A stretch of 25,562 nucleotides of DNA. It comes from Candidatus Helarchaeota archaeon. GTDB lineage: Archaea > Asgardarchaeota > Lokiarchaeia > Helarchaeales > RDOG01. Each line of letters begins with the position of its first letter. The first letter of the stretch is position 1. A model generated the notes under the pieces. That model was not told the DNA's origin. It worked only from the letters and a program-made list of their open reading frames with translations, and made no database searches. The position numbers and the translations under genes are program-made. The stretch lies in contig JALGVI010000078.1 of the NCBI GenBank assembly GCA_029838215.1, positions 1 through 25,562 of the forward strand. Direction: 5' to 3'. Of this stretch, positions 1-25,562 are shown piece by piece.

Positions 1-72
1 CCGATCCTGAAATGCAGCCCCGGTCTCATGAGAAACGTGTTGGAACTCGCCGTACTTGAAACCGCGTGACAT
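1..72 (-). CDS. 5' part of a gene running off the left edge (MSRGFKYGEFQHVSHETGAAFQDR...), product unknown
   Basis: ATG at 72 on the minus strand, open to position 1; purine-rich AAGGGGAGAAATACGGAG directly upstream; T/A-rich TATA-like stretch at ~104-113. Not in the ORF track because it is truncated. Confidence 0.55.
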   Translation of the reverse strand, partial: MSRGFKYGEFQHVSHETGAAFQDR

Positions 73-189
73 CTCCGTATTTCTCCCCTTTATCAATGTC
101 CAACTTTTTATAGGATTTCGCGCACTAGTTAATTACTATTTTTTTAGTGGTAAGAAACTAGACCGCGAAACCCTGTAAAAAGTTGGTTT

Positions 190-1029
190 GTGATGAAGAA
201 GAAAGAAGCTCATTTCACGACTGCGGATGGTTTAAAAATATATTATCAAGTCTGGGAACCGAACACGCCTAAAGCCATCGTTCAAATAGTTCATGGATTT
301 GGAGAACATTCTGGTCGTTATTCAAATGTCGTTGAGAAATTAGTCCCCGTTGGTTACATGCTCTATGCAACTGATCACCGAGGTCACGGCAAATCGGAAG
401 GTGTTAGAACATACGTGGATTCTTTTAATCAATTCGTTAAAGATCAAAGAATGTTTCACGAAGTCATTCGAAATGACCAACCGAACCTCCCAATTTTCAT
501 GCTAGGACACTCCATGGGATCCTTCATTGCGGCGCATTTCGCATTTAAACATGAGAGTCTTTTGCAGGGACTGATTCTATCAGGAACTGGTGTCCTGCCT
601 GGTGGCTTTTTAAATCTCGTCGCCGCAGCTTCCTTACCGGTGCTCAGAATAATGGCATTCTTCACTCCCAAACTTCGCTTGAACGTGTCACTCGGGAGTG
701 GATTGTCTCGCGATCCGGAAGTCCGAAGAGCTTATGAAAGCGATCCACTTGTCGTGAAAACCATTACAGCAAAACTGGGTTTTGAAATGATAAATGCCGT
801 TACAAAAATGAAAAGAATGATCTGCAAGTTACGGCTTCCTCTATTAATTCAGTGTGGTTCCGAAGATTGGATTGCGCGTGGCATTAAGGAAATTGAAAAA
901 CAATTGGCGATGGAAGACAAGACAATTCGCATCTATAATGGATTGCGGCACGAGGTCTACAATGAATTAGAGGAAGATCGAGAAAAAGTCTTAAACGATC
1001 TTGTCCACTGGTTAGATTCGCACGTTTAG
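190..1029 (+). CDS. Alpha/beta hydrolase, lysophospholipase/monoacylglycerol lipase-like
   Basis: HGFGEH motif, DHRGHGKS, nucleophile elbow GHSMG, and C-terminal catalytic His in GLRHEVYNE. Stop overlaps the convergent polB stop by a few bases. Confidence 0.92.
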   Translation: MMKKKEAHFTTADGLKIYYQVWEPNTPKAIVQIVHGFGEHSGRYSNVVEKLVPVGYMLYATDHRGHGKSEGVRTYVDSFNQFVKDQRMFHEVIRNDQPNLPIFMLGHSMGSFIAAHFAFKHESLLQGLILSGTGVLPGGFLNLVAAASLPVLRIMAFFTPKLRLNVSLGSGLSRDPEVRRAYESDPLVVKTITAKLGFEMINAVTKMKRMICKLRLPLLIQCGSEDWIARGIKEIEKQLAMEDKTIRIYNGLRHEVYNELEEDREKVLNDLVHWLDSHV

Positions 1030-3278
1030 ATTTCCAGCTTTTTAAAGCGTTTTGTTTCTTCCGATCCTCCAAAATCGGTGAGATTCTGAAATGCCCGTTT
1101 TAGCAAGGCAATGTATGCTTCGACATCATATCGCGTTGAGGTTGCAAGTAATTGGCGCACGCAAACGCGGTTGGATGGAATTTTGGACTTGATATTCGTC
1201 AGTATGTATTGGACGTTTTCTCCCGGCTCGATCTTGATTCCCAGGGCGTGTAATTGTCGAGCAGCGATGGCTTGGCGGGATGACCCTTTATATTTCGCGG
1301 GATGTCGCGAGATCCGCATCGTGATCAGGAGGTCCTCAAGAGGATGGTTGCGTTTACGTATCTTGTCGATGTATTTTTGAAGGATCTTTTTTCGCACGAT
1401 GGGCACGAGTCTTTTGAAGTCGTTGCTGTTATTGGCGTGGCGGGCAAAATATTGGATCATTTCGTGTTGAGCTTTTTTTATTAGTTTAGGGGTGTCTCGT
1501 CGCCTGACTTCGAGTCCGCGAACCTTGATGCTTCCATCCGTGAACACGCCCCAATAATGATTCAGCGTTCCGATGGCACGGTTTGCACGCGTTGGTAAGA
1601 ATAAGACAAACTTGTACTTTCCATCATACTCTAGCGGAATTTTCGTGGCAGTTTCTACTTCCTTGCAGAATTCTTCGTGGTCTTCAGGCGTGCTTGAACC
1701 GTTTTTTAACCATAGTGAATCGACGATCCCGTGGATGACTTCATAACCTCGCTTGCGAGCGATTTCTGCTGACCGCAGGAGAAGCTCACGTGAATATGCC
1801 GTGACAGCTTGGTGTCCTTCGATCCTTCCGAAACGTGCGTTTTTGAATCCTAAATATCCAAATGAAACAACCAGTATCCACTTTAGTGCAGCCCGTCGTT
1901 GCTTGTAAATTTCCTTCAAGGCAGGGTCTATATTAGGGTCCTTGCACATTTGCTTATATTTCACGCGTTTTCGCAAGACGAGGTCGAGTGCTCTCGGCAC
2001 GAGTCCTTGGCGTTTCTCGCAGGTAGGGAATCCAATTATGGGAACGATGAGCTTGGAATCGGGGCAACACTTGCAAAAAATGGTTTCCGGGCTTATATTA
2101 TATTCCCGCATTAATGTCGGGTACATGGACGTGAAGTCGAACTCCAAAACATTGTCATAAATATTTGGACGCGGCTCGAAAATGTGTCCGCCCTTGTCTG
2201 TTTCCATCAGCTTGTAAGCAGACTTGAAGTACTCTGCATTTTTTTTCACGGGTGGAATCAAGATGCCATCTTTCAAGGCGTGGTACATCTGAATGGACTG
2301 AAGTGCGCCCCCAATGGTGATTCGGGAGAGTCGTTGAAGTGGCACGCGCGACACGCGGGCGACTTCCACTAAAGCAGGTAATTTGCCGCCCCAAAAATGT
2401 CCCACGCTTTCGTCAAGATGGATTCGACCTGTCAAATAAAACTGGGAAGAAGCGCGATGGTACACGATGCCATAGGAGTGATAGGAATTCGATCCCCCAT
2501 CAAGCTTGAATTGGCATTGCTTGAGCGCTCGCGGGTCTCGACACAATTGTAATGCCCAATCCATGTTTAGATACGAAGCACGAGCGATCAAGTATGGAAA
2601 TAGGAAAGCGTCTCCTCTATCCGTGAATATGATGTCTGGATCTGTCTTCTTCACGAAATCTGAAAGTTCAAGCAGCAGATTTGGCTCTGAATCCCCATCA
2701 ATAACTATTTTTTCATCGCCAAGTCGGAAAGTTACGGAAGCAAGTTCATCGGAGAATCTCGGGACAATAAATTCTGACTTGGTCTTGATCGCCATTCGCA
2801 AGACTCGAACCGGAGGCAAGTCATACTCTATCTTTTCCTGCGAATCGAGGAGACTGACGGTTGAAAGCCTGCCATTTGATGTGGAATATTCACCGAAGGC
2901 AAGCGGAAATAAATCGTGATGATAGAGAAATCGCTGGCTTAGAGGGATGTCGATATCAAATAGCCGACACGCATCAACCCTTTCGAGGTCCGACACGACC
3001 TTTCTGAAACGCGTGATGGAATCACAGCGGACTTCTAAAACCAACCGCTTTCGCGTGTCGTTGATGTCCACGCGTTTTCGCACGAAATCCACGCTCTCAA
3101 CGTGAGGATGTGAAGCAATGGATCTCTTGAGATCTCTGAGTGACTTCGAATGCACGTGAAACACGGGCACGTAATCTGACTGAACTCTCTCCATGGTGCG
3201 ATTTTCCTTCAAGACCCAGAGTGTTATTCCTTTATGGTCCACGTTCAGATCGAGTAACCAGCCTTTTACTTCGCTCAC
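1026..3278 (-). CDS. polB2: Family B DNA polymerase, archaeal PolB2 (Dpo2) subgroup
   Basis: Motif A FDFTSMYP, motif B KWILVVSFGYLG, motif C HGIVDS (PolB2-type replacement of YGDTDS), KVRGLEVRRRD. Exonuclease motifs are degenerate. GTG start with GGAG upstream. Confidence 0.9.
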   Translation of the reverse strand: MSEVKGWLLDLNVDHKGITLWVLKENRTMERVQSDYVPVFHVHSKSLRDLKRSIASHPHVESVDFVRKRVDINDTRKRLVLEVRCDSITRFRKVVSDLERVDACRLFDIDIPLSQRFLYHHDLFPLAFGEYSTSNGRLSTVSLLDSQEKIEYDLPPVRVLRMAIKTKSEFIVPRFSDELASVTFRLGDEKIVIDGDSEPNLLLELSDFVKKTDPDIIFTDRGDAFLFPYLIARASYLNMDWALQLCRDPRALKQCQFKLDGGSNSYHSYGIVYHRASSQFYLTGRIHLDESVGHFWGGKLPALVEVARVSRVPLQRLSRITIGGALQSIQMYHALKDGILIPPVKKNAEYFKSAYKLMETDKGGHIFEPRPNIYDNVLEFDFTSMYPTLMREYNISPETIFCKCCPDSKLIVPIIGFPTCEKRQGLVPRALDLVLRKRVKYKQMCKDPNIDPALKEIYKQRRAALKWILVVSFGYLGFKNARFGRIEGHQAVTAYSRELLLRSAEIARKRGYEVIHGIVDSLWLKNGSSTPEDHEEFCKEVETATKIPLEYDGKYKFVLFLPTRANRAIGTLNHYWGVFTDGSIKVRGLEVRRRDTPKLIKKAQHEMIQYFARHANNSNDFKRLVPIVRKKILQKYIDKIRKRNHPLEDLLITMRISRHPAKYKGSSRQAIAARQLHALGIKIEPGENVQYILTNIKSKIPSNRVCVRQLLATSTRYDVEAYIALLKRAFQNLTDFGGSEETKRFKKLEI

Positions 3279-3313
3279 GCTCCTGAAAACACCAAAGAAA
3301 TCTGCACTTATTT

Positions 3314-3325
3314 TATCACGTGATA
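3314..3325. promoter_or_regulatory. Perfect 12-bp palindrome TATCACGTGATA upstream of polB2, candidate operator
   Basis: Read directly. It lies 36-47 nt upstream of the polB2 start and 5 nt downstream (minus sense) of a TATA-like TAATAAAA at 3331-3338. Confidence 0.4.
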
Positions 3326-3472
3326 TTGAGTTTTATTAGAAGGGAGAGACCATGAGAGAAGTGAAAGTTTTTTGTCGATTTCCTAATTCTTCAGATTTAA
3401 ATATAATATTACTTCTCTAGAGTTCAGTAATACCGAACTTTGAGAAAATAAGAATCAAAGGAGTTAAGAAAT

Positions 3473-4000
3473 TTGGCAGAACCAATGAGTAGTTCGCACT
3501 TTCGCATGATGAAATTCTTCTTTAAAATCAGGGATTTGTTTCGATCTCCACGAAAATTGGTTGATGAAATTGGCATCAAGTCGGGAGATAAGATACTCGA
3601 TTATGGGTGTGGTCCCGGAAGCTACTCTATCATAGCAGCTGAAATGACTGGAGAGTCTGGGAAGGTTCACGCCTTGGATATTCATCCACTTGCCATTAAA
3701 TCCGTGAAAAAGAAGGCACTGAAAAAAGGATTGACCAATATTGAGACAATACAAACGGATTGCGGCACGAGCTTGGAAGATCAAAGCATTGACGTGGTCA
3801 TGATGTTTGATGTTTTTCACGACTTGGAGAACGGAAAACAGGTTCTCAAGGAGATGCACCGGATATTGAAGACAAATGGTAAGCTGGCATTTGATGATCA
3901 TCATCTAGAAGACGGCGAGATCAGGTCACGAATCACGGAAGATGGTTTATTTACTCTGGAAAAAAAAGACGCTCATCTTTATCTTTTTCGGAAGACATGA
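3473..4000 (+). CDS. Class I SAM-dependent methyltransferase
   Basis: Motif I ILDYGCGPG, acidic end of beta2 (ALDIHP), DVVMMFDVFHD and LKTNGKL. AAGGAG lies 9 nt before the TTG start; ATG at 3485 is an alternative start. Confidence 0.9.
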   Translation: MAEPMSSSHFRMMKFFFKIRDLFRSPRKLVDEIGIKSGDKILDYGCGPGSYSIIAAEMTGESGKVHALDIHPLAIKSVKKKALKKGLTNIETIQTDCGTSLEDQSIDVVMMFDVFHDLENGKQVLKEMHRILKTNGKLAFDDHHLEDGEIRSRITEDGLFTLEKKDAHLYLFRKT

Positions 4001-4067
4001 ATCTTCTTTTCTTTTTCGGCTTTTAAACTCATCAGCGCTCACCTTTTTATCGTCATGAGAATAATGA

Positions 4068-5048
4068 TCAAACAAATCGAGAAATGCTTGTTTGCACCAC
4101 GTGAAAGTTTTTTGCCGCTTTTCGAAGCCGTTTCAACCCATTTTCCAGTCGACTTTTGCTGAAACGTTTTCCGATGAAATGTGCCACTGCATTCAGGTTT
4201 GGATGATGAAACAATGGCGTGAATTTCATGGTTATGGGATGCAAGAAATAATTACGGATGCGTGCCGGATTCCACTCGATTTCCAGTCTTTTGGCAGCAA
4301 GGAAGTTTTCGATTGTTCCATGAGTTTGAATGGCTTTAAGTCCTTTTTTTGGACCAATTCCCTTGATTCCCGGATTGAAATCCGTGCCTATTAGCAAAGC
4401 AATATCTATGAGTTGTTCTTGCGTGATTTCGTGCCGTTTTAATGTTTCTTTCAATCCGTAATATTTGAACGTGTTCGTGTTAAAATTAAACTCGCGGATC
4501 ATGTAATGTGAGCCGAACAGGAGTGAGTCGTGATCTTGGCTTAGTGTTGCACGGGCTTTTTTTTCGATGACGAGTCTGGCACACTGGGCTTCTGCGTCGG
4601 ACGGAGCGCGACATACGGCGATTCCCATTGTCTTCAATAATTCGATGGTCTCAACTATGATGTAATTAAACGTGAAAGATAAGTCCTTGAAGAGTTCTCG
4701 TCCTTTCTTCACGTTTCCCTTTGTCGTATAGAAATAATGCCATTTCCAAGTATTTACTAATCGTTCGATCTTCCATGACGGTGTTACCCTTTTTTCTCTT
4801 ATTGGCATTCCATCAAATACCATGATTGGCTGGACATGATTTTCCAGACTATTTATGATGAAATAGAAAATCCCGAAAAGGTGAGAGACCGGGCGTCCCT
4901 CCTTATCTTTAAGCATTCTGTCTTGCTTGCGGATTTTTGTCAAGTATTTAAAAATTAAATTCGTTCCATCCACGGCGATTCTCGATCTTGCAATGTCATC
5001 AAAATCTCTTTCATGAATGTTCAATAATGGTTCGAGATTGCATCCCAT
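4068..5048 (-). CDS. fen: Flap endonuclease 1 (FEN1/XPG family), divergent, with C-terminal PIP box
   Basis: IAVDGTN, SHLFGIFY, VFDG, APSDAEAQCA, SQDHDSLLFG, GTDFNPGIKGIGPKKG (H2TH); terminal QTSISRFV resembles a PCNA-interacting motif. Confidence 0.92.
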   Translation of the reverse strand: MGCNLEPLLNIHERDFDDIARSRIAVDGTNLIFKYLTKIRKQDRMLKDKEGRPVSHLFGIFYFIINSLENHVQPIMVFDGMPIREKRVTPSWKIERLVNTWKWHYFYTTKGNVKKGRELFKDLSFTFNYIIVETIELLKTMGIAVCRAPSDAEAQCARLVIEKKARATLSQDHDSLLFGSHYMIREFNFNTNTFKYYGLKETLKRHEITQEQLIDIALLIGTDFNPGIKGIGPKKGLKAIQTHGTIENFLAAKRLEIEWNPARIRNYFLHPITMKFTPLFHHPNLNAVAHFIGKRFSKSRLENGLKRLRKAAKNFHVVQTSISRFV

Positions 5049-5063
5049 GGAAGAACATCGCCG

Positions 5064-5534
5064 TCATTCAATGAGTTTTCGTTTGAATTGAACATTCGCA
5101 AAGAAACTAGTCATGATGTGATTAATTCTATGAAGGAGAAAACCTGTTAAATCCGCCACGGTCAGCACGTAATGGCGAATCTCTTGCAAATCACGCACGA
5201 GAATGAATTCCATGAAGAATCCTTTTTTAGAAAGATTGAAAGTGGTGGACGGTGGTAAAAATGGTGAAATAAAACGCTTGAATGTTTTTGCTTGAAGATA
5301 AACCTTCTTATTGTCATTCCTGAATTCTTCTTCTCCAATCAACTCAATATTCAGATAGATGAGTTCTTCGAAAAGTGCTCGACAGATCTCTACGGTTCCG
5401 ATAATCACTTGATCTCTCGAGCGAATCACGTGTGCCAGTTCAAGCAAGTCAACGTGGCTATCTTCTTCTATCCATCGAAGTTCAAACTGTTTTTGGTTCA
5501 CGTCATTACAAGCGATCGGTAAAAAAACGGTCAT
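5064..5534 (-). CDS. Hypothetical soluble protein (~156 aa)
   Basis: ORF track gives 5064..5546, but GGAGG sits 5 nt before the ATG at 5534, so that start is preferred. Operonic position between the 321-aa gene and fen. No recognised motif. Confidence 0.7.
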   Translation of the reverse strand: MTVFLPIACNDVNQKQFELRWIEEDSHVDLLELAHVIRSRDQVIIGTVEICRALFEELIYLNIELIGEEEFRNDNKKVYLQAKTFKRFISPFLPPSTTFNLSKKGFFMEFILVRDLQEIRHYVLTVADLTGFLLHRINHIMTSFFANVQFKRKLIE

Positions 5535-6471
5535 CACCACCTCCACATGCTCGAAGCTGCACGTAATTTAGTAATTCGCGTCGTTTCAATCTTCTAATCT
5601 TTAGGTGTGAATAAATCCCTTGCAACTGCGCCTGCAAAACTTCTGCTTGGAAAGATACACGCTCCCATGTTTTCGTGAGATTTTTTGCATTAAGATTAAA
5701 CCAAGTGGGGCTCGTCGCAAAGGTCGTTATTAACAAACGTCCTGTTCTTAATTTTGTCAAACCGTGTTCTTCTGCACCAACCGTTCCTGTTTCAGAATCA
5801 CCTTCGTCGTCGATTGGAGACACTATTACATGATATGCAAAGGGAATGCGCGTGCTATCAAGAGTCTTGATGAATTGGAAAATTGGTGATTCATCCGACT
5901 GATTTTTTGGCACCACGTGAAGCGGGATTTCATGAATCTCTAATGTACATTCTGCGTGTAAGCGAGAATCTGACCGATAGAATAGTACTGATGATGATGA
6001 GTGTTGAGAAACGTGAGGTGGATGCCAAAAAAAATATTTAACGTTCGTCATTGGTGGAAGGATTTCCAAATCCTTCCATGGAAATAATTTTAACATTAAT
6101 AAAGAGCGATTTCGGGGGAAGAGGATGATGATGTAGCAGAAGACCGTGACAATAAAAGCCCCGATTCCCAATGAAATTCCCAAGAACATGTTGATTATTG
6201 AAGCCACACCGAAAATGATTAAGAATGACAGAATGGAAGCACCAATAATGAAAAAGAGTATAAATGTGGATAAAAAAGTGCTTTGTCTTGCTTGACTCTG
6301 GTTTAAATGGAAGTGTTTAAAGCTTCTAAATGATGTTTGAGCCCAGATATCAAGATTCATACTCCTACGAAATAAACTGAACGCTGAAACCGCAGAATGC
6401 GCCACGGATTCATCCGCAATATTATGACTTGGTGGAAATTCATCAATATTAGCATCTGTATCGTGCGACAT
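5506..6471 (-). CDS. Membrane protein: two TM helices followed by a soluble alpha/beta domain
   Basis: Hydrophobic stretches at ~aa 65-118; AGGTGA before the ATG; 7-bp gap from the upstream gene. Confidence 0.8.
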   Translation of the reverse strand: MSHDTDANIDEFPPSHNIADESVAHSAVSAFSLFRRSMNLDIWAQTSFRSFKHFHLNQSQARQSTFLSTFILFFIIGASILSFLIIFGVASIINMFLGISLGIGAFIVTVFCYIIILFPRNRSLLMLKLFPWKDLEILPPMTNVKYFFWHPPHVSQHSSSSVLFYRSDSRLHAECTLEIHEIPLHVVPKNQSDESPIFQFIKTLDSTRIPFAYHVIVSPIDDEGDSETGTVGAEEHGLTKLRTGRLLITTFATSPTWFNLNAKNLTKTWERVSFQAEVLQAQLQGIYSHLKIRRLKRRELLNYVQLRACGGGDDRFFTDRL

Positions 6472-6478
6472 GACATGT

Positions 6479-6967
6479 TCACCTACCTTTAAAGAGATTT
6501 AGGAGACCTAACCCCACGTATAATCCAAAATAAACCACCCATGTGATGTTTCCAATGTAGTAATATGGATTGAGAAAAAGTGGAAGTAGCATGAACACGG
6601 TCAAGAAGAGCCAAATTAATGTCCATGCTAAAAAAGCATATCGAATAAGAGAATATTGCTTCAGGACTGTAATTAATGCTTTAATGCGCGTAGAGCTTGA
6701 TTTTGCCTTCGGGATGGCGTAATGCCATCGCAGTTGTTCGATTTCATTAATGAATTGTAGCGTTTTTCTATCGATGTTTTGTGTTGAAAGTGTAGTTCTT
6801 TTTTGAACTACTTGAGCTGGAAATTCTCTTTTTTCTTTAAGATTAGATGAGAAAACATCACGCTTGCCCAAGCAATTTCGGATTGTCATGATTCCGATGA
6901 TGACCAATAGAATAATGGGCCACGTTGCTACGAGAAATGCAAAAATGATTATAAATGACTCGCCCAT
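6479..6967 (-). CDS. Membrane protein (162 aa, ~3 TM helices)
   Basis: One N-terminal hydrophobic helix and two C-terminal ones; GAGGT upstream; 9-bp gap from the upstream gene. Confidence 0.8.
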   Translation of the reverse strand: MGESFIIIFAFLVATWPIILLVIIGIMTIRNCLGKRDVFSSNLKEKREFPAQVVQKRTTLSTQNIDRKTLQFINEIEQLRWHYAIPKAKSSSTRIKALITVLKQYSLIRYAFLAWTLIWLFLTVFMLLPLFLNPYYYIGNITWVVYFGLYVGLGLLNLFKGR

Positions 6968-6976
6968 CTAAATACC

Positions 6977-7261
6977 TCAAGGAAAGTTCGTAAAGAACCA
7001 GAAGATTCCATAAAAGACCGAAAATACTGGGACAAAATCACCGAATAACCAAGCATAAACGAACCAGTTCATGCCGAGAAGGATTAGAAATGATGGTAAT
7101 GATCTGAAAGCGCGCCAGTTTCCATGTCCGATAGCAGAATAAGCCGCAACGAAGAACCCCACTATGAGTCCGATATTCACCAGAAACACGCAAAACATGG
7201 ACCAGAAATAGAATCTAAATAAGAAATCGTTCAAGAGTCCAAACAGATCTATCATGACCAT
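6977..7261 (-). CDS. Small hydrophobic protein (94 aa), helix-basic loop-helix, pilin-like architecture
   Basis: Two hydrophobic segments separated by HGNWRAFRS; GGACGTGA SD-like sequence upstream; first gene of a five-gene operon. Confidence 0.75.
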   Translation of the reverse strand: MVMIDLFGLLNDFLFRFYFWSMFCVFLVNIGLIVGFFVAAYSAIGHGNWRAFRSLPSFLILLGMNWFVYAWLFGDFVPVFSVFYGIFWFFTNFP

Positions 7262-7290
7262 TAAGAATCACGTCCCATTTTAAACAGCAT

Positions 7291-7313
7291 GGGTAAAATG
7301 TGATGTTAATAAA
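7291..7313 (-). promoter_or_regulatory. Promoter with shared motif: TTTATTAA-catcaca-TTTTACCC
   Basis: TATA-like 8-mer, 7-nt spacer, TTTTACCC; 29 nt before the 94-aa gene; same geometry at three other promoters. Confidence 0.7.
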
Positions 7314-7371
7314 GGTTGTGGTCGATAATGTAGGCTTTCCGATGGTTAAATTGGGGATGAGAATGACAAGA

Positions 7372-9600
7372 TCAAGCAAGTGGAATTCCAATTAGGCGTT
7401 TTAATTCGAATAGTAATGTATTACTTTCGGTTTTTGCAGTTTCCTGTTGTAATTCGTTAGCAAATTGTGAGATGCAATCAAGTGACCAGACGCTATAATT
7501 TAAAAACTCCTCTAAATCTCCTTGCCCAATACGCACGTCCACGCTTACCTCTTTAATACGCTGGTAATAGTTTGGTATAGTGGATTGTAAGAAAGCACTG
7601 ATACCATTTACGAACCTATCTTCCCACGTGATTTTCTTTGATTCCTGAACATAAAGCCTTGCCATGAATTCAATGAGAGCGTGTTCCGTTGTTAAAAATG
7701 GGAGATTTTTAATAATAAAAGTAGCACTGCTTGGAGTAAGATATGATTCCACGACAATTCTACCCAAATCTGTACACTTGTACTTTCCATCAAGTGTTCG
7801 TATTAAAAATAAATCTGCCATTAAGGAATTTAGAACGAATTCCTTGTTTAATGCTTGAGTTAAGATTACAGATGTCAGCGTTGCGTTTTGTCGGAATCCT
7901 TCTAGTGCCAGACGAATTAGGTGAGGGCAGAATATCGTGCCTTCGCGTCCTATTCGGAAATCCGCACACGAACATGATATGTGGTCCCTATGAATGACCG
8001 CAGTATTGATCGTGGGATCTCGAAAGATGCCTTTAATAGAAGTCCTATCAAAAAAGAAATCCACGATTTCATCTTTTGAATAATTTTCTGCACGAGTGAA
8101 AAAATGGGGATGTGAAAACTTCCGGATTGTTTTATTTAAAGAGACCGTGCTGAGCTCAAGGAACTCACTTACTGATGCATCGGGATATCTTGCTGAGAGT
8201 TCATGCCACCATAACGTTTGCTCAAAAACATTTTCGATCTCTTCCTTAGTCAATGCACCATTATCATGAACGTGGACCAAGATTTGTTCTTTCAGAACCT
8301 CTAGATTGTTAAATTTACTCGTTATGTTGTTATATTTTGGCTCAAAGTGGTTATTGACCTTGCGGAAAAATAACTGAATGACTTGATGTTTTTCCTCCGT
8401 ATTCCGAACCAGAACGGTCCCCACACAATGACCACTTGAATATTGAGGGCGTCCCGCACGACCGATAATTTGATGAAAGAGATTTGGTTCAAGCTCACGA
8501 GTGGAAAGAGCTAATGGAATGATGGTTCTGGTTTGTGGTGTTGTTTCATAGGTGGGAACGCGGATTTCAACATCCTTGATTATGACAGATCGCACGGGCG
8601 TGTTGATTCCTGCTGCCAGCGTGGATGTACAGGTAATGATCTTTATTGGATGCTTGCGAATGGCCTCTTCAATGAGTTGTCGAGACCTTAATGAAAGTCC
8701 ACCATGATGGAATGCAACGCCTTTTGCAAGAAGTTCGAGAAGTTCTGGATCTATGCGATACTCAAGTAAAAAACGTGCGGGATCAAATGCACGTTGTAGC
8801 GTCAATTCTTCTTCAGGCGTGAGAAGCTGATGTCTCTCAATATATCGAGCCAACTTTTTTGCTATTGATTCTGTTTCGCGTCGGGTTTGCACGAATAGAA
8901 GGATGGGGTGGGCAAGCTCAAGCAGGAGCTCCTCGATCGCACGTTGTTTATTCGGTGTTTCGATTATGTTATATGCTATTGGTACGGGTCGATAAGAACT
9001 CTCAATGAGCGTGGCGTTCATCCAAGAGGCGATTTCACTTGCATTTGCAAGCGTTCCGGATAGTCCAAGAATTTGGGCAGAAGGAAACTTGGCACGGATG
9101 CGGGCGATCACGCTTTCAATCCTAGGACCGCGGCGTGGATCATTTATTATTTGAATCTCATCCATTACAAAAACCTGAATATCTTTCAACCAAGGTGCTT
9201 TTTGACGTAGATACGTGTCAAAGCGTTCGTATGTCATTATGAGATAATCATTCTTTTCAATGTCCTTTTTATCGATAGTGAAGTCTCCCGTCGAAATCCC
9301 AATTTTTAGCCCTTCACCCCGTAACTCTTTCGTAAATGCCTCATATTTTTCATTTGCAAGTGCTTTAAGCGGTACCAAATAGACTACTTTTTTGCCTTTA
9401 TTGAAGAGTTGCCGAAGACATGCAACCTCACCAATGAGTGTTTTACCTGAGCCTGATGGTGAAGAAATCAGGAGATTTTTTCCATCTAAAAGTCCACTTA
9501 AAAGTGCTTCACATTGCACGGTATTAAAATACGTGATGAGCTTGCGTGATAAATATTGCTTTAGCCTATTCGAAATCGGGAAGTCATTCACTGCTTTCAT
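7372..9600 (-). CDS. hel308: Ski2-like SF2 helicase, Hel308/Hjm-like, with inserted SWIM zinc finger
   Basis: Q motif TVQCEA, Walker A SPSGSGKT, VPLKALANEK, TGD, DEIQ, RGPRIE, AFHHGGL, TLAAGINTP, motif VI QIIGRAGRP; CSC-x12-CPH at 7921-7974. Confidence 0.88.
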   Translation of the reverse strand: MKAVNDFPISNRLKQYLSRKLITYFNTVQCEALLSGLLDGKNLLISSPSGSGKTLIGEVACLRQLFNKGKKVVYLVPLKALANEKYEAFTKELRGEGLKIGISTGDFTIDKKDIEKNDYLIMTYERFDTYLRQKAPWLKDIQVFVMDEIQIINDPRRGPRIESVIARIRAKFPSAQILGLSGTLANASEIASWMNATLIESSYRPVPIAYNIIETPNKQRAIEELLLELAHPILLFVQTRRETESIAKKLARYIERHQLLTPEEELTLQRAFDPARFLLEYRIDPELLELLAKGVAFHHGGLSLRSRQLIEEAIRKHPIKIITCTSTLAAGINTPVRSVIIKDVEIRVPTYETTPQTRTIIPLALSTRELEPNLFHQIIGRAGRPQYSSGHCVGTVLVRNTEEKHQVIQLFFRKVNNHFEPKYNNITSKFNNLEVLKEQILVHVHDNGALTKEEIENVFEQTLWWHELSARYPDASVSEFLELSTVSLNKTIRKFSHPHFFTRAENYSKDEIVDFFFDRTSIKGIFRDPTINTAVIHRDHISCSCADFRIGREGTIFCPHLIRLALEGFRQNATLTSVILTQALNKEFVLNSLMADLFLIRTLDGKYKCTDLGRIVVESYLTPSSATFIIKNLPFLTTEHALIEFMARLYVQESKKITWEDRFVNGISAFLQSTIPNYYQRIKEVSVDVRIGQGDLEEFLNYSVWSLDCISQFANELQQETAKTESNTLLFELKRLIGIPLA

Positions 9601-9677
9601 TCAATTGCCCCAATCTATGGTGATTAAAGGATTGCAAGGATAAGTTTTTAAAGTCAAATATTGACCTTAAAAAAATT

Positions 9678-10028
9678 ATGTTGAATCAAATTTTTGGAAA
9701 ATCGCTATTGGGAACGGCTTCGTATCGTTTTAATCATCGGCACGTTTACGTCCGAGAGCGATACGCGTGGAAAGAACAACAATACTTCGTTCCTGAAGAA
9801 AAGCACGCAAAAATTCTCACCTATATCGAACGAGAACTTAAGTATCAACTCACGCAAGATATATTCCTAAAAGACGATAGTTTCGTCCAAGTGATTTACC
9901 AAGACAATTATCTAAAATTGAGGTTTGGCACAAAAGCTCCTGAAAATCTGGCATCAATCGAAGCTGCCTTAGAACGATTCTTGAACATTCCCACCCTTCA
10001 TGCCATTAACAAAGCGAAAATTGATTAA
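9678..10028 (+). CDS. Hypothetical protein (116 aa)
   Basis: ATG-started ORF divergent from the helicase, followed by T-runs; no recognised motif. Confidence 0.65.
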   Translation: MLNQIFGKSLLGTASYRFNHRHVYVRERYAWKEQQYFVPEEKHAKILTYIERELKYQLTQDIFLKDDSFVQVIYQDNYLKLRFGTKAPENLASIEAALERFLNIPTLHAINKAKID

Positions 10029-10042
10029 CCACTGGATAAATC

Positions 10043-10062
10043 TTTTTTTTTCATTTTTTTTT
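10043..10062 (+). terminator. Oligo-T archaeal terminator candidate
   Basis: Two T9 runs (10043-10051, 10054-10062) starting 14 nt after the stop of the 116-aa gene. Confidence 0.5.
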
Positions 10063-10548
10063 AGTTTAGAATAATTTTTTGAAAATGCCTCCTTCCATTC
10101 ATGAGCATTTCTATTGGGAATTCATTTTAACGATCAAGGTAATTCACGAAAAAAATGAACGCTTGTAGAGCTTGTTGAGGAAGGACTGTAAAGAATGACA
10201 AGCGAGCAAACATGATCAAGACGGATATTTTAAAACATTTTAGAAAATAAGCAAGGTCATTCGTTCAAATCTCATCACCTGCTCCATCCTGATGCTCATT
10301 TTAGAGGAAACTTCGAAAAAAGATACGCTCGAGCAAAACTAAAACCAAGATCCCAATTTCTCTGAATGGAATGATCGTGATTAAAAAAAAATTTTGACTT
10401 CAGTTCTGGTTGAGGAAGACCTCTCATAACATTTTTACGAGATTTGTGATGTATTGGTGAAAAAGACAAGCGTTTTTGGAAAATGGGCGGGGTTATTTTT
10501 TGGTGTTTTTTTTTCGATCAATATGGGAAAATATCATTTCGATTAGAT

Positions 10549-10557
10549 AAAAAAAAA
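10549..10557 (-). terminator. Oligo-T archaeal terminator candidate
   Basis: T9 on the minus strand immediately after the TAA of the 471-aa gene. Confidence 0.45.
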
Positions 10558-11973
10558 TTATAGATAATGATCTGGGACGGGAAATGGTAAGTAGTTTAGA
10601 ATTGCAATGGAATTTGCCAGTTCTGGTTTGATGAATTCTCGTTGGAGACAACGCGGGAGTTTCTTGCTCGGCATCACTGTTAATTCTCCTTGTACCAGAC
10701 TTTTTAATACTCGCGCTTCGTGATGTGCTCCCATAAAAAATCCTTCGACATCCCATAATCCTATGGTGGCTTTTTCAGAGAATTCATTTAATTCCCGAAC
10801 GGCCTGTTCAAACTCATCCATCTGATCATGAAATACCCTGTGTAGAAGCGGGTTGCGCTCTCTTCCGAGCAGCTGTTCACCAAAAGCGGACTTTAGAACA
10901 TCGTAATTTTTATCTGTCATTTCTTCGGAGAGTTGATTTGCCATGATTAGAACTCGCTTTTCGAGCTTTCGACTTCTTCGGTTCAAATCATCCTCATCCA
11001 AAATTCGTGCGTGAAATATCAAGGCAAAATCTTCAAAAGCCAACGGATTCTCGTATATTTTAGTGAGAAATTCTGAGAGACAATTTTTTAACTGCGAGAT
11101 CTTGTACAACTTGAATGCACGTGTCCTTGCCCCTTGAGATACCCAGATACTTTCATCATGTTGGAGAGATGGTGGTTTAAACCAATCATATTCCATGAAT
11201 GGAAGTCGCAAGATCTTTTCTTGAATGAGCTCGGAACGAACAATTTCGTGTTTGATTCGGAACTGACGCATGTAATCGGATAGTGCATTTAATGCGATCG
11301 TGAGATTTTGAATGACTTCCGCCTGACGGACATCTCTCTCGACAATACCAACATAAAGATGAACTTTGTCCTGTTGCTTCTGGACTTCAAATGTTAATTC
11401 CGTGAATACTGGGTCCGATACCACGAGTTGGATTACCTTTTCAAATGTAACCCTTGGATCATGGATGCAAATCCACTTAATTGCGTGCCAAAGATCGTCA
11501 TGCTTGAATAGAAGCGTTTTTGTTAGCTCTTCAAATGCCGCAGGGCGATAGGAGAATTCTGTCCGAAGCTCTGAAGAAAGTACGTGGAAGGATAATAAAA
11601 AGGATTTTAGCCCAATTTTATGGTAAATCGCCAGGAAAAAAGTGCCAAAATATGCCAATAAAACGACTGGGACAAGCAGCGGATGCACGTGAAAACTGAA
11701 TCCACTCAGCACGATACCAAGATGAATAATACAAGCCAGCAAGAAAATTTTTATTAAATCCTTGAGCCACGGTCGTTCGTTTCCGAGATTTGTCATCCAT
11801 CCAAAGAAAATGCAAATCCCCGAGACAATTCCCCAGAAAGCAAGAAGAAACAATACGGCGATAGGATCACCGAGCACGCATGCAAAGAAGGAAAATAATG
11901 TAACTGATGAGATGGTATAACATATAAGCATCAAAAGTGTTACGATCACGATTATAGTCATCAAAATTGTCAT
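10558..11973 (-). CDS. Membrane protein (471 aa): ~4 N-terminal TM helices plus a large soluble region with two apparent alpha/beta repeats
   Basis: Hydrophobic aa 1-130; amphipathic strand/helix alternation and a charged helical insertion afterwards; starts 2 bp after the radB-like stop. Confidence 0.85.
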   Translation of the reverse strand: MTILMTIIVIVTLLMLICYTISSVTLFSFFACVLGDPIAVLFLLAFWGIVSGICIFFGWMTNLGNERPWLKDLIKIFLLACIIHLGIVLSGFSFHVHPLLVPVVLLAYFGTFFLAIYHKIGLKSFLLSFHVLSSELRTEFSYRPAAFEELTKTLLFKHDDLWHAIKWICIHDPRVTFEKVIQLVVSDPVFTELTFEVQKQQDKVHLYVGIVERDVRQAEVIQNLTIALNALSDYMRQFRIKHEIVRSELIQEKILRLPFMEYDWFKPPSLQHDESIWVSQGARTRAFKLYKISQLKNCLSEFLTKIYENPLAFEDFALIFHARILDEDDLNRRSRKLEKRVLIMANQLSEEMTDKNYDVLKSAFGEQLLGRERNPLLHRVFHDQMDEFEQAVRELNEFSEKATIGLWDVEGFFMGAHHEARVLKSLVQGELTVMPSKKLPRCLQREFIKPELANSIAILNYLPFPVPDHYL

Positions 11974-11975
11974 TT

Positions 11976-12653
11976 TTAAATCACCTCAAATCCACGATCT
12001 GTCATTCGAAATCCTAATTCCGAAATTTCTGTTCCCCCTGAAGCACGCAGAGTCATCTTGCGAAATGGGGATCCATTAGGATCGCCGAACTCTTCTATCA
12101 AGATATGTATCTGGCAGGTCAAATCACATTCCGTTTGTGTTATGGGACGAAATCGTCTTGACGTAAAATCTGCCGTGATTTGATTCGTAAGAATTACTGC
12201 AAATCGACGCTTTCCATTGCGAAACATGCGCACCAATCGTTGAAGATAACGATCAAAGAGAATCTTTTGAAATTCGTGCCGCTGTCGCCGATCACAAAGC
12301 CGATAGAAATAAGTGAAGTTGTCCAAGATGATGAGGCGTGTAGTTGCATGCACGCAGTGTTCGATATTTGTAAAAATATATTGAAAATGATTCCAATCTC
12401 TGATGCGAACGAGTGAAAAATAGTCCCAATCTCGGGTGTTTGCCATTCGCTCTAGTTTTCGAAGGGAAAATGAGTTGTTACAATCAATCCACAATACATC
12501 GTGTTTCTCCTTGAGCAATTTTGCCGCAACCTGTAAGCAAAAAATTGTTTTTCCCGTGCCCGGTTCGCCATATACGTGAGTGATTTGACATAACGGGATG
12601 CCTCCATTGAGCACCTCATTGAGCGTGGGCAAGGGTGTTACTAGAGTCATCAC
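11976..12653 (-). CDS. radB: RadB-like / RadA-paralog RecA-fold ATPase without N-terminal domain
   Basis: LNGGIP, Walker A GEPGTGKT, IDCNNSF, Walker B LIILDN, VILTNQ. GTG start overlaps the upstream TGA (GTGA). Orthology to true RadB is uncertain because there is no KHR motif. Confidence 0.8.
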   Translation of the reverse strand: MMTLVTPLPTLNEVLNGGIPLCQITHVYGEPGTGKTIFCLQVAAKLLKEKHDVLWIDCNNSFSLRKLERMANTRDWDYFSLVRIRDWNHFQYIFTNIEHCVHATTRLIILDNFTYFYRLCDRRQRHEFQKILFDRYLQRLVRMFRNGKRRFAVILTNQITADFTSRRFRPITQTECDLTCQIHILIEEFGDPNGSPFRKMTLRASGGTEISELGFRMTDRGFEVI

Positions 12654-12874
12654 TCACTTGTCACCTTACCGAAATGGAATTCCCGCGATCCACTCGTTCG
12701 TTTTTGTTGCTGAATATAAGACGTGGCTTCTGTTGCTGTTTCAAAAACCGCAATGACGATGAACTTGCCTTTAGCTTGACAGTGAGGACACGTGGGTTTC
12801 TTGACTGAAGCGCGTTTCAGGGTTAATGTCGAACATTCTTCACATTTTACGACCTTATAATTCTTCAATGTCAT
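12650..12874 (-). CDS. Small zinc-ribbon protein (DUF1922-like)
   Basis: CEEC...CPHC followed by a short helix (EATSYIQQQK), the layout of small archaeal Zn-ribbon proteins. Confidence 0.8.
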   Translation of the reverse strand: MTLKNYKVVKCEECSTLTLKRASVKKPTCPHCQAKGKFIVIAVFETATEATSYIQQQKRTSGSREFHFGKVTSE

Positions 12875-12883
12875 GAAAATGGC

Positions 12884-12906
12884 TGGTAAAAAAGAGTGTT
12901 TAAAAA
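12884..12906 (-). promoter_or_regulatory. Promoter with shared motif: TTTTTAAA-cactctt-TTTTACCA
   Basis: Same TATA-N7-TTTTACC geometry; ATG follows 9 nt later, consistent with a near-leaderless mRNA. Confidence 0.7.
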
Positions 12907-12966
12907 TTTATTGCTTACAAGAAAAGGAACGAAATTCCAAAATGAAGCCAAAAAGGGTGAGGTTGT

Positions 12967-13602
12967 TTAAAGTTGGCTCTCAATAATACGTATTTTTTTC
13001 AAGAACGTTCGCGTGATTAAAACAATTACGACCAGGACTATCATGATTGCAACAATGATACTTACTAAGATTTCCCATGAATTCGTGAAGAAAACGCTGG
13101 TCATGTTATCATTGTATTGAAAGTTAAGGTTTGAGGATGATAGCTCCGTGATTTGCAGGGATGAAAGCAGAGATCCCTGAAAATCTGTTTCCGTAATTTT
13201 TACTAATATCATAACACAGTCTACATGATGTCCCAAAACAAAAACTGACTTATAACCCGCAAAATTGCAACCCAAATCGGTACTTCCGTGCTTGATAATT
13301 TGATAGTCTTGGATATCTGTGATGTAGAACGTGCAATGCGTTCCATCAACATTCATTCGAGTCAAAAGTTGAACTTGTTGATGTTCGTGACGCTTTTCTG
13401 CTTCGGAAGAAAATAGAAACGTGAGAATATCGGTAGAAATACTTTCGACTTCTAAATACATTTTATCAACCACTCGTGGAACGGGGTCCTGGTAAGTCTG
13501 CGTGATGACTTGATATTCTAAGTAATCACCAATTTCGAATGGACTTTCGCACGTTCGTGCGTGAATAACTGGAAAAAAAATCACGCTCAAACTGGTCATC
13601 AA
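12967..13602 (-). CDS. Exported protein with C-terminal TM anchor; true start probably upstream (13647 or 13656)
   Basis: C-terminal ILVSIIVAIMIVLVVIVLI followed by a basic tail; beta-rich body (FEIGDYLEYQV); in-frame upstream codons form a signal peptide (see findings). Confidence 0.75.
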   Translation of the reverse strand: MMTSLSVIFFPVIHARTCESPFEIGDYLEYQVITQTYQDPVPRVVDKMYLEVESISTDILTFLFSSEAEKRHEHQQVQLLTRMNVDGTHCTFYITDIQDYQIIKHGSTDLGCNFAGYKSVFVLGHHVDCVMILVKITETDFQGSLLSSLQITELSSSNLNFQYNDNMTSVFFTNSWEILVSIIVAIMIVLVVIVLITRTFLKKIRIIESQL

Positions 13603-13652
13603 AAAAAAAGGAAGAATTAAAAGGAGAACAGACGTTCTTCGAGAAATTTAAA

Positions 13653-14834
13653 TCAACTCTTCTGCTTGTTTTTTTTAGTTTTGGCTTTTTTGGTTGTTGA
13701 TGTTTGATTTTTTTCCTTAGAAAGTGTTTCCACTTCAGTTGCTTCGGTTGCTTGTTCGATCACATTTGTTTCTTTAACCTTGCTATCTCTTTTTTTATTG
13801 TTTTTTTTTGCTTGTTTGGCATGCCATTCGGGACTCTTGTCAATATCTGCATTATATTGATCGCATTCGACCGTGTTGATGAATCCTGCACCCACGAGTT
13901 CTAAAAATATTTCTTCATTTGCCAAGTCTACGGCTTTTTCTATCTTGATCTTTTTAACCCTTTTAGAGCGTGGGGCGATCAGGATGCGTACTTGGCTTTC
14001 ATGTCCGACAGTATAACCCATTGAGTGCGTGTATTTTGATGAAAATGCCGTTGCATTTACATTTGCGGTAACTTGATTAGTCAAGACCGCAACTGCGTTG
14101 TAGTTTGTCGCTGCTTTTTTTAGAGCGTGGATGATGCGGTTTGCTTTTTGTTGCCTGATTGGAAACAGCTGTCTCTCCGAACCGTATTCTGCCCGAAAAT
14201 GCGTGGCTATTGAATCAAGCAGGATCAATCGTGCCCCTGTTTGTTCCATTATCTTGTTAAGACCTTCTTCTGCAACATATAAGAGATCATCTGTCGTGGC
14301 GGGATTGGCCCTTGCAACGGATTGCACTACTGTTTCATAATCTAATCCATAATATTCTGCCATTGTTTTAATTCGGCGAATGGAAAAAGCTCCTTCGCAA
14401 TCAAGGAATACCGTAGCAGGGCTTGCTAGCCCACCTTTTTCTTCAGGAAGCATGGACAGGCATATGAGTTGGTGGAGCAGGCTTGATTTTCCCGATCCTT
14501 GAGGGCCATAAAGTTCATAAACTTTTTGAGTTTCAAACCCCCCGCCCAATATGCGATCGAGGGGTGCTTGACCCGTTTTAATGAATTGCCGTCTTTTAAA
14601 TTGTTGTAAAAGTTGGTCGCCTGTTATAAAACCGAACATTCCCCCATTCATTTCATCCAAGCGGTTCTTTGCAGCCCTGATTAATTTTTTGGCGGCATCG
14701 GCACCATATCCTACTCCTTTCAGCGAATCTATAGACGTGGTTGCCAAGACTTGGATGTTCATTATGCCTGCATCCTTCAGTTTCTCGACCGTACTTGGTC
14801 CTACACCTTTCAAGTTATCTAATTCTAATGACAT
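13653..14834 (-). CDS. radA: RadA/Rad51-family recombinase, divergent, with ~74-aa Lys-rich C-terminal tail
   Basis: N-terminal HhH LKGVGPSTVEKLKDAG, polymerisation motif GFITG, Walker A GPQGSGKS, DCEGAF, LLDSIATHFRAEY, RQQK, TNQV; GAGGT upstream. Confidence 0.9.
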   Translation of the reverse strand: MSLELDNLKGVGPSTVEKLKDAGIMNIQVLATTSIDSLKGVGYGADAAKKLIRAAKNRLDEMNGGMFGFITGDQLLQQFKRRQFIKTGQAPLDRILGGGFETQKVYELYGPQGSGKSSLLHQLICLSMLPEEKGGLASPATVFLDCEGAFSIRRIKTMAEYYGLDYETVVQSVARANPATTDDLLYVAEEGLNKIMEQTGARLILLDSIATHFRAEYGSERQLFPIRQQKANRIIHALKKAATNYNAVAVLTNQVTANVNATAFSSKYTHSMGYTVGHESQVRILIAPRSKRVKKIKIEKAVDLANEEIFLELVGAGFINTVECDQYNADIDKSPEWHAKQAKKNNKKRDSKVKETNVIEQATEATEVETLSKEKNQTSTTKKAKTKKNKQKS

Positions 14835-14889
14835 GATACTACCTCTAAGATTAGGTGAATTTCTTAACTCTTTGAGATTTGAATTTGGG

Positions 14890-14912
14890 GGGTAAAATTT
14901 ACCCTTTTTAAA
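14890..14912 (-). promoter_or_regulatory. radA promoter with shared motif: TTTAAAAA-gggtaaa-TTTTACCC; includes inverted repeat GGGTAAA-A-TTTACCC (14890-14904)
   Basis: Read directly; the motif ends 55 nt before the radA ATG. Confidence 0.7.
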
Positions 14913-14973
14913 TATTGTGAATGAAAATTCTCGATTTTTGTTACCTGAAAAATTTGGATGCGATGACGTAATA

Positions 14974-14996
14974 CTTATAAAGGCTAGTTTTTACCC
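14974..14996 (+). promoter_or_regulatory. Promoter with shared motif: CTTATAAA-ggctagt-TTTTACCC
   Basis: Same geometry; 25 nt before the ATG of the 803-aa gene, with GGTGA in between. Confidence 0.7.
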
Positions 14997-15021
14997 CCAT
15001 TGCTTCGACTGGTGAAATATC

Positions 15022-17433
15022 ATGATGTCGAAACGAGCAAAAAAACTCATTACATCCCTCTTGCTGGTGACTTTTATCGTCGTTTTTGGGATTTTAATTT
15101 ATCAAATTACTATTCCAGACATAACTGGGCACGTTAATAGGGATCAAAATGAGATACACGCTGCTGCTCAATCGTTTGATAGCTATTTTGAATTGTTTTA
15201 CCCAATGGAAATCAATGGGCAAACTAATATCGTGAATTGTGATGTTGAATTTCCCTATGCGTTTAAAATCGAAGAGAGCAACCTTGATGGAATATTTGCA
15301 AGCCTGACAATGAATCTAACGTTTGATGTTTCTTCTCTACCCATTCCCGAGACAAATTTAACAATCTTAAGGTTGGATTTTGAAACGAGATCTCGTACCA
15401 CATACAGTGATGACGTCAATTTTTCAAGATTACTCGTGAAAATATACAATGAATCTGATGGTGGATATTCGTTATTATCCAATCAGGTATGGGATCACTC
15501 CGTCATTCAATATTTTCTAGGTGATGGGACTGTTAATATTACCATTGACATCCCGAACTTTGTCATGAATGGTGAGGTAAAATTTCAATTAGTCCTCGAA
15601 CAATGGCTTCAAATTCCCCATTCAAATTATGATTTGCGCTTCTACCTTTATTATTGCTCATTGATCTTGGGACAAAACATTGAATTTGTCCCTTATCATC
15701 CTATTTCTGCTGAGATCGTGGAATATAATTCAAGATATGAACTCACCGGTTCACTTGAAGATTTAAAAATGGAAGATAATCAGACTTTTAATCTTGAAAT
15801 TTACCCCACGTTGCAGGACACATTGGAAATCGTTGAGATGGACTTGACGTTCAACGTGAATGGGTGTCAGTATGATGAGATTTTTGGTGTAATAATAGAA
15901 CACGATGATTTCTTTGAAATCAGTCTGTCTAATTCATACTATTACTTACCCCGTTTATACTTGCAGGATAAAACCACTCAAACTTTTAATTATTTTACAA
16001 ATTCTCGTGTTAAATCATCTGAAAACACGAGTCATTGCATTTTCGTTAGTGGAAATCAGTGGGTTGATGAAGATGGATTATTAACCATCCGTTATAGATT
16101 AGAATTAAACGACCATGAAGGGTTTAATCCCGCATATTATCGTTTTGATCAATCTGTAATCTATATAATTCGCCGTAACTTACCACTCGTTAATGTAAAT
16201 GTACCATCTGTAGGGTATGTATTTGAAAATCTCACGATTAGTATCGAATCAATTTCGTTTAATGGTATTTACTTCCATCCTATTTCTTCAATAATTTTTG
16301 ATTTTGGAACGTGGCAAGAAACGTATGACGTGCAAGATGGATTAAATGAAATTAACATGACTCGCAATGTTGCATGCTCCGAGAATTTTGATTTAATCAT
16401 ATATTATGATTCAAATGAATCATTTTTCGTTCAGGGTCATTATAATATTGAATTTCGGAAGATTGACGTGGAAATAACCACATCAGAACCCCTAGTTGTC
16501 CCGTTTAAAATAACCGGCTCCGTGATTTTAACTCGACTCGATTCTGGCATCCCTATTCCAAATAAAACTTTTAATTTTCTTGTTTATCATGGATATAATC
16601 CAACACCTGATTACATGACCACTGAAACCACGGATGCGCAAGGAGGCTTTAATTATACCTATTATATTGATCCTTTACGCTATCTGGATGAGTATTATAG
16701 GATTACGATCGAGGTCGAGCAGGATGATGTCTATAATTACAACATAGAAACTATTGGTGTTATTTGTAGCGAGGCTCCTGCAAACATCACGTTATTCTCA
16801 CTAACTCCTATTAAAAACGATGGATATGCAGGCGATACTATAGAAATCGAATACATGATCGATTGCTTAGTTCCGTTATATCAAGTGCAACTACTTCTTA
16901 ATGATACAGTACTGCATGTACTTTCATCAGCATTGGGAATAATTCGTTACAATTTTACGGGCGTGAAAGGTAATAATACCTATAGCATTCGAGTCATAAA
17001 TGACCGCATGCAAGTTTCACAGTCTAACTCGATTGAACTCAACTTACTGGCACGTTCCATCGATATAAGTTTAAACTCATGGCAACATCATGACGTGTTG
17101 GAGTTTTCATTAGTAATGACTGATGTTCTAACGGGATCATACTGTAATAATGCCCAAGTATTTGTCGAAATTCGTGATAACGGGCTTCTAGTTTTTTCGC
17201 GTGGATATTCTGCTGAAAATCCAATACATGACAGTTATAAGTTTGATTTCAGCACGGATCATTATTTTCAAATCCTAGTTTACGTCGAATCGGATGTTTA
17301 CACCATCGAAATGACGCACGCACAAGTATCCTACACCGCTTATCCATTTGTAGTCATCTTGACGGGTTTAATTACAATTCTTGGATCAAGCGGCGGAGGT
17401 GTAATGTTTTATTATAAAAAGAGGCGAACATGA
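15022..17433 (+). CDS. Large cell-surface protein (803 aa), N-terminal signal/anchor helix, beta-rich body, C-terminal TM
   Basis: KRAKK plus hydrophobic helix at the N-terminus; Ig/beta-sandwich-like strand patterns and many N-x-S/T sequons; YPFVVILTGLITILG...YYKKRRT at the C-terminus. Confidence 0.85.
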   Translation: MMSKRAKKLITSLLLVTFIVVFGILIYQITIPDITGHVNRDQNEIHAAAQSFDSYFELFYPMEINGQTNIVNCDVEFPYAFKIEESNLDGIFASLTMNLTFDVSSLPIPETNLTILRLDFETRSRTTYSDDVNFSRLLVKIYNESDGGYSLLSNQVWDHSVIQYFLGDGTVNITIDIPNFVMNGEVKFQLVLEQWLQIPHSNYDLRFYLYYCSLILGQNIEFVPYHPISAEIVEYNSRYELTGSLEDLKMEDNQTFNLEIYPTLQDTLEIVEMDLTFNVNGCQYDEIFGVIIEHDDFFEISLSNSYYYLPRLYLQDKTTQTFNYFTNSRVKSSENTSHCIFVSGNQWVDEDGLLTIRYRLELNDHEGFNPAYYRFDQSVIYIIRRNLPLVNVNVPSVGYVFENLTISIESISFNGIYFHPISSIIFDFGTWQETYDVQDGLNEINMTRNVACSENFDLIIYYDSNESFFVQGHYNIEFRKIDVEITTSEPLVVPFKITGSVILTRLDSGIPIPNKTFNFLVYHGYNPTPDYMTTETTDAQGGFNYTYYIDPLRYLDEYYRITIEVEQDDVYNYNIETIGVICSEAPANITLFSLTPIKNDGYAGDTIEIEYMIDCLVPLYQVQLLLNDTVLHVLSSALGIIRYNFTGVKGNNTYSIRVINDRMQVSQSNSIELNLLARSIDISLNSWQHHDVLEFSLVMTDVLTGSYCNNAQVFVEIRDNGLLVFSRGYSAENPIHDSYKFDFSTDHYFQILVYVESDVYTIEMTHAQVSYTAYPFVVILTGLITILGSSGGGVMFYYKKRRT

Positions 17434-18077
17434 TGAGTATTGAGTTAGATGGAATTGATGAAGGTTGGAGAGCCGAGAAAAAATCGGGTCGAAATTATAA
17501 AGGGCTATTGGTATTAACGAGTGGCATTTTGGTTGTCGTAATTTCAATAGCGATGGGCTTTATCTTTGCATTAAATCCTGCTTTTCAGATAACGCTTGTT
17601 GAGCTTATTTTTGCGGGCATTCAAACACTGGTTTTGGTATGTTTCGGTTTTTTAACCCTTGCACTCTTAATTGTAATGGTATTAATGAATGCAGATCTGG
17701 CACAAGGACGAGGGGCACTGAGAGCAACTCAATTTACACTCATAGCTGCGCTCATTGGTTTTATAATATATGATGTTTTCTTAAATGAAATCTTTGGTTT
17801 CCACGTGATGAGTATTTCAACAGGAAATTTGGTTTTTCCCTGGATCATATCCGTCATCCAAATCATCATATGGATTTCACTTATCTTATTGTTTCTCCTA
17901 CTTGCAATTCAAGTCACCTTAAAGGCTATAAGTATCGATAAATCCACGGGAATGACCTATAATCTCATTATCTGCGTGATGAGCATCGGGATCGTCTTCA
18001 TTCTAAACATCATTTATATTAACTACTACGGCGTGCCGATAATAATTCCTTTTAATCCTTCTGGGGTGATTCCGTGA
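17430..18077 (+). CDS. Polytopic membrane protein (215 aa, ~5 TM)
   Basis: Five long hydrophobic segments; ATGA overlap with the upstream gene. Confidence 0.85.
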   Translation: MMSIELDGIDEGWRAEKKSGRNYKGLLVLTSGILVVVISIAMGFIFALNPAFQITLVELIFAGIQTLVLVCFGFLTLALLIVMVLMNADLAQGRGALRATQFTLIAALIGFIIYDVFLNEIFGFHVMSISTGNLVFPWIISVIQIIIWISLILLFLLLAIQVTLKAISIDKSTGMTYNLIICVMSIGIVFILNIIYINYYGVPIIIPFNPSGVIP

Positions 18078-18328
18078 GCTGGATTTACATGCTTGATTTA
18101 TTCATGACTTTAACGCTATATTATGCGCGGGCAATTTTCCTCATGCTTGTATTTCTTCTATCTGTTTCGTATGCTTATGAAGGATTCAAGATCATTGCGG
18201 ATGTTAACCCCAAACTCGTGGGTAAGAGCGTGTTGTATAAACACCTGATTTCTCTTTTAATTCTCGTCTTCATCGATTTCATGTTTTGGCTAATCTTCAA
18301 AATTCCGCTTCACAGTTGGACAAGGTGA
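18074..18328 (+). CDS. Small two-helix membrane protein (84 aa), VirB2/TrbC-pilin-like architecture
   Basis: Hydrophobic helix, GFKIIADVNPKLVGKSVL loop, second hydrophobic helix; GTGA overlap with the upstream gene. Confidence 0.75.
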   Translation: MSWIYMLDLFMTLTLYYARAIFLMLVFLLSVSYAYEGFKIIADVNPKLVGKSVLYKHLISLLILVFIDFMFWLIFKIPLHSWTR

Positions 18329-18332
18329 TATA

Positions 18333-21300
18333 ATGACTGTATTGTTACAACAATTACTGGATGATATTCAAGAACAAGGTAACATTCATCATGCCTTTGA
18401 AAATCAAGCAACACGTATTTCACTTGTATATTCCCTGAAAAAACTTGAGCACTATTCTGTCTTTTGCATTTTCATCTTGAAAGATGCGGGGCACGTGGAA
18501 TCCCTTCATGATCGGAATGTACGGGAGATCATTAACGAAGTTGAACACGTAAAAAAACTTATCTTGGCTGGTGAAATTAGCGCTTTACGCCTTCCCGATA
18601 TTCCTAGATTTCAAGTCCGAACTCTTTCATTTTTCGATTTAAGAATTCATGATCGTCTTCGACTTCAACACGTTTCTTTAGAACATGATGGCAAACCCGT
18701 GTTAACTTTCATCTTTCCCGCCCTAATTACAAATGTCCCCAGCATTCATCGAACACTAGCGTGTGCCGAGTGCCGTTTAGATCTAGTTCCTGCTCCCTTG
18801 GTTTCGGAATTTATTCGAAACATGAATGCAGAAATCGTTGAAAAATCAGCCCACATTTATGATGCCTCTAAAGATCGACACGTACAATGGAATAATCGGG
18901 TTAATTTAGTCGGAATGATTCTGACTCTGGTATTTGCGGGATTCACGACACCACTAATGATCCTCGCCCCTTTTTTCAAGATGTCTCCTTTATTCTTCAT
19001 TGACTTGTATTGGATGTTGATTTCATTTGACGCTATTGGAATGATCGGCCATGCCATTTTGCGCCATAAAGCATATCTACGTGAAATCCTTGCAGAATGG
19101 AACCATCCGCAACTGTTCGACATTGCTAGGGGGTCTAACCCTCCTGAAAGACATGTCGAACCAAATATCGAAAAAACAGATCTCTCCGAAAACATTGTTG
19201 ACTACGGGCAAGTTCGGGATGAGATCGATGATTCGAAACGTAATATCCATCACGGATCATTAACCCGAACATCAAAAAGAAGTATTATCGTCCCAAAGAA
19301 AGCTAACACGATAAAAAAGCAGGAATCAACTCAAATTCATTGGCATGCTTTTACGGGGGAGTATTCTCTCATCCAAACAATCCGAAAGGAATACGAATCT
19401 GCGAAATCTGCTCAAGAAGAGAAAAAATTTCGCATTCATTTTCTCAATATAATACAGGGAACCGTGGCCTATAATTGGCTTCAACTCGGAAAGAAAATTC
19501 CAAAGTCCCGTAAGCTGGATCCCGTAGAAAATACATTAGACTCATTAGCGCGCTTGCAAGCACGTGGCATGAGCCATCCGTATAAAAGCCTGTTACAACA
19601 GTTCCTTGAAGTGCTGTCGCATAATCGAAGTCTATTTGCTGAAGAGATGCAAGTGATGCTTTCACGCCTTGAACAAATGCTTATTCGTTTAGGAGTTCTG
19701 GCGGGCAGGATCGAGAAACAAACACCGATTTCTCATGACGATGAGTCGTCTTTTCCATTAAATGAAGGAGTTATTAATGAAGACCTCACAAAAATTCCAG
19801 ATCTGCGTGTTCAGCGATATCTAAATAATAAACCAAAAACACGCTGTCGTAAAGAACAGATCGAGGATATGCTCATGCAGGCGAACCGCTACCTTCACGT
19901 AGGGGAAGACGATGCAATCAAGGATGTTCTAAAAGGATTTCCCGGTCTCCTATTCAAAGAAGTCTTGATAAATTCTGCTAACATTGAAGAAAATCGATGC
20001 CATACTTTTGAGCAAATTTTTAAGAAGAAGGGTGTAATGCTTACCGAACAACAACTCCTAAAATCAATATCAAGCATCAATAGTGCTTTATACGAATATC
20101 TGAAAGCGTTTTACAAAGATTTCCAAGAAATACAAGCCAAAAAAAAGGCACCTGGCGAAACTCTCTATAAAATCTGCCAACAAGCATGGAAAAAAATGAG
20201 CATGAATCTTTATGCTTCACCTGTTAAAGATGAATTCCCGATACGCAGCAATGAAATTGGAATGGAAGAAAAAACGCAAGAAGAAAAGAGACTCACGCCA
20301 ATCATTCCTGTCACCGATAAAGATATCATAAAAAATGAATTAAAAGGACAATTCATCGAAATAAAGACAATCGCCAAGTTAAATCTAGTTCTAAATGAGA
20401 CCAGTAAAGATTATCCCATATGTATTGTTTCATATAGATCAACATCCATGCCGCAATTCGTTGAATTACTGAAGATAAGAAAGGAATTTCGCGATTTGAT
20501 GTTTTATCTGTTAAACGTTGAGGAATTGAATGGAGACGATGATATATTTCAAGTCGTAGACTCTCCAAAAACCCTGCTCAAATATCGCACGCTCAAATAC
20601 ACTCATGAATACGTGGATTTTCAGGATTGTCATGATTTACTTAAGAAATTCATGCGTGAATTGAATGACTACAAGCATTCAAAACTTGTCAAGTCTGGCG
20701 TTCCTATTAATGGCAAATCCGGTCCGAAGGAAACAGACACAACCACGAATTCAATTGAAGAAATCTTTGATCCGAATTCTCCCGTCATTCATATCAAGGA
20801 TGAACGACCTTGGTTGCACCACATCAGACACAATACCAACCCTGTTTTCGTTTTACTTCATTCTGGCACGAACAACGCATATATCGAAGCATTGAACGCG
20901 ATAAAGACACTTGACATCCCAAATAATATCACGATCATTGAAGCCGACCAGCGTCTTGGATTCGTGCAAGAGACTTTTCCTGAAGAGGTCGACCTGGCAA
21001 TCTTAAAGCTGGATGGTGAAACCCGCGAAACCCTGAGTATAGATCAACTACGTGGAGCTCTCGAGATTAATGTTGATGCAGTTGGTACTAAAAAAACTCC
21101 GAAAAAAGAAGAAAATGAAGATGTCAAGAAGTTGGACGTCCTAAAATTCAAGAGGATTGTCGTAGACGGAACAAACGTCTTCAATTTCATAAAAAACGAC
21201 TTACAACAATTTGGCGAAATCGTGGATTTTAAGATTTTTCTGAAGTTACGGGAGTTGTTATACGATCTCGGATTCGAAGATGTTATCATTTACTTTGATT

Positions 21301-22397
21301 CAAACACGTATCATAATTTCTCAAATAAAGAGAATAAACAACTTAATAAACTCATCAAGACAGGTCGTTTCCGTCAATCAGCATCAGGTGAAAAAGCCGA
21401 CCCGCACATCATTACGATGGCAACAGGACCCATTCCCGGCTATATTCTTTCTCGAGATAAGTTTTGGAATTATGATGATGATTTCCAGACGAGATCCTCT
21501 GAATTTATCAAGAGACTCATTGCTTTCGAAATAACGGATGGCTTGATTCATTTTGAGCCAAAAGATAAGAAATTGGCAAATACCCCAATATTTAAAAAAC
21601 GGTATAAACTATTTGATGCATTTGAAATGGGTATAGAGGCAATTTCTAAAAGGAATAAGAATGTCAATGAGAAGAAAGCCAAGAAAAAGAAAAATCACTC
21701 AAAACCAAACAAATCTGTCATGAATACTACCGTGCAGACAGAAAATGAACCTGTAGAAAAACCCATTCCGAATGAAATCGAGATGCATGCATGTATAAAG
21801 GCTCTATCATTTCTGAGACAGAATGCCTTTCATGATGCGAAGGCTTTCAAAAAACGTTTTGAGAATGAATATGATTTCTTATTAGGGAATGAGTACATTA
21901 TCCGGGAACGCGCGGGTTCTTCGGATAGACCTCACGTAAACATCACTACAAAAGGAATTGCATTTGTCAAGCGATTTTTTATTGTTGATATTATTTTAGG
22001 TGAGTTTGATCCCATTAGTGGACCCGAAATCATCTATCCTACGGCATACAACACGGGAGATTTCGCCAACCAACCCTTAGCTGGTTTGGAAACACGAGCA
22101 AGTCTAAAAAAGGTTCTTCAGAATTGTTTTGACAAGCATTCTTATCTTCAGAGCTTTCAGGACGAACTCCAAGAATTCAACTTGATTTATCGCACGTGGA
22201 AAATAAAAAATAATGCACTCCCCCGGGGTGAAGCCGTTTTTGGCGTGCTAATTTTCTGTCGTAAGTTATTTAATGAAGAATTTTCTCACGCGTTCTCAAA
22301 GGAGTTAAAACAAGTTCTCAATGGATTTCAACCCACGCTTGATTATCGTAGTGAACTGGTAGAATTCATTCAAAAAATTGGGAGGGATTTGCTTTAA
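18333..22397 (+). CDS. 1354-aa multidomain membrane protein: 2 TM, helical domains, two thioredoxin-like folds, NYN/Regnase-type PIN ribonuclease, winged helix, C-terminal uDENN/longin domain
   Basis: TM at aa ~190-243; RIVVDGTN (D945), KADPHI (D1023), ILSRDKF (D1042); NITTKGIAFVK; EFDPISGPEIIY and LPRGEAVFGVLIF. Confidence 0.85.
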   Translation: MTVLLQQLLDDIQEQGNIHHAFENQATRISLVYSLKKLEHYSVFCIFILKDAGHVESLHDRNVREIINEVEHVKKLILAGEISALRLPDIPRFQVRTLSFFDLRIHDRLRLQHVSLEHDGKPVLTFIFPALITNVPSIHRTLACAECRLDLVPAPLVSEFIRNMNAEIVEKSAHIYDASKDRHVQWNNRVNLVGMILTLVFAGFTTPLMILAPFFKMSPLFFIDLYWMLISFDAIGMIGHAILRHKAYLREILAEWNHPQLFDIARGSNPPERHVEPNIEKTDLSENIVDYGQVRDEIDDSKRNIHHGSLTRTSKRSIIVPKKANTIKKQESTQIHWHAFTGEYSLIQTIRKEYESAKSAQEEKKFRIHFLNIIQGTVAYNWLQLGKKIPKSRKLDPVENTLDSLARLQARGMSHPYKSLLQQFLEVLSHNRSLFAEEMQVMLSRLEQMLIRLGVLAGRIEKQTPISHDDESSFPLNEGVINEDLTKIPDLRVQRYLNNKPKTRCRKEQIEDMLMQANRYLHVGEDDAIKDVLKGFPGLLFKEVLINSANIEENRCHTFEQIFKKKGVMLTEQQLLKSISSINSALYEYLKAFYKDFQEIQAKKKAPGETLYKICQQAWKKMSMNLYASPVKDEFPIRSNEIGMEEKTQEEKRLTPIIPVTDKDIIKNELKGQFIEIKTIAKLNLVLNETSKDYPICIVSYRSTSMPQFVELLKIRKEFRDLMFYLLNVEELNGDDDIFQVVDSPKTLLKYRTLKYTHEYVDFQDCHDLLKKFMRELNDYKHSKLVKSGVPINGKSGPKETDTTTNSIEEIFDPNSPVIHIKDERPWLHHIRHNTNPVFVLLHSGTNNAYIEALNAIKTLDIPNNITIIEADQRLGFVQETFPEEVDLAILKLDGETRETLSIDQLRGALEINVDAVGTKKTPKKEENEDVKKLDVLKFKRIVVDGTNVFNFIKNDLQQFGEIVDFKIFLKLRELLYDLGFEDVIIYFDSNTYHNFSNKENKQLNKLIKTGRFRQSASGEKADPHIITMATGPIPGYILSRDKFWNYDDDFQTRSSEFIKRLIAFEITDGLIHFEPKDKKLANTPIFKKRYKLFDAFEMGIEAISKRNKNVNEKKAKKKKNHSKPNKSVMNTTVQTENEPVEKPIPNEIEMHACIKALSFLRQNAFHDAKAFKKRFENEYDFLLGNEYIIRERAGSSDRPHVNITTKGIAFVKRFFIVDIILGEFDPISGPEIIYPTAYNTGDFANQPLAGLETRASLKKVLQNCFDKHSYLQSFQDELQEFNLIYRTWKIKNNALPRGEAVFGVLIFCRKLFNEEFSHAFSKELKQVLNGFQPTLDYRSELVEFIQKIGRDLL

Positions 22398-23425
22398 TGA
22401 CAAGATATAAACAAAAAATCGTCTTTTTTGGACCTTCAAATGCAGGTAAAACATCCTTGCAGAAATTCTTCTGGGAAAAAAAGACATACGATGAGATTAA
22501 AGACTTACCACCAACAAAAAGCTATGATTATTCAGACAGGCCACTACGTTTTGGTCCAATAGAAATATCTTCCCTAGATCTTGGCGGACAATCAAGCCTC
22601 ATCAAGCAATGGCTAGATGATGATGCTGAGTTTCGCTGTTTTGAACACGCGAATGTCGTGATATGCGTTTTGGATTTCTCCGATGAATTGCTCGGTAAAA
22701 GTAACTTTCTCCAAAAAATGGAAGAAATAAAACAACTGTTGCGATTATTAATCGCGTCTTTGCGTGTTCAGGTTTTGCAATATCAAGACGTGGACTTGTT
22801 GATTTTCCTTCACAAGTGGGATCGCGTGGTTGAAATTAAGAAGAATGAGCAAGATCTTCGTGAATTAATCATTTCAAATCTTAAGCAGATTGAAAAAGAA
22901 GAAAATTTCGAGAATATCTTGACAGAAGGGAAAAAGAATTCAAAATATGAGAAAATATTGCCATTCTCAATTAATTTCAGGGGATTTCACTTTACATCCA
23001 TTAAAGACTTGCGATTCTCACCCCGTCTGGCTTTAAAGAAAGTCCTTCCAAGGACATCTCAATTTGTCATTGCTTGTAATCAATTTCGAAGAAATTTTTT
23101 GAAACTGTCGCAATTTTTCTCCTTGTTTCTCATCGATCAGAACCTACTCGACATTGAATCCGTTCAATTTCCCGTCTTGCATGATTTTGAGAGCATTAAA
23201 CAATTCACATTTCGCACGCTTTTATCGTGTTTTGATTTGGAAACTGTCACGTACGTAGTCGTCCGTCAAGAAAATGGATTAGGCCCACTTGATATTTTTC
23301 TTCTCAGGGTTAATCCTGACATCTATTGTTTGCTCGTGGCGAAAACGACGAGCCAAGATAAAACACTACAACTACTTCTCGAATTCAGGCGGTCAATTCA
23401 AGCCATTGATTTGATTTATGAGTGA
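22397..23425 (+). CDS. Gtr1/RagA-family small GTPase with C-terminal roadblock/longin-like domain
   Basis: G1 GPSNAGKT, G2 PT, G3 DLGGQ, G4 HKWD, G5 TSIKD (RagA has DCGGQ, HKMD, TSIWD); ~130-aa C-terminal domain; TAATG overlap with the upstream gene. Confidence 0.88.
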   Translation: MTRYKQKIVFFGPSNAGKTSLQKFFWEKKTYDEIKDLPPTKSYDYSDRPLRFGPIEISSLDLGGQSSLIKQWLDDDAEFRCFEHANVVICVLDFSDELLGKSNFLQKMEEIKQLLRLLIASLRVQVLQYQDVDLLIFLHKWDRVVEIKKNEQDLRELIISNLKQIEKEENFENILTEGKKNSKYEKILPFSINFRGFHFTSIKDLRFSPRLALKKVLPRTSQFVIACNQFRRNFLKLSQFFSLFLIDQNLLDIESVQFPVLHDFESIKQFTFRTLLSCFDLETVTYVVVRQENGLGPLDIFLLRVNPDIYCLLVAKTTSQDKTLQLLLEFRRSIQAIDLIYE

Positions 23426-23431
23426 GTCATC

Positions 23432-25417
23432 TTGTCGATCCCCGTGGAAACGCGTCCATTTTTCCCATTCGCCAAAGTTCGACCCGGGCAGGCAACGCTC
23501 ATCACGAAACTATACCAAGCAGTAAAGACGAACAAACACTCCTGTTTTGATGCAGCAAATGGGATCGGAAAGACGGTTTCCGTGCTTGCAAGCACCTTAC
23601 CCGTAATTCTCGAGCAAGGAAAACTTCTGATTTATTGTGCACGCACGCATTCCCAGATGAATCGAGTATTGGATGAAATTCAATTAATCAATGAAAAAGC
23701 ACCATTAAAGACTTCAGCAATTTCTTTAAAGGGAAAAAAGGAAATGTGCATTAACCGCACGGTTTTGGATGCCGTGACAAGCTCTGCGGATCTGATTGAT
23801 TATTGTAACAGTCTAAAGGGGCGGAAACCATCCGAACAATGTCCATTTTTCCGAAATTTCCGCGAACAAAAAGGAAAAATCACTAAACTCTTTAATAAAG
23901 CAGTTTGTTCTGATCAAGTATTGATTTCTGAAGGATATCAGATGCAAATTTGCCCTTACGAGCTTTCTAGAAGCCTTCTCTCCCGTGTCGATGTCGTAAT
24001 CACGACGTATAATTACCTGATACACCCTGAAATTCAACGGCTTTTTTTTAATGATATCAATCGGACAATTTCCGAGTGCGTCATCGTGTTTGATGAATCA
24101 CATAACCTTCCGGATATTGCCATGAATGCCAATTCTGATTATATCTCGTTAAATTCCGTGCTTCGAGCCAAAAAAGAGTTGAAAACAATGGAAGGCTCGC
24201 ACGAGGTCATTGAAAAGGTGTTGGATTTCTTCGCCGATTATCTCGAACAAGAGCTCAGGCGTTATGAATCGTCAGGAGCACGATGGTCTGAAGAACACGG
24301 AATAAATGAAATCATTCTTCGGCAGAAACTTGTTGCCCTTGGTTTAAACGAAGGCATCATTCAAGATGCAATTGCTTTAGGGCGCCAATATCGACTTGAA
24401 AAAATAAAAATGTTCGAAGATGCCGGCACGAAGAAACGCGTGAATTCTTCTCTCAATAAATTTGGCCGATTTCTTAGTCTACTCGATCAATCTTTGGATG
24501 ATCATTGCTATTTTCATGAGTTGGAATTCGTTAAAGGAAAAAAACAGACGATCGTGCGTCTCCATGCCCGTTGCCTTGATGCTCGTCCAATTTTGGTGCC
24601 ATTATTCAACGGTGTAGTCTCCTGCCTTTCAGGTACGCTTCGTCCCGTAAAGGCATTCTGTCAGCTCGTGGGATATCCCTCATCTTATACTCAGGGAGTC
24701 ATTCCAAGCCCATTTCGATTCCAGAATATTTGTTGCCTTGCCATGCGGGATATTTCAACACGATATGCCGTGCGAACCCCTCAACTTTATTCCATCTTGC
24801 GCGGTCACCTGCGGGAAGTAATCGAAAATACACCCGGAAATGTTGGCATCTTTTGTGCTTCTTACGAAATATTGAGCAAGATATTGAACTACTCGTTCCG
24901 TCGTTATCTGAATACGGATTTGAACATTCCAGTATTTCGTGAATATCAAGATCTTGAGCGAAGTTTCTCAAGCACACAAAATGAAGAAATGATACAAAAG
25001 TTCAAGAAGATAGGGCGGGCAGGCAAGAAGGCCGTGCTATTTGGCGTGTGTGGGGGACGAAATTCTGAAGGTGTTGATTTTCCGGGCAATGAAATGAGGA
25101 CCGTTGTTATCGTGGGGTTTCCCCTTCTCCGACCTTCAATACGACTAGAAGCCCTTGAGACATTTTACAAGCAAGAATTTGGAGAAGAATTAGCACGGTT
25201 ATATGCATATCAAATCCCTGCCATTCGAAAATCCAACCAAGCTGCTGGGCGTCCCATTCGTAAAATCGATGATCATGGGGCAATTATTTTTCTCGATGAG
25301 CGTTTCACCTATAAAAAAGTGCGAAAATATCTGGCTTCGTGGCTTACTGATACAATGCGTGTCATTCCAAATGAAAAAGGTGTCATTGCAGCCCGGCTAA
25401 AAGAATTTGATTTTTAG
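23432..25417 (+). CDS. xpd: XPD/Rad3/DinG-family 5'-3' helicase with Fe-S cluster
   Basis: Q motif RPGQ, ANGIGKT, four Cys (EMCIN, DYCNS, EQCPFF, QICPYE), DESHN, SGTL, SEGVDF, QAAGRPIR. Confidence 0.92.
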   Translation: MSIPVETRPFFPFAKVRPGQATLITKLYQAVKTNKHSCFDAANGIGKTVSVLASTLPVILEQGKLLIYCARTHSQMNRVLDEIQLINEKAPLKTSAISLKGKKEMCINRTVLDAVTSSADLIDYCNSLKGRKPSEQCPFFRNFREQKGKITKLFNKAVCSDQVLISEGYQMQICPYELSRSLLSRVDVVITTYNYLIHPEIQRLFFNDINRTISECVIVFDESHNLPDIAMNANSDYISLNSVLRAKKELKTMEGSHEVIEKVLDFFADYLEQELRRYESSGARWSEEHGINEIILRQKLVALGLNEGIIQDAIALGRQYRLEKIKMFEDAGTKKRVNSSLNKFGRFLSLLDQSLDDHCYFHELEFVKGKKQTIVRLHARCLDARPILVPLFNGVVSCLSGTLRPVKAFCQLVGYPSSYTQGVIPSPFRFQNICCLAMRDISTRYAVRTPQLYSILRGHLREVIENTPGNVGIFCASYEILSKILNYSFRRYLNTDLNIPVFREYQDLERSFSSTQNEEMIQKFKKIGRAGKKAVLFGVCGGRNSEGVDFPGNEMRTVVIVGFPLLRPSIRLEALETFYKQEFGEELARLYAYQIPAIRKSNQAAGRPIRKIDDHGAIIFLDERFTYKKVRKYLASWLTDTMRVIPNEKGVIAARLKEFDF

Positions 25418-25418
25418 C

Positions 25419-25448
25419 TTCATTGAATTTATCAATTCGATCAATGAA
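25419..25448. terminator. Inverted repeat directly after xpd, possible terminator
   Basis: TTCATTGA (25419-25426) and TCAATGAA (25441-25448): 8-bp stem, 14-nt loop, followed by an A-run. Confidence 0.35.
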
Positions 25449-25562
25449 AAAAAATTGAACTTTTATCCAATTTTGATCCGATTCGACTCAAGTCATCTTT
25501 CAAAACCGATAAAAAAACACGCTACAGACTTTTTTTTTAAGCTTAGATACAAAGATAACCCT

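Follow-up and report, generated by a model that had tools for sequence, protein, structure and literature searches.

An Asgard archaeal gene cluster combines divergent recombination enzymes with membrane proteins of predicted VirB4-type fold

The window analyzed here, a 25.6-kb whole contig (25,562 nucleotides) of a Helarchaeota MAG (Asgard archaeon; genome, 3.6 Mb), carries a gene cluster that is inherited with the chromosome and occurs Asgard-wide, here in its Helarchaeales version; in it, spare recombination enzymes are joined to membrane proteins whose predicted folds point to an origin from VirB4. This combination suggests that the cluster probably handles DNA at the cell membrane, and it possibly serves DNA exchange between cells. 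We found no published description of the cluster in the literature.

Spare recombination enzymes in a conserved neighbourhood

The window encodes a PolB2-type polymerase and FEN1-like, Hel308-like, RadB-like, RadA-like and XPD-like proteins, with membrane proteins in between. The presence of six repair or recombination genes within 24 kb, pointed out in a preliminary description of this DNA, was verified by Pfam and NCBIfam matches at the respective positions. The six families have 16 members genome-wide, and none of 300,000 random placements brought at least six of them within 24.4 kb (analytic chance estimate, ~7e-7). The tight spacing (0–50 bp or overlaps) that the same description saw between repair genes and genes for membrane or exported proteins agrees with the measured gaps, which amount to 15, -41, 7 and 9 nt along FEN1-like/orf160/orf321/orf162/orf94, 2 nt for RadB-like/orf471, 50 nt for RadA-like/orf211, and -4, -4, 4, -1 and 6 nt along orf803/orf215/orf84/orf1354/Rag-like/XPD-like. 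Hydropathy analysis placed transmembrane segments in orf321, orf162, orf94, orf471, orf211, orf803, orf215, orf84 and orf1354.

Judged by their sequences, the five enzymes other than PolB are divergent extra paralogues that stay together. Canonical second copies of fen, radA, hel308 and xpd, the existence of which had been left open, were located at other places of the genome, with much higher scores against curated models. All repair proteins of the cluster fall under the NCBIfam equivalog cut-offs except the XPD-like protein, which passes a subfamily model only, and the nearest solved structures of the cluster enzymes are archaeal RadA, FEN1 and XPD. In trees, the cluster RadA-like and XPD-like proteins group apart from the canonical orthologues. 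The neighbourhood is likewise conserved, as the reading in the preliminary description requires: the five enzymes are co-located in 16 Helarchaeales loci, among them one on a contig of 844 kb (G001) and one on a 340-kb contig with flanking housekeeping genes, and in further Asgard families the genes are found rearranged (G065, a complete chromosome; G265; G007; G016). The motif deviations claimed earlier do exist but are mostly mild (HGIVDS in PolB, DEIQ in the helicase), and the Walker A and B motifs of both RecA-fold proteins are intact.

The RadA-like recombinase paralogue (13653–14834, minus strand) begins with an HhH domain and ends in a Lys-rich tail (domains HHH_5 and Rad51; Walker A, GPQGSGKS). 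By predicted fold and motifs it is a member of the RadA family but not an equivalog, scoring 219.5 bits against NF003301 and 199.7 bits against TIGR02236 (cut-offs, 259 and 361), compared to 459 and 366 bits (NF003301) for the RadA copies on contigs C122 and C131. It was found in 16 of 16 related loci, falls outside the clade containing the canonical RadAs and is closest to archaeal RadA among PDB structures. Downstream of it lies the gene for orf211 (12967–13602, minus strand), with a C-terminal membrane anchor predicted by hydropathy and a homologue in the related locus L029; positional counterparts of 250–267 residues, bearing N- and C-terminal transmembrane segments, follow the RadA-like gene in G001, G002, G004 and G006.

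The second RecA-fold ATPase (11976–12653, minus strand; Pfam Rad51, 1e-10; Walker A, GEPGTGKT) is named RadB-like only, because a RadB is a short RecA core without HhH that passes TIGR02237, and this protein reaches 97 bits against a cut-off of 172. Another RadB-like protein of the genome (C111) also fails, with 107 bits. The start of the RadB-like gene is overlapped by 4 nt by a gene for a 74-residue zinc-ribbon protein (12650–12874, minus strand), which is DUF5817-like with a Pfam match under the cut-off (1e-4); DUF5817 genes also lie upstream of RadB-like genes in L031, L054 and L055.

The Ski2/Hel308-type helicase paralogue (7372–9600, minus strand) matches Hel308 models over residues 1–480 only, with 304–328 bits versus 797 bits for the canonical copy (C57) and with 304 bits against a model cut-off of 1200. 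Its C-terminal half harbours a SWIM zinc finger, a feature newly found here, whose CxC..CxH motif is invariant across 10 cluster helicases. Assignment to Hel308/Hjm proper, with its five domains including C-terminal ratchet and HLH domains, was rejected in view of this SWIM-type half. When the C-terminal half was used as a query, ORFs of ~735 residues were retrieved from 89 of 301 Asgard genomes. The helicase motif reads DEIQ in this genome and DEIH in its relatives; among PDB structures, ASCC3 and archaeal Hjm match the helicase best.

The other helicase, an XPD/Rad3-family Fe-S paralogue (23432–25417, plus strand), scores 312 bits against TIGR00604 (cut-off, 247) and contains the DEAD_2 and Helicase_C_2 domains that define the family; aligned with the canonical copy, it keeps the four Fe-S cysteines and the DESH motif. 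The cluster XPDs form a clade of their own (support, 100), separate from the canonical XPDs of Helarchaeales and Lokiarchaeia. The FEN1-like flap endonuclease paralogue (4068–5048, minus strand) reaches 257 bits against TIGR03674 (cut-off, 352), versus 449 bits for canonical FEN1 (C11), and retains, besides the XPG_N and XPG_I domains and the acidic residues, a C-terminal box that is PIP-like (QTSISRFV). It is found within the cluster in G001, G002, L054, L057, G065 and G265.

Upstream of the XPD-like gene, and coupled to it and to orf1354, is a gene for a small GTPase (22397–23425, plus strand) whose GTPase domain assigns it to the Rag/Gtr1 family (Pfam Gtr1_RagA, PF04670; 7.8e-12; 45.6 bits versus a cut-off of 22). 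The Rag-like gene adjoins the XPD-like gene in G001, L030 and L054, as well as in L055, where the latter is cut by the locus end, and stands beside the gene for the giant protein in L029.

The PolB2-type family B DNA polymerase (1026–3278, minus strand; Pfam DNA_pol_B, 1.5e-35) scores 370 bits against NF004416, under the cut-off of 516, and its motif C reads HGIVDS, versus YGDTDS in the canonical PolB (C49). Its orthologue in G001, the closest long assembly (58% identity), is on a separate contig (C2). Its inclusion in the toolkit by the preliminary description is not upheld; it is an ordinary second Asgard PolB, which adjoins the conserved cluster and is outside its membership.

Membrane proteins with VirB4-type folds

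The preliminary description had raised the possibilities that membrane proteins of the window resemble T4SS components and that a VirB4/HerA ATPase lies nearby. Structure comparison supported the former for two proteins, orf471 and, through a relative, orf321, whose predicted folds (VirB4 N-terminal domain and N-terminal part of VirB4/HerA, respectively) are new findings. The latter found no support: the orf321 family has a predicted VirB4/HerA fold, but its P-loop is degenerate, and only the N-terminal part is encoded in the window.

Orf471 (10558–11973, minus strand) is predicted to comprise four transmembrane helices and a VirB4 N-terminal-domain fold, without an ATPase domain (AF2 model; pLDDT 80, pTM 0.65). 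The top 14 Foldseek matches were all TrwK/VirB4 (E 2e-9), and VIA-align superimposed the model on VirB4 residues 15–397 with a Z-score of 18.9 (rmsd 3.9 over 279 residues), compared to a Z-score of only 7.7 for the best protein from outside secretion systems. In an Atlas search, the 10 matches listed were all of the VirB4/TraG/HerA type (TM 0.53). Sequence identity to VirB4 is only 10–12%. The arrangement of N-terminal transmembrane helices followed by a VirB4 N-domain is reminiscent of bacterial VirB3-VirB4 (TrwM/TrwK of R388; PDB 7o42, 8rtd), from which orf471 differs in the missing ATPase domain. Representatives of the family numbered only 24 among 1.84 billion.

With a gap of 2 nt, the RadB-like gene is predicted to be translationally coupled to orf471. 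Homologues of orf471 adjoin RadB-like genes in nine loci, plus G005 and G065. In genus g3, an orf471-like gene instead follows a gene for an SSB/RPA-like OB-fold protein, which suggests a second link of orf471-type membrane proteins to single-stranded DNA.

Orf321 (5506–6471, minus strand) consists of a transmembrane segment and a part that, by homology to its relatives, is the N-domain of a protein with a VirB4/HerA fold. Its homologues in L030 and L054 are 832 residues long, with orf321 corresponding to their N-terminal third; in G001, L055 and L031, where the protein is split into a pair, it corresponds to the first half. A fused, 838-residue paralogue is encoded elsewhere in the same genome (C45:8397-10913). 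The 832-residue relative, which, like the VirB3-VirB4 module, spans the N-terminal and ATPase folds, was folded and matched the VirB4 CTD (Z 27.5), HerA (Z 25.4) and TrwB (22.5), with a winged helix at its end. Unlike the VirB3-VirB4 module, the family of full-length paralogues has a degenerate P-loop, which reads G-x4-E/D-R-F/Q/S; none of seven members has GK[ST], so that these proteins are probably not motors. A VirB4-family motor ATPase with intact Walker A/B motifs, as in T4SS, Ced and Ted, was accordingly discarded as an assignment for the orf321 family and also for orf471, which has the N-terminal domain only.

In the window, the ATPase-fold part of the orf321-family protein is missing. 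In its place sits the gene for orf160 (5064–5546, minus strand), a soluble protein without a homologue in the related loci and without similarity to the 535-residue C-terminal part of the VirB4-like protein. A DUF87-type (HerA/VirB4 family) ATPase is absent from the window and from the 844-kb cluster-carrying contig of G001.

Orf162 (6479–6967, minus strand), whose place next to the helicase is conserved, is predicted to have three transmembrane segments and has homologues in L029, G001, G002, L055 and L057. Orf215 (17430–18077, plus strand) is, by hydropathy, a polytopic protein with 6–7 transmembrane segments; it has two paralogous homologues in L029 and no Pfam family match. Orf94 (6977–7261, minus strand) and its paralogue orf84 (18074–18328, plus strand) are small proteins with two predicted transmembrane segments that both match a 193-residue protein of L029, and proteins of 87 and 79 residues stand at the orf84 position in G001 and L055. 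All four are two-helix hairpins with a short basic loop, an architecture that is common and non-specific. Orf215, orf84 and orf94 gave no family match and no similarity to VirB6/CedA or VirB2/CedA1. Orf803 (15022–17433, plus strand) is predicted to lie at the cell surface, with a transmembrane or signal segment at its N-terminus and an anchor at its C-terminus; homologues occur in L029, G001, L054 and L055, and an Atlas search gave weak Ig-like leads only.

The giant orf1354 (18333–22397, plus strand) aligns over its full length (28% identity) with a 1372-residue L029 protein, its closest homologue, which carries an NYN domain (Pfam RNase_Zc3h12a, 1.2e-9, above the cut-off). The two predicted transmembrane helices of orf1354 (~193–238) and the homologue's NYN nuclease domain, corresponding to an NYN-nuclease-like region at ~930–1090, are further new findings. 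Proteins of 950–1334 residues are encoded at the orf1354 position in G001, L030, L054 and L055.

Relation to known systems and possible functions

Among the closest parallels are two DNA-import systems, Ced of Sulfolobales and Ted of Thermoproteales, both of them domesticated type IV secretion systems. Ted loci encode a domesticated T4SS co-localized with Rad50 and HerA, which has been interpreted as DNA import coupled to recombination repair (PMC9905601). Like Ced and Ted, the cluster consists of archaeal chromosomal genes and encodes a membrane-associated component of predicted VirB4 fold along with small two-helix and polytopic membrane proteins; like Ted (Rad50, HerA), it has homologous-recombination genes beside it. 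In contrast to both, its VirB4-fold protein lacks a canonical P-loop, a second protein corresponds to an isolated VirB4 N-terminal domain, coupled to the RecA-fold RadB-like ATPase, homology to CedA/VirB6 or CedA1/VirB2 was not found, and the recombination genes are dedicated divergent paralogues rather than housekeeping copies. Ced and Ted have no counterpart of the Rag-like GTPase, the SWIM helicase or the giant NYN protein. VirB6, VirB8, VirB10, VirD4 and a relaxase were not identified for the cluster; neither a coupling protein (VirD4/TraG) nor a relaxase was among the Pfam matches of the window and seven annotated loci, where divergent forms are possible, and an AAA_10 profile search of the genome was empty.

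The cluster enzymes share folds and catalytic motifs with archaeal RadA, RadB, Hel308/Hjm, XPD and FEN1 but coexist with the canonical copies, in separate clades. The helicase has a SWIM-finger region in place of the Hel308 C-terminal domains, and the RadA-like protein differs from RadA in its Lys-rich tail. In eukaryotes, HELQ, the RAD51 paralogues and, as a tentative parallel for the SWIM zinc finger, SWS1 likewise bring a helicase of the Hel308 family and mediator paralogues with a RecA fold into recombination, although no specific sequence affinity of the cluster proteins to eukaryotic RAD51-paralogue mediators was found. The HELQ-BCDX2 interaction has been reviewed (PMC13623763).

The reading in the preliminary description, a membrane-associated module that would acquire and recombine DNA, is supported in part, and most of the checks proposed with it gave results that agree with it. 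We tentatively favour, at somewhat less than even chances, a T4SS-derived membrane platform with a private recombination toolkit, resembling Ced and Ted in action without being a member of that family. The VirB4-derived proteins, two-helix hairpins, polytopic protein and surface protein would form an envelope complex for the entry or exit of DNA, with the RadB-like ATPase docking onto orf471. Processing to single-stranded DNA would fall to the NYN nuclease and the two helicases, whose polarities are opposite; the RadA-like recombinase might pair the DNA with the chromosome, while the FEN-like nuclease could trim flaps via its PIP-like box and the Rag-like GTPase could serve as a switch. As in Ced and Ted, import would feed homologous recombination. 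Points that weigh against this reading are the degenerate P-loop, the ATPase-fold part missing from the window, the absence of a DUF87-type ATPase from the window and the G001 contig, the lack of similarity of orf215, orf84 and orf94 to VirB6/CedA or VirB2/CedA1, the lack of a coupling protein or relaxase among the matches, and the variation of accessory membrane genes between families.

If DNA is indeed handled at the membrane, Asgard archaea would have in this cluster their first candidate apparatus for DNA exchange and recombination, and genome exchange and recombination in this lineage bear on eukaryogenesis and on how eukaryotic sex arose. Two moves would be unusual: the retention of a conjugation motor as an ATP-dead scaffold, with its N-terminal domain split off and paired with a RecA-fold ATPase, and the maintenance of recombination enzymes as a full second set, separate from the housekeeping one. 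All parts are concrete proteins open to expression and testing. A bolder version, which we regard as unlikely, has the VirB4-derived envelope platform, the surface protein, the Rag-type GTPase switch and the private RadA, RadB, SWIM-Hel308, XPD and FEN1 paralogues jointly importing and recombining a partner's DNA. Programmed, sex-like recombination would then have had a forerunner in prokaryotes, in which the helicase, the RecA paralogue and the SWIM finger foreshadow the eukaryotic HELQ, RAD51-paralogue and SWS1 mediators.

There is also a small but appreciable chance that the cluster is a membrane-tethered genome-maintenance or anti-mobile-element system, in which a dead VirB4/HerA-fold ring, helicases and nucleases would sense or destroy foreign or damaged DNA, as in HerA-based defence and with no DNA exchange. 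The Foldseek matches of the VirB4/HerA fold include the HerA partners of Sir2/HerA, DUF4297-HerA and TdpAB complexes, the orf1354 family has an NYN nuclease domain, and one relative's helicase shows a faint TIR match. PADLOC returned nothing for seven of the 10 proteins scanned; the helicase generically matched HamB and the XPD-like protein matched type IV CRISPR DinG models, but these matches are at the helicase-superfamily level, with no partner gene such as HamA. Moreover, defence islands are usually patchy and fast-moving, whereas the cluster follows taxonomy across families amid housekeeping flanks, and the presence of a flap nuclease alongside a strand-exchange protein and a RecA paralogue of the mediator type suits recombination better than degradation.

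We think it rather improbable that the cluster goes back to an integrated conjugative element or virus, domesticated long ago, of which replication and recombination genes and decayed transfer genes are left with no shared present-day function. VirB4 and HerA genes are known from integrated elements of archaea (PMC9259645), all copies of the cluster enzymes are long-branched and outside the canonical clades, and the VirB4-like P-loop has decayed, with the ATPase-fold part lost in the window. However, the annotated flanks of seven loci contain no integrase, transposase or repeat boundary, the composition of the window is ordinary for the genome, and the cluster resides on the complete chromosome of another family. 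Across families, where their identity is 30–50%, the five enzymes keep their catalytic motifs, which indicates purifying selection on their function, and the degenerate P-loop is itself conserved (G-x4-E/D-R).

Equally, there is little probability that these are ordinary paralogous repair genes of a lineage-specific back-up or specialized pathway with incidental membrane neighbours. Asgard genomes are rich in paralogues, with two RadA clades already described (PMC12722695), and the accessory membrane genes vary between families. Yet the RadB-like/orf471 pair abuts or overlaps even between loci whose RadA-like proteins are only ~48% identical, and again in another Asgard family; the helicase/orf162/orf321 trio and the pairing of the RadA-like gene with an anchored-protein neighbour recur among loci; and the membrane neighbours have VirB4-type rather than random predicted folds. 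Finally, a binning artefact, with the contig stemming from another organism in which these are the sole repair genes, is highly improbable: MAG contamination is estimated at 6% and the window is a whole short contig, but it does not stand out from the bin in GC content or tetranucleotide usage, cluster-type and canonical XPDs occur together in each of G002, G004 and G006 as do both RadA types in each of G001 and G002 (the G001 cluster being on the 844-kb contig), and scores below equivalog cut-offs make the cluster proteins atypical in any organism.

Promoter elements

The preliminary description had seen the window as governed by one promoter motif. This motif is present at the divergent promoter region between the RadA-like gene and orf803 (14835–15021), as a mirrored TATA-N10-TTTTACCCCC, and is missing from the other transcription units. 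The 10-mer TTTTACCCCC occurs only twice in the entire genome, at 14888 (minus strand) and 14989 (plus strand), both in this intergenic region; TATA-N(9-10)-TTTACCC recurs upstream of the RadA-like genes of relatives. Divergent from the helicase gene is the gene for the small orf116 (9678–10028, plus strand), which has a homologue at the same position in L029. In the 77-nt region between these two genes, two TATA-like boxes flank the palindrome GTCAATATTTGAC.

Diverged repair enzymes in the window

The six repair and recombination genes of the preliminary description were confirmed, positions included, by Pfam and NCBIfam, which also identified a Gtr1/RagA-like GTPase; nine further ORFs contain transmembrane segments according to hydropathy. 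Close spacing of repair and membrane genes was likewise borne out, with 2 nt between the RadB-like gene and orf471 (membrane ORFs are named by length in amino acids) and 50 nt between the RadA-like gene and orf211. Spacing is -4 to 6 nt among the six plus-strand genes from orf803 through XPD, and -41 to 110 nt along the minus-strand series that begins with the helicase and ends with FEN1. One ORF missing from the preliminary description encodes a 74-aa zinc-ribbon protein (DUF5817-like) and overlaps the start of the RadB-like gene by 4 nt. When the 16 genes that the genome has in these families were placed at random, six fell within 24.4 kb in none of 300,000 trials.

Each enzyme has a second copy elsewhere in the genome, detected by tblastn at 25–34% identity to the window copies. 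Scores against NCBI curated models identify these outside copies as the canonical ones: PolB, 1025 bits (contig C49) versus 370 bits for the window copy, the latter against a different PolB model; FEN1, 449 (C11) versus 257 bits; Hel308, 797 (C57) versus 328 bits, the latter over the N-terminal 470 residues only; RadA, 459 (C122) and 366 bits (C131) versus 219 bits; the RadB-like protein, 107 (C111) versus 97 bits; and XPD, 325 (C88) versus 312 bits. The canonical Hel308 frame (C57:20712-23039, plus strand) matches its model from the first residues, yet has no ATG, GTG or TTG before codon 37, which points to either a non-standard start codon or a sequencing error.

The deviations from canonical motifs reported for several window enzymes are mostly mild; motif C is clearly degenerate in PolB alone (HGIVDS), and the others retain their catalytic motifs. 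Walker A and B are present in both the RadA-like and RadB-like proteins, four Fe-S cysteines and the DExH box in the XPD-like protein, the acidic residues and a PIP-like box in the FEN-like protein, and motifs I and II in the cluster helicase, in whose C-terminal half a SWIM motif, CxC..CxH, is invariant. The PolB2-type polymerase (1026-3278, minus strand) has DFTSMYPT as motif A and one of two aspartates left in motif C. Its stop codon is overlapped by 4 nt by an alpha/beta hydrolase gene on the opposite strand (190-1029, plus strand; Hydrolase_4, 2.9e-66). A paralogue of the hydrolase, 54% identical, is encoded on C125, and the gene seems to have no relation to the cluster. One related locus encodes a 905-aa cluster helicase (L056:2722-5439, plus strand) with a faint TIR_2 match in the precomputed Pfam list.

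Conservation and descent of the cluster

The neighbourhood is conserved across Asgard genomes, as 16 related loci from genomes and metagenomes and as rearranged versions in other families. Orthologues of the RadA-like paralogue are 45–68% identical within the same family and order. Together with it, the 16 loci encode XPD-like and RadB-like proteins (13 each), the SWIM-Hel308-like helicase (11), orf471-like and orf321-like proteins (9 each), orf162-like and orf803-like proteins and the Rag GTPase (6 each) and FEN-like proteins (5), many loci ending at contig edges. The closest long assembly, Candidatus Helarchaeota isolate LW55_61 (G001), keeps the whole order on an 844-kb contig: FEN, orf321, orf162, helicase, orf471, RadB, RadA and orf803, followed by two-helix hairpins, the giant protein, Rag and XPD. 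PolB, originally counted as a member, is the exception, and we no longer include it: its type occurs in every genome of the order, but its G001 orthologue is on a different contig, C2, about 4 kb from a canonical RadA.

At E<1e-50, the RadA-like protein was limited to the order and one 3-kb contig, the basis for reading the cluster as Helarchaeales-specific; three further Asgard families have the cluster in rearranged form, which rules this reading out. With the SWIM half of the helicase as query, ORFs of about 735 aa were found in 89 of 301 Asgard genomes. The complete chromosome of G065, from another family, groups FEN-like, SWIM-Hel308 and RadA-like genes with an orf471-like gene abutting a RadB-like one, and with an orf321-like gene and a VirB4-fold part. 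In genome G265, a single strand encodes RadA-like, XPD-like, VirB4-fold, SWIM-Hel308, RadB-like and FEN-like proteins over a stretch of about 16 kb. In two genomes of Lokiarchaeia, about 25 kb covers a RadA paralogue, a RadB-like gene and SWIM-Hel308, joined in one of them (G007) by an orf321-like gene. A scan of genome contigs turned up two loci already known and one canonical RadA, and nothing else.

Phylogenetic trees agreed with the expectation that cluster copies would not group with canonical orthologues. All canonical RadAs of Helarchaeales and Lokiarchaeia share a clade (SH-aLRT 91) with that of one Woesearchaeote, and the Helarchaeales cluster RadAs lie outside it. Cluster XPDs form a single clade (support 100), and canonical Helarchaeales XPDs join those of Lokiarchaeia (support 100). 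Branching inside the cluster clades tracks genome families, as expected under vertical descent. PDB sequence searches did not support kinship to eukaryotic Dmc1, Mer3, EXO1, GEN1, RTEL1 or FANCJ; the best matches were archaeal RadA, FEN1 and XPD for the respective copies, and ASCC3 and Hjm for the helicase. At E<1e-40, G001 (94% complete) yielded cluster-type XPD only, with no canonical XPD at that threshold, and the cluster copy may be its sole XPD.

Membrane proteins of the cluster

Resemblance of the membrane ORFs to components of type IV secretion systems (T4SSs), raised in the preliminary description, was found as VirB4-type folds in orf471 and the orf321 family; for orf215 no Pfam family was found. 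On the basis of structural models, orf471 and the orf321 family are VirB4-derived. With 24 representatives in 1.84 billion, the orf471 family is very small. Its model, built from 19 sequences (pLDDT 80, pTM 0.65), combines an alpha/beta domain with four transmembrane helices and lacks an ATPase domain. The first 14 Foldseek matches in the PDB were all TrwK/VirB4 (E 2e-9), and an aligner independent of Foldseek gave Z 18.9 and an rmsd of 3.9 Å over 279 residues against VirB4 15-397, the N-terminal domain; chains of the ESX-3 and ESX-5 type VII secretion complexes followed (Z 12 and 10), with unrelated rows at 7.7 or below. All ten rows of an Atlas fold search were VirB4/TraG/HerA-type conjugation ATPases.

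In two related loci (L030, L054), 832-aa proteins align with orf321 over their N-terminal third; in G001, L055 and L031, which have split pairs (about 300 + 530 aa), it is the first gene of the pair that aligns. The folded 832-aa relative (pLDDT 73) ends in a winged helix and matches the VirB4 C-terminal ATPase domain (Z 27.5), DndH-C (27.2), HerA (25.4) and TrwB (22.5). The P-loop reads G-x4-E/D-R-F/Q/S in all seven members and GK[ST] in none, so this VirB4/HerA-fold protein is probably unable to hydrolyse ATP. The window encodes its N-terminal part only; the idea that orf160 is what remains of the missing ATPase-fold part was rejected, as the two show no similarity. A fused 838-aa paralogue with a degenerate P-loop (GDHPERRS) is encoded elsewhere in the same genome (C45:8397-10913, minus strand), with no other cluster genes near. 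Pfam searches for HerA/VirB4 (DUF87, AAA_10) were negative for the window and for the G001 contig that carries the cluster.

Directly upstream of the orf471-like gene, genus g3 encodes an approximately 589-aa protein containing OB folds of the SSB/RPA type (L038:11057-12826, minus strand, in G002; L039:954-2720, plus strand, in G004), a position held in other genera by the RadB-like ATPase. Judged by its domains, this neighbour is a predicted second link of the orf471-like protein to single-stranded DNA.

Two transmembrane helices are present in the orf1354 family; in its L029 homologue, Pfam also recognizes an NYN nuclease domain, with a score above threshold. A PDB sequence search with orf1354 was empty. 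orf84 is a two-helix hairpin and a paralogue of orf94, which has the same architecture. Pfam returned nothing meaningful for the small membrane proteins, orf215 and orf160, and ESM Atlas feature searches with orf471, orf1354 and orf803 gave no usable matches. Upstream of the orf803-like gene, some relatives encode an approximately 220-aa protein that has about six transmembrane segments and an HExxH in a hydrophobic segment (L021:14530-15201, minus strand, in G001; L055:12121-12783, minus strand), which may be an M50-type intramembrane protease; in L031, a 266-aa neighbour has weak Peptidase_M50 matches.

Possible roles and promoters

We tentatively favor a reading in which the cluster would be a membrane platform on which the passage of DNA is coupled to a dedicated set of recombination enzymes. 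By analogy, its closest functional counterparts among known systems would be Ced and Ted, domesticated T4SSs through which DNA is imported for recombination repair; in the case of Ted, Rad50 and HerA are encoded next to the locus (PMC9905601). Because the cluster lacks the active VirB4 motor that defines them, we do not file it under Ced/Ted. A full-text literature search found no paper describing the cluster, and a 2025 study of Asgard RadA paralogues, which left out highly divergent sequences, does not mention it (PMC12722695).

A membrane-tethered defense or maintenance system is an unlikely alternative; as to defense, PADLOC matched the helicase superfamily only and no system-specific partners. 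We give somewhat less credence to a decayed mobile-element remnant; in several loci, housekeeping genes flank the cluster, without integrases. It is similarly improbable that the genes are incidental neighbours. A binning artefact is scarcely credible, and contamination or a chimeric bin is ruled out, since contig C34, which is the entire window, has GC content and tetranucleotide usage ordinary for its bin (3.62 Mb, 170 contigs, 94% complete, 6% contamination) and relatives carry cluster and canonical copies alike, an 844-kb contig included. A 99% identical RadA-like match in public databases is labelled Candidatus Helarchaeota.

The single promoter motif proposed for the cluster applies to the RadA/orf803 divergent promoter, a mirrored TATA-N10-TTTTACCCCC; the helicase/orf116 promoter differs, so the motif is not general. 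The 10-mer TTTTACCCCC occurs twice in the 3.6-Mb genome (window 14888-14897, minus strand, and 14989-14998, plus strand), both times in the RadA/orf803 intergenic region about 10 nt after a TATA-like box. A weaker form precedes RadA-like genes in relatives, and the element may be a shared initiator or operator. A damage-response hexamer (ANTTTC), judged by eye in the promoters, was too short to evaluate and was dropped. The 77-nt helicase/orf116 intergenic region (window 9601-9677) contains the palindrome GTCAATATTTGAC between two TATA-like boxes, an arrangement that suggests a bidirectional promoter with an operator.

Follow-up and report, generated by a model that had tools for sequence, protein, structure and literature searches.

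A short word at a fixed distance downstream of the TATA box may mark a small, locus-restricted regulon of divergent repair paralogues and membrane proteins in a Helarchaeota genome

The archaeal core promoter has an AT-rich 8-bp TATA box, the centre of which is about 26–27 bp upstream of the transcription start site (TSS). Several archaeal repressors (MDR1, LrpA, Phr, and TrmB at TGM sites) have operators at the TATA box or immediately after it, and ordinary repressor operators are usually dyad-symmetric, with a position that varies between promoters. In streptococcal competence, sigma-X (ComX) reads a cin-box/com-box at –10. To our knowledge, almost nothing is known of gene regulation in Asgard archaea, and a full-text literature search yielded no relevant Asgard DNA-damage or DNA-exchange regulon. 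In the Sulfolobales, the DNA-damage-response element 5′-ANTTTC-3′ is bound by Orc1-2, with TFB3, and its regulon couples the membrane machinery for DNA transfer (Ups pili, Ced importer) to the DNA-damage response (PMC5817253, PMC6061795, PMC6101594). Characterised archaeal repressors act between TATA and the TSS; a repressor bound there blocks the recruitment of RNA polymerase, and TBP/TFB are not displaced (PMC5817253).

The element described here, TTTyACC, is found in a contig of a Candidatus Helarchaeota archaeon. The window is the whole stretch of DNA that was analysed, 25,562 nucleotides. An earlier note on this DNA had listed four 23-mers at operon starts, and their letters and coordinates are exact; each site is intergenic and faces the leading gene of a closely packed string. 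These four promoters and a probable fifth site are:

Promoter 1, 7291..7313, minus strand: TATA 8-mer at 7313-7306, 7-nt spacer, motif TTTTACCC at 7298-7291; the ATG of a 94-aa gene is 29 nt downstream of the motif.
Promoter 2, 12884..12906, minus strand: TATA at 12906-12899, 7-nt spacer, motif TTTTACCA at 12891-12884; ATG at 12874.
Promoter 3 (RadA paralogue), 14890..14912, minus strand: TATA at 14912-14905, spacer GGGTAAA, motif TTTTACCC.
Promoter 4, 14974..14996, plus strand: TATA at 14974-14981, 7-nt spacer, motif TTTTACCC at 14989-14996; ATG at 15022.
Probable fifth site (116-aa gene), 9645..9667, plus strand: TATA, 7-nt spacer, ATTGACCT; ATG 10 nt further on (leaderless).

Promoters 3 and 4 are arranged back-to-back. 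Besides the motif, all units have a near-identical TATA 8-mer in common; the spacers and flanks of the four promoters are unrelated to one another.

TTTyACC resembles the Sulfolobales ANTTTC in being a short non-palindromic promoter word of an apparently limited archaeal regulon, found by promoter alignment and conserved in related species. The two differ in position, in that ANTTTC is at –39 to –44, upstream of the BRE, and is activating, whereas TTTyACC follows the TATA box, at about –15 to –8. They differ also in scale: ANTTTC serves 214 genes in Thermoproteota and its factor is known, whereas TTTyACC has about five units per genome in Asgard archaea (Helarchaeota). With the operators of MDR1, LrpA, Phr and TrmB it shares a place between TATA and the TSS, and its RadA site is a perfect palindrome. 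However, those operators are usually dyad-symmetric and variable in position, and TTTyACC is essentially asymmetric, at one invariant distance, with no gene nearby that was recognised as a cognate regulator. The ComX regulon is similar in outline: a short word at about –10 turns on, as one block, dedicated recombination proteins and a membrane apparatus for handling DNA. However, that system is bacterial, depends on a sigma factor and is not homologous to this one.

The genome-wide scan that the earlier note had proposed covered 3.62 Mb, or about 7.2 million positions, of a MAG of 170 contigs. The composition of contig C34 is somewhat peripheral (rank 72 of 81), and the genome-wide background may therefore be imperfect.

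The scan shows that the element is concentrated at this locus. The strict composite [CT]TTWWWAA-N7-TTTTACC[CA] has five matches in the 3.62 Mb; four of these are within this 7.7-kb stretch, and the fifth is antisense, inside an open reading frame. With other spacers (3–12, excluding 7) the composite gives 0–2 matches per length genome-wide. A weight matrix was also built from 25 sites of other genomes and none from this genome. Among the ~7.2 million positions, this matrix ranks the RadA paralogue promoter first (score 27.6), promoter 4 fourth (18.1), promoter 2 sixth (17.8) and promoter 1 twenty-fifth (14.9), and the 116-aa gene promoter has rank 11. There are 25 positions in the whole genome that score at least as high as the weakest of the four window sites. 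Five of these top 25 fall in 7.7 kb, compared with ~0.05 expected, a probability of the order of 1e-8 by our arithmetic.

The four matches might be a coincidence of AT-rich intergenic DNA and a post-hoc choice of pattern, since the pattern was defined after the sites had been seen, and the bare 8-mer TTTTACCC shows no over-representation (132 seen versus 140 expected genome-wide). However, a matrix without sites of this genome finds the same 7.7 kb, and the element recurs independently at orthologous promoters. The strict-pattern counts, the matrix ranks and this recurrence refute coincidence, to which practically no weight is given.

A general core-promoter element is rejected as well, as the element is missing from ordinary promoters here. 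Base composition is flat, with no signal of a lineage-wide core element, downstream of ~1250 TATA-like sites and 154 promoters with leaderless geometry, and in five genomes a relaxed pattern occurs no more often than the same pattern reversed, used as a control. The statement of the earlier note that the motif is absent from the hydrolase and PolB/methyltransferase promoters is borne out by matrix scores <0. The same had been said of the 116-aa gene, wrongly, as its promoter does carry TATA-N7-ATTGACCT, and the gene is probably a member of the regulon. The G at motif position 4 of this promoter is also present in one orthologous RadA promoter (L071). The promoter is face-to-face with an opposite-strand TATA that points at Hel308, and this minus-strand partner scores just 7.1.

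The spacer between TATA and the motif is exactly 7 nt in 30 of 30 sites, and the orientation is constant. In the sites outside the window, the ACC is conserved, position by position, in 25/25, 25/25 and 24/25. The ATG of promoter 2 is only 9 nt downstream of the motif, thus the mRNA would be leaderless. Six such leaderless Zn-ribbon genes (in the window, G006, L048, L050, L055 and L073) have the ATG 9–10 nt past the motif. In these and in the 116-aa gene, the TATA 8-mer begins 32–33 nt before the ATG, a placement that appears to agree with the archaeal TATA-to-TSS distance. The leaderless Zn-ribbon genes thus support the position of about –15 to –8 given in the earlier note, which would put the motif between TATA and the TSS. 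The flanks upstream of TATA are A-rich, as judged by eye. Dyad symmetry is slight: the mean number of dyad matches is 2.4/7 versus 1.9/7 with shuffled spacers, and these come mostly from GG..CC. A true palindrome is present at only one site, the RadA promoter of the window (a perfect 15-bp palindrome at 14904-14890; dyad 7/7).

In other Helarchaeota, the orthologue of the RadA paralogue has the element upstream in G001, G002, G004 and G006, and likewise in eight metagenome contigs. The Zn-ribbon/RadB-like operon has it in the same four genomes and in four contigs, and the membrane/FEN1 operon has it in G002, G006 and also metagenome contigs. None of nine canonical radA genes has the element, and the Sifarchaeum orthologue is without it. 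In G006, FEN1 and Hel308 each have their own motif promoter, and in G001 the FEN1 operon and the surface-protein operon lack the motif. Between families the flanking promoter is not alignable, and only the TATA box and the motif persist, at 45% protein identity; this implies selection on the motif itself. In the G006-like clade, the entire RadA promoter is conserved, duplicated promoter fragments included.

These data bear on the view that the element is a promoter module that was inherited with the island and spread by descent, in which case there would be neither a dedicated regulator nor a coordinated switch. Such a module might tune how strong a promoter is, or how its DNA opens, for the general machinery. 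One ancestral cassette would fit the shared TATA 8-mer and motif, and the retention of the whole RadA promoter with its duplicated fragments in the G006-like clade points the same way. However, the unrelated spacers and flanks of the window promoters do not fit a common cassette, nor does the survival of TATA and motif alone between families. An element of promoter strength would also be expected at other strong promoters, where it is absent. Simple inheritance of a module is considered improbable.

The four operons that follow the promoters are:

Operon 1, 4068..7261, minus strand: genes for a 94-aa (2 TM), a 162-aa (3 TM), a 321-aa (3 TM) and a 160-aa protein, and a divergent FEN1.
Operon 2, 10558..12874, minus strand: a 74-aa Zn-ribbon (DUF5817/DUF1922-like), a RadB-like ATPase and a 471-aa membrane protein.
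Operon 3, 12967..14834, minus strand: a divergent 393-aa paralogue of RadA, which has a Lys-rich tail, and a 211-aa protein whose TM segments are C-terminal.
Operon 4, 15022..25417, plus strand: an 803-aa surface protein, a 215-aa (7 TM), an 84-aa (2 TM) and a 1354-aa membrane protein, a Rag-like GTPase and an XPD-type helicase.

The gaps between the genes of operon 1 are, in order, 9 nt, 7 nt, an overlap and 15 nt, and the open reading frames of operon 4 overlap or abut (Pfam Gtr1_RagA, DEAD_2, Helicase_C_2). The FEN1 of operon 1 matches Pfam XPG_I/XPG_N, with a score under the NCBIfam cut-off; in G001, G002 and G006 its gene is in synteny with those for the 162-aa and 321-aa proteins. The predicted model of the 471-aa protein (pLDDT 74.7) has a VirB4 N-terminal-domain fold (Z 20.2, rmsd 3.6 Å over 270 residues against TrwK/VirB4 residues 17–397), and a Walker A motif is absent from the protein. 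The genome has a second FEN1 on C11, further RadA copies on C122 and C131, and a second XPD on C88. The regulated genes are a second, divergent set of paralogues (RadA, RadB-like, FEN1, XPD) joined to membrane and surface proteins.

The element is nearly absent elsewhere and is kept before the same genes in relatives, which suggests that it marks a small private regulon. The regulon claimed in the earlier note (the FEN1, RadB-like, RadA and surface/Rag/XPD operons) thus holds on comparative evidence, namely specificity, absence at ordinary promoters and conservation at orthologues. Its membership is wider and more variable than had been claimed, with the 116-aa gene as a probable addition, FEN1 and Hel308 separately in G006, and two operons in G001 that lack the motif.

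The favoured reading, to which a probability of about one half is assigned, is that the element is a real cis-regulatory signal of a small, locus-restricted regulon and that it is the site of a dedicated repressor. The near-perfect TATA boxes and A-rich BRE positions would make the promoters intrinsically strong. We infer that a dedicated sequence-specific DNA-binding protein would occupy the motif, directly adjoining TBP/TFB, and would block either the recruitment of RNA polymerase or DNA opening. All units would be held off until a signal releases the repressor; DNA damage or a DNA-exchange state are plausible signals.

A repressor is the most likely trans-acting factor, with an alternative initiation factor as a serious rival. 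The location between TATA and the TSS, the 15-bp palindrome of the RadA site, dyad matches above those with shuffled spacers, and the lack of TFB and TFE genes from the island in all of five genomes argue for the repressor. Against it, family searches gave no conserved helix-turn-helix gene among the island genes. The Zn-ribbon protein is the sole candidate that is both small and basic, and it was found in neither G002 nor G004, where the motif persists. A spacing of exactly 7 in all 30 sites, with only one true palindrome, is also unlike ordinary operators. A 526-aa protein of G006 and G001 displays a weak, sub-threshold PadR-like stretch; this protein is missing from G000.

Reading by the initiation machinery would account about equally well for the constant spacing and orientation and for the weakness of the dyad symmetry. 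The motif may then be a private core-promoter element, comparable to a bacterial –10 box, by which an alternative initiation factor (a TFB paralogue, a TFE-like protein or another PIC-associated protein) positively selects promoters in a sigma-like switch. Archaeal promoters melt in a region whose upstream edge coincides with the position of the element, and these genomes have 3 to 9 TFB paralogues. However, TFB and TFE genes are neither inside nor adjoining the island in G000, G001, G002, G004 and G006; all PF00382 matches in these genomes are off-island, and in G001 the nearest match and the RadA orthologue are ~84 kb apart. G000 has one very divergent TFB-like gene (C23), which occurs class-wide and is unlinked to the island, with no motif nearby. 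In addition, BRE and TATA look canonical, thus the general factors should already work; a T-run that ends in C and replaces the BRE is matched weakly at four places in the genome, none of them within the window. We know of no established mechanism by which archaeal TFB or TFE reads –15 to –8 sequence-specifically. An alternative factor is considered less likely than a repressor.

A more far-reaching proposal, held tentatively and with low confidence, is that a ‘–10-like’ word read by a dedicated initiation-stage factor is the on-switch of an undescribed Asgard membrane machine for DNA handling, which would feed its own RadA/FEN1/XPD set. The parts of this putative machine would be a VirB4-N-domain scaffold, a separate RadB-like ATPase, surface proteins, a nuclease and the Rag-like GTPase.

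The element links genes that otherwise resemble an accidental neighbourhood: a second RadA, RadB, FEN1, XPD, a VirB4-N-domain protein, surface proteins and a Rag-like GTPase. Treated as one co-controlled unit, this cluster of odd paralogues becomes a testable system. With its sharply defined 23 bp and the ACC mutant as a clean control, the element could serve as a probe for finding the factor among recombinant candidates, and also for finding co-expression in sediment metatranscriptomes. Its strictly fixed position after TATA is unusual among archaeal regulatory sites and bears on the promoter-specificity of archaeal and eukaryote-like initiation complexes. If the ‘–10-like’ reading is true, the closest prokaryotic relatives of eukaryotes would have a programme that resembles competence or mating.

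Four 23-nt sites, each with a TTTyACC-type word 7 nt downstream of a TATA 8-mer, had been read in the window by the earlier note, and re-reading of the window sequence gives exact agreement at all four. Each of the 23-mers is intergenic with respect to the window open reading frames and is oriented toward the leading gene of a gene string.

Promoter elements of the window and the gene strings that follow them
Promoter 1, 7313 to 7291, minus strand: 5′ of a 94-aa membrane-protein gene that heads a five-gene string, the last gene being FEN1
Promoter 2, 12906 to 12884, minus strand: 5′ of a 74-aa Zn-ribbon gene; next in the string are a RadB-like ATPase and a 471-aa membrane protein
Promoter 3, 14912 to 14890, minus strand: 5′ of a RadA paralogue and a 211-aa membrane-anchored protein
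Promoter 4, 14974 to 14996, plus strand: 5′ of a six-gene string consisting of a surface protein, two small membrane proteins, a 1354-aa membrane protein, a Rag-like GTPase and XPD

The RadA promoter site (promoter 3) is a perfect 15-bp palindrome. A weight matrix was made from 25 element sites of other genomes. With this matrix the hydrolase and PolB/methyltransferase promoters, said in the earlier note to be without the motif, indeed score below zero. The 116-aa gene had been placed in the same group; this does not hold, as its promoter (positions 9645–9667) has ATTGACCT at the same offset and a matrix rank of 11. The 116-aa promoter is face-to-face with a TATA directed at Hel308. In this Hel308/116-aa intergenic region (window 9645–9675) two face-to-face TATA boxes flank the inverted repeat GTCAA-ATA-TTGAC, and a comparable face-to-face pair of motif promoters is found in the related genome G006 (L040:4410–4464), where it separates the membrane operon from a 139-aa/Hel308 unit.

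In six Zn-ribbon genes (from the window genome G000, from G006 and from loci L048, L050, L055 and L073) the ATG is 9–10 nt after the motif and 32–33 nt downstream of the start of the TATA 8-mer. There is no space for a ribosome-binding site between the motif and the ATG, therefore the Zn-ribbon mRNAs appear to be leaderless. This predicted geometry would fix the TATA assignment and put the motif at about −15 to −8, in agreement with the earlier note on both points.

The G000 assembly is a MAG of 3.62 Mb in 170 contigs, with an estimated contamination of 6%, and the window makes up the whole of its contig C34. C34 is peripheral in composition and is no outlier: its rank in tetranucleotide distance is 72 among the 81 contigs that are at least 15 kb long, and its GC content is 40.0% vs. 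a median of 38.7%. The bare 8-mer TTTTACCC occurs 132 times in G000 vs. about 140 expected, i.e. it is not enriched. The composite of a TATA-like 8-mer, exactly 7 nt, and TTTTACC[CA] occurs five times; four of these are the window promoters and the fifth is antisense within an open reading frame. Any other spacer from 3 to 12 nt gives 0–2 matches each. The relaxed pattern YTTWWWWA-N7-YTTYACC has 13 matches in G000, seven of them intergenic and four at the window promoters.

In a scan of both strands of G000 with the 25-site matrix, the window sites rank 1, 4, 6 and 25, and only 25 positions in the genome reach the score of the weakest of the four. With an earlier matrix, made from 12 sites, the ranks were 1, 4, 8 and 18. 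By our own arithmetic, about 0.05 such matches would be expected by chance in the 7.7-kb span. Among the findings that would overturn a regulon, the earlier note had named a motif that is a lineage-wide core-promoter element. This reading is excluded, since the relaxed pattern is not more common than a reversed control in G000 and four relatives, and base frequencies are flat 3′ of about 1250 TATA-like sites located in upstream regions and likewise in 154 promoters with leaderless geometry.

Several other matches were looked at individually. C1:2826, which is 234 nt before an acyltransferase gene, and C12:18666 and C164:41784, which have no downstream gene, were judged to be chance matches. 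At C52:22984–23005 (L039:2985–3006) there is TTTTACCC with a spacer of 6 nt, not 7 nt. A MoxR-like AAA gene lies 117 nt downstream, with two ~900-aa proteins encoded after it; orthologous support for this site was not found in the regions examined. The site at C1:23328–23350 in G000 (TATA-N7-TCTTACCG, matrix rank 5) is the leaderless promoter of a 487-aa gene, which we take, from its N-terminal sequence alone, to encode pyruvate kinase. It may be a chance match or an outlying member of the regulon. In the relative G001, a 22-mer fitting the relaxed pattern is present in three identical copies (C2:383755, C11:730067 and C11:843795) and probably belongs to a repeated element, not to the regulon.

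G000 has several RadA-family genes, among them the window RadA, whose orthologues (44%–55% identity) are confined to a small clade. Four relatives (G001, G002, G004 and G006) display synteny of FEN1, the 162-aa and 321-aa membrane proteins, Hel308, the RadB-like gene, RadA and XPD. In all four the element is found before the RadA orthologue and before the Zn-ribbon/RadB-like unit; in G002 and G006 it is also before the membrane-protein operon, and in G006 before FEN1, the 139-aa/Hel308 unit and a second RadA paralogue. One metagenome scan showed it at eight more RadA-orthologue contigs and at four Zn-ribbon promoters; on two additional metagenome contigs, L057 and L058, the promoters are duplicates of those of G004 and G002. 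The element is absent from nine of nine canonical radA genes (28%–33% identity) and from a 40%-identical RadA orthologue in a Sifarchaeum MAG. Partial copies of the RadA promoter together with the first RadA codons are present in G006 (L034:3200–3270) and on a metagenome contig (L050:3148–3200), about 0.8–1.2 kb upstream of the actual gene.

Variants in the relatives include TTTCACC, CTTTACC, ATTTACC and TCTCACC, and the promoter flanks cannot be aligned between families. Among the 25 sites of the matrix, the three ACC positions are conserved in 25, 25 and 24 and the two T's before the y position in 23 each; related sites are statistically non-independent, above all in the G006-like clade, whose entire RadA promoter is conserved. 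The spacer is 7 nt in all sites of the matrix set.

Not every genome has the same regulon members: in G001 the motif is missing from the FEN1 and surface-protein operons. In G002, G004 and G006 a ~255-aa protein is conserved between RadA and XPD (L036:10857–11630, L035:3203–4006 and L034:5734–6489), with no Pfam match, and RadA, the ~255-aa gene and XPD appear to form one unit under the RadA motif promoter. Unlike in these three genomes, XPD in G000 is the last gene of the surface-protein operon.

The element is a short, orientation-specific word at a single fixed distance from TATA, restricted to the island and under selection, and we infer that a trans-acting factor reads it. A dedicated repressor, acting on the element between TATA and the transcription start, would be the leading candidate, with a probability of about one half. 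It is favored by this placement, by the strong, canonical-looking TATA boxes of the island promoters, by the RadA palindrome, and by the lack of TFB, TBP or TFE genes inside the island in five genomes. Archaeal repressors do act between TATA and the start site, according to the introduction of PMC5817253. Reading by the initiation machinery, e.g. by an alternative TFB or a TFE-like factor, is a less probable explanation, against which the same lack of island TFB, TBP or TFE genes counts. It is favored by the invariant spacing to TATA, by a dyad symmetry that is weak overall across sites, by the finding of no regulator gene in the island, and by the Zn-ribbon protein, which is undetected in G002 and G004 although the motif is kept there; these genomes also carry 3–9 TFB paralogues each.

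Searches for the factor gave the following. The small island proteins have no match in Pfam or NCBIfam, and PADLOC shows only generic helicase/ATPase similarities in the island. The island promoters also have no T-run ending in C at the place of the BRE, a pattern with four weak matches in G000, none of them in the window. The 116-aa protein was rejected as a regulator shared with G006, whose 139-aa protein is unrelated, and so was a 160-aa protein as a conserved regulator, being unrelated to the 526-aa and 199-aa proteins of G006 and G001. In G000 a highly divergent TFB-like gene (C23:36000–46000, L112) encodes 363 aa with a Zn-ribbon and one weak cyclin repeat. It is conserved in nearly all of 41 class-level genomes, and adjoins T2SSE/T2SSF-type secretion genes and a trio of roadblock, longin and small-GTPase genes. 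As the reader of the element it was rejected: it occurs class-wide, without linkage to the island, and no motif is nearby.

A literature search yielded no paper on the architecture of Asgard promoters or on the element. Among described systems the DNA-damage element ANTTTC of the Sulfolobales comes closest; it is bound by Orc1-2 and, with TFB3, turns on the Ups pili and the Ced importer (PMC5817253, PMC6061795, PMC6101594). The logic is alike; however, ANTTTC differs from the island element in sequence, in position (upstream of BRE), in factor and in phylum.

Second, divergent copies of PolB, FEN1, Hel308, RadA, a RadB-like protein and XPD are present at window positions 1026–25417. For each DNA enzyme of the window, G000 encodes a further, more canonical copy on other contigs (FEN1 on C11, Hel308 on C57 and C89, RadA on C122 and C131, RadB on C111, XPD on C88 and PolB on C49), with 26%–34% identity between paralogues. 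The window RadA, RadB-like protein and FEN1 are all under the NCBIfam equivalog cut-offs. Each motif-bearing unit has a DNA enzyme of this divergent kind together with membrane proteins.

The 471-aa membrane protein was analyzed for predicted structure (mean pLDDT 74.7). Residues 139–464 of the model resemble TrwK/VirB4, a conjugation ATPase, in its N-terminal domain (chain residues 17–397; Foldseek E-value = 3e-8; VIA-align Z = 20.2, rmsd 3.6 Å over 270 residues). A word-index homologue search with this protein gave only itself, and a full HMMER scan gave 4 proteins. It has no ATPase domain and no Walker A motif; the RadB-like P-loop ATPase gene, 2 nt upstream, has a Walker A. The two proteins, both encoded within window 10558–12653, may form a split motor. 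Given the divergent enzyme copies, the mixed units and the predicted VirB4 N-terminal fold, the regulon is a spare recombination toolkit with a putative conjugation-type membrane scaffold and surface proteins.

Follow-up and report, generated by a model that had tools for sequence, protein, structure and literature searches.

A conserved six-gene block encoding surface and membrane proteins, an NYN-domain protein, a Rag-type GTPase and an XPD paralogue in a Helarchaeota genome

Organization of the block and its flanking signals

The block, from an uncultured member of the Helarchaeota group (Asgard archaea), lies in a 25,562-nt stretch of DNA that was analysed as a whole (hereafter, the window, to which all coordinates refer). 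Six ORFs, all on the plus strand like the features described within them below, pack tightly between positions 15022 and 25417: g1 (15022–17433) encodes an 803-residue bitopic surface protein with Ig-like repeats; g2 (17430–18077), a 215-residue protein with five transmembrane (TM) segments; g3 (18074–18328), an 84-residue protein with two; g4 (18333–22397), a membrane-anchored multidomain protein of 1354 residues; g5 (22397–23425), a 342-residue Rag/Gtr-type GTPase comprising a G domain and a C-terminal roadblock domain; and g6 (23432–25417), a 661-residue XPD/Rad3 Fe-S helicase belonging to an order-specific clade, XPD2. The successive junctions are an ATGA overlap (−4), a GTGA overlap (−4), a 4-bp gap, a TAATG overlap (−1), in which the g4 stop and the g5 start have one base in common, and a 6-bp gap. 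Two of the start codons are not ATG (GTG for g3 and TTG for g6), and both agree with the N-termini of the orthologues in alignments. The junctions, sizes and topologies given in the initial annotation are all confirmed. The gene-neighbourhood search that it had proposed returned the whole ordered string at two further loci, in genome G001 (L032) and on the Logan contig L043, so that the notion that the genes never co-occur elsewhere fails. The spacing at these loci is similarly close, with gaps of −17, 2, −4, 25, −4, −4 and 1 bp in L043, and of 20, 9, 18, 6 and 32 bp in G001.

A candidate promoter for the block is found on the plus strand at 14976–14995, where TATAAA, a spacer and TTTTACC end 26 nt 5' of the g1 ATG, in keeping with the earlier claim of one motif-bearing promoter at the front. 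The same motif is common to the starts of g1, RadA2 and the RadB2 operon. RadA2 (13653–14834, minus strand; Pfam Rad51 at 9e-39) is the divergent neighbour of the block and has its own copy (14891–14912, minus strand); in G001 also, the motif stands 5' of RadA2. Across the 3.6-Mb genome the motif has 16 matches, three of them on the contig of the block, although the resulting enrichment figure is biased upward because those same sites served to define the pattern. The 80 nt preceding each of g4, g5 and g6 in this block contain no TATA-like hexamer, and no TATA-like box precedes g5 or g6 at any of the three loci. A run of nine T residues (25530–25538, plus strand) provides a candidate archaeal terminator 3' of the XPD gene, the last of the six; inside the block, T runs are of six residues only, apart from a single T8. 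We conclude that the six genes probably constitute one conserved polycistronic chromosomal unit.

Domain content of the six proteins

Hydropathy analysis of the g1 product delineates a hydrophobic segment at the N-terminus (residues 9–27) and a C-terminal TM segment (776–794) that is followed by a KKRRT tail. N-x-S/T sequons occur at 2.0 per 100 residues, against 0–0.9 in five non-membrane comparison proteins, and profile positions ~400–700 hit giant proteins with Big_7/PKD repeats. Identity to the g1 orthologues is 46% in L043 and 25% in G001. The five TM segments of g2 and the two of g3 are likewise assigned by hydropathy. L043 holds two paralogous copies of g2 (33% and 27% identical), and a weak g2 relative lies 3' of g1 in L049 (E = 9e-5); no family match to g2 was found in Pfam, NCBIfam, PADLOC or PHROGs. 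The L043 orthologue of g3 (39% identical) is a fusion protein of 193 residues that also contains a copy of the u94 protein encoded at window positions 6977–7261. As wholes, g1–g4 are without a match in the same four libraries, in line with the initial statement that no described system of this composition was known.

Full-length g4 hits nothing but itself among 5.8 billion proteins. It aligns over its full length with the positional orthologue in L043 (28% identity), and with that in G001 through three collinear patches. A TM hairpin is predicted from hydropathy at residues 192–238 (18906–19046); it is present in the L043 orthologue, and the hairpin region aligns with G001. Further along lies a nuclease domain of the NYN (Zc3h12a/Regnase) type (residues ~936–1097; 21138–21623): a scan of residues 900–1130 alone matches PF11977 with 24.4 bits, against 38.6 bits for the L043 orthologue (cut-off 23), whereas a scan of the whole 1354-residue protein returns no Pfam match. 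Asp945, Asn948, Asp1023 and Asp1042 are invariant across G000, L043 and G001, and the equivalent positions are retained in the alignments of G006, L049 and L050; we take the conserved Asp positions to correspond to the catalytic Asp residues of Regnase-1. The sole PDB sequence match of the domain, a weak one, is to KHNYN.

The C-terminal part of g4 was assigned by fold matching, using an AlphaFold2 model of residues 1150–1354 that was built from an alignment of three sequences (pLDDT 73.7). Model residues 1–68 resemble MarR-type winged helix-turn-helix domains (Z 7–8.5, rmsd 2.3–2.9), suggesting a winged-helix domain at residues ~1150–1215 (21780–21977). It would be followed by a C-terminal longin domain (residues ~1211–1354; 21963–22394): over model residues 62–205, VIA-align places a Lokiarchaeota Roadblock-Longin protein first (8yqg_B; Z 9.3), ahead of the Lst4 longin (8.4) and of chains from the SEA (8.3), GATOR1 (8.2) and folliculin (7.9) complexes, with the proviso that Z-scores of 8–9 fall in the range where the aligner warns of common arrangements. 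Foldseek finds chains from GATOR1 entries (E = 9e-3 to 0.1). Two independent aligners support a longin fold for the modelled C-terminus, though with borderline scores. Two arginines of this region, Arg1255 and Arg1298, are invariant in the three orthologues; the latter is located in a modelled β-hairpin loop, and both are candidate positions for a catalytic arginine finger such as Arg78 of NPRL2 or Arg164 of FLCN.

The g5 product matches Gtr1_RagA (PF04670) with 45.6 bits (cut-off 22; E = 7.8e-12), and the motifs GPSNAGKT, DLGGQ, HKWD and TSIKD are invariant in the three orthologues: G1 and G3 are intact, and G4 (HKxD) and G5 (TSIxD) are of the Rag type, as in RagA. The best PDB sequence matches to its profile are Gtr1 (9.6e-11) and RagA (1.9e-10), with RagC, G-alpha and Arf-like proteins behind. 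Although the AlphaFold2 model is of low confidence (pLDDT 60.5; three aligned sequences), Rag/Gtr entries, LokiRagO and LokiRagM among them, supply every one of its top 42 Foldseek matches, and their chains cover the full length with E-values down to 4e-13. The roadblock domain (residues ~219–341) is modelled in the order α-β-β-α-β-β-β-α, and the C-terminal half alone resembles MglB, MglC and a chain of a Ragulator complex in Foldseek searches. Rag/Gtr GTPases are obligate dimers, pairing with another Rag by way of the roadblock domains; the block contains this one Rag gene only, and the nearest paralogues in the genome are at E = 2.8e-7 or weaker.

The g6 product scores 312 bits against TIGR00604 (cut-off 247), and contains the Pfam domains DEAD_2 (PF06733; 6.6e-35) and Helicase_C_2 (PF13307; 1.5e-39). 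The Fe-S cysteines (Cys106, Cys125, Cys137 and Cys174), the Walker A residues Gly44, Gly46, Lys47 and Thr48, and Asp221, Glu222 and His224 of the DESH box are all invariant in five XPD2 sequences. In a tree, the XPD2 clade stands apart from the housekeeping copy (G000:C88) with 100/100 support; judged by its sequence, g6 is an intact Fe-S XPD helicase of a paralogue clade specific to the order. We also considered and rejected a type IV CRISPR DinG/Csf4 assignment (TIGR03117: 27 bits, cut-off 400; the contig is without cas genes); the match to the PADLOC type IV DinG model PDLC01439 is generic, as housekeeping XPD matches equally. Overall, hydropathy, PF11977 and the fold matches agree with the surface, five-TM, two-helix and TM/RNase/longin proteins of the initial annotation, and its Rag-like GTPase and XPD are upheld by PF04670 and TIGR00604 scores above the respective cut-offs.

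Modularity and genomic setting

The block is intact at three loci although the flanks vary. Its content is less constant: L043 has an extra NYN gene besides the duplicated g2, and G001 carries different small TM genes. Identity to L043 is 46% for g1 and 28% for g4, against 63% for g5 and 62% for g6, values that indicate much faster evolution of g1 and g4. A core of g1, a small TM protein and an NYN protein is found in sister families (G006, L049 and L050) without the longin tail, Rag or XPD (NYN HMM against these core proteins: E = 3e-15 to 6e-20), and an SSB-like OB-fold gene lies 3' of it in G006 and L050. The Rag gene, longin tail and XPD2 are joined to the core in three genomes only, all of one family, and four other newly examined contexts of the g1 family are without any of the three. 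The block is, therefore, a composite of separable modules, rather than one indivisible six-part pathway. In this respect the initial interpretation is partly supported: the operon and the assignments of its parts stand, whereas the single indivisible unit does not, given the occurrence of the core alone in G006, L049 and L050.

The contig carries divergent second copies of PolB, FEN1, Hel308, RadA, RadB and XPD; paralogues of RadA2 are found elsewhere in the genome, on C131 and C122. FEN1-2, Hel308-2, XPD2, RadA2 and RadB2 adjoin the module or each other in G000, G001, G002, G004, G006 and L048, and second copies are present in every sampled genome of the order that was tested.

Possible function and relation to known systems

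Starting from the observed gene order, domain identities and conservation, we infer a membrane-tethered nuclease that is gated by a longin–Rag switch, with XPD2 co-expressed and DNA at the membrane as the substrate; we would give this reading roughly an even chance. Three layers may be envisaged. The first, found across the order, would comprise the g1 Ig-repeat surface glycoprotein, one to three small polytopic membrane proteins (g2 and g3) and g4, whose TM hairpin would anchor it in the membrane with the Regnase-type NYN nuclease in the cytoplasm; g1–g4 may assemble into a membrane complex, and signals may run from outside to inside, as initially proposed. The second, a family-specific control, would be provided by the winged helix and longin fused to the end of g4, together with the translationally coupled g5. 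Longin and roadblock platforms act on Rag and MglA GTPases; by analogy, the g4 longin may bind g5 and set or read its nucleotide state. The third layer is XPD2, a presumed 5'–3' Fe-S helicase: the state of the g5 GTPase would gate the tethered nuclease or recruit XPD2, which would unwind the substrate. That substrate, handled at the membrane and perhaps connected with the exchange or uptake of DNA, is most likely DNA or an RNA–DNA hybrid, because recombination second copies surround the block and share its promoter element, and an SSB-like gene follows the core in sister lineages.

The position of XPD2 is open to another explanation. RadA2 adjoins the block or XPD2 in G001, G002, G004, G006 and L043, and outside the block family XPD2 comes after RadA2 and a membrane-anchored protein of ~255 residues: the order is RadA2, a ~260-residue protein and XPD2 in G002 (with a 4-bp overlap) and G004, and RadA2, proteins of 251 and 231 residues and XPD2 in G006. 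Moreover, in G001, RadA2 and a 253-residue neighbour lie upstream on the strand of XPD2, with ~12 kb, containing g1–g5, in between. Since XPD2 follows RadA2 outside the block family, lineage-specific juxtaposition may account for its presence in the unit: g1–g5 would have been inserted or rearranged between these genes and XPD2 in the family ancestor, leaving XPD2 co-transcribed by position but still serving RadA2 in recombination or repair, with g1–g5 engaged in something unrelated, such as GTPase-controlled membrane-proximal RNA turnover. The occurrence of the g1–NYN core without XPD is consistent with this, as is the fact that, to our knowledge, every NYN domain characterized so far, including those of PF11977, is an RNase, which fits poorly with a DNA substrate. 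Nevertheless, the g5–XPD2 gap is just 6, 1 and 32 bp in the three genomes, despite proteins that are only 42–62% identical and flanks that are rearranged; RadA2 remains beside the block in all three; and elsewhere the g1 core lies near FEN1-2, SSB, Hel308-2 or XPD genes, pointing to a shared DNA-related context rather than an unrelated role. We consider such a passenger role for XPD2 possible, albeit rather unlikely.

For the proposed longin–Rag switch, the closest parallels are Rag/Gtr with GATOR1 NPRL2–NPRL3, FLCN–FNIP/Lst7–Lst4 and Ragulator/EGO, and bacterial MglA–MglB. The g5 product shares the Rag architecture and sequence signatures, the g4 tail is modelled with the longin fold of the GATOR1/FLCN-type Rag GAP subunits, and translational coupling of g4 and g5 matches the expectation for a switch paired with its regulator. 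The block differs in lacking a second Rag, DEPDC5, Ragulator and TOR components, in having its longin fused to a membrane-anchored nuclease, and in its neighbours, which are DNA enzymes rather than nutrient-sensing genes. LokiRagO (8yl2) and LokiRagM (9m28), which are among the structural matches to g5, and 8yqg, the top match to the g4 longin, are alike at the level of fold only (14–20% identity), and we know of no genomic link between them and a nuclease or helicase. Longin and roadblock platforms are established GTPase regulators (PMC3747258, PMC10933270); the g4 longin–g5 pairing is, however, unusual, given the report of Tran et al. 2024 (PMC10933270) that in MK-D1 longin and roadblock genes do not, as a rule, share operons with small GTPases. 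With Regnase-1/Zc3h12a, KHNYN and other NYN RNases, g4 has in common the PF11977 match and the active-site acidic residues; unlike them, it is membrane-tethered, ~1350 residues long, without a CCCH zinc finger and encoded among DNA-repair paralogues.

In concept, membrane proteins tied to homologous recombination of incoming DNA also recall the DNA-import systems Ced (Sulfolobales) and Ted (Thermoproteales), together with the Ups pili (PMC9905601, PMC11823120); there, too, polytopic proteins are accompanied by small two-TM proteins, and expression is coordinated with that of repair functions. A VirB4/HerA-type ATPase (CedB), a CedA-type polytopic protein and a VirB2-like pilin characterize these systems. 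Nuclease, Rag GTPase and XPD are not among the Ced/Ted parts; g1–g4 gave no sequence match to components of Ced/Ted or type IV secretion systems in libraries from which Ced-specific models may be absent, so that g2 and g3 might still be remote homologues; and Pfam and NCBIfam identify just two NTPase families among the six genes, those of the GTPase and of XPD, with no VirB4/HerA-type ATPase.

Membrane complexes with cytoplasmic helicase and nuclease effectors are also the logic of Zorya and similar membrane-anchored bacterial systems, and the block, in which a nuclease and a helicase would be combined with a membrane sensor and an NTPase switch, might serve in anti-virus defence: a surface or membrane sensor would detect infection, the GTPase would license the tethered nuclease and the helicase would destroy invading nucleic acid. 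The far faster evolution of g1 and g4 and the variable module content would suit such a role. We regard it as improbable, because g1–g5 have no PADLOC match at E ≤ 0.01 and no PHROGs match, the type IV DinG match of g6 is generic to XPD helicases, a MotAB-like stator is lacking, the contig is without other defence genes, its neighbours being recombination genes rather than a defence island, and the core appears to be vertically kept across three families, not patchy. Least probable is that the contig is misbinned, or belongs to a virus, a plasmid or some other mobile element with replication and recombination genes of its own: the divergent second copies and an estimated MAG contamination of 6.2% would allow for it, but integrase and tRNA genes are absent from the contig, g1–g5 have no PHROGs matches, no XPD2 relative occurs among viral contigs, all tested genomes of the order have second copies, GC content and tetranucleotide usage agree with the genome, and in G001 the block lies within an 844-kb contig, with PolB2 on a different one.

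Putative transcription unit and predicted proteins

The six plus-strand reading frames lie at 15022-17433, 17430-18077, 18074-18328, 18333-22397, 22397-23425 and 23432-25417 (g1 to g6; 803, 215, 84, 1354, 342 and 661 residues), exactly the positions and sizes of the initial annotation, and are joined, again as it had described, by ATGA and GTGA overlaps, a 4-bp gap, a TAATG overlap and a 6-bp gap. Its claim of a single motif-bearing promoter at the front also agrees with the sequence: TATAAA followed by TTTTACC occupies 14976-14995, 26 nt 5' of the g1 ATG, and the 80 nt before each of g4, g5 and g6 contain no TATA-like hexamer. The internal genes are preceded by GGAGG-like ribosome-binding sites, a T9 run lies 3' of the g6 stop codon, and the uncommon start codons of g3 (GTG) and g6 (TTG) match the N-termini of the orthologues. 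Rfam detects no RNA family anywhere on the contig (C34, 25,562 bp), which the window covers in full, and scans of the window with sigma-70 promoter and bacterial terminator models, which are not applicable to archaea, gave results at the level of shuffled sequence.

The TATA-N6-9-TTTTACC element has 16 matches genome-wide, 3 of which fall on this contig, an enrichment figure that is biased by derivation of the TTTTACC pattern from these very sites. They mark the starts of the g1 unit (14976-14995, + strand), of RadA2 (14891-14912, - strand) and of the RadB2 operon (12885-12904, - strand), where the suffix 2 denotes a second, divergent paralogue; the element also precedes RadA2 at locus L032 (1543-1562) of genome G001. 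This placement suggests co-regulation of the three, and the element may be a regulon signal.

Every protein label previously assigned (surface, 5-TM, two-helix, TM/RNase/longin, Rag-like and XPD) is supported by domain, topology and fold evidence. The first protein, g1, has a hydrophobic N-terminal segment, a C-terminal TM anchor and a basic tail; its N-glycosylation sequons number 2.0 per 100 residues, as against 0-0.9 in five non-membrane comparison proteins, and its centre is related to Big_7/PKD-type Ig repeats known from giant surface proteins. The next two proteins, g2 and g3, have five and two TM segments, respectively, and no family match in Pfam, NCBIfam, PADLOC or PHROGs.

A full-length search with g4 against 5.8 billion proteins returned only g4 itself. 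The protein has a TM hairpin (residues 192-238) and an NYN domain of the Regnase type that, scanned alone, scores 24.4 bits against PF11977 (cut-off 23); the corresponding domain in the orthologue on Logan contig L043 scores 38.6 bits, and Asp945, Asn948, Asp1023 and Asp1042 of the g4 domain are invariant among the orthologues. A profile search of PDB sequences with residues 900-1354 yielded KHNYN alone (E 0.92). In the AlphaFold model of residues 1150-1354 (pLDDT 73.7), which, as for g5, rests on a shallow alignment, a MarR-type winged helix is followed by a longin domain. In an exhaustive structural search, the longin region was closest to the corresponding domain of a Lokiarchaeota Roadblock-Longin protein (Z 9.3). 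Next, at Z 7.9-8.4, came the longin domain of Lst4 and chains from SEA, GATOR1 and folliculin complex entries; independently, Foldseek placed a chain of a GATOR1 complex entry first for residues 1150-1354. In the ESM Atlas, this segment had only sub-threshold leads, to hypothetical proteins of Promethearchaeota (scores 0.81-0.83), and residues 1-930 had no match.

The assignment of g5 to the Rag/Gtr GTPases follows from a Pfam Gtr1_RagA match and from the motifs HKWD and TSIKD, and its closest solved sequence relatives are Gtr1 and RagA. Its model is of low confidence (pLDDT 60.5); each of the top 42 structural matches, two Lokiarchaeota Rag-like proteins among them, is nonetheless a chain from a Rag/Gtr entry, with alignment over the full length, and roadblock proteins match the C-terminal half. 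The last protein, g6 (XPD2), is an XPD/Rad3 helicase with Walker A and DESH motifs and four invariant cysteines where Fe-S ligands are expected. It belongs to a clade (100/100 support) that is confined to this order and distinct from the housekeeping XPD encoded on contig C88 of the same genome; a search of viral contigs found no relative of XPD2. In G001 (94% complete), no housekeeping-type XPD was detected, the best match to the C88 query being the XPD2 copy, and XPD2 is therefore not necessarily a spare in every genome.

Conservation and composite make-up of the unit

By its named relatives, the order belongs to the Candidatus Helarchaeota group. The possibility that these genes never co-occur elsewhere, raised by the initial annotation, is contradicted by the ordered string in two further genomes, G001 and that represented by L043; the full layout is thus known from three genomes only, all the genomes considered being MAGs, and the block is intact across the three loci though their flanks differ. 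In G001, which belongs to the same family but another genus, the proteins have 827, 87, 79 and 1334 residues, followed by a Rag protein of 354 and an XPD of 657, with gaps of 6-32 bp. On L043, the junctions lie between -17 and 25 bp, g2 is duplicated (33% identity), and the identities to the window are 46% for g1, 39% for g3, 28% over the full length of g4, 63% for g5 and 62% for g6. Outside this family, no g5 orthologues were found, the best matches covering the G domain only (E ~1e-11 to 1e-13); the g5 alignment identified no related locus among metagenome contigs, and a related-locus search of genome contigs with P0006 alone gave no match. A stand-alone 164-residue NYN-only gene on L043 (9510-10004), 33% identical to g4 residues 936-1097, sits between the g4 and Rag genes with a 4-bp overlap with each, and in G001 a PCI-domain protein (PF01399, E 8.5e-9; L032:3781-4605) lies between RadA2 and the g1 block.

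Judged by gene content at related loci, the six-gene unit is a composite. Full-length g1 representatives are rare, an exhaustive profile search recovering only ~10 among 1.84 billion proteins. In genome G006 and at loci L050 and L049, the gene after g1 encodes a single small TM protein and the next one a protein of 830-910 residues with a C-terminal NYN domain (HMM E 3e-15 to 6e-20), and these core loci have no longin tail, Rag gene or XPD. In the sister lineages G006 and L050, an SSB-like OB-fold gene directly follows this core (L041:11585-12274 and L050:15678-16373). On L043, an RPA-like gene lies ~1.2 kb beyond XPD2 on the opposite strand, and a large Arf/Ras/Roc + LRR + TIR protein is encoded ~8 kb 5' of the g1 homologue at L050 (1-2035). 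Two further loci, L048 and L051, have g1 with no detectable NYN partner, and FEN1-like, Hel308-like, XPD or DHH genes lie within ~10 kb of it.

XPD2 has a second context. In genomes G002 and G004, it comes third in a string, after RadA2 and a membrane-anchored protein of ~260 residues, and the G006 string is similar (L033:4902-8752, L034:1266-5142 and L035:4467-9177, respectively); the one or two intervening proteins, of ~250 residues, have a signal sequence and a C-terminal TM anchor. A window protein, u211 (12967-13602, - strand), has the same architecture, albeit at 13-20% identity. In G001, RadA2 and its 253-residue neighbour precede XPD2 on the same strand, and the ~12 kb in between includes g1 to g5; this layout would fit an older RadA2...XPD2 arrangement into which the module was inserted, but the events may instead have run in the opposite direction. 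In the main alternative to the functional reading given below, which is conceivable if somewhat unlikely, XPD2 would be carried along by position from the RadA2 operon, and g1 to g5 would act on RNA.

A second set of recombination enzymes

Second copies of PolB, FEN1, a Hel308-like helicase, a RadB-like ATPase and RadA occupy 1026-14834 of the window on the minus strand. For each second copy on C34, XPD included, the genome encodes a 26-34% identical paralogue on another contig region, and those at 1026-14834 have orthologues 41-58% identical in other genomes of the order; the copies were found in the genomes of the order searched, loosely clustered together and with the g1 module. For RadA, duplicated clades have already been published in some Asgards (PMC12722695). 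A further connection comes from the 193-residue g3 orthologue on L043 (4788-5369), which joins a g3-like half to another that is 32% identical (E 2e-7) to u94, the 2-TM protein (6977-7261, - strand) encoded by the first gene of a membrane operon on C34 that ends in FEN1-2. Such a fusion connects the two membrane operons of C34 by a link of the Rosetta-stone type.

Possible function and related systems

We give an even chance to a membrane-tethered nuclease with a longin-Rag switch, co-produced with XPD2; our confidence in the anatomy is high and in the mechanism low. In such a machine, g1 to g3 and the g4 hairpin would form a membrane complex tethering the nuclease, which in the family of the three complete loci would have gained the switch and be produced together with XPD2. 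Because of the recombination-gene context, the substrate would most likely be DNA or a hybrid at the membrane.

In eukaryotes, the pairing of Rag GTPases with longin domains reports nutrients to TOR at the lysosome. The logic of a GTPase plus a longin domain is common to g4-g5, Rag with GATOR1 or FLCN, and MglA with MglB, but the present unit is without the other components of those systems, and its longin domain is fused to a nuclease. Its only likeness to Ced/Ted is the concept of membrane proteins tied to recombination (PMC9905601, PMC11823120). The earlier statement that no described system has this composition still stands: the parts come from known families (Rag/Gtr, longin, NYN and XPD), and their assembly matches none described. 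Asgards have many Rag/Arf/Rab-like GTPases and longin and roadblock proteins, and which of them regulates which, and to what end, is hard to assign because their genes tend to be unlinked (PMC10933270). According to Tran et al. 2024 (PMC10933270), GTPase genes of MK-D1 do not, as a rule, share operons with longin or roadblock genes, which makes the coupled g4-g5 pair unusual and useful: the operon provides a genome-defined pair, a longin domain whose gene is translationally coupled to that of a Rag-type GTPase, and candidate effectors in the membrane-anchored NYN nuclease and the XPD helicase, all amenable to tests with recombinant proteins. The operon also connects eukaryote-like switch proteins with a lineage-specific second set of recombination enzymes, and so bears on how relatives of the eukaryotic ancestor organized DNA exchange and recombination.

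More speculatively, and in our estimation improbably, the switch would act on a membrane-tethered nuclease/helicase machine within a larger Asgard-specific apparatus that handles DNA at the cell membrane, for exchange or uptake that feeds the dedicated second set of recombination genes. Rag-longin modules would then have had an early role in controlling membrane-associated nucleic-acid processing, and the DNA-exchange system of Asgards would be unrelated to bacterial competence or to Ced/Ted.

An anti-virus defence system, which the composition of parts and the fast evolution of g1 and g4 would fit, is a distinctly poor prospect, as PADLOC and PHROGs give no support and the match of XPD2 to a type IV DinG model is generic. 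Origin as a mobile element or a misbinned contig is highly improbable and was rejected: the search of viral contigs with XPD2 gave no match, the block is chromosomal in G001, and the composition of C34, which derives from a 3.6-Mb MAG (94% complete, 6% estimated contamination), fits that of the genome (GC 0.40 as against 0.386 in the remainder; tetranucleotide usage, r = 0.98).

Follow-up and report, generated by a model that had tools for sequence, protein, structure and literature searches.

A membrane-anchored NYN-domain protein encoded beside a Rag-like small GTPase in a conserved gene cluster of an Asgard-type archaeon

The window, i.e., the whole stretch of 25,562 nucleotides that was analyzed, derives from a fragmented MAG of a Candidatus Helarchaeota archaeon (170 contigs, 6.2% contamination). 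On its plus strand we observed a conserved gene cluster in which a surface-type protein (P0002) and small membrane proteins (P0003 and P0004) are followed by a giant multidomain protein (P0001), a small GTPase (P0005), and a helicase (P0006; Table 1). The same gene order, from the surface protein via the small membrane proteins, the NYN giant, and the GTPase to XPD, was found in three assemblies from different genera, in a housekeeping-type setting where no mobile-element genes were seen. We refer to the two further full-length loci as L008 and G001, and to the locus of a shorter relative of P0001 as G006. Homologs of P0002, for which the sole Pfam signal was a sub-threshold Ig-like match, occupy the same position in L008 (46% identity), G001 (25%, E = 7e-50), and G006 (22%, E = 2e-19), and small membrane proteins are present at the position of P0003 in all four loci. 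P0006 matched TIGR00604 with 312 bits (cut-off 247), and an XPD gene directly follows the GTPase gene in the three full-length loci (42% identity in G001). The stop of P0001 and the start of the GTPase gene overlap by a single base (TAATG, 22395-22399). The family was found in one order only of the Asgard (Lokiarchaeia-like) class, where 3 of 8 genomes carry the cluster and none of the other genomes searched in the class or phylum does, a distribution that fits vertical inheritance and not island-like spread.

Table 1. Genes of the cluster and segments of P0001, with positions counted from the first letter of the window.
Feature	Residues or length	Position (nt)	Strand	Basis or remark
Surface-type protein P0002, first gene of cluster	803 aa	15022..17433	+	N- and C-terminal hydrophobic anchors, many N-x-S/T
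Polytopic membrane protein P0003	215 aa	17430..18077	+	Start overlaps P0002 stop
Small membrane protein P0004	84 aa	18074..18328	+	
P0001, multidomain membrane-anchored NYN protein	1354 aa	18333..22397	+	ORF; colinear orthologs P0008 and P0012
N-terminal domain	1-189	18333..18899	+	Conserved: 35% identity to P0008, 24% to P0012
Two-helix membrane hairpin	190-245	18900..19067	+	Hydropathy peaks at aa 190-215 and 220-238
Low-complexity linker and middle region	246-340 and 341-640	19068..20252	+	
Thioredoxin-fold domain 1	672-790	20346..20702	+	No CxxC
Thioredoxin-fold domain 2	815-918	20775..21086	+	No CxxC; missing in P0012
NYN (Zc3h12a-type PIN) nuclease domain	940-1090	21150..21602	+	PF11977; family profile against structures; invariant residues
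Lys-rich linker	1091-1147	21603..21773	+	21% Lys; 13% identity to orthologs
Winged-helix domain	1148-1212	21774..21968	+	
C-terminal alpha/beta domain, predicted GTPase-docking	1213-1354	21969..22394	+	Conservation; complex prediction
Gtr1/RagA-like small GTPase P0005 with C-terminal extension	342 aa	22397..23425	+	PF04670, PF00025, motifs
XPD/Rad3-family helicase P0006	661 aa	23432..25417	+	6 nt downstream of GTPase gene

P0001 is a new architecture assembled from known parts. According to the ORF call and the translation of the window, it forms one open frame without a stop or frame break, and the GC content is even along the gene. Colinear orthologs are present in two more assemblies (P0008, 1372 aa, 31% identity; P0012, 1334 aa, 21% identity), and a third holds the shorter P0014 (911 aa), which lacks both the C-terminal domain (C-domain) and an adjoining GTPase gene; comparisons across four relatives below refer to P0001, P0008, P0012, and P0014. 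An earlier note on this DNA, made from the sequence alone, had considered that the frame might be an assembly chimera. That P0001 is such an artefact, or several genes run together, is exceedingly improbable, given the unbroken frame, its even GC content, and the colinear proteins of 1334-1372 aa with identical domain order in three independent assemblies. The domain calls of that note held in nearly every case, the exception being the longin label discussed below.

The N-terminal domain has six residues (R148, D150, V152, E167, E170, and K180) that are invariant in all four sequences. Searches of Pfam and of PDB sequences gave no match to it, and its Atlas look-alikes scored only at chance level (0.79). 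The two transmembrane helices called earlier at 18900-19065 coincide with the Kyte-Doolittle hydrophobic stretches of the hairpin, which shares 43% identity with P0008. Basic residues lie on both flanks of this hairpin, from which we infer, by the positive-inside rule, that the N- and C-terminal parts of the protein face the cytoplasm. The region that follows (aa 246-640) had no Pfam match and is partly deleted in P0012. R-x4-H occurs in P0001 at aa 108, 825, and 1162 only, and the absence of a HEPN motif from the putatively helical region was thus correctly called; the lack of R-x4-H in aa 335-640 speaks against placing the middle region among HEPN RNases.

Both thioredoxin-pattern segments can be superposed on thioredoxins, with the element order b-a-b-a-b-(a)-b-b-a, and, as had been claimed, they lack the redox motif: CxxC is absent from aa 655-935, and the sole CxxC of P0001, at 144-147, is not conserved. 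An identity as a redox-active thioredoxin or PDI a-domain is ruled out by this absence. Non-catalytic thioredoxin folds are found in the PDI b/b' domains, ERp27, ERp44, calsequestrin, and Dim1/U5-15kD. P0001 resembles the PDI b/b'-type proteins in its tandem folds without CxxC, but differs from them in that its folds are embedded in a nuclease protein and would be cytoplasmic, in an archaeon; at just 7-16% identity to PDI-type thioredoxin folds, the resemblance is confined to the level of fold. Further downstream, the composition of the Lys-rich linker agrees with the earlier call, as does the winged helix, in which three helices and a beta hairpin wing superpose on known winged helices, among many others those of RQC and Hel308.

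The nuclease domain was identified by several searches. The segment aa 920-1090 matched PF11977 (E = 1.2e-5, 25.6 bits, cut-off 23, profile positions 3-144 of 154), and the ortholog P0008 carries a precomputed match to the same family. The whole-protein Pfam scan of P0001 and a genome-wide PF11977 scan both missed it, and the match is therefore borderline for a single sequence. However, phmmer connected the domain with canonical NYN proteins from bacteria and archaea (P0010 and P0011), and a family profile of eight sequences (A5) matched the structures of ZC3H12B, KHNYN, ZC3H12C, and ZC3H12A with E values from 1.2e-10 to 1.5e-8; for a clade profile of three sequences (A6), the top match was KHNYN at an E value of 0.6 only. 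The key residues are D945 (21165-21167), N948, D989, D1023 (21399-21401), S1040, and D1042 (21456-21458). Of these, D945, N948, D1023, and D1042 are kept in the alignment of all four relatives, while a stand-alone NYN paralog in L008 (P0009) has lost two of the four. The PIN domain that had been proposed from D945, D1023, and D1042 was thereby borne out, and on sequence grounds we take both its NYN identity and the conservation of its catalytic residues as established.

P0001 thus has its nuclease domain family in common with Regnase-1/ZC3H12A, ZC3H12B/C, KHNYN, and N4BP1 (PF11977), and, as in the Regnase-type RNases, the motifs D-G-[ST]-N and S-x-D are retained together with the Asp of A-D-x. 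Characterized NYN domains are RNases, and by analogy the substrate of P0001 would be RNA. Unlike these eukaryotic enzymes, the archaeal protein has no CCCH zinc finger, KH, or ubiquitin-binding domain; instead, it is membrane-anchored and fused to thioredoxin-fold, winged-helix, and predicted GTPase-docking domains. Two acidic positions of Regnase-1, which we take to be D225 and D248 in its numbering, align with A1022 and N1046 of P0001.

The adjoining P0005 matched PF04670 (E = 7.8e-12, 45.6 bits, cut-off 22) and PF00025 (E = 5.8e-8), and it carries the G1-G4 motifs GPSNAGKT, T40, DLGGQ, and HKWD (an HKxD motif). In L008 and G001, too, the gene after the giant encodes an ortholog of P0005 (63% and 31% identity, respectively). 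Since the G domain begins at residue 5, P0005 has no amphipathic N-terminal helix; its C-terminal extension does not resemble the C-domain of P0001. This C-domain is the best-conserved part of the otherwise fast-evolving giant (47% identity to P0008, compared with 31% overall), with R1298 and E1300 invariant in the three orthologs. The earlier note had placed a longin domain at 21975-22397. For this segment, the longin label finds no support in Pfam or PDB sequences: aa 1200-1354 and the P0008 equivalent had no Pfam match at E up to 10, neither NPR2 nor any other longin family was matched, the genome had no PF06218 match, and a profile search against PDB sequences returned nothing relevant. 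The AF2 model is likewise poor, mostly at pLDDT below 50 (block means 32-58, with 51-58 for the two C-terminal helices), and its low-confidence order of b-b-a-(a)-b-b-a-a compares with b-b-a-b-b-b-a-a for longin. Within the predicted complex with P0005 (see below), ESMFold2 folded the C-domain at pLDDT 74-81. Language-model look-alikes from the Atlas scored 0.85-0.87, and one of their clusters carries NPR2 on 19% of its members, which is a lead only. The C-domain is possibly longin- or roadblock-like.

When P0005 (alignment A9) and the C-domain (alignment A11) were submitted to complex prediction, we obtained an ipSAE of 0.68 (runs 0.69, 0.60, and 0.68), with the best of three controls at 0.00. 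Among 80 solved complexes, 58 attained this mark, as did 2 of 110 mismatched pairs, a calibration that is rough here since our own alignments were used; the score expresses model confidence, from alignments of only three rows, and may echo memorized complexes of longin or roadblock proteins with GTPases. The runs share at least 90% of their contacts, at a partner pLDDT of at least 73. The predicted interface comprises residues 5-7, 42-49, 56-60, and 78-84 of the GTPase, including the invariant K7 and P49, and residues 1226-1231 and 1255-1269 of the C-domain, including the invariant G1230, R1255, and K1259. It lies on the interswitch/beta1 face of the GTPase, away from the nucleotide pocket, and the invariant R1298 is absent from its confident contacts, so that the C-domain may equally relate to P0005 as effector, anchor, GAP, or GEF. 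The C-domain is thus predicted, from modeling, to bind the G domain of P0005. The two also co-occur across loci, being found together in three loci and jointly missing from that of P0014.

A related arrangement is the Asgard Roadblock/small GTPase/DENN-like operon (Liu et al., bioRxiv 10.1101/2020.10.19.343400), where a small GTPase likewise stands beside a large lineage-specific multidomain protein with a GTPase-platform-type domain. There, however, the GTPase is Rab- or MglA-like instead of Gtr1/RagA-like, and the P0001 cluster has neither a separate Roadblock gene nor a DENN match, while its giant adds the membrane hairpin and thioredoxin-fold domains. Further comparators are the Rag GTPases with Ragulator or GATOR1 (NPRL2 longin), MglA/MglB in bacteria, and the SRX domain of SR-alpha with SR-beta. 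As in Rag/Ragulator, MglA/MglB, and SRX/SR-beta, a Rag/Arf-like GTPase is predicted here to be held at the membrane via a small alpha/beta platform of a membrane-attached partner, where in the model the first long helix of this partner forms the contact together with the adjacent hairpin. The C-domain, whose platform fold is putative, does not resemble NPRL2, LAMTOR, or MglB in sequence. Moreover, Rag- and MglA-type platforms are dimeric and sit over the switches, whereas the predicted contact of P0001 is that of a monomer on the interswitch face. Compared with the GAP arginine finger of the GATOR1 NPRL2 type, R1298 is invariant in the three orthologs but is not at the predicted interface. Unlike the partners of Rag, MglA, and SRX-bound GTPases, P0001 carries a nuclease.

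The explanation that accounts best for these data, and which we hold to be modestly probable, is that P0001 acts as a nuclease tethered to the membrane, which either recruits the small GTPase or is gated by it. The protein would face the cytoplasm, tethered by its hairpin, with a metal-dependent NYN (Zc3h12a/Regnase-type PIN) endonuclease as its catalytic part. The two redox-dead thioredoxin folds, as in PDI b/b', would likely offer protein- or ligand-binding surfaces, the Lys-rich linker would be flexible, and the winged helix would likely contact nucleic acid or protein. The C-domain would dock the G domain of the co-translated P0005; P0005 itself is devoid of a membrane anchor, so the giant would bring it to the membrane. 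The nucleotide state of P0005 may then control where or when the nuclease acts, with the upstream-encoded surface and small membrane proteins as the likely input side. Of the signal-gated RNase at the membrane that had been proposed earlier, the anatomy is supported (hairpin, NYN acidic residues, predicted docking, and co-occurrence), and the longin assignment is putative. The fully specified version, in which the longin-type domain of a protein anchored by a hairpin draws a Rag-like GTPase to the membrane and this GTPase thereby controls a Regnase-type RNase, is a tentative possibility that we would sooner doubt than believe. If true, it would constitute a naturally occurring Asgard switch of the small-GTPase type whose enzymatic effector can be identified, would provide a matched GTPase-partner pair from overlapping genes, and would imply that membrane-localized, GTPase-controlled RNA cleavage existed in archaeal relatives of eukaryotes. 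P0001 and P0005 form a directly testable GTPase-plus-enzyme pair from an Asgard-type archaeon. There is a tension within this explanation, as NYN domains cut RNA, yet the neighbors XPD, RadA, and the SSB-like protein handle DNA.

It is unlikely, in our view, that P0001 serves mainly as a membrane anchor and regulatory platform of the GTPase, analogous to Ragulator/LAMTOR1 or a longin GAP/GEF. In that event, the C-domain would determine which nucleotide P0005 carries or where it is located, the NYN domain would be accessory, binding substrate only or serving a separate task, and the real output of the switch would lie elsewhere, e.g., in XPD or the surface protein. The predicted docking to the G domain points in this direction, as do the far better conservation of the GTPase (63%) than of the giant (31%), the invariance of R1298 and E1300, the known role of Asgard longin and roadblock proteins as GTPase platforms (PMC10933270; bioRxiv 10.1101/2020.10.19.343400), and, as a lead only, the look-alike cluster with NPR2. 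However, R1298 falls outside the confident interface, and the C-domain matched no longin family. The catalytic residues of the NYN domain are, furthermore, kept even in the short form P0014, so the nuclease is the older, constant part.

For that nuclease, the earlier note had offered three roles, namely defense or abortive infection, a filter on imported nucleic acid, and translational shut-off, all of which stay hypothetical here. An antiviral abortive-infection module, in which the surface or membrane proteins sense infection, the GTPase switches, and the NYN domain degrades host or viral RNA, seems to us quite improbable. Nuclease effectors are common in defense systems, the giant diverges fast (31% and 21% identity) beside better-conserved neighbors, and its domain content is variable, with the second thioredoxin fold missing in P0012, the decayed paralog P0009 in L008, and the short form in G006. 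Against this, PADLOC-DB 2.0 returned no match for P0001, its NYN segment, P0005, P0002, or P0012, and matched P0006 to DinG-type models only as a family relative; the constant gene order, housekeeping-type setting, and restricted distribution described above also count against it. Membrane-associated uptake, export, or repair of DNA by the cluster is improbable to a slightly lesser degree. Here, the tethered nuclease would trim nucleic acid, XPD would unwind it, and the GTPase would time the process, resembling the bacterial competence nuclease and helicase. That characterized NYN domains are RNases speaks against it, the Pfam scan of the cluster and the window annotation revealed no family of channels, pilins, or ATPases, and part of the neighborhood may be inherited synteny: RadA, adjacent to the cluster in the window and L008, is ~5 kb off in G001 with other genes between. 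The support for an import or repair role is contextual, as XPD follows the GTPase in every full-length locus and RadA, a RadB-like ATPase, Hel308, FEN1, and PolB are encoded in the same window; the winged helix resembles, among many others, those of RQC and Hel308. The gene after the short form P0014 encodes an SSB/RPA-like OB protein, L008 has an RPA-like gene close to its cluster, and a second XPD paralog is kept elsewhere in the genome.

The window is a contig from an archaeal MAG of 3.6 Mb (170 contigs, 94% complete). Many genes in the window serve replication and repair, among them those for PolB, FEN1, a Hel308-type helicase, a RadB-like ATPase and RadA. From position 15022 onward, six plus-strand genes are closely packed, neighbors overlapping or lying a few bases apart, among them the gene for the NYN protein P0001 (hereafter, the giant). 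The surface-type protein carries hydrophobic anchors at its N- and C-terminus and many N-x-S/T sites, and its only family signal was an Ig-like match below threshold (MtxA_IG-like, E = 0.011). The small membrane proteins vary in number and length among genomes (compare the window with L016:8049-8561 and L022:6105-6587) and appear to be assembled from two-helix repeats that terminate in short motifs of the type F-[GK]-[IV]-[PH]-[IL]...P. The helicase is one of two XPD/Rad3 paralogs in this genome (the other at G000:C88:9331-11262), which are 32% identical to each other and, at 312 and 325 bits, both score above the cut-off of TIGR00604.

Genes of the plus-strand cluster in the window
Gene product	Position	Length	Strand	Remark
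Surface-type protein (P0002)	15022-17433	803 aa	+	First gene of the cluster
Two small membrane proteins	17430-18328		+	Between surface protein and giant
Giant (P0001)	18333-22397	1354 aa	+	Single ORF
GTPase (P0005)	22397-23425	342 aa	+	ATG shares a base with the giant's stop (TAATG)
XPD/Rad3 helicase (P0006)	23432-25417		+	Starts 6 nt after the GTPase gene

A search of 1.8 billion representative proteins with the C-terminal 715 residues of P0001 returned one colinear relative, P0008 (E = 2e-96), a protein of 1372 aa that is 31% identical to P0001 end to end in a full-length alignment. Its gene lies on a 56-kb contig from another sample, where the order of a divergent RadA gene, 803-aa protein, membrane proteins, giant, GTPase and XPD is that of the window. 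A profile of the N-terminal part retrieved P0012, a third and more divergent ortholog of 1334 aa (21% identity), in the other genome of the window's GTDB family (GCA_019058315.1), preceded by an 827-aa surface protein and two small membrane proteins and followed by a GTPase and XPD. Because colinear orthologs thus occur in three independent assemblies, an assembly chimera, the concern raised in the earlier note, is ruled out and the ORF is genuine. The fourth relative, P0014 (911 aa), belongs to the same order but to a sister family. It comprises the N-terminal domain, membrane hairpin, middle part and NYN domain, directly after which it terminates, without the winged helix and the C-terminal domain (C-domain; aa 1213-1354 of P0001). 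In its cluster (L022:3650-10271, genome G006), a surface-protein homolog (22% identity) and a 161-aa polytopic membrane protein lie upstream. The search for the same architecture elsewhere, as proposed earlier, hence yielded two colinear orthologs and one short form, all within one order.

The family appears to be narrowly distributed. In profile searches of 400 genomes of the phylum, conducted separately with the N-domain (aa 1-189) and with the GTPase, every member found belonged to the GTDB family of the window, and a four-sequence N-domain profile run against 161 genomes of the class added one further genome, from the sister family; the giant family went undetected in all other genomes of these two sets and is known from four sequences of one order. 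The whole of P0001 matched nothing in Pfam, NCBIfam or the PDB sequences, and a word-based homolog search with it returned only P0001 itself. Equally, the C-domain alignment gave no match in a word-based search of proteins of 82-265 aa, the N-domain alignment retrieved only P0012 and P0001 from among longer proteins, and a related-locus search of genome contigs gave no confirmed relative.

At its N-terminus, the giant carries a conserved domain of 189 residues (window 18333-18899) with R148, D150, V152, E167, E170 and K180 invariant in all four sequences. Its profile gave chance-level rows only against PDB sequences, and an Atlas feature search likewise remained at chance level (0.79), with PDC/Cache-type sensor domains as leads. 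Hydropathy places two transmembrane helices at aa 190-215 and 220-238, which bears out those described in the earlier note, and since this hairpin is flanked by basic residues on both sides, both ends of the protein should be cytoplasmic. A HEPN domain was rejected for the following region, where the R-x4-H motif is missing (aa 335-640), just as had been noted before. For the thioredoxin-fold region, the Atlas feature search gave no usable match.

The segment at aa 920-1090 exceeds the PF11977 cut-off in a segment search, and a profile built from it and its relatives matches the solved domains of ZC3H12A/B/C and KHNYN at about 1e-10. The Regnase-type PIN domain proposed earlier on the basis of D945, D1023 and D1042 is thereby upheld, as these residues, together with N948, are retained in all four family members. 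The match of the single P0001 sequence is weak, and we therefore regard its membership of the NYN family as having good support, though short of certainty. While the NYN domain is common to P0001 and the Regnase/KHNYN family, the remainder of the giant is unlike those proteins. The linker that follows (aa 1091-1147) is indeed lysine-rich, as claimed (21% lysine), and is not conserved.

Further NYN proteins were seen at two other loci. Between the giant and the GTPase of the P0008 locus lies P0009 (L008:14116-14610), a 164-aa stand-alone NYN copy (35% identity) in which two catalytic residues are lost: the D1023 site reads G-P and the D1042 site S-R-N. It may represent a degenerate duplicate, or else an inactive decoy or regulator. 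In another genome of the class (L021:6832-9177), a 781-aa protein combines an N-terminal helix-hairpin-helix with a strong NYN match (PF11977, E = 2e-17), after which come about 490 unassigned residues. No GTPase gene lies near it, so that we rejected a general link between NYN proteins and GTPases.

The GTPase P0005 matches Gtr1/RagA (E = 8e-12) better than Arf and displays the motifs GxxxxGKT, DxxGQ and HKxD. Its G domain begins at residue 5, which leaves it without an Arf-type membrane helix, and it ends in a 150-residue extension to which no fold was assigned. The C-domain of the giant and this extension are not detectably related (hhalign probability, 1.5%). An AF2 model of aa 1145-1354 was usable for the winged helix only, and searches with it in Foldseek, VIA and Atlas returned winged helices only, and thus carry no information on the fold of the C-domain. 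The earlier label of this domain as a longin fared less clearly: profile and PDB sequence searches gave no longin, roadblock or NPRL2 match, with chance-level rows only for the C-domain profile against PDB sequences, and PF06218 (NPR2) had no match in the window's own genome and one sub-threshold match elsewhere among 101 genomes of the class, whereas the element order in the AF2 model of the domain (b-b-a-(a)-b-b-a-a; pLDDT mostly <50) is compatible with a longin, albeit no proof of one.

Because the C-domain is the best conserved part of P0001 (47% identity versus 31% overall) and is found only at loci where a GTPase gene follows, we predicted its complex with P0005. The prediction scored 0.68, compared to 0.00 for the best of three controls; such a score was attained by 58 of 80 solved complexes and by 2 of 110 mismatched pairs, counts that are rough given the three-row alignments supplied by the analyst. 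Contact agreement between runs was at least 90% and partner pLDDT at least 73. In the confidently predicted contacts, the C-domain engages through its first hairpin (aa 1226-1231) and its first long helix (aa 1255-1269), and the G domain through strands b1, b2 and b3 plus residues 78-84. Invariant residues of both partners lie within this interface; the invariant R1298 is absent from the confident contacts. The prediction supports, but does not demonstrate, binding of the C-domain to P0005, and it may in part echo memorised longin/roadblock-GTPase complexes.

All four relatives share a surface protein (homologs at all four loci, 22-46% identity), small membrane proteins and an NYN protein with a hairpin anchor. 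To this core cluster, one family would have added the winged helix, the predicted GTPase-docking domain and the GTPase itself. We lean towards a membrane-tethered nuclease that would recruit, and be controlled by, the Rag-like GTPase, with the extracellular and membrane proteins as its input side. That P0001 serves mainly as a platform regulating or anchoring the GTPase seems to us rather unlikely; in favor of this rival, P0005 shows far stronger conservation than the giant (63% versus 31% identity to the L008 copies). A DNA-handling machine operating together with XPD we consider improbable; in its favor, XPD lies directly downstream of the GTPase in all three full-length loci, and the short form P0014 is followed by an SSB/RPA-like OB-fold protein. 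Neither a GTPase nor XPD is encoded downstream of P0014.

We give slightly less credence still to an antiviral module. The earlier note had offered defence among its interpretations; however, PADLOC gives no match in its favor and the chromosomal setting of the cluster is stable. Overall, the observations of that note are largely confirmed and their interpretation is partly supported, with a tethered nuclease under GTPase control as the reading that we prefer.

Rab-, Arf- and Rag-like GTPases number in the dozens in Asgard archaea, which also encode numerous longin and roadblock proteins (PMC10933270). Each genome of the window's group holds dozens of small-GTPase candidates and the look-alike clusters stem from Promethearchaeota; we take the source to be an Asgard archaeon, probably of the Lokiarchaeia. 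As Tran et al. report, the GTPase genes generally lie outside the operons of their longin/roadblock partners, which makes pairing hard, so that regulators and effectors cannot be paired and the outputs of the switches cannot be assigned (PMC10933270). Liu et al. described extensive lineage-specific domain shuffling in these archaea, with many NPRL2-like longin fusions and a Roadblock/GTPase/DENN operon (bioRxiv 10.1101/2020.10.19.343400). The architecture of P0001 does fit such shuffling of Asgard signature proteins. In the literature searched, we found no paper linking Asgard archaea and NYN domains, and the searchable literature describes no counterpart that joins an NYN domain to redox-dead thioredoxin folds in tandem, a winged helix and a membrane hairpin. 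The giant is a new architecture assembled from known parts, of narrow distribution and unusually testable. Here, the pairing of a GTPase with its partner can be read from the genome, through overlapping genes, the co-occurrence of C-domain and GTPase, and a complex prediction that passes its controls, and the predicted partner carries a putative enzyme domain whose activity can be assayed; together, these make one Asgard GTPase circuit amenable to ordinary biochemistry.
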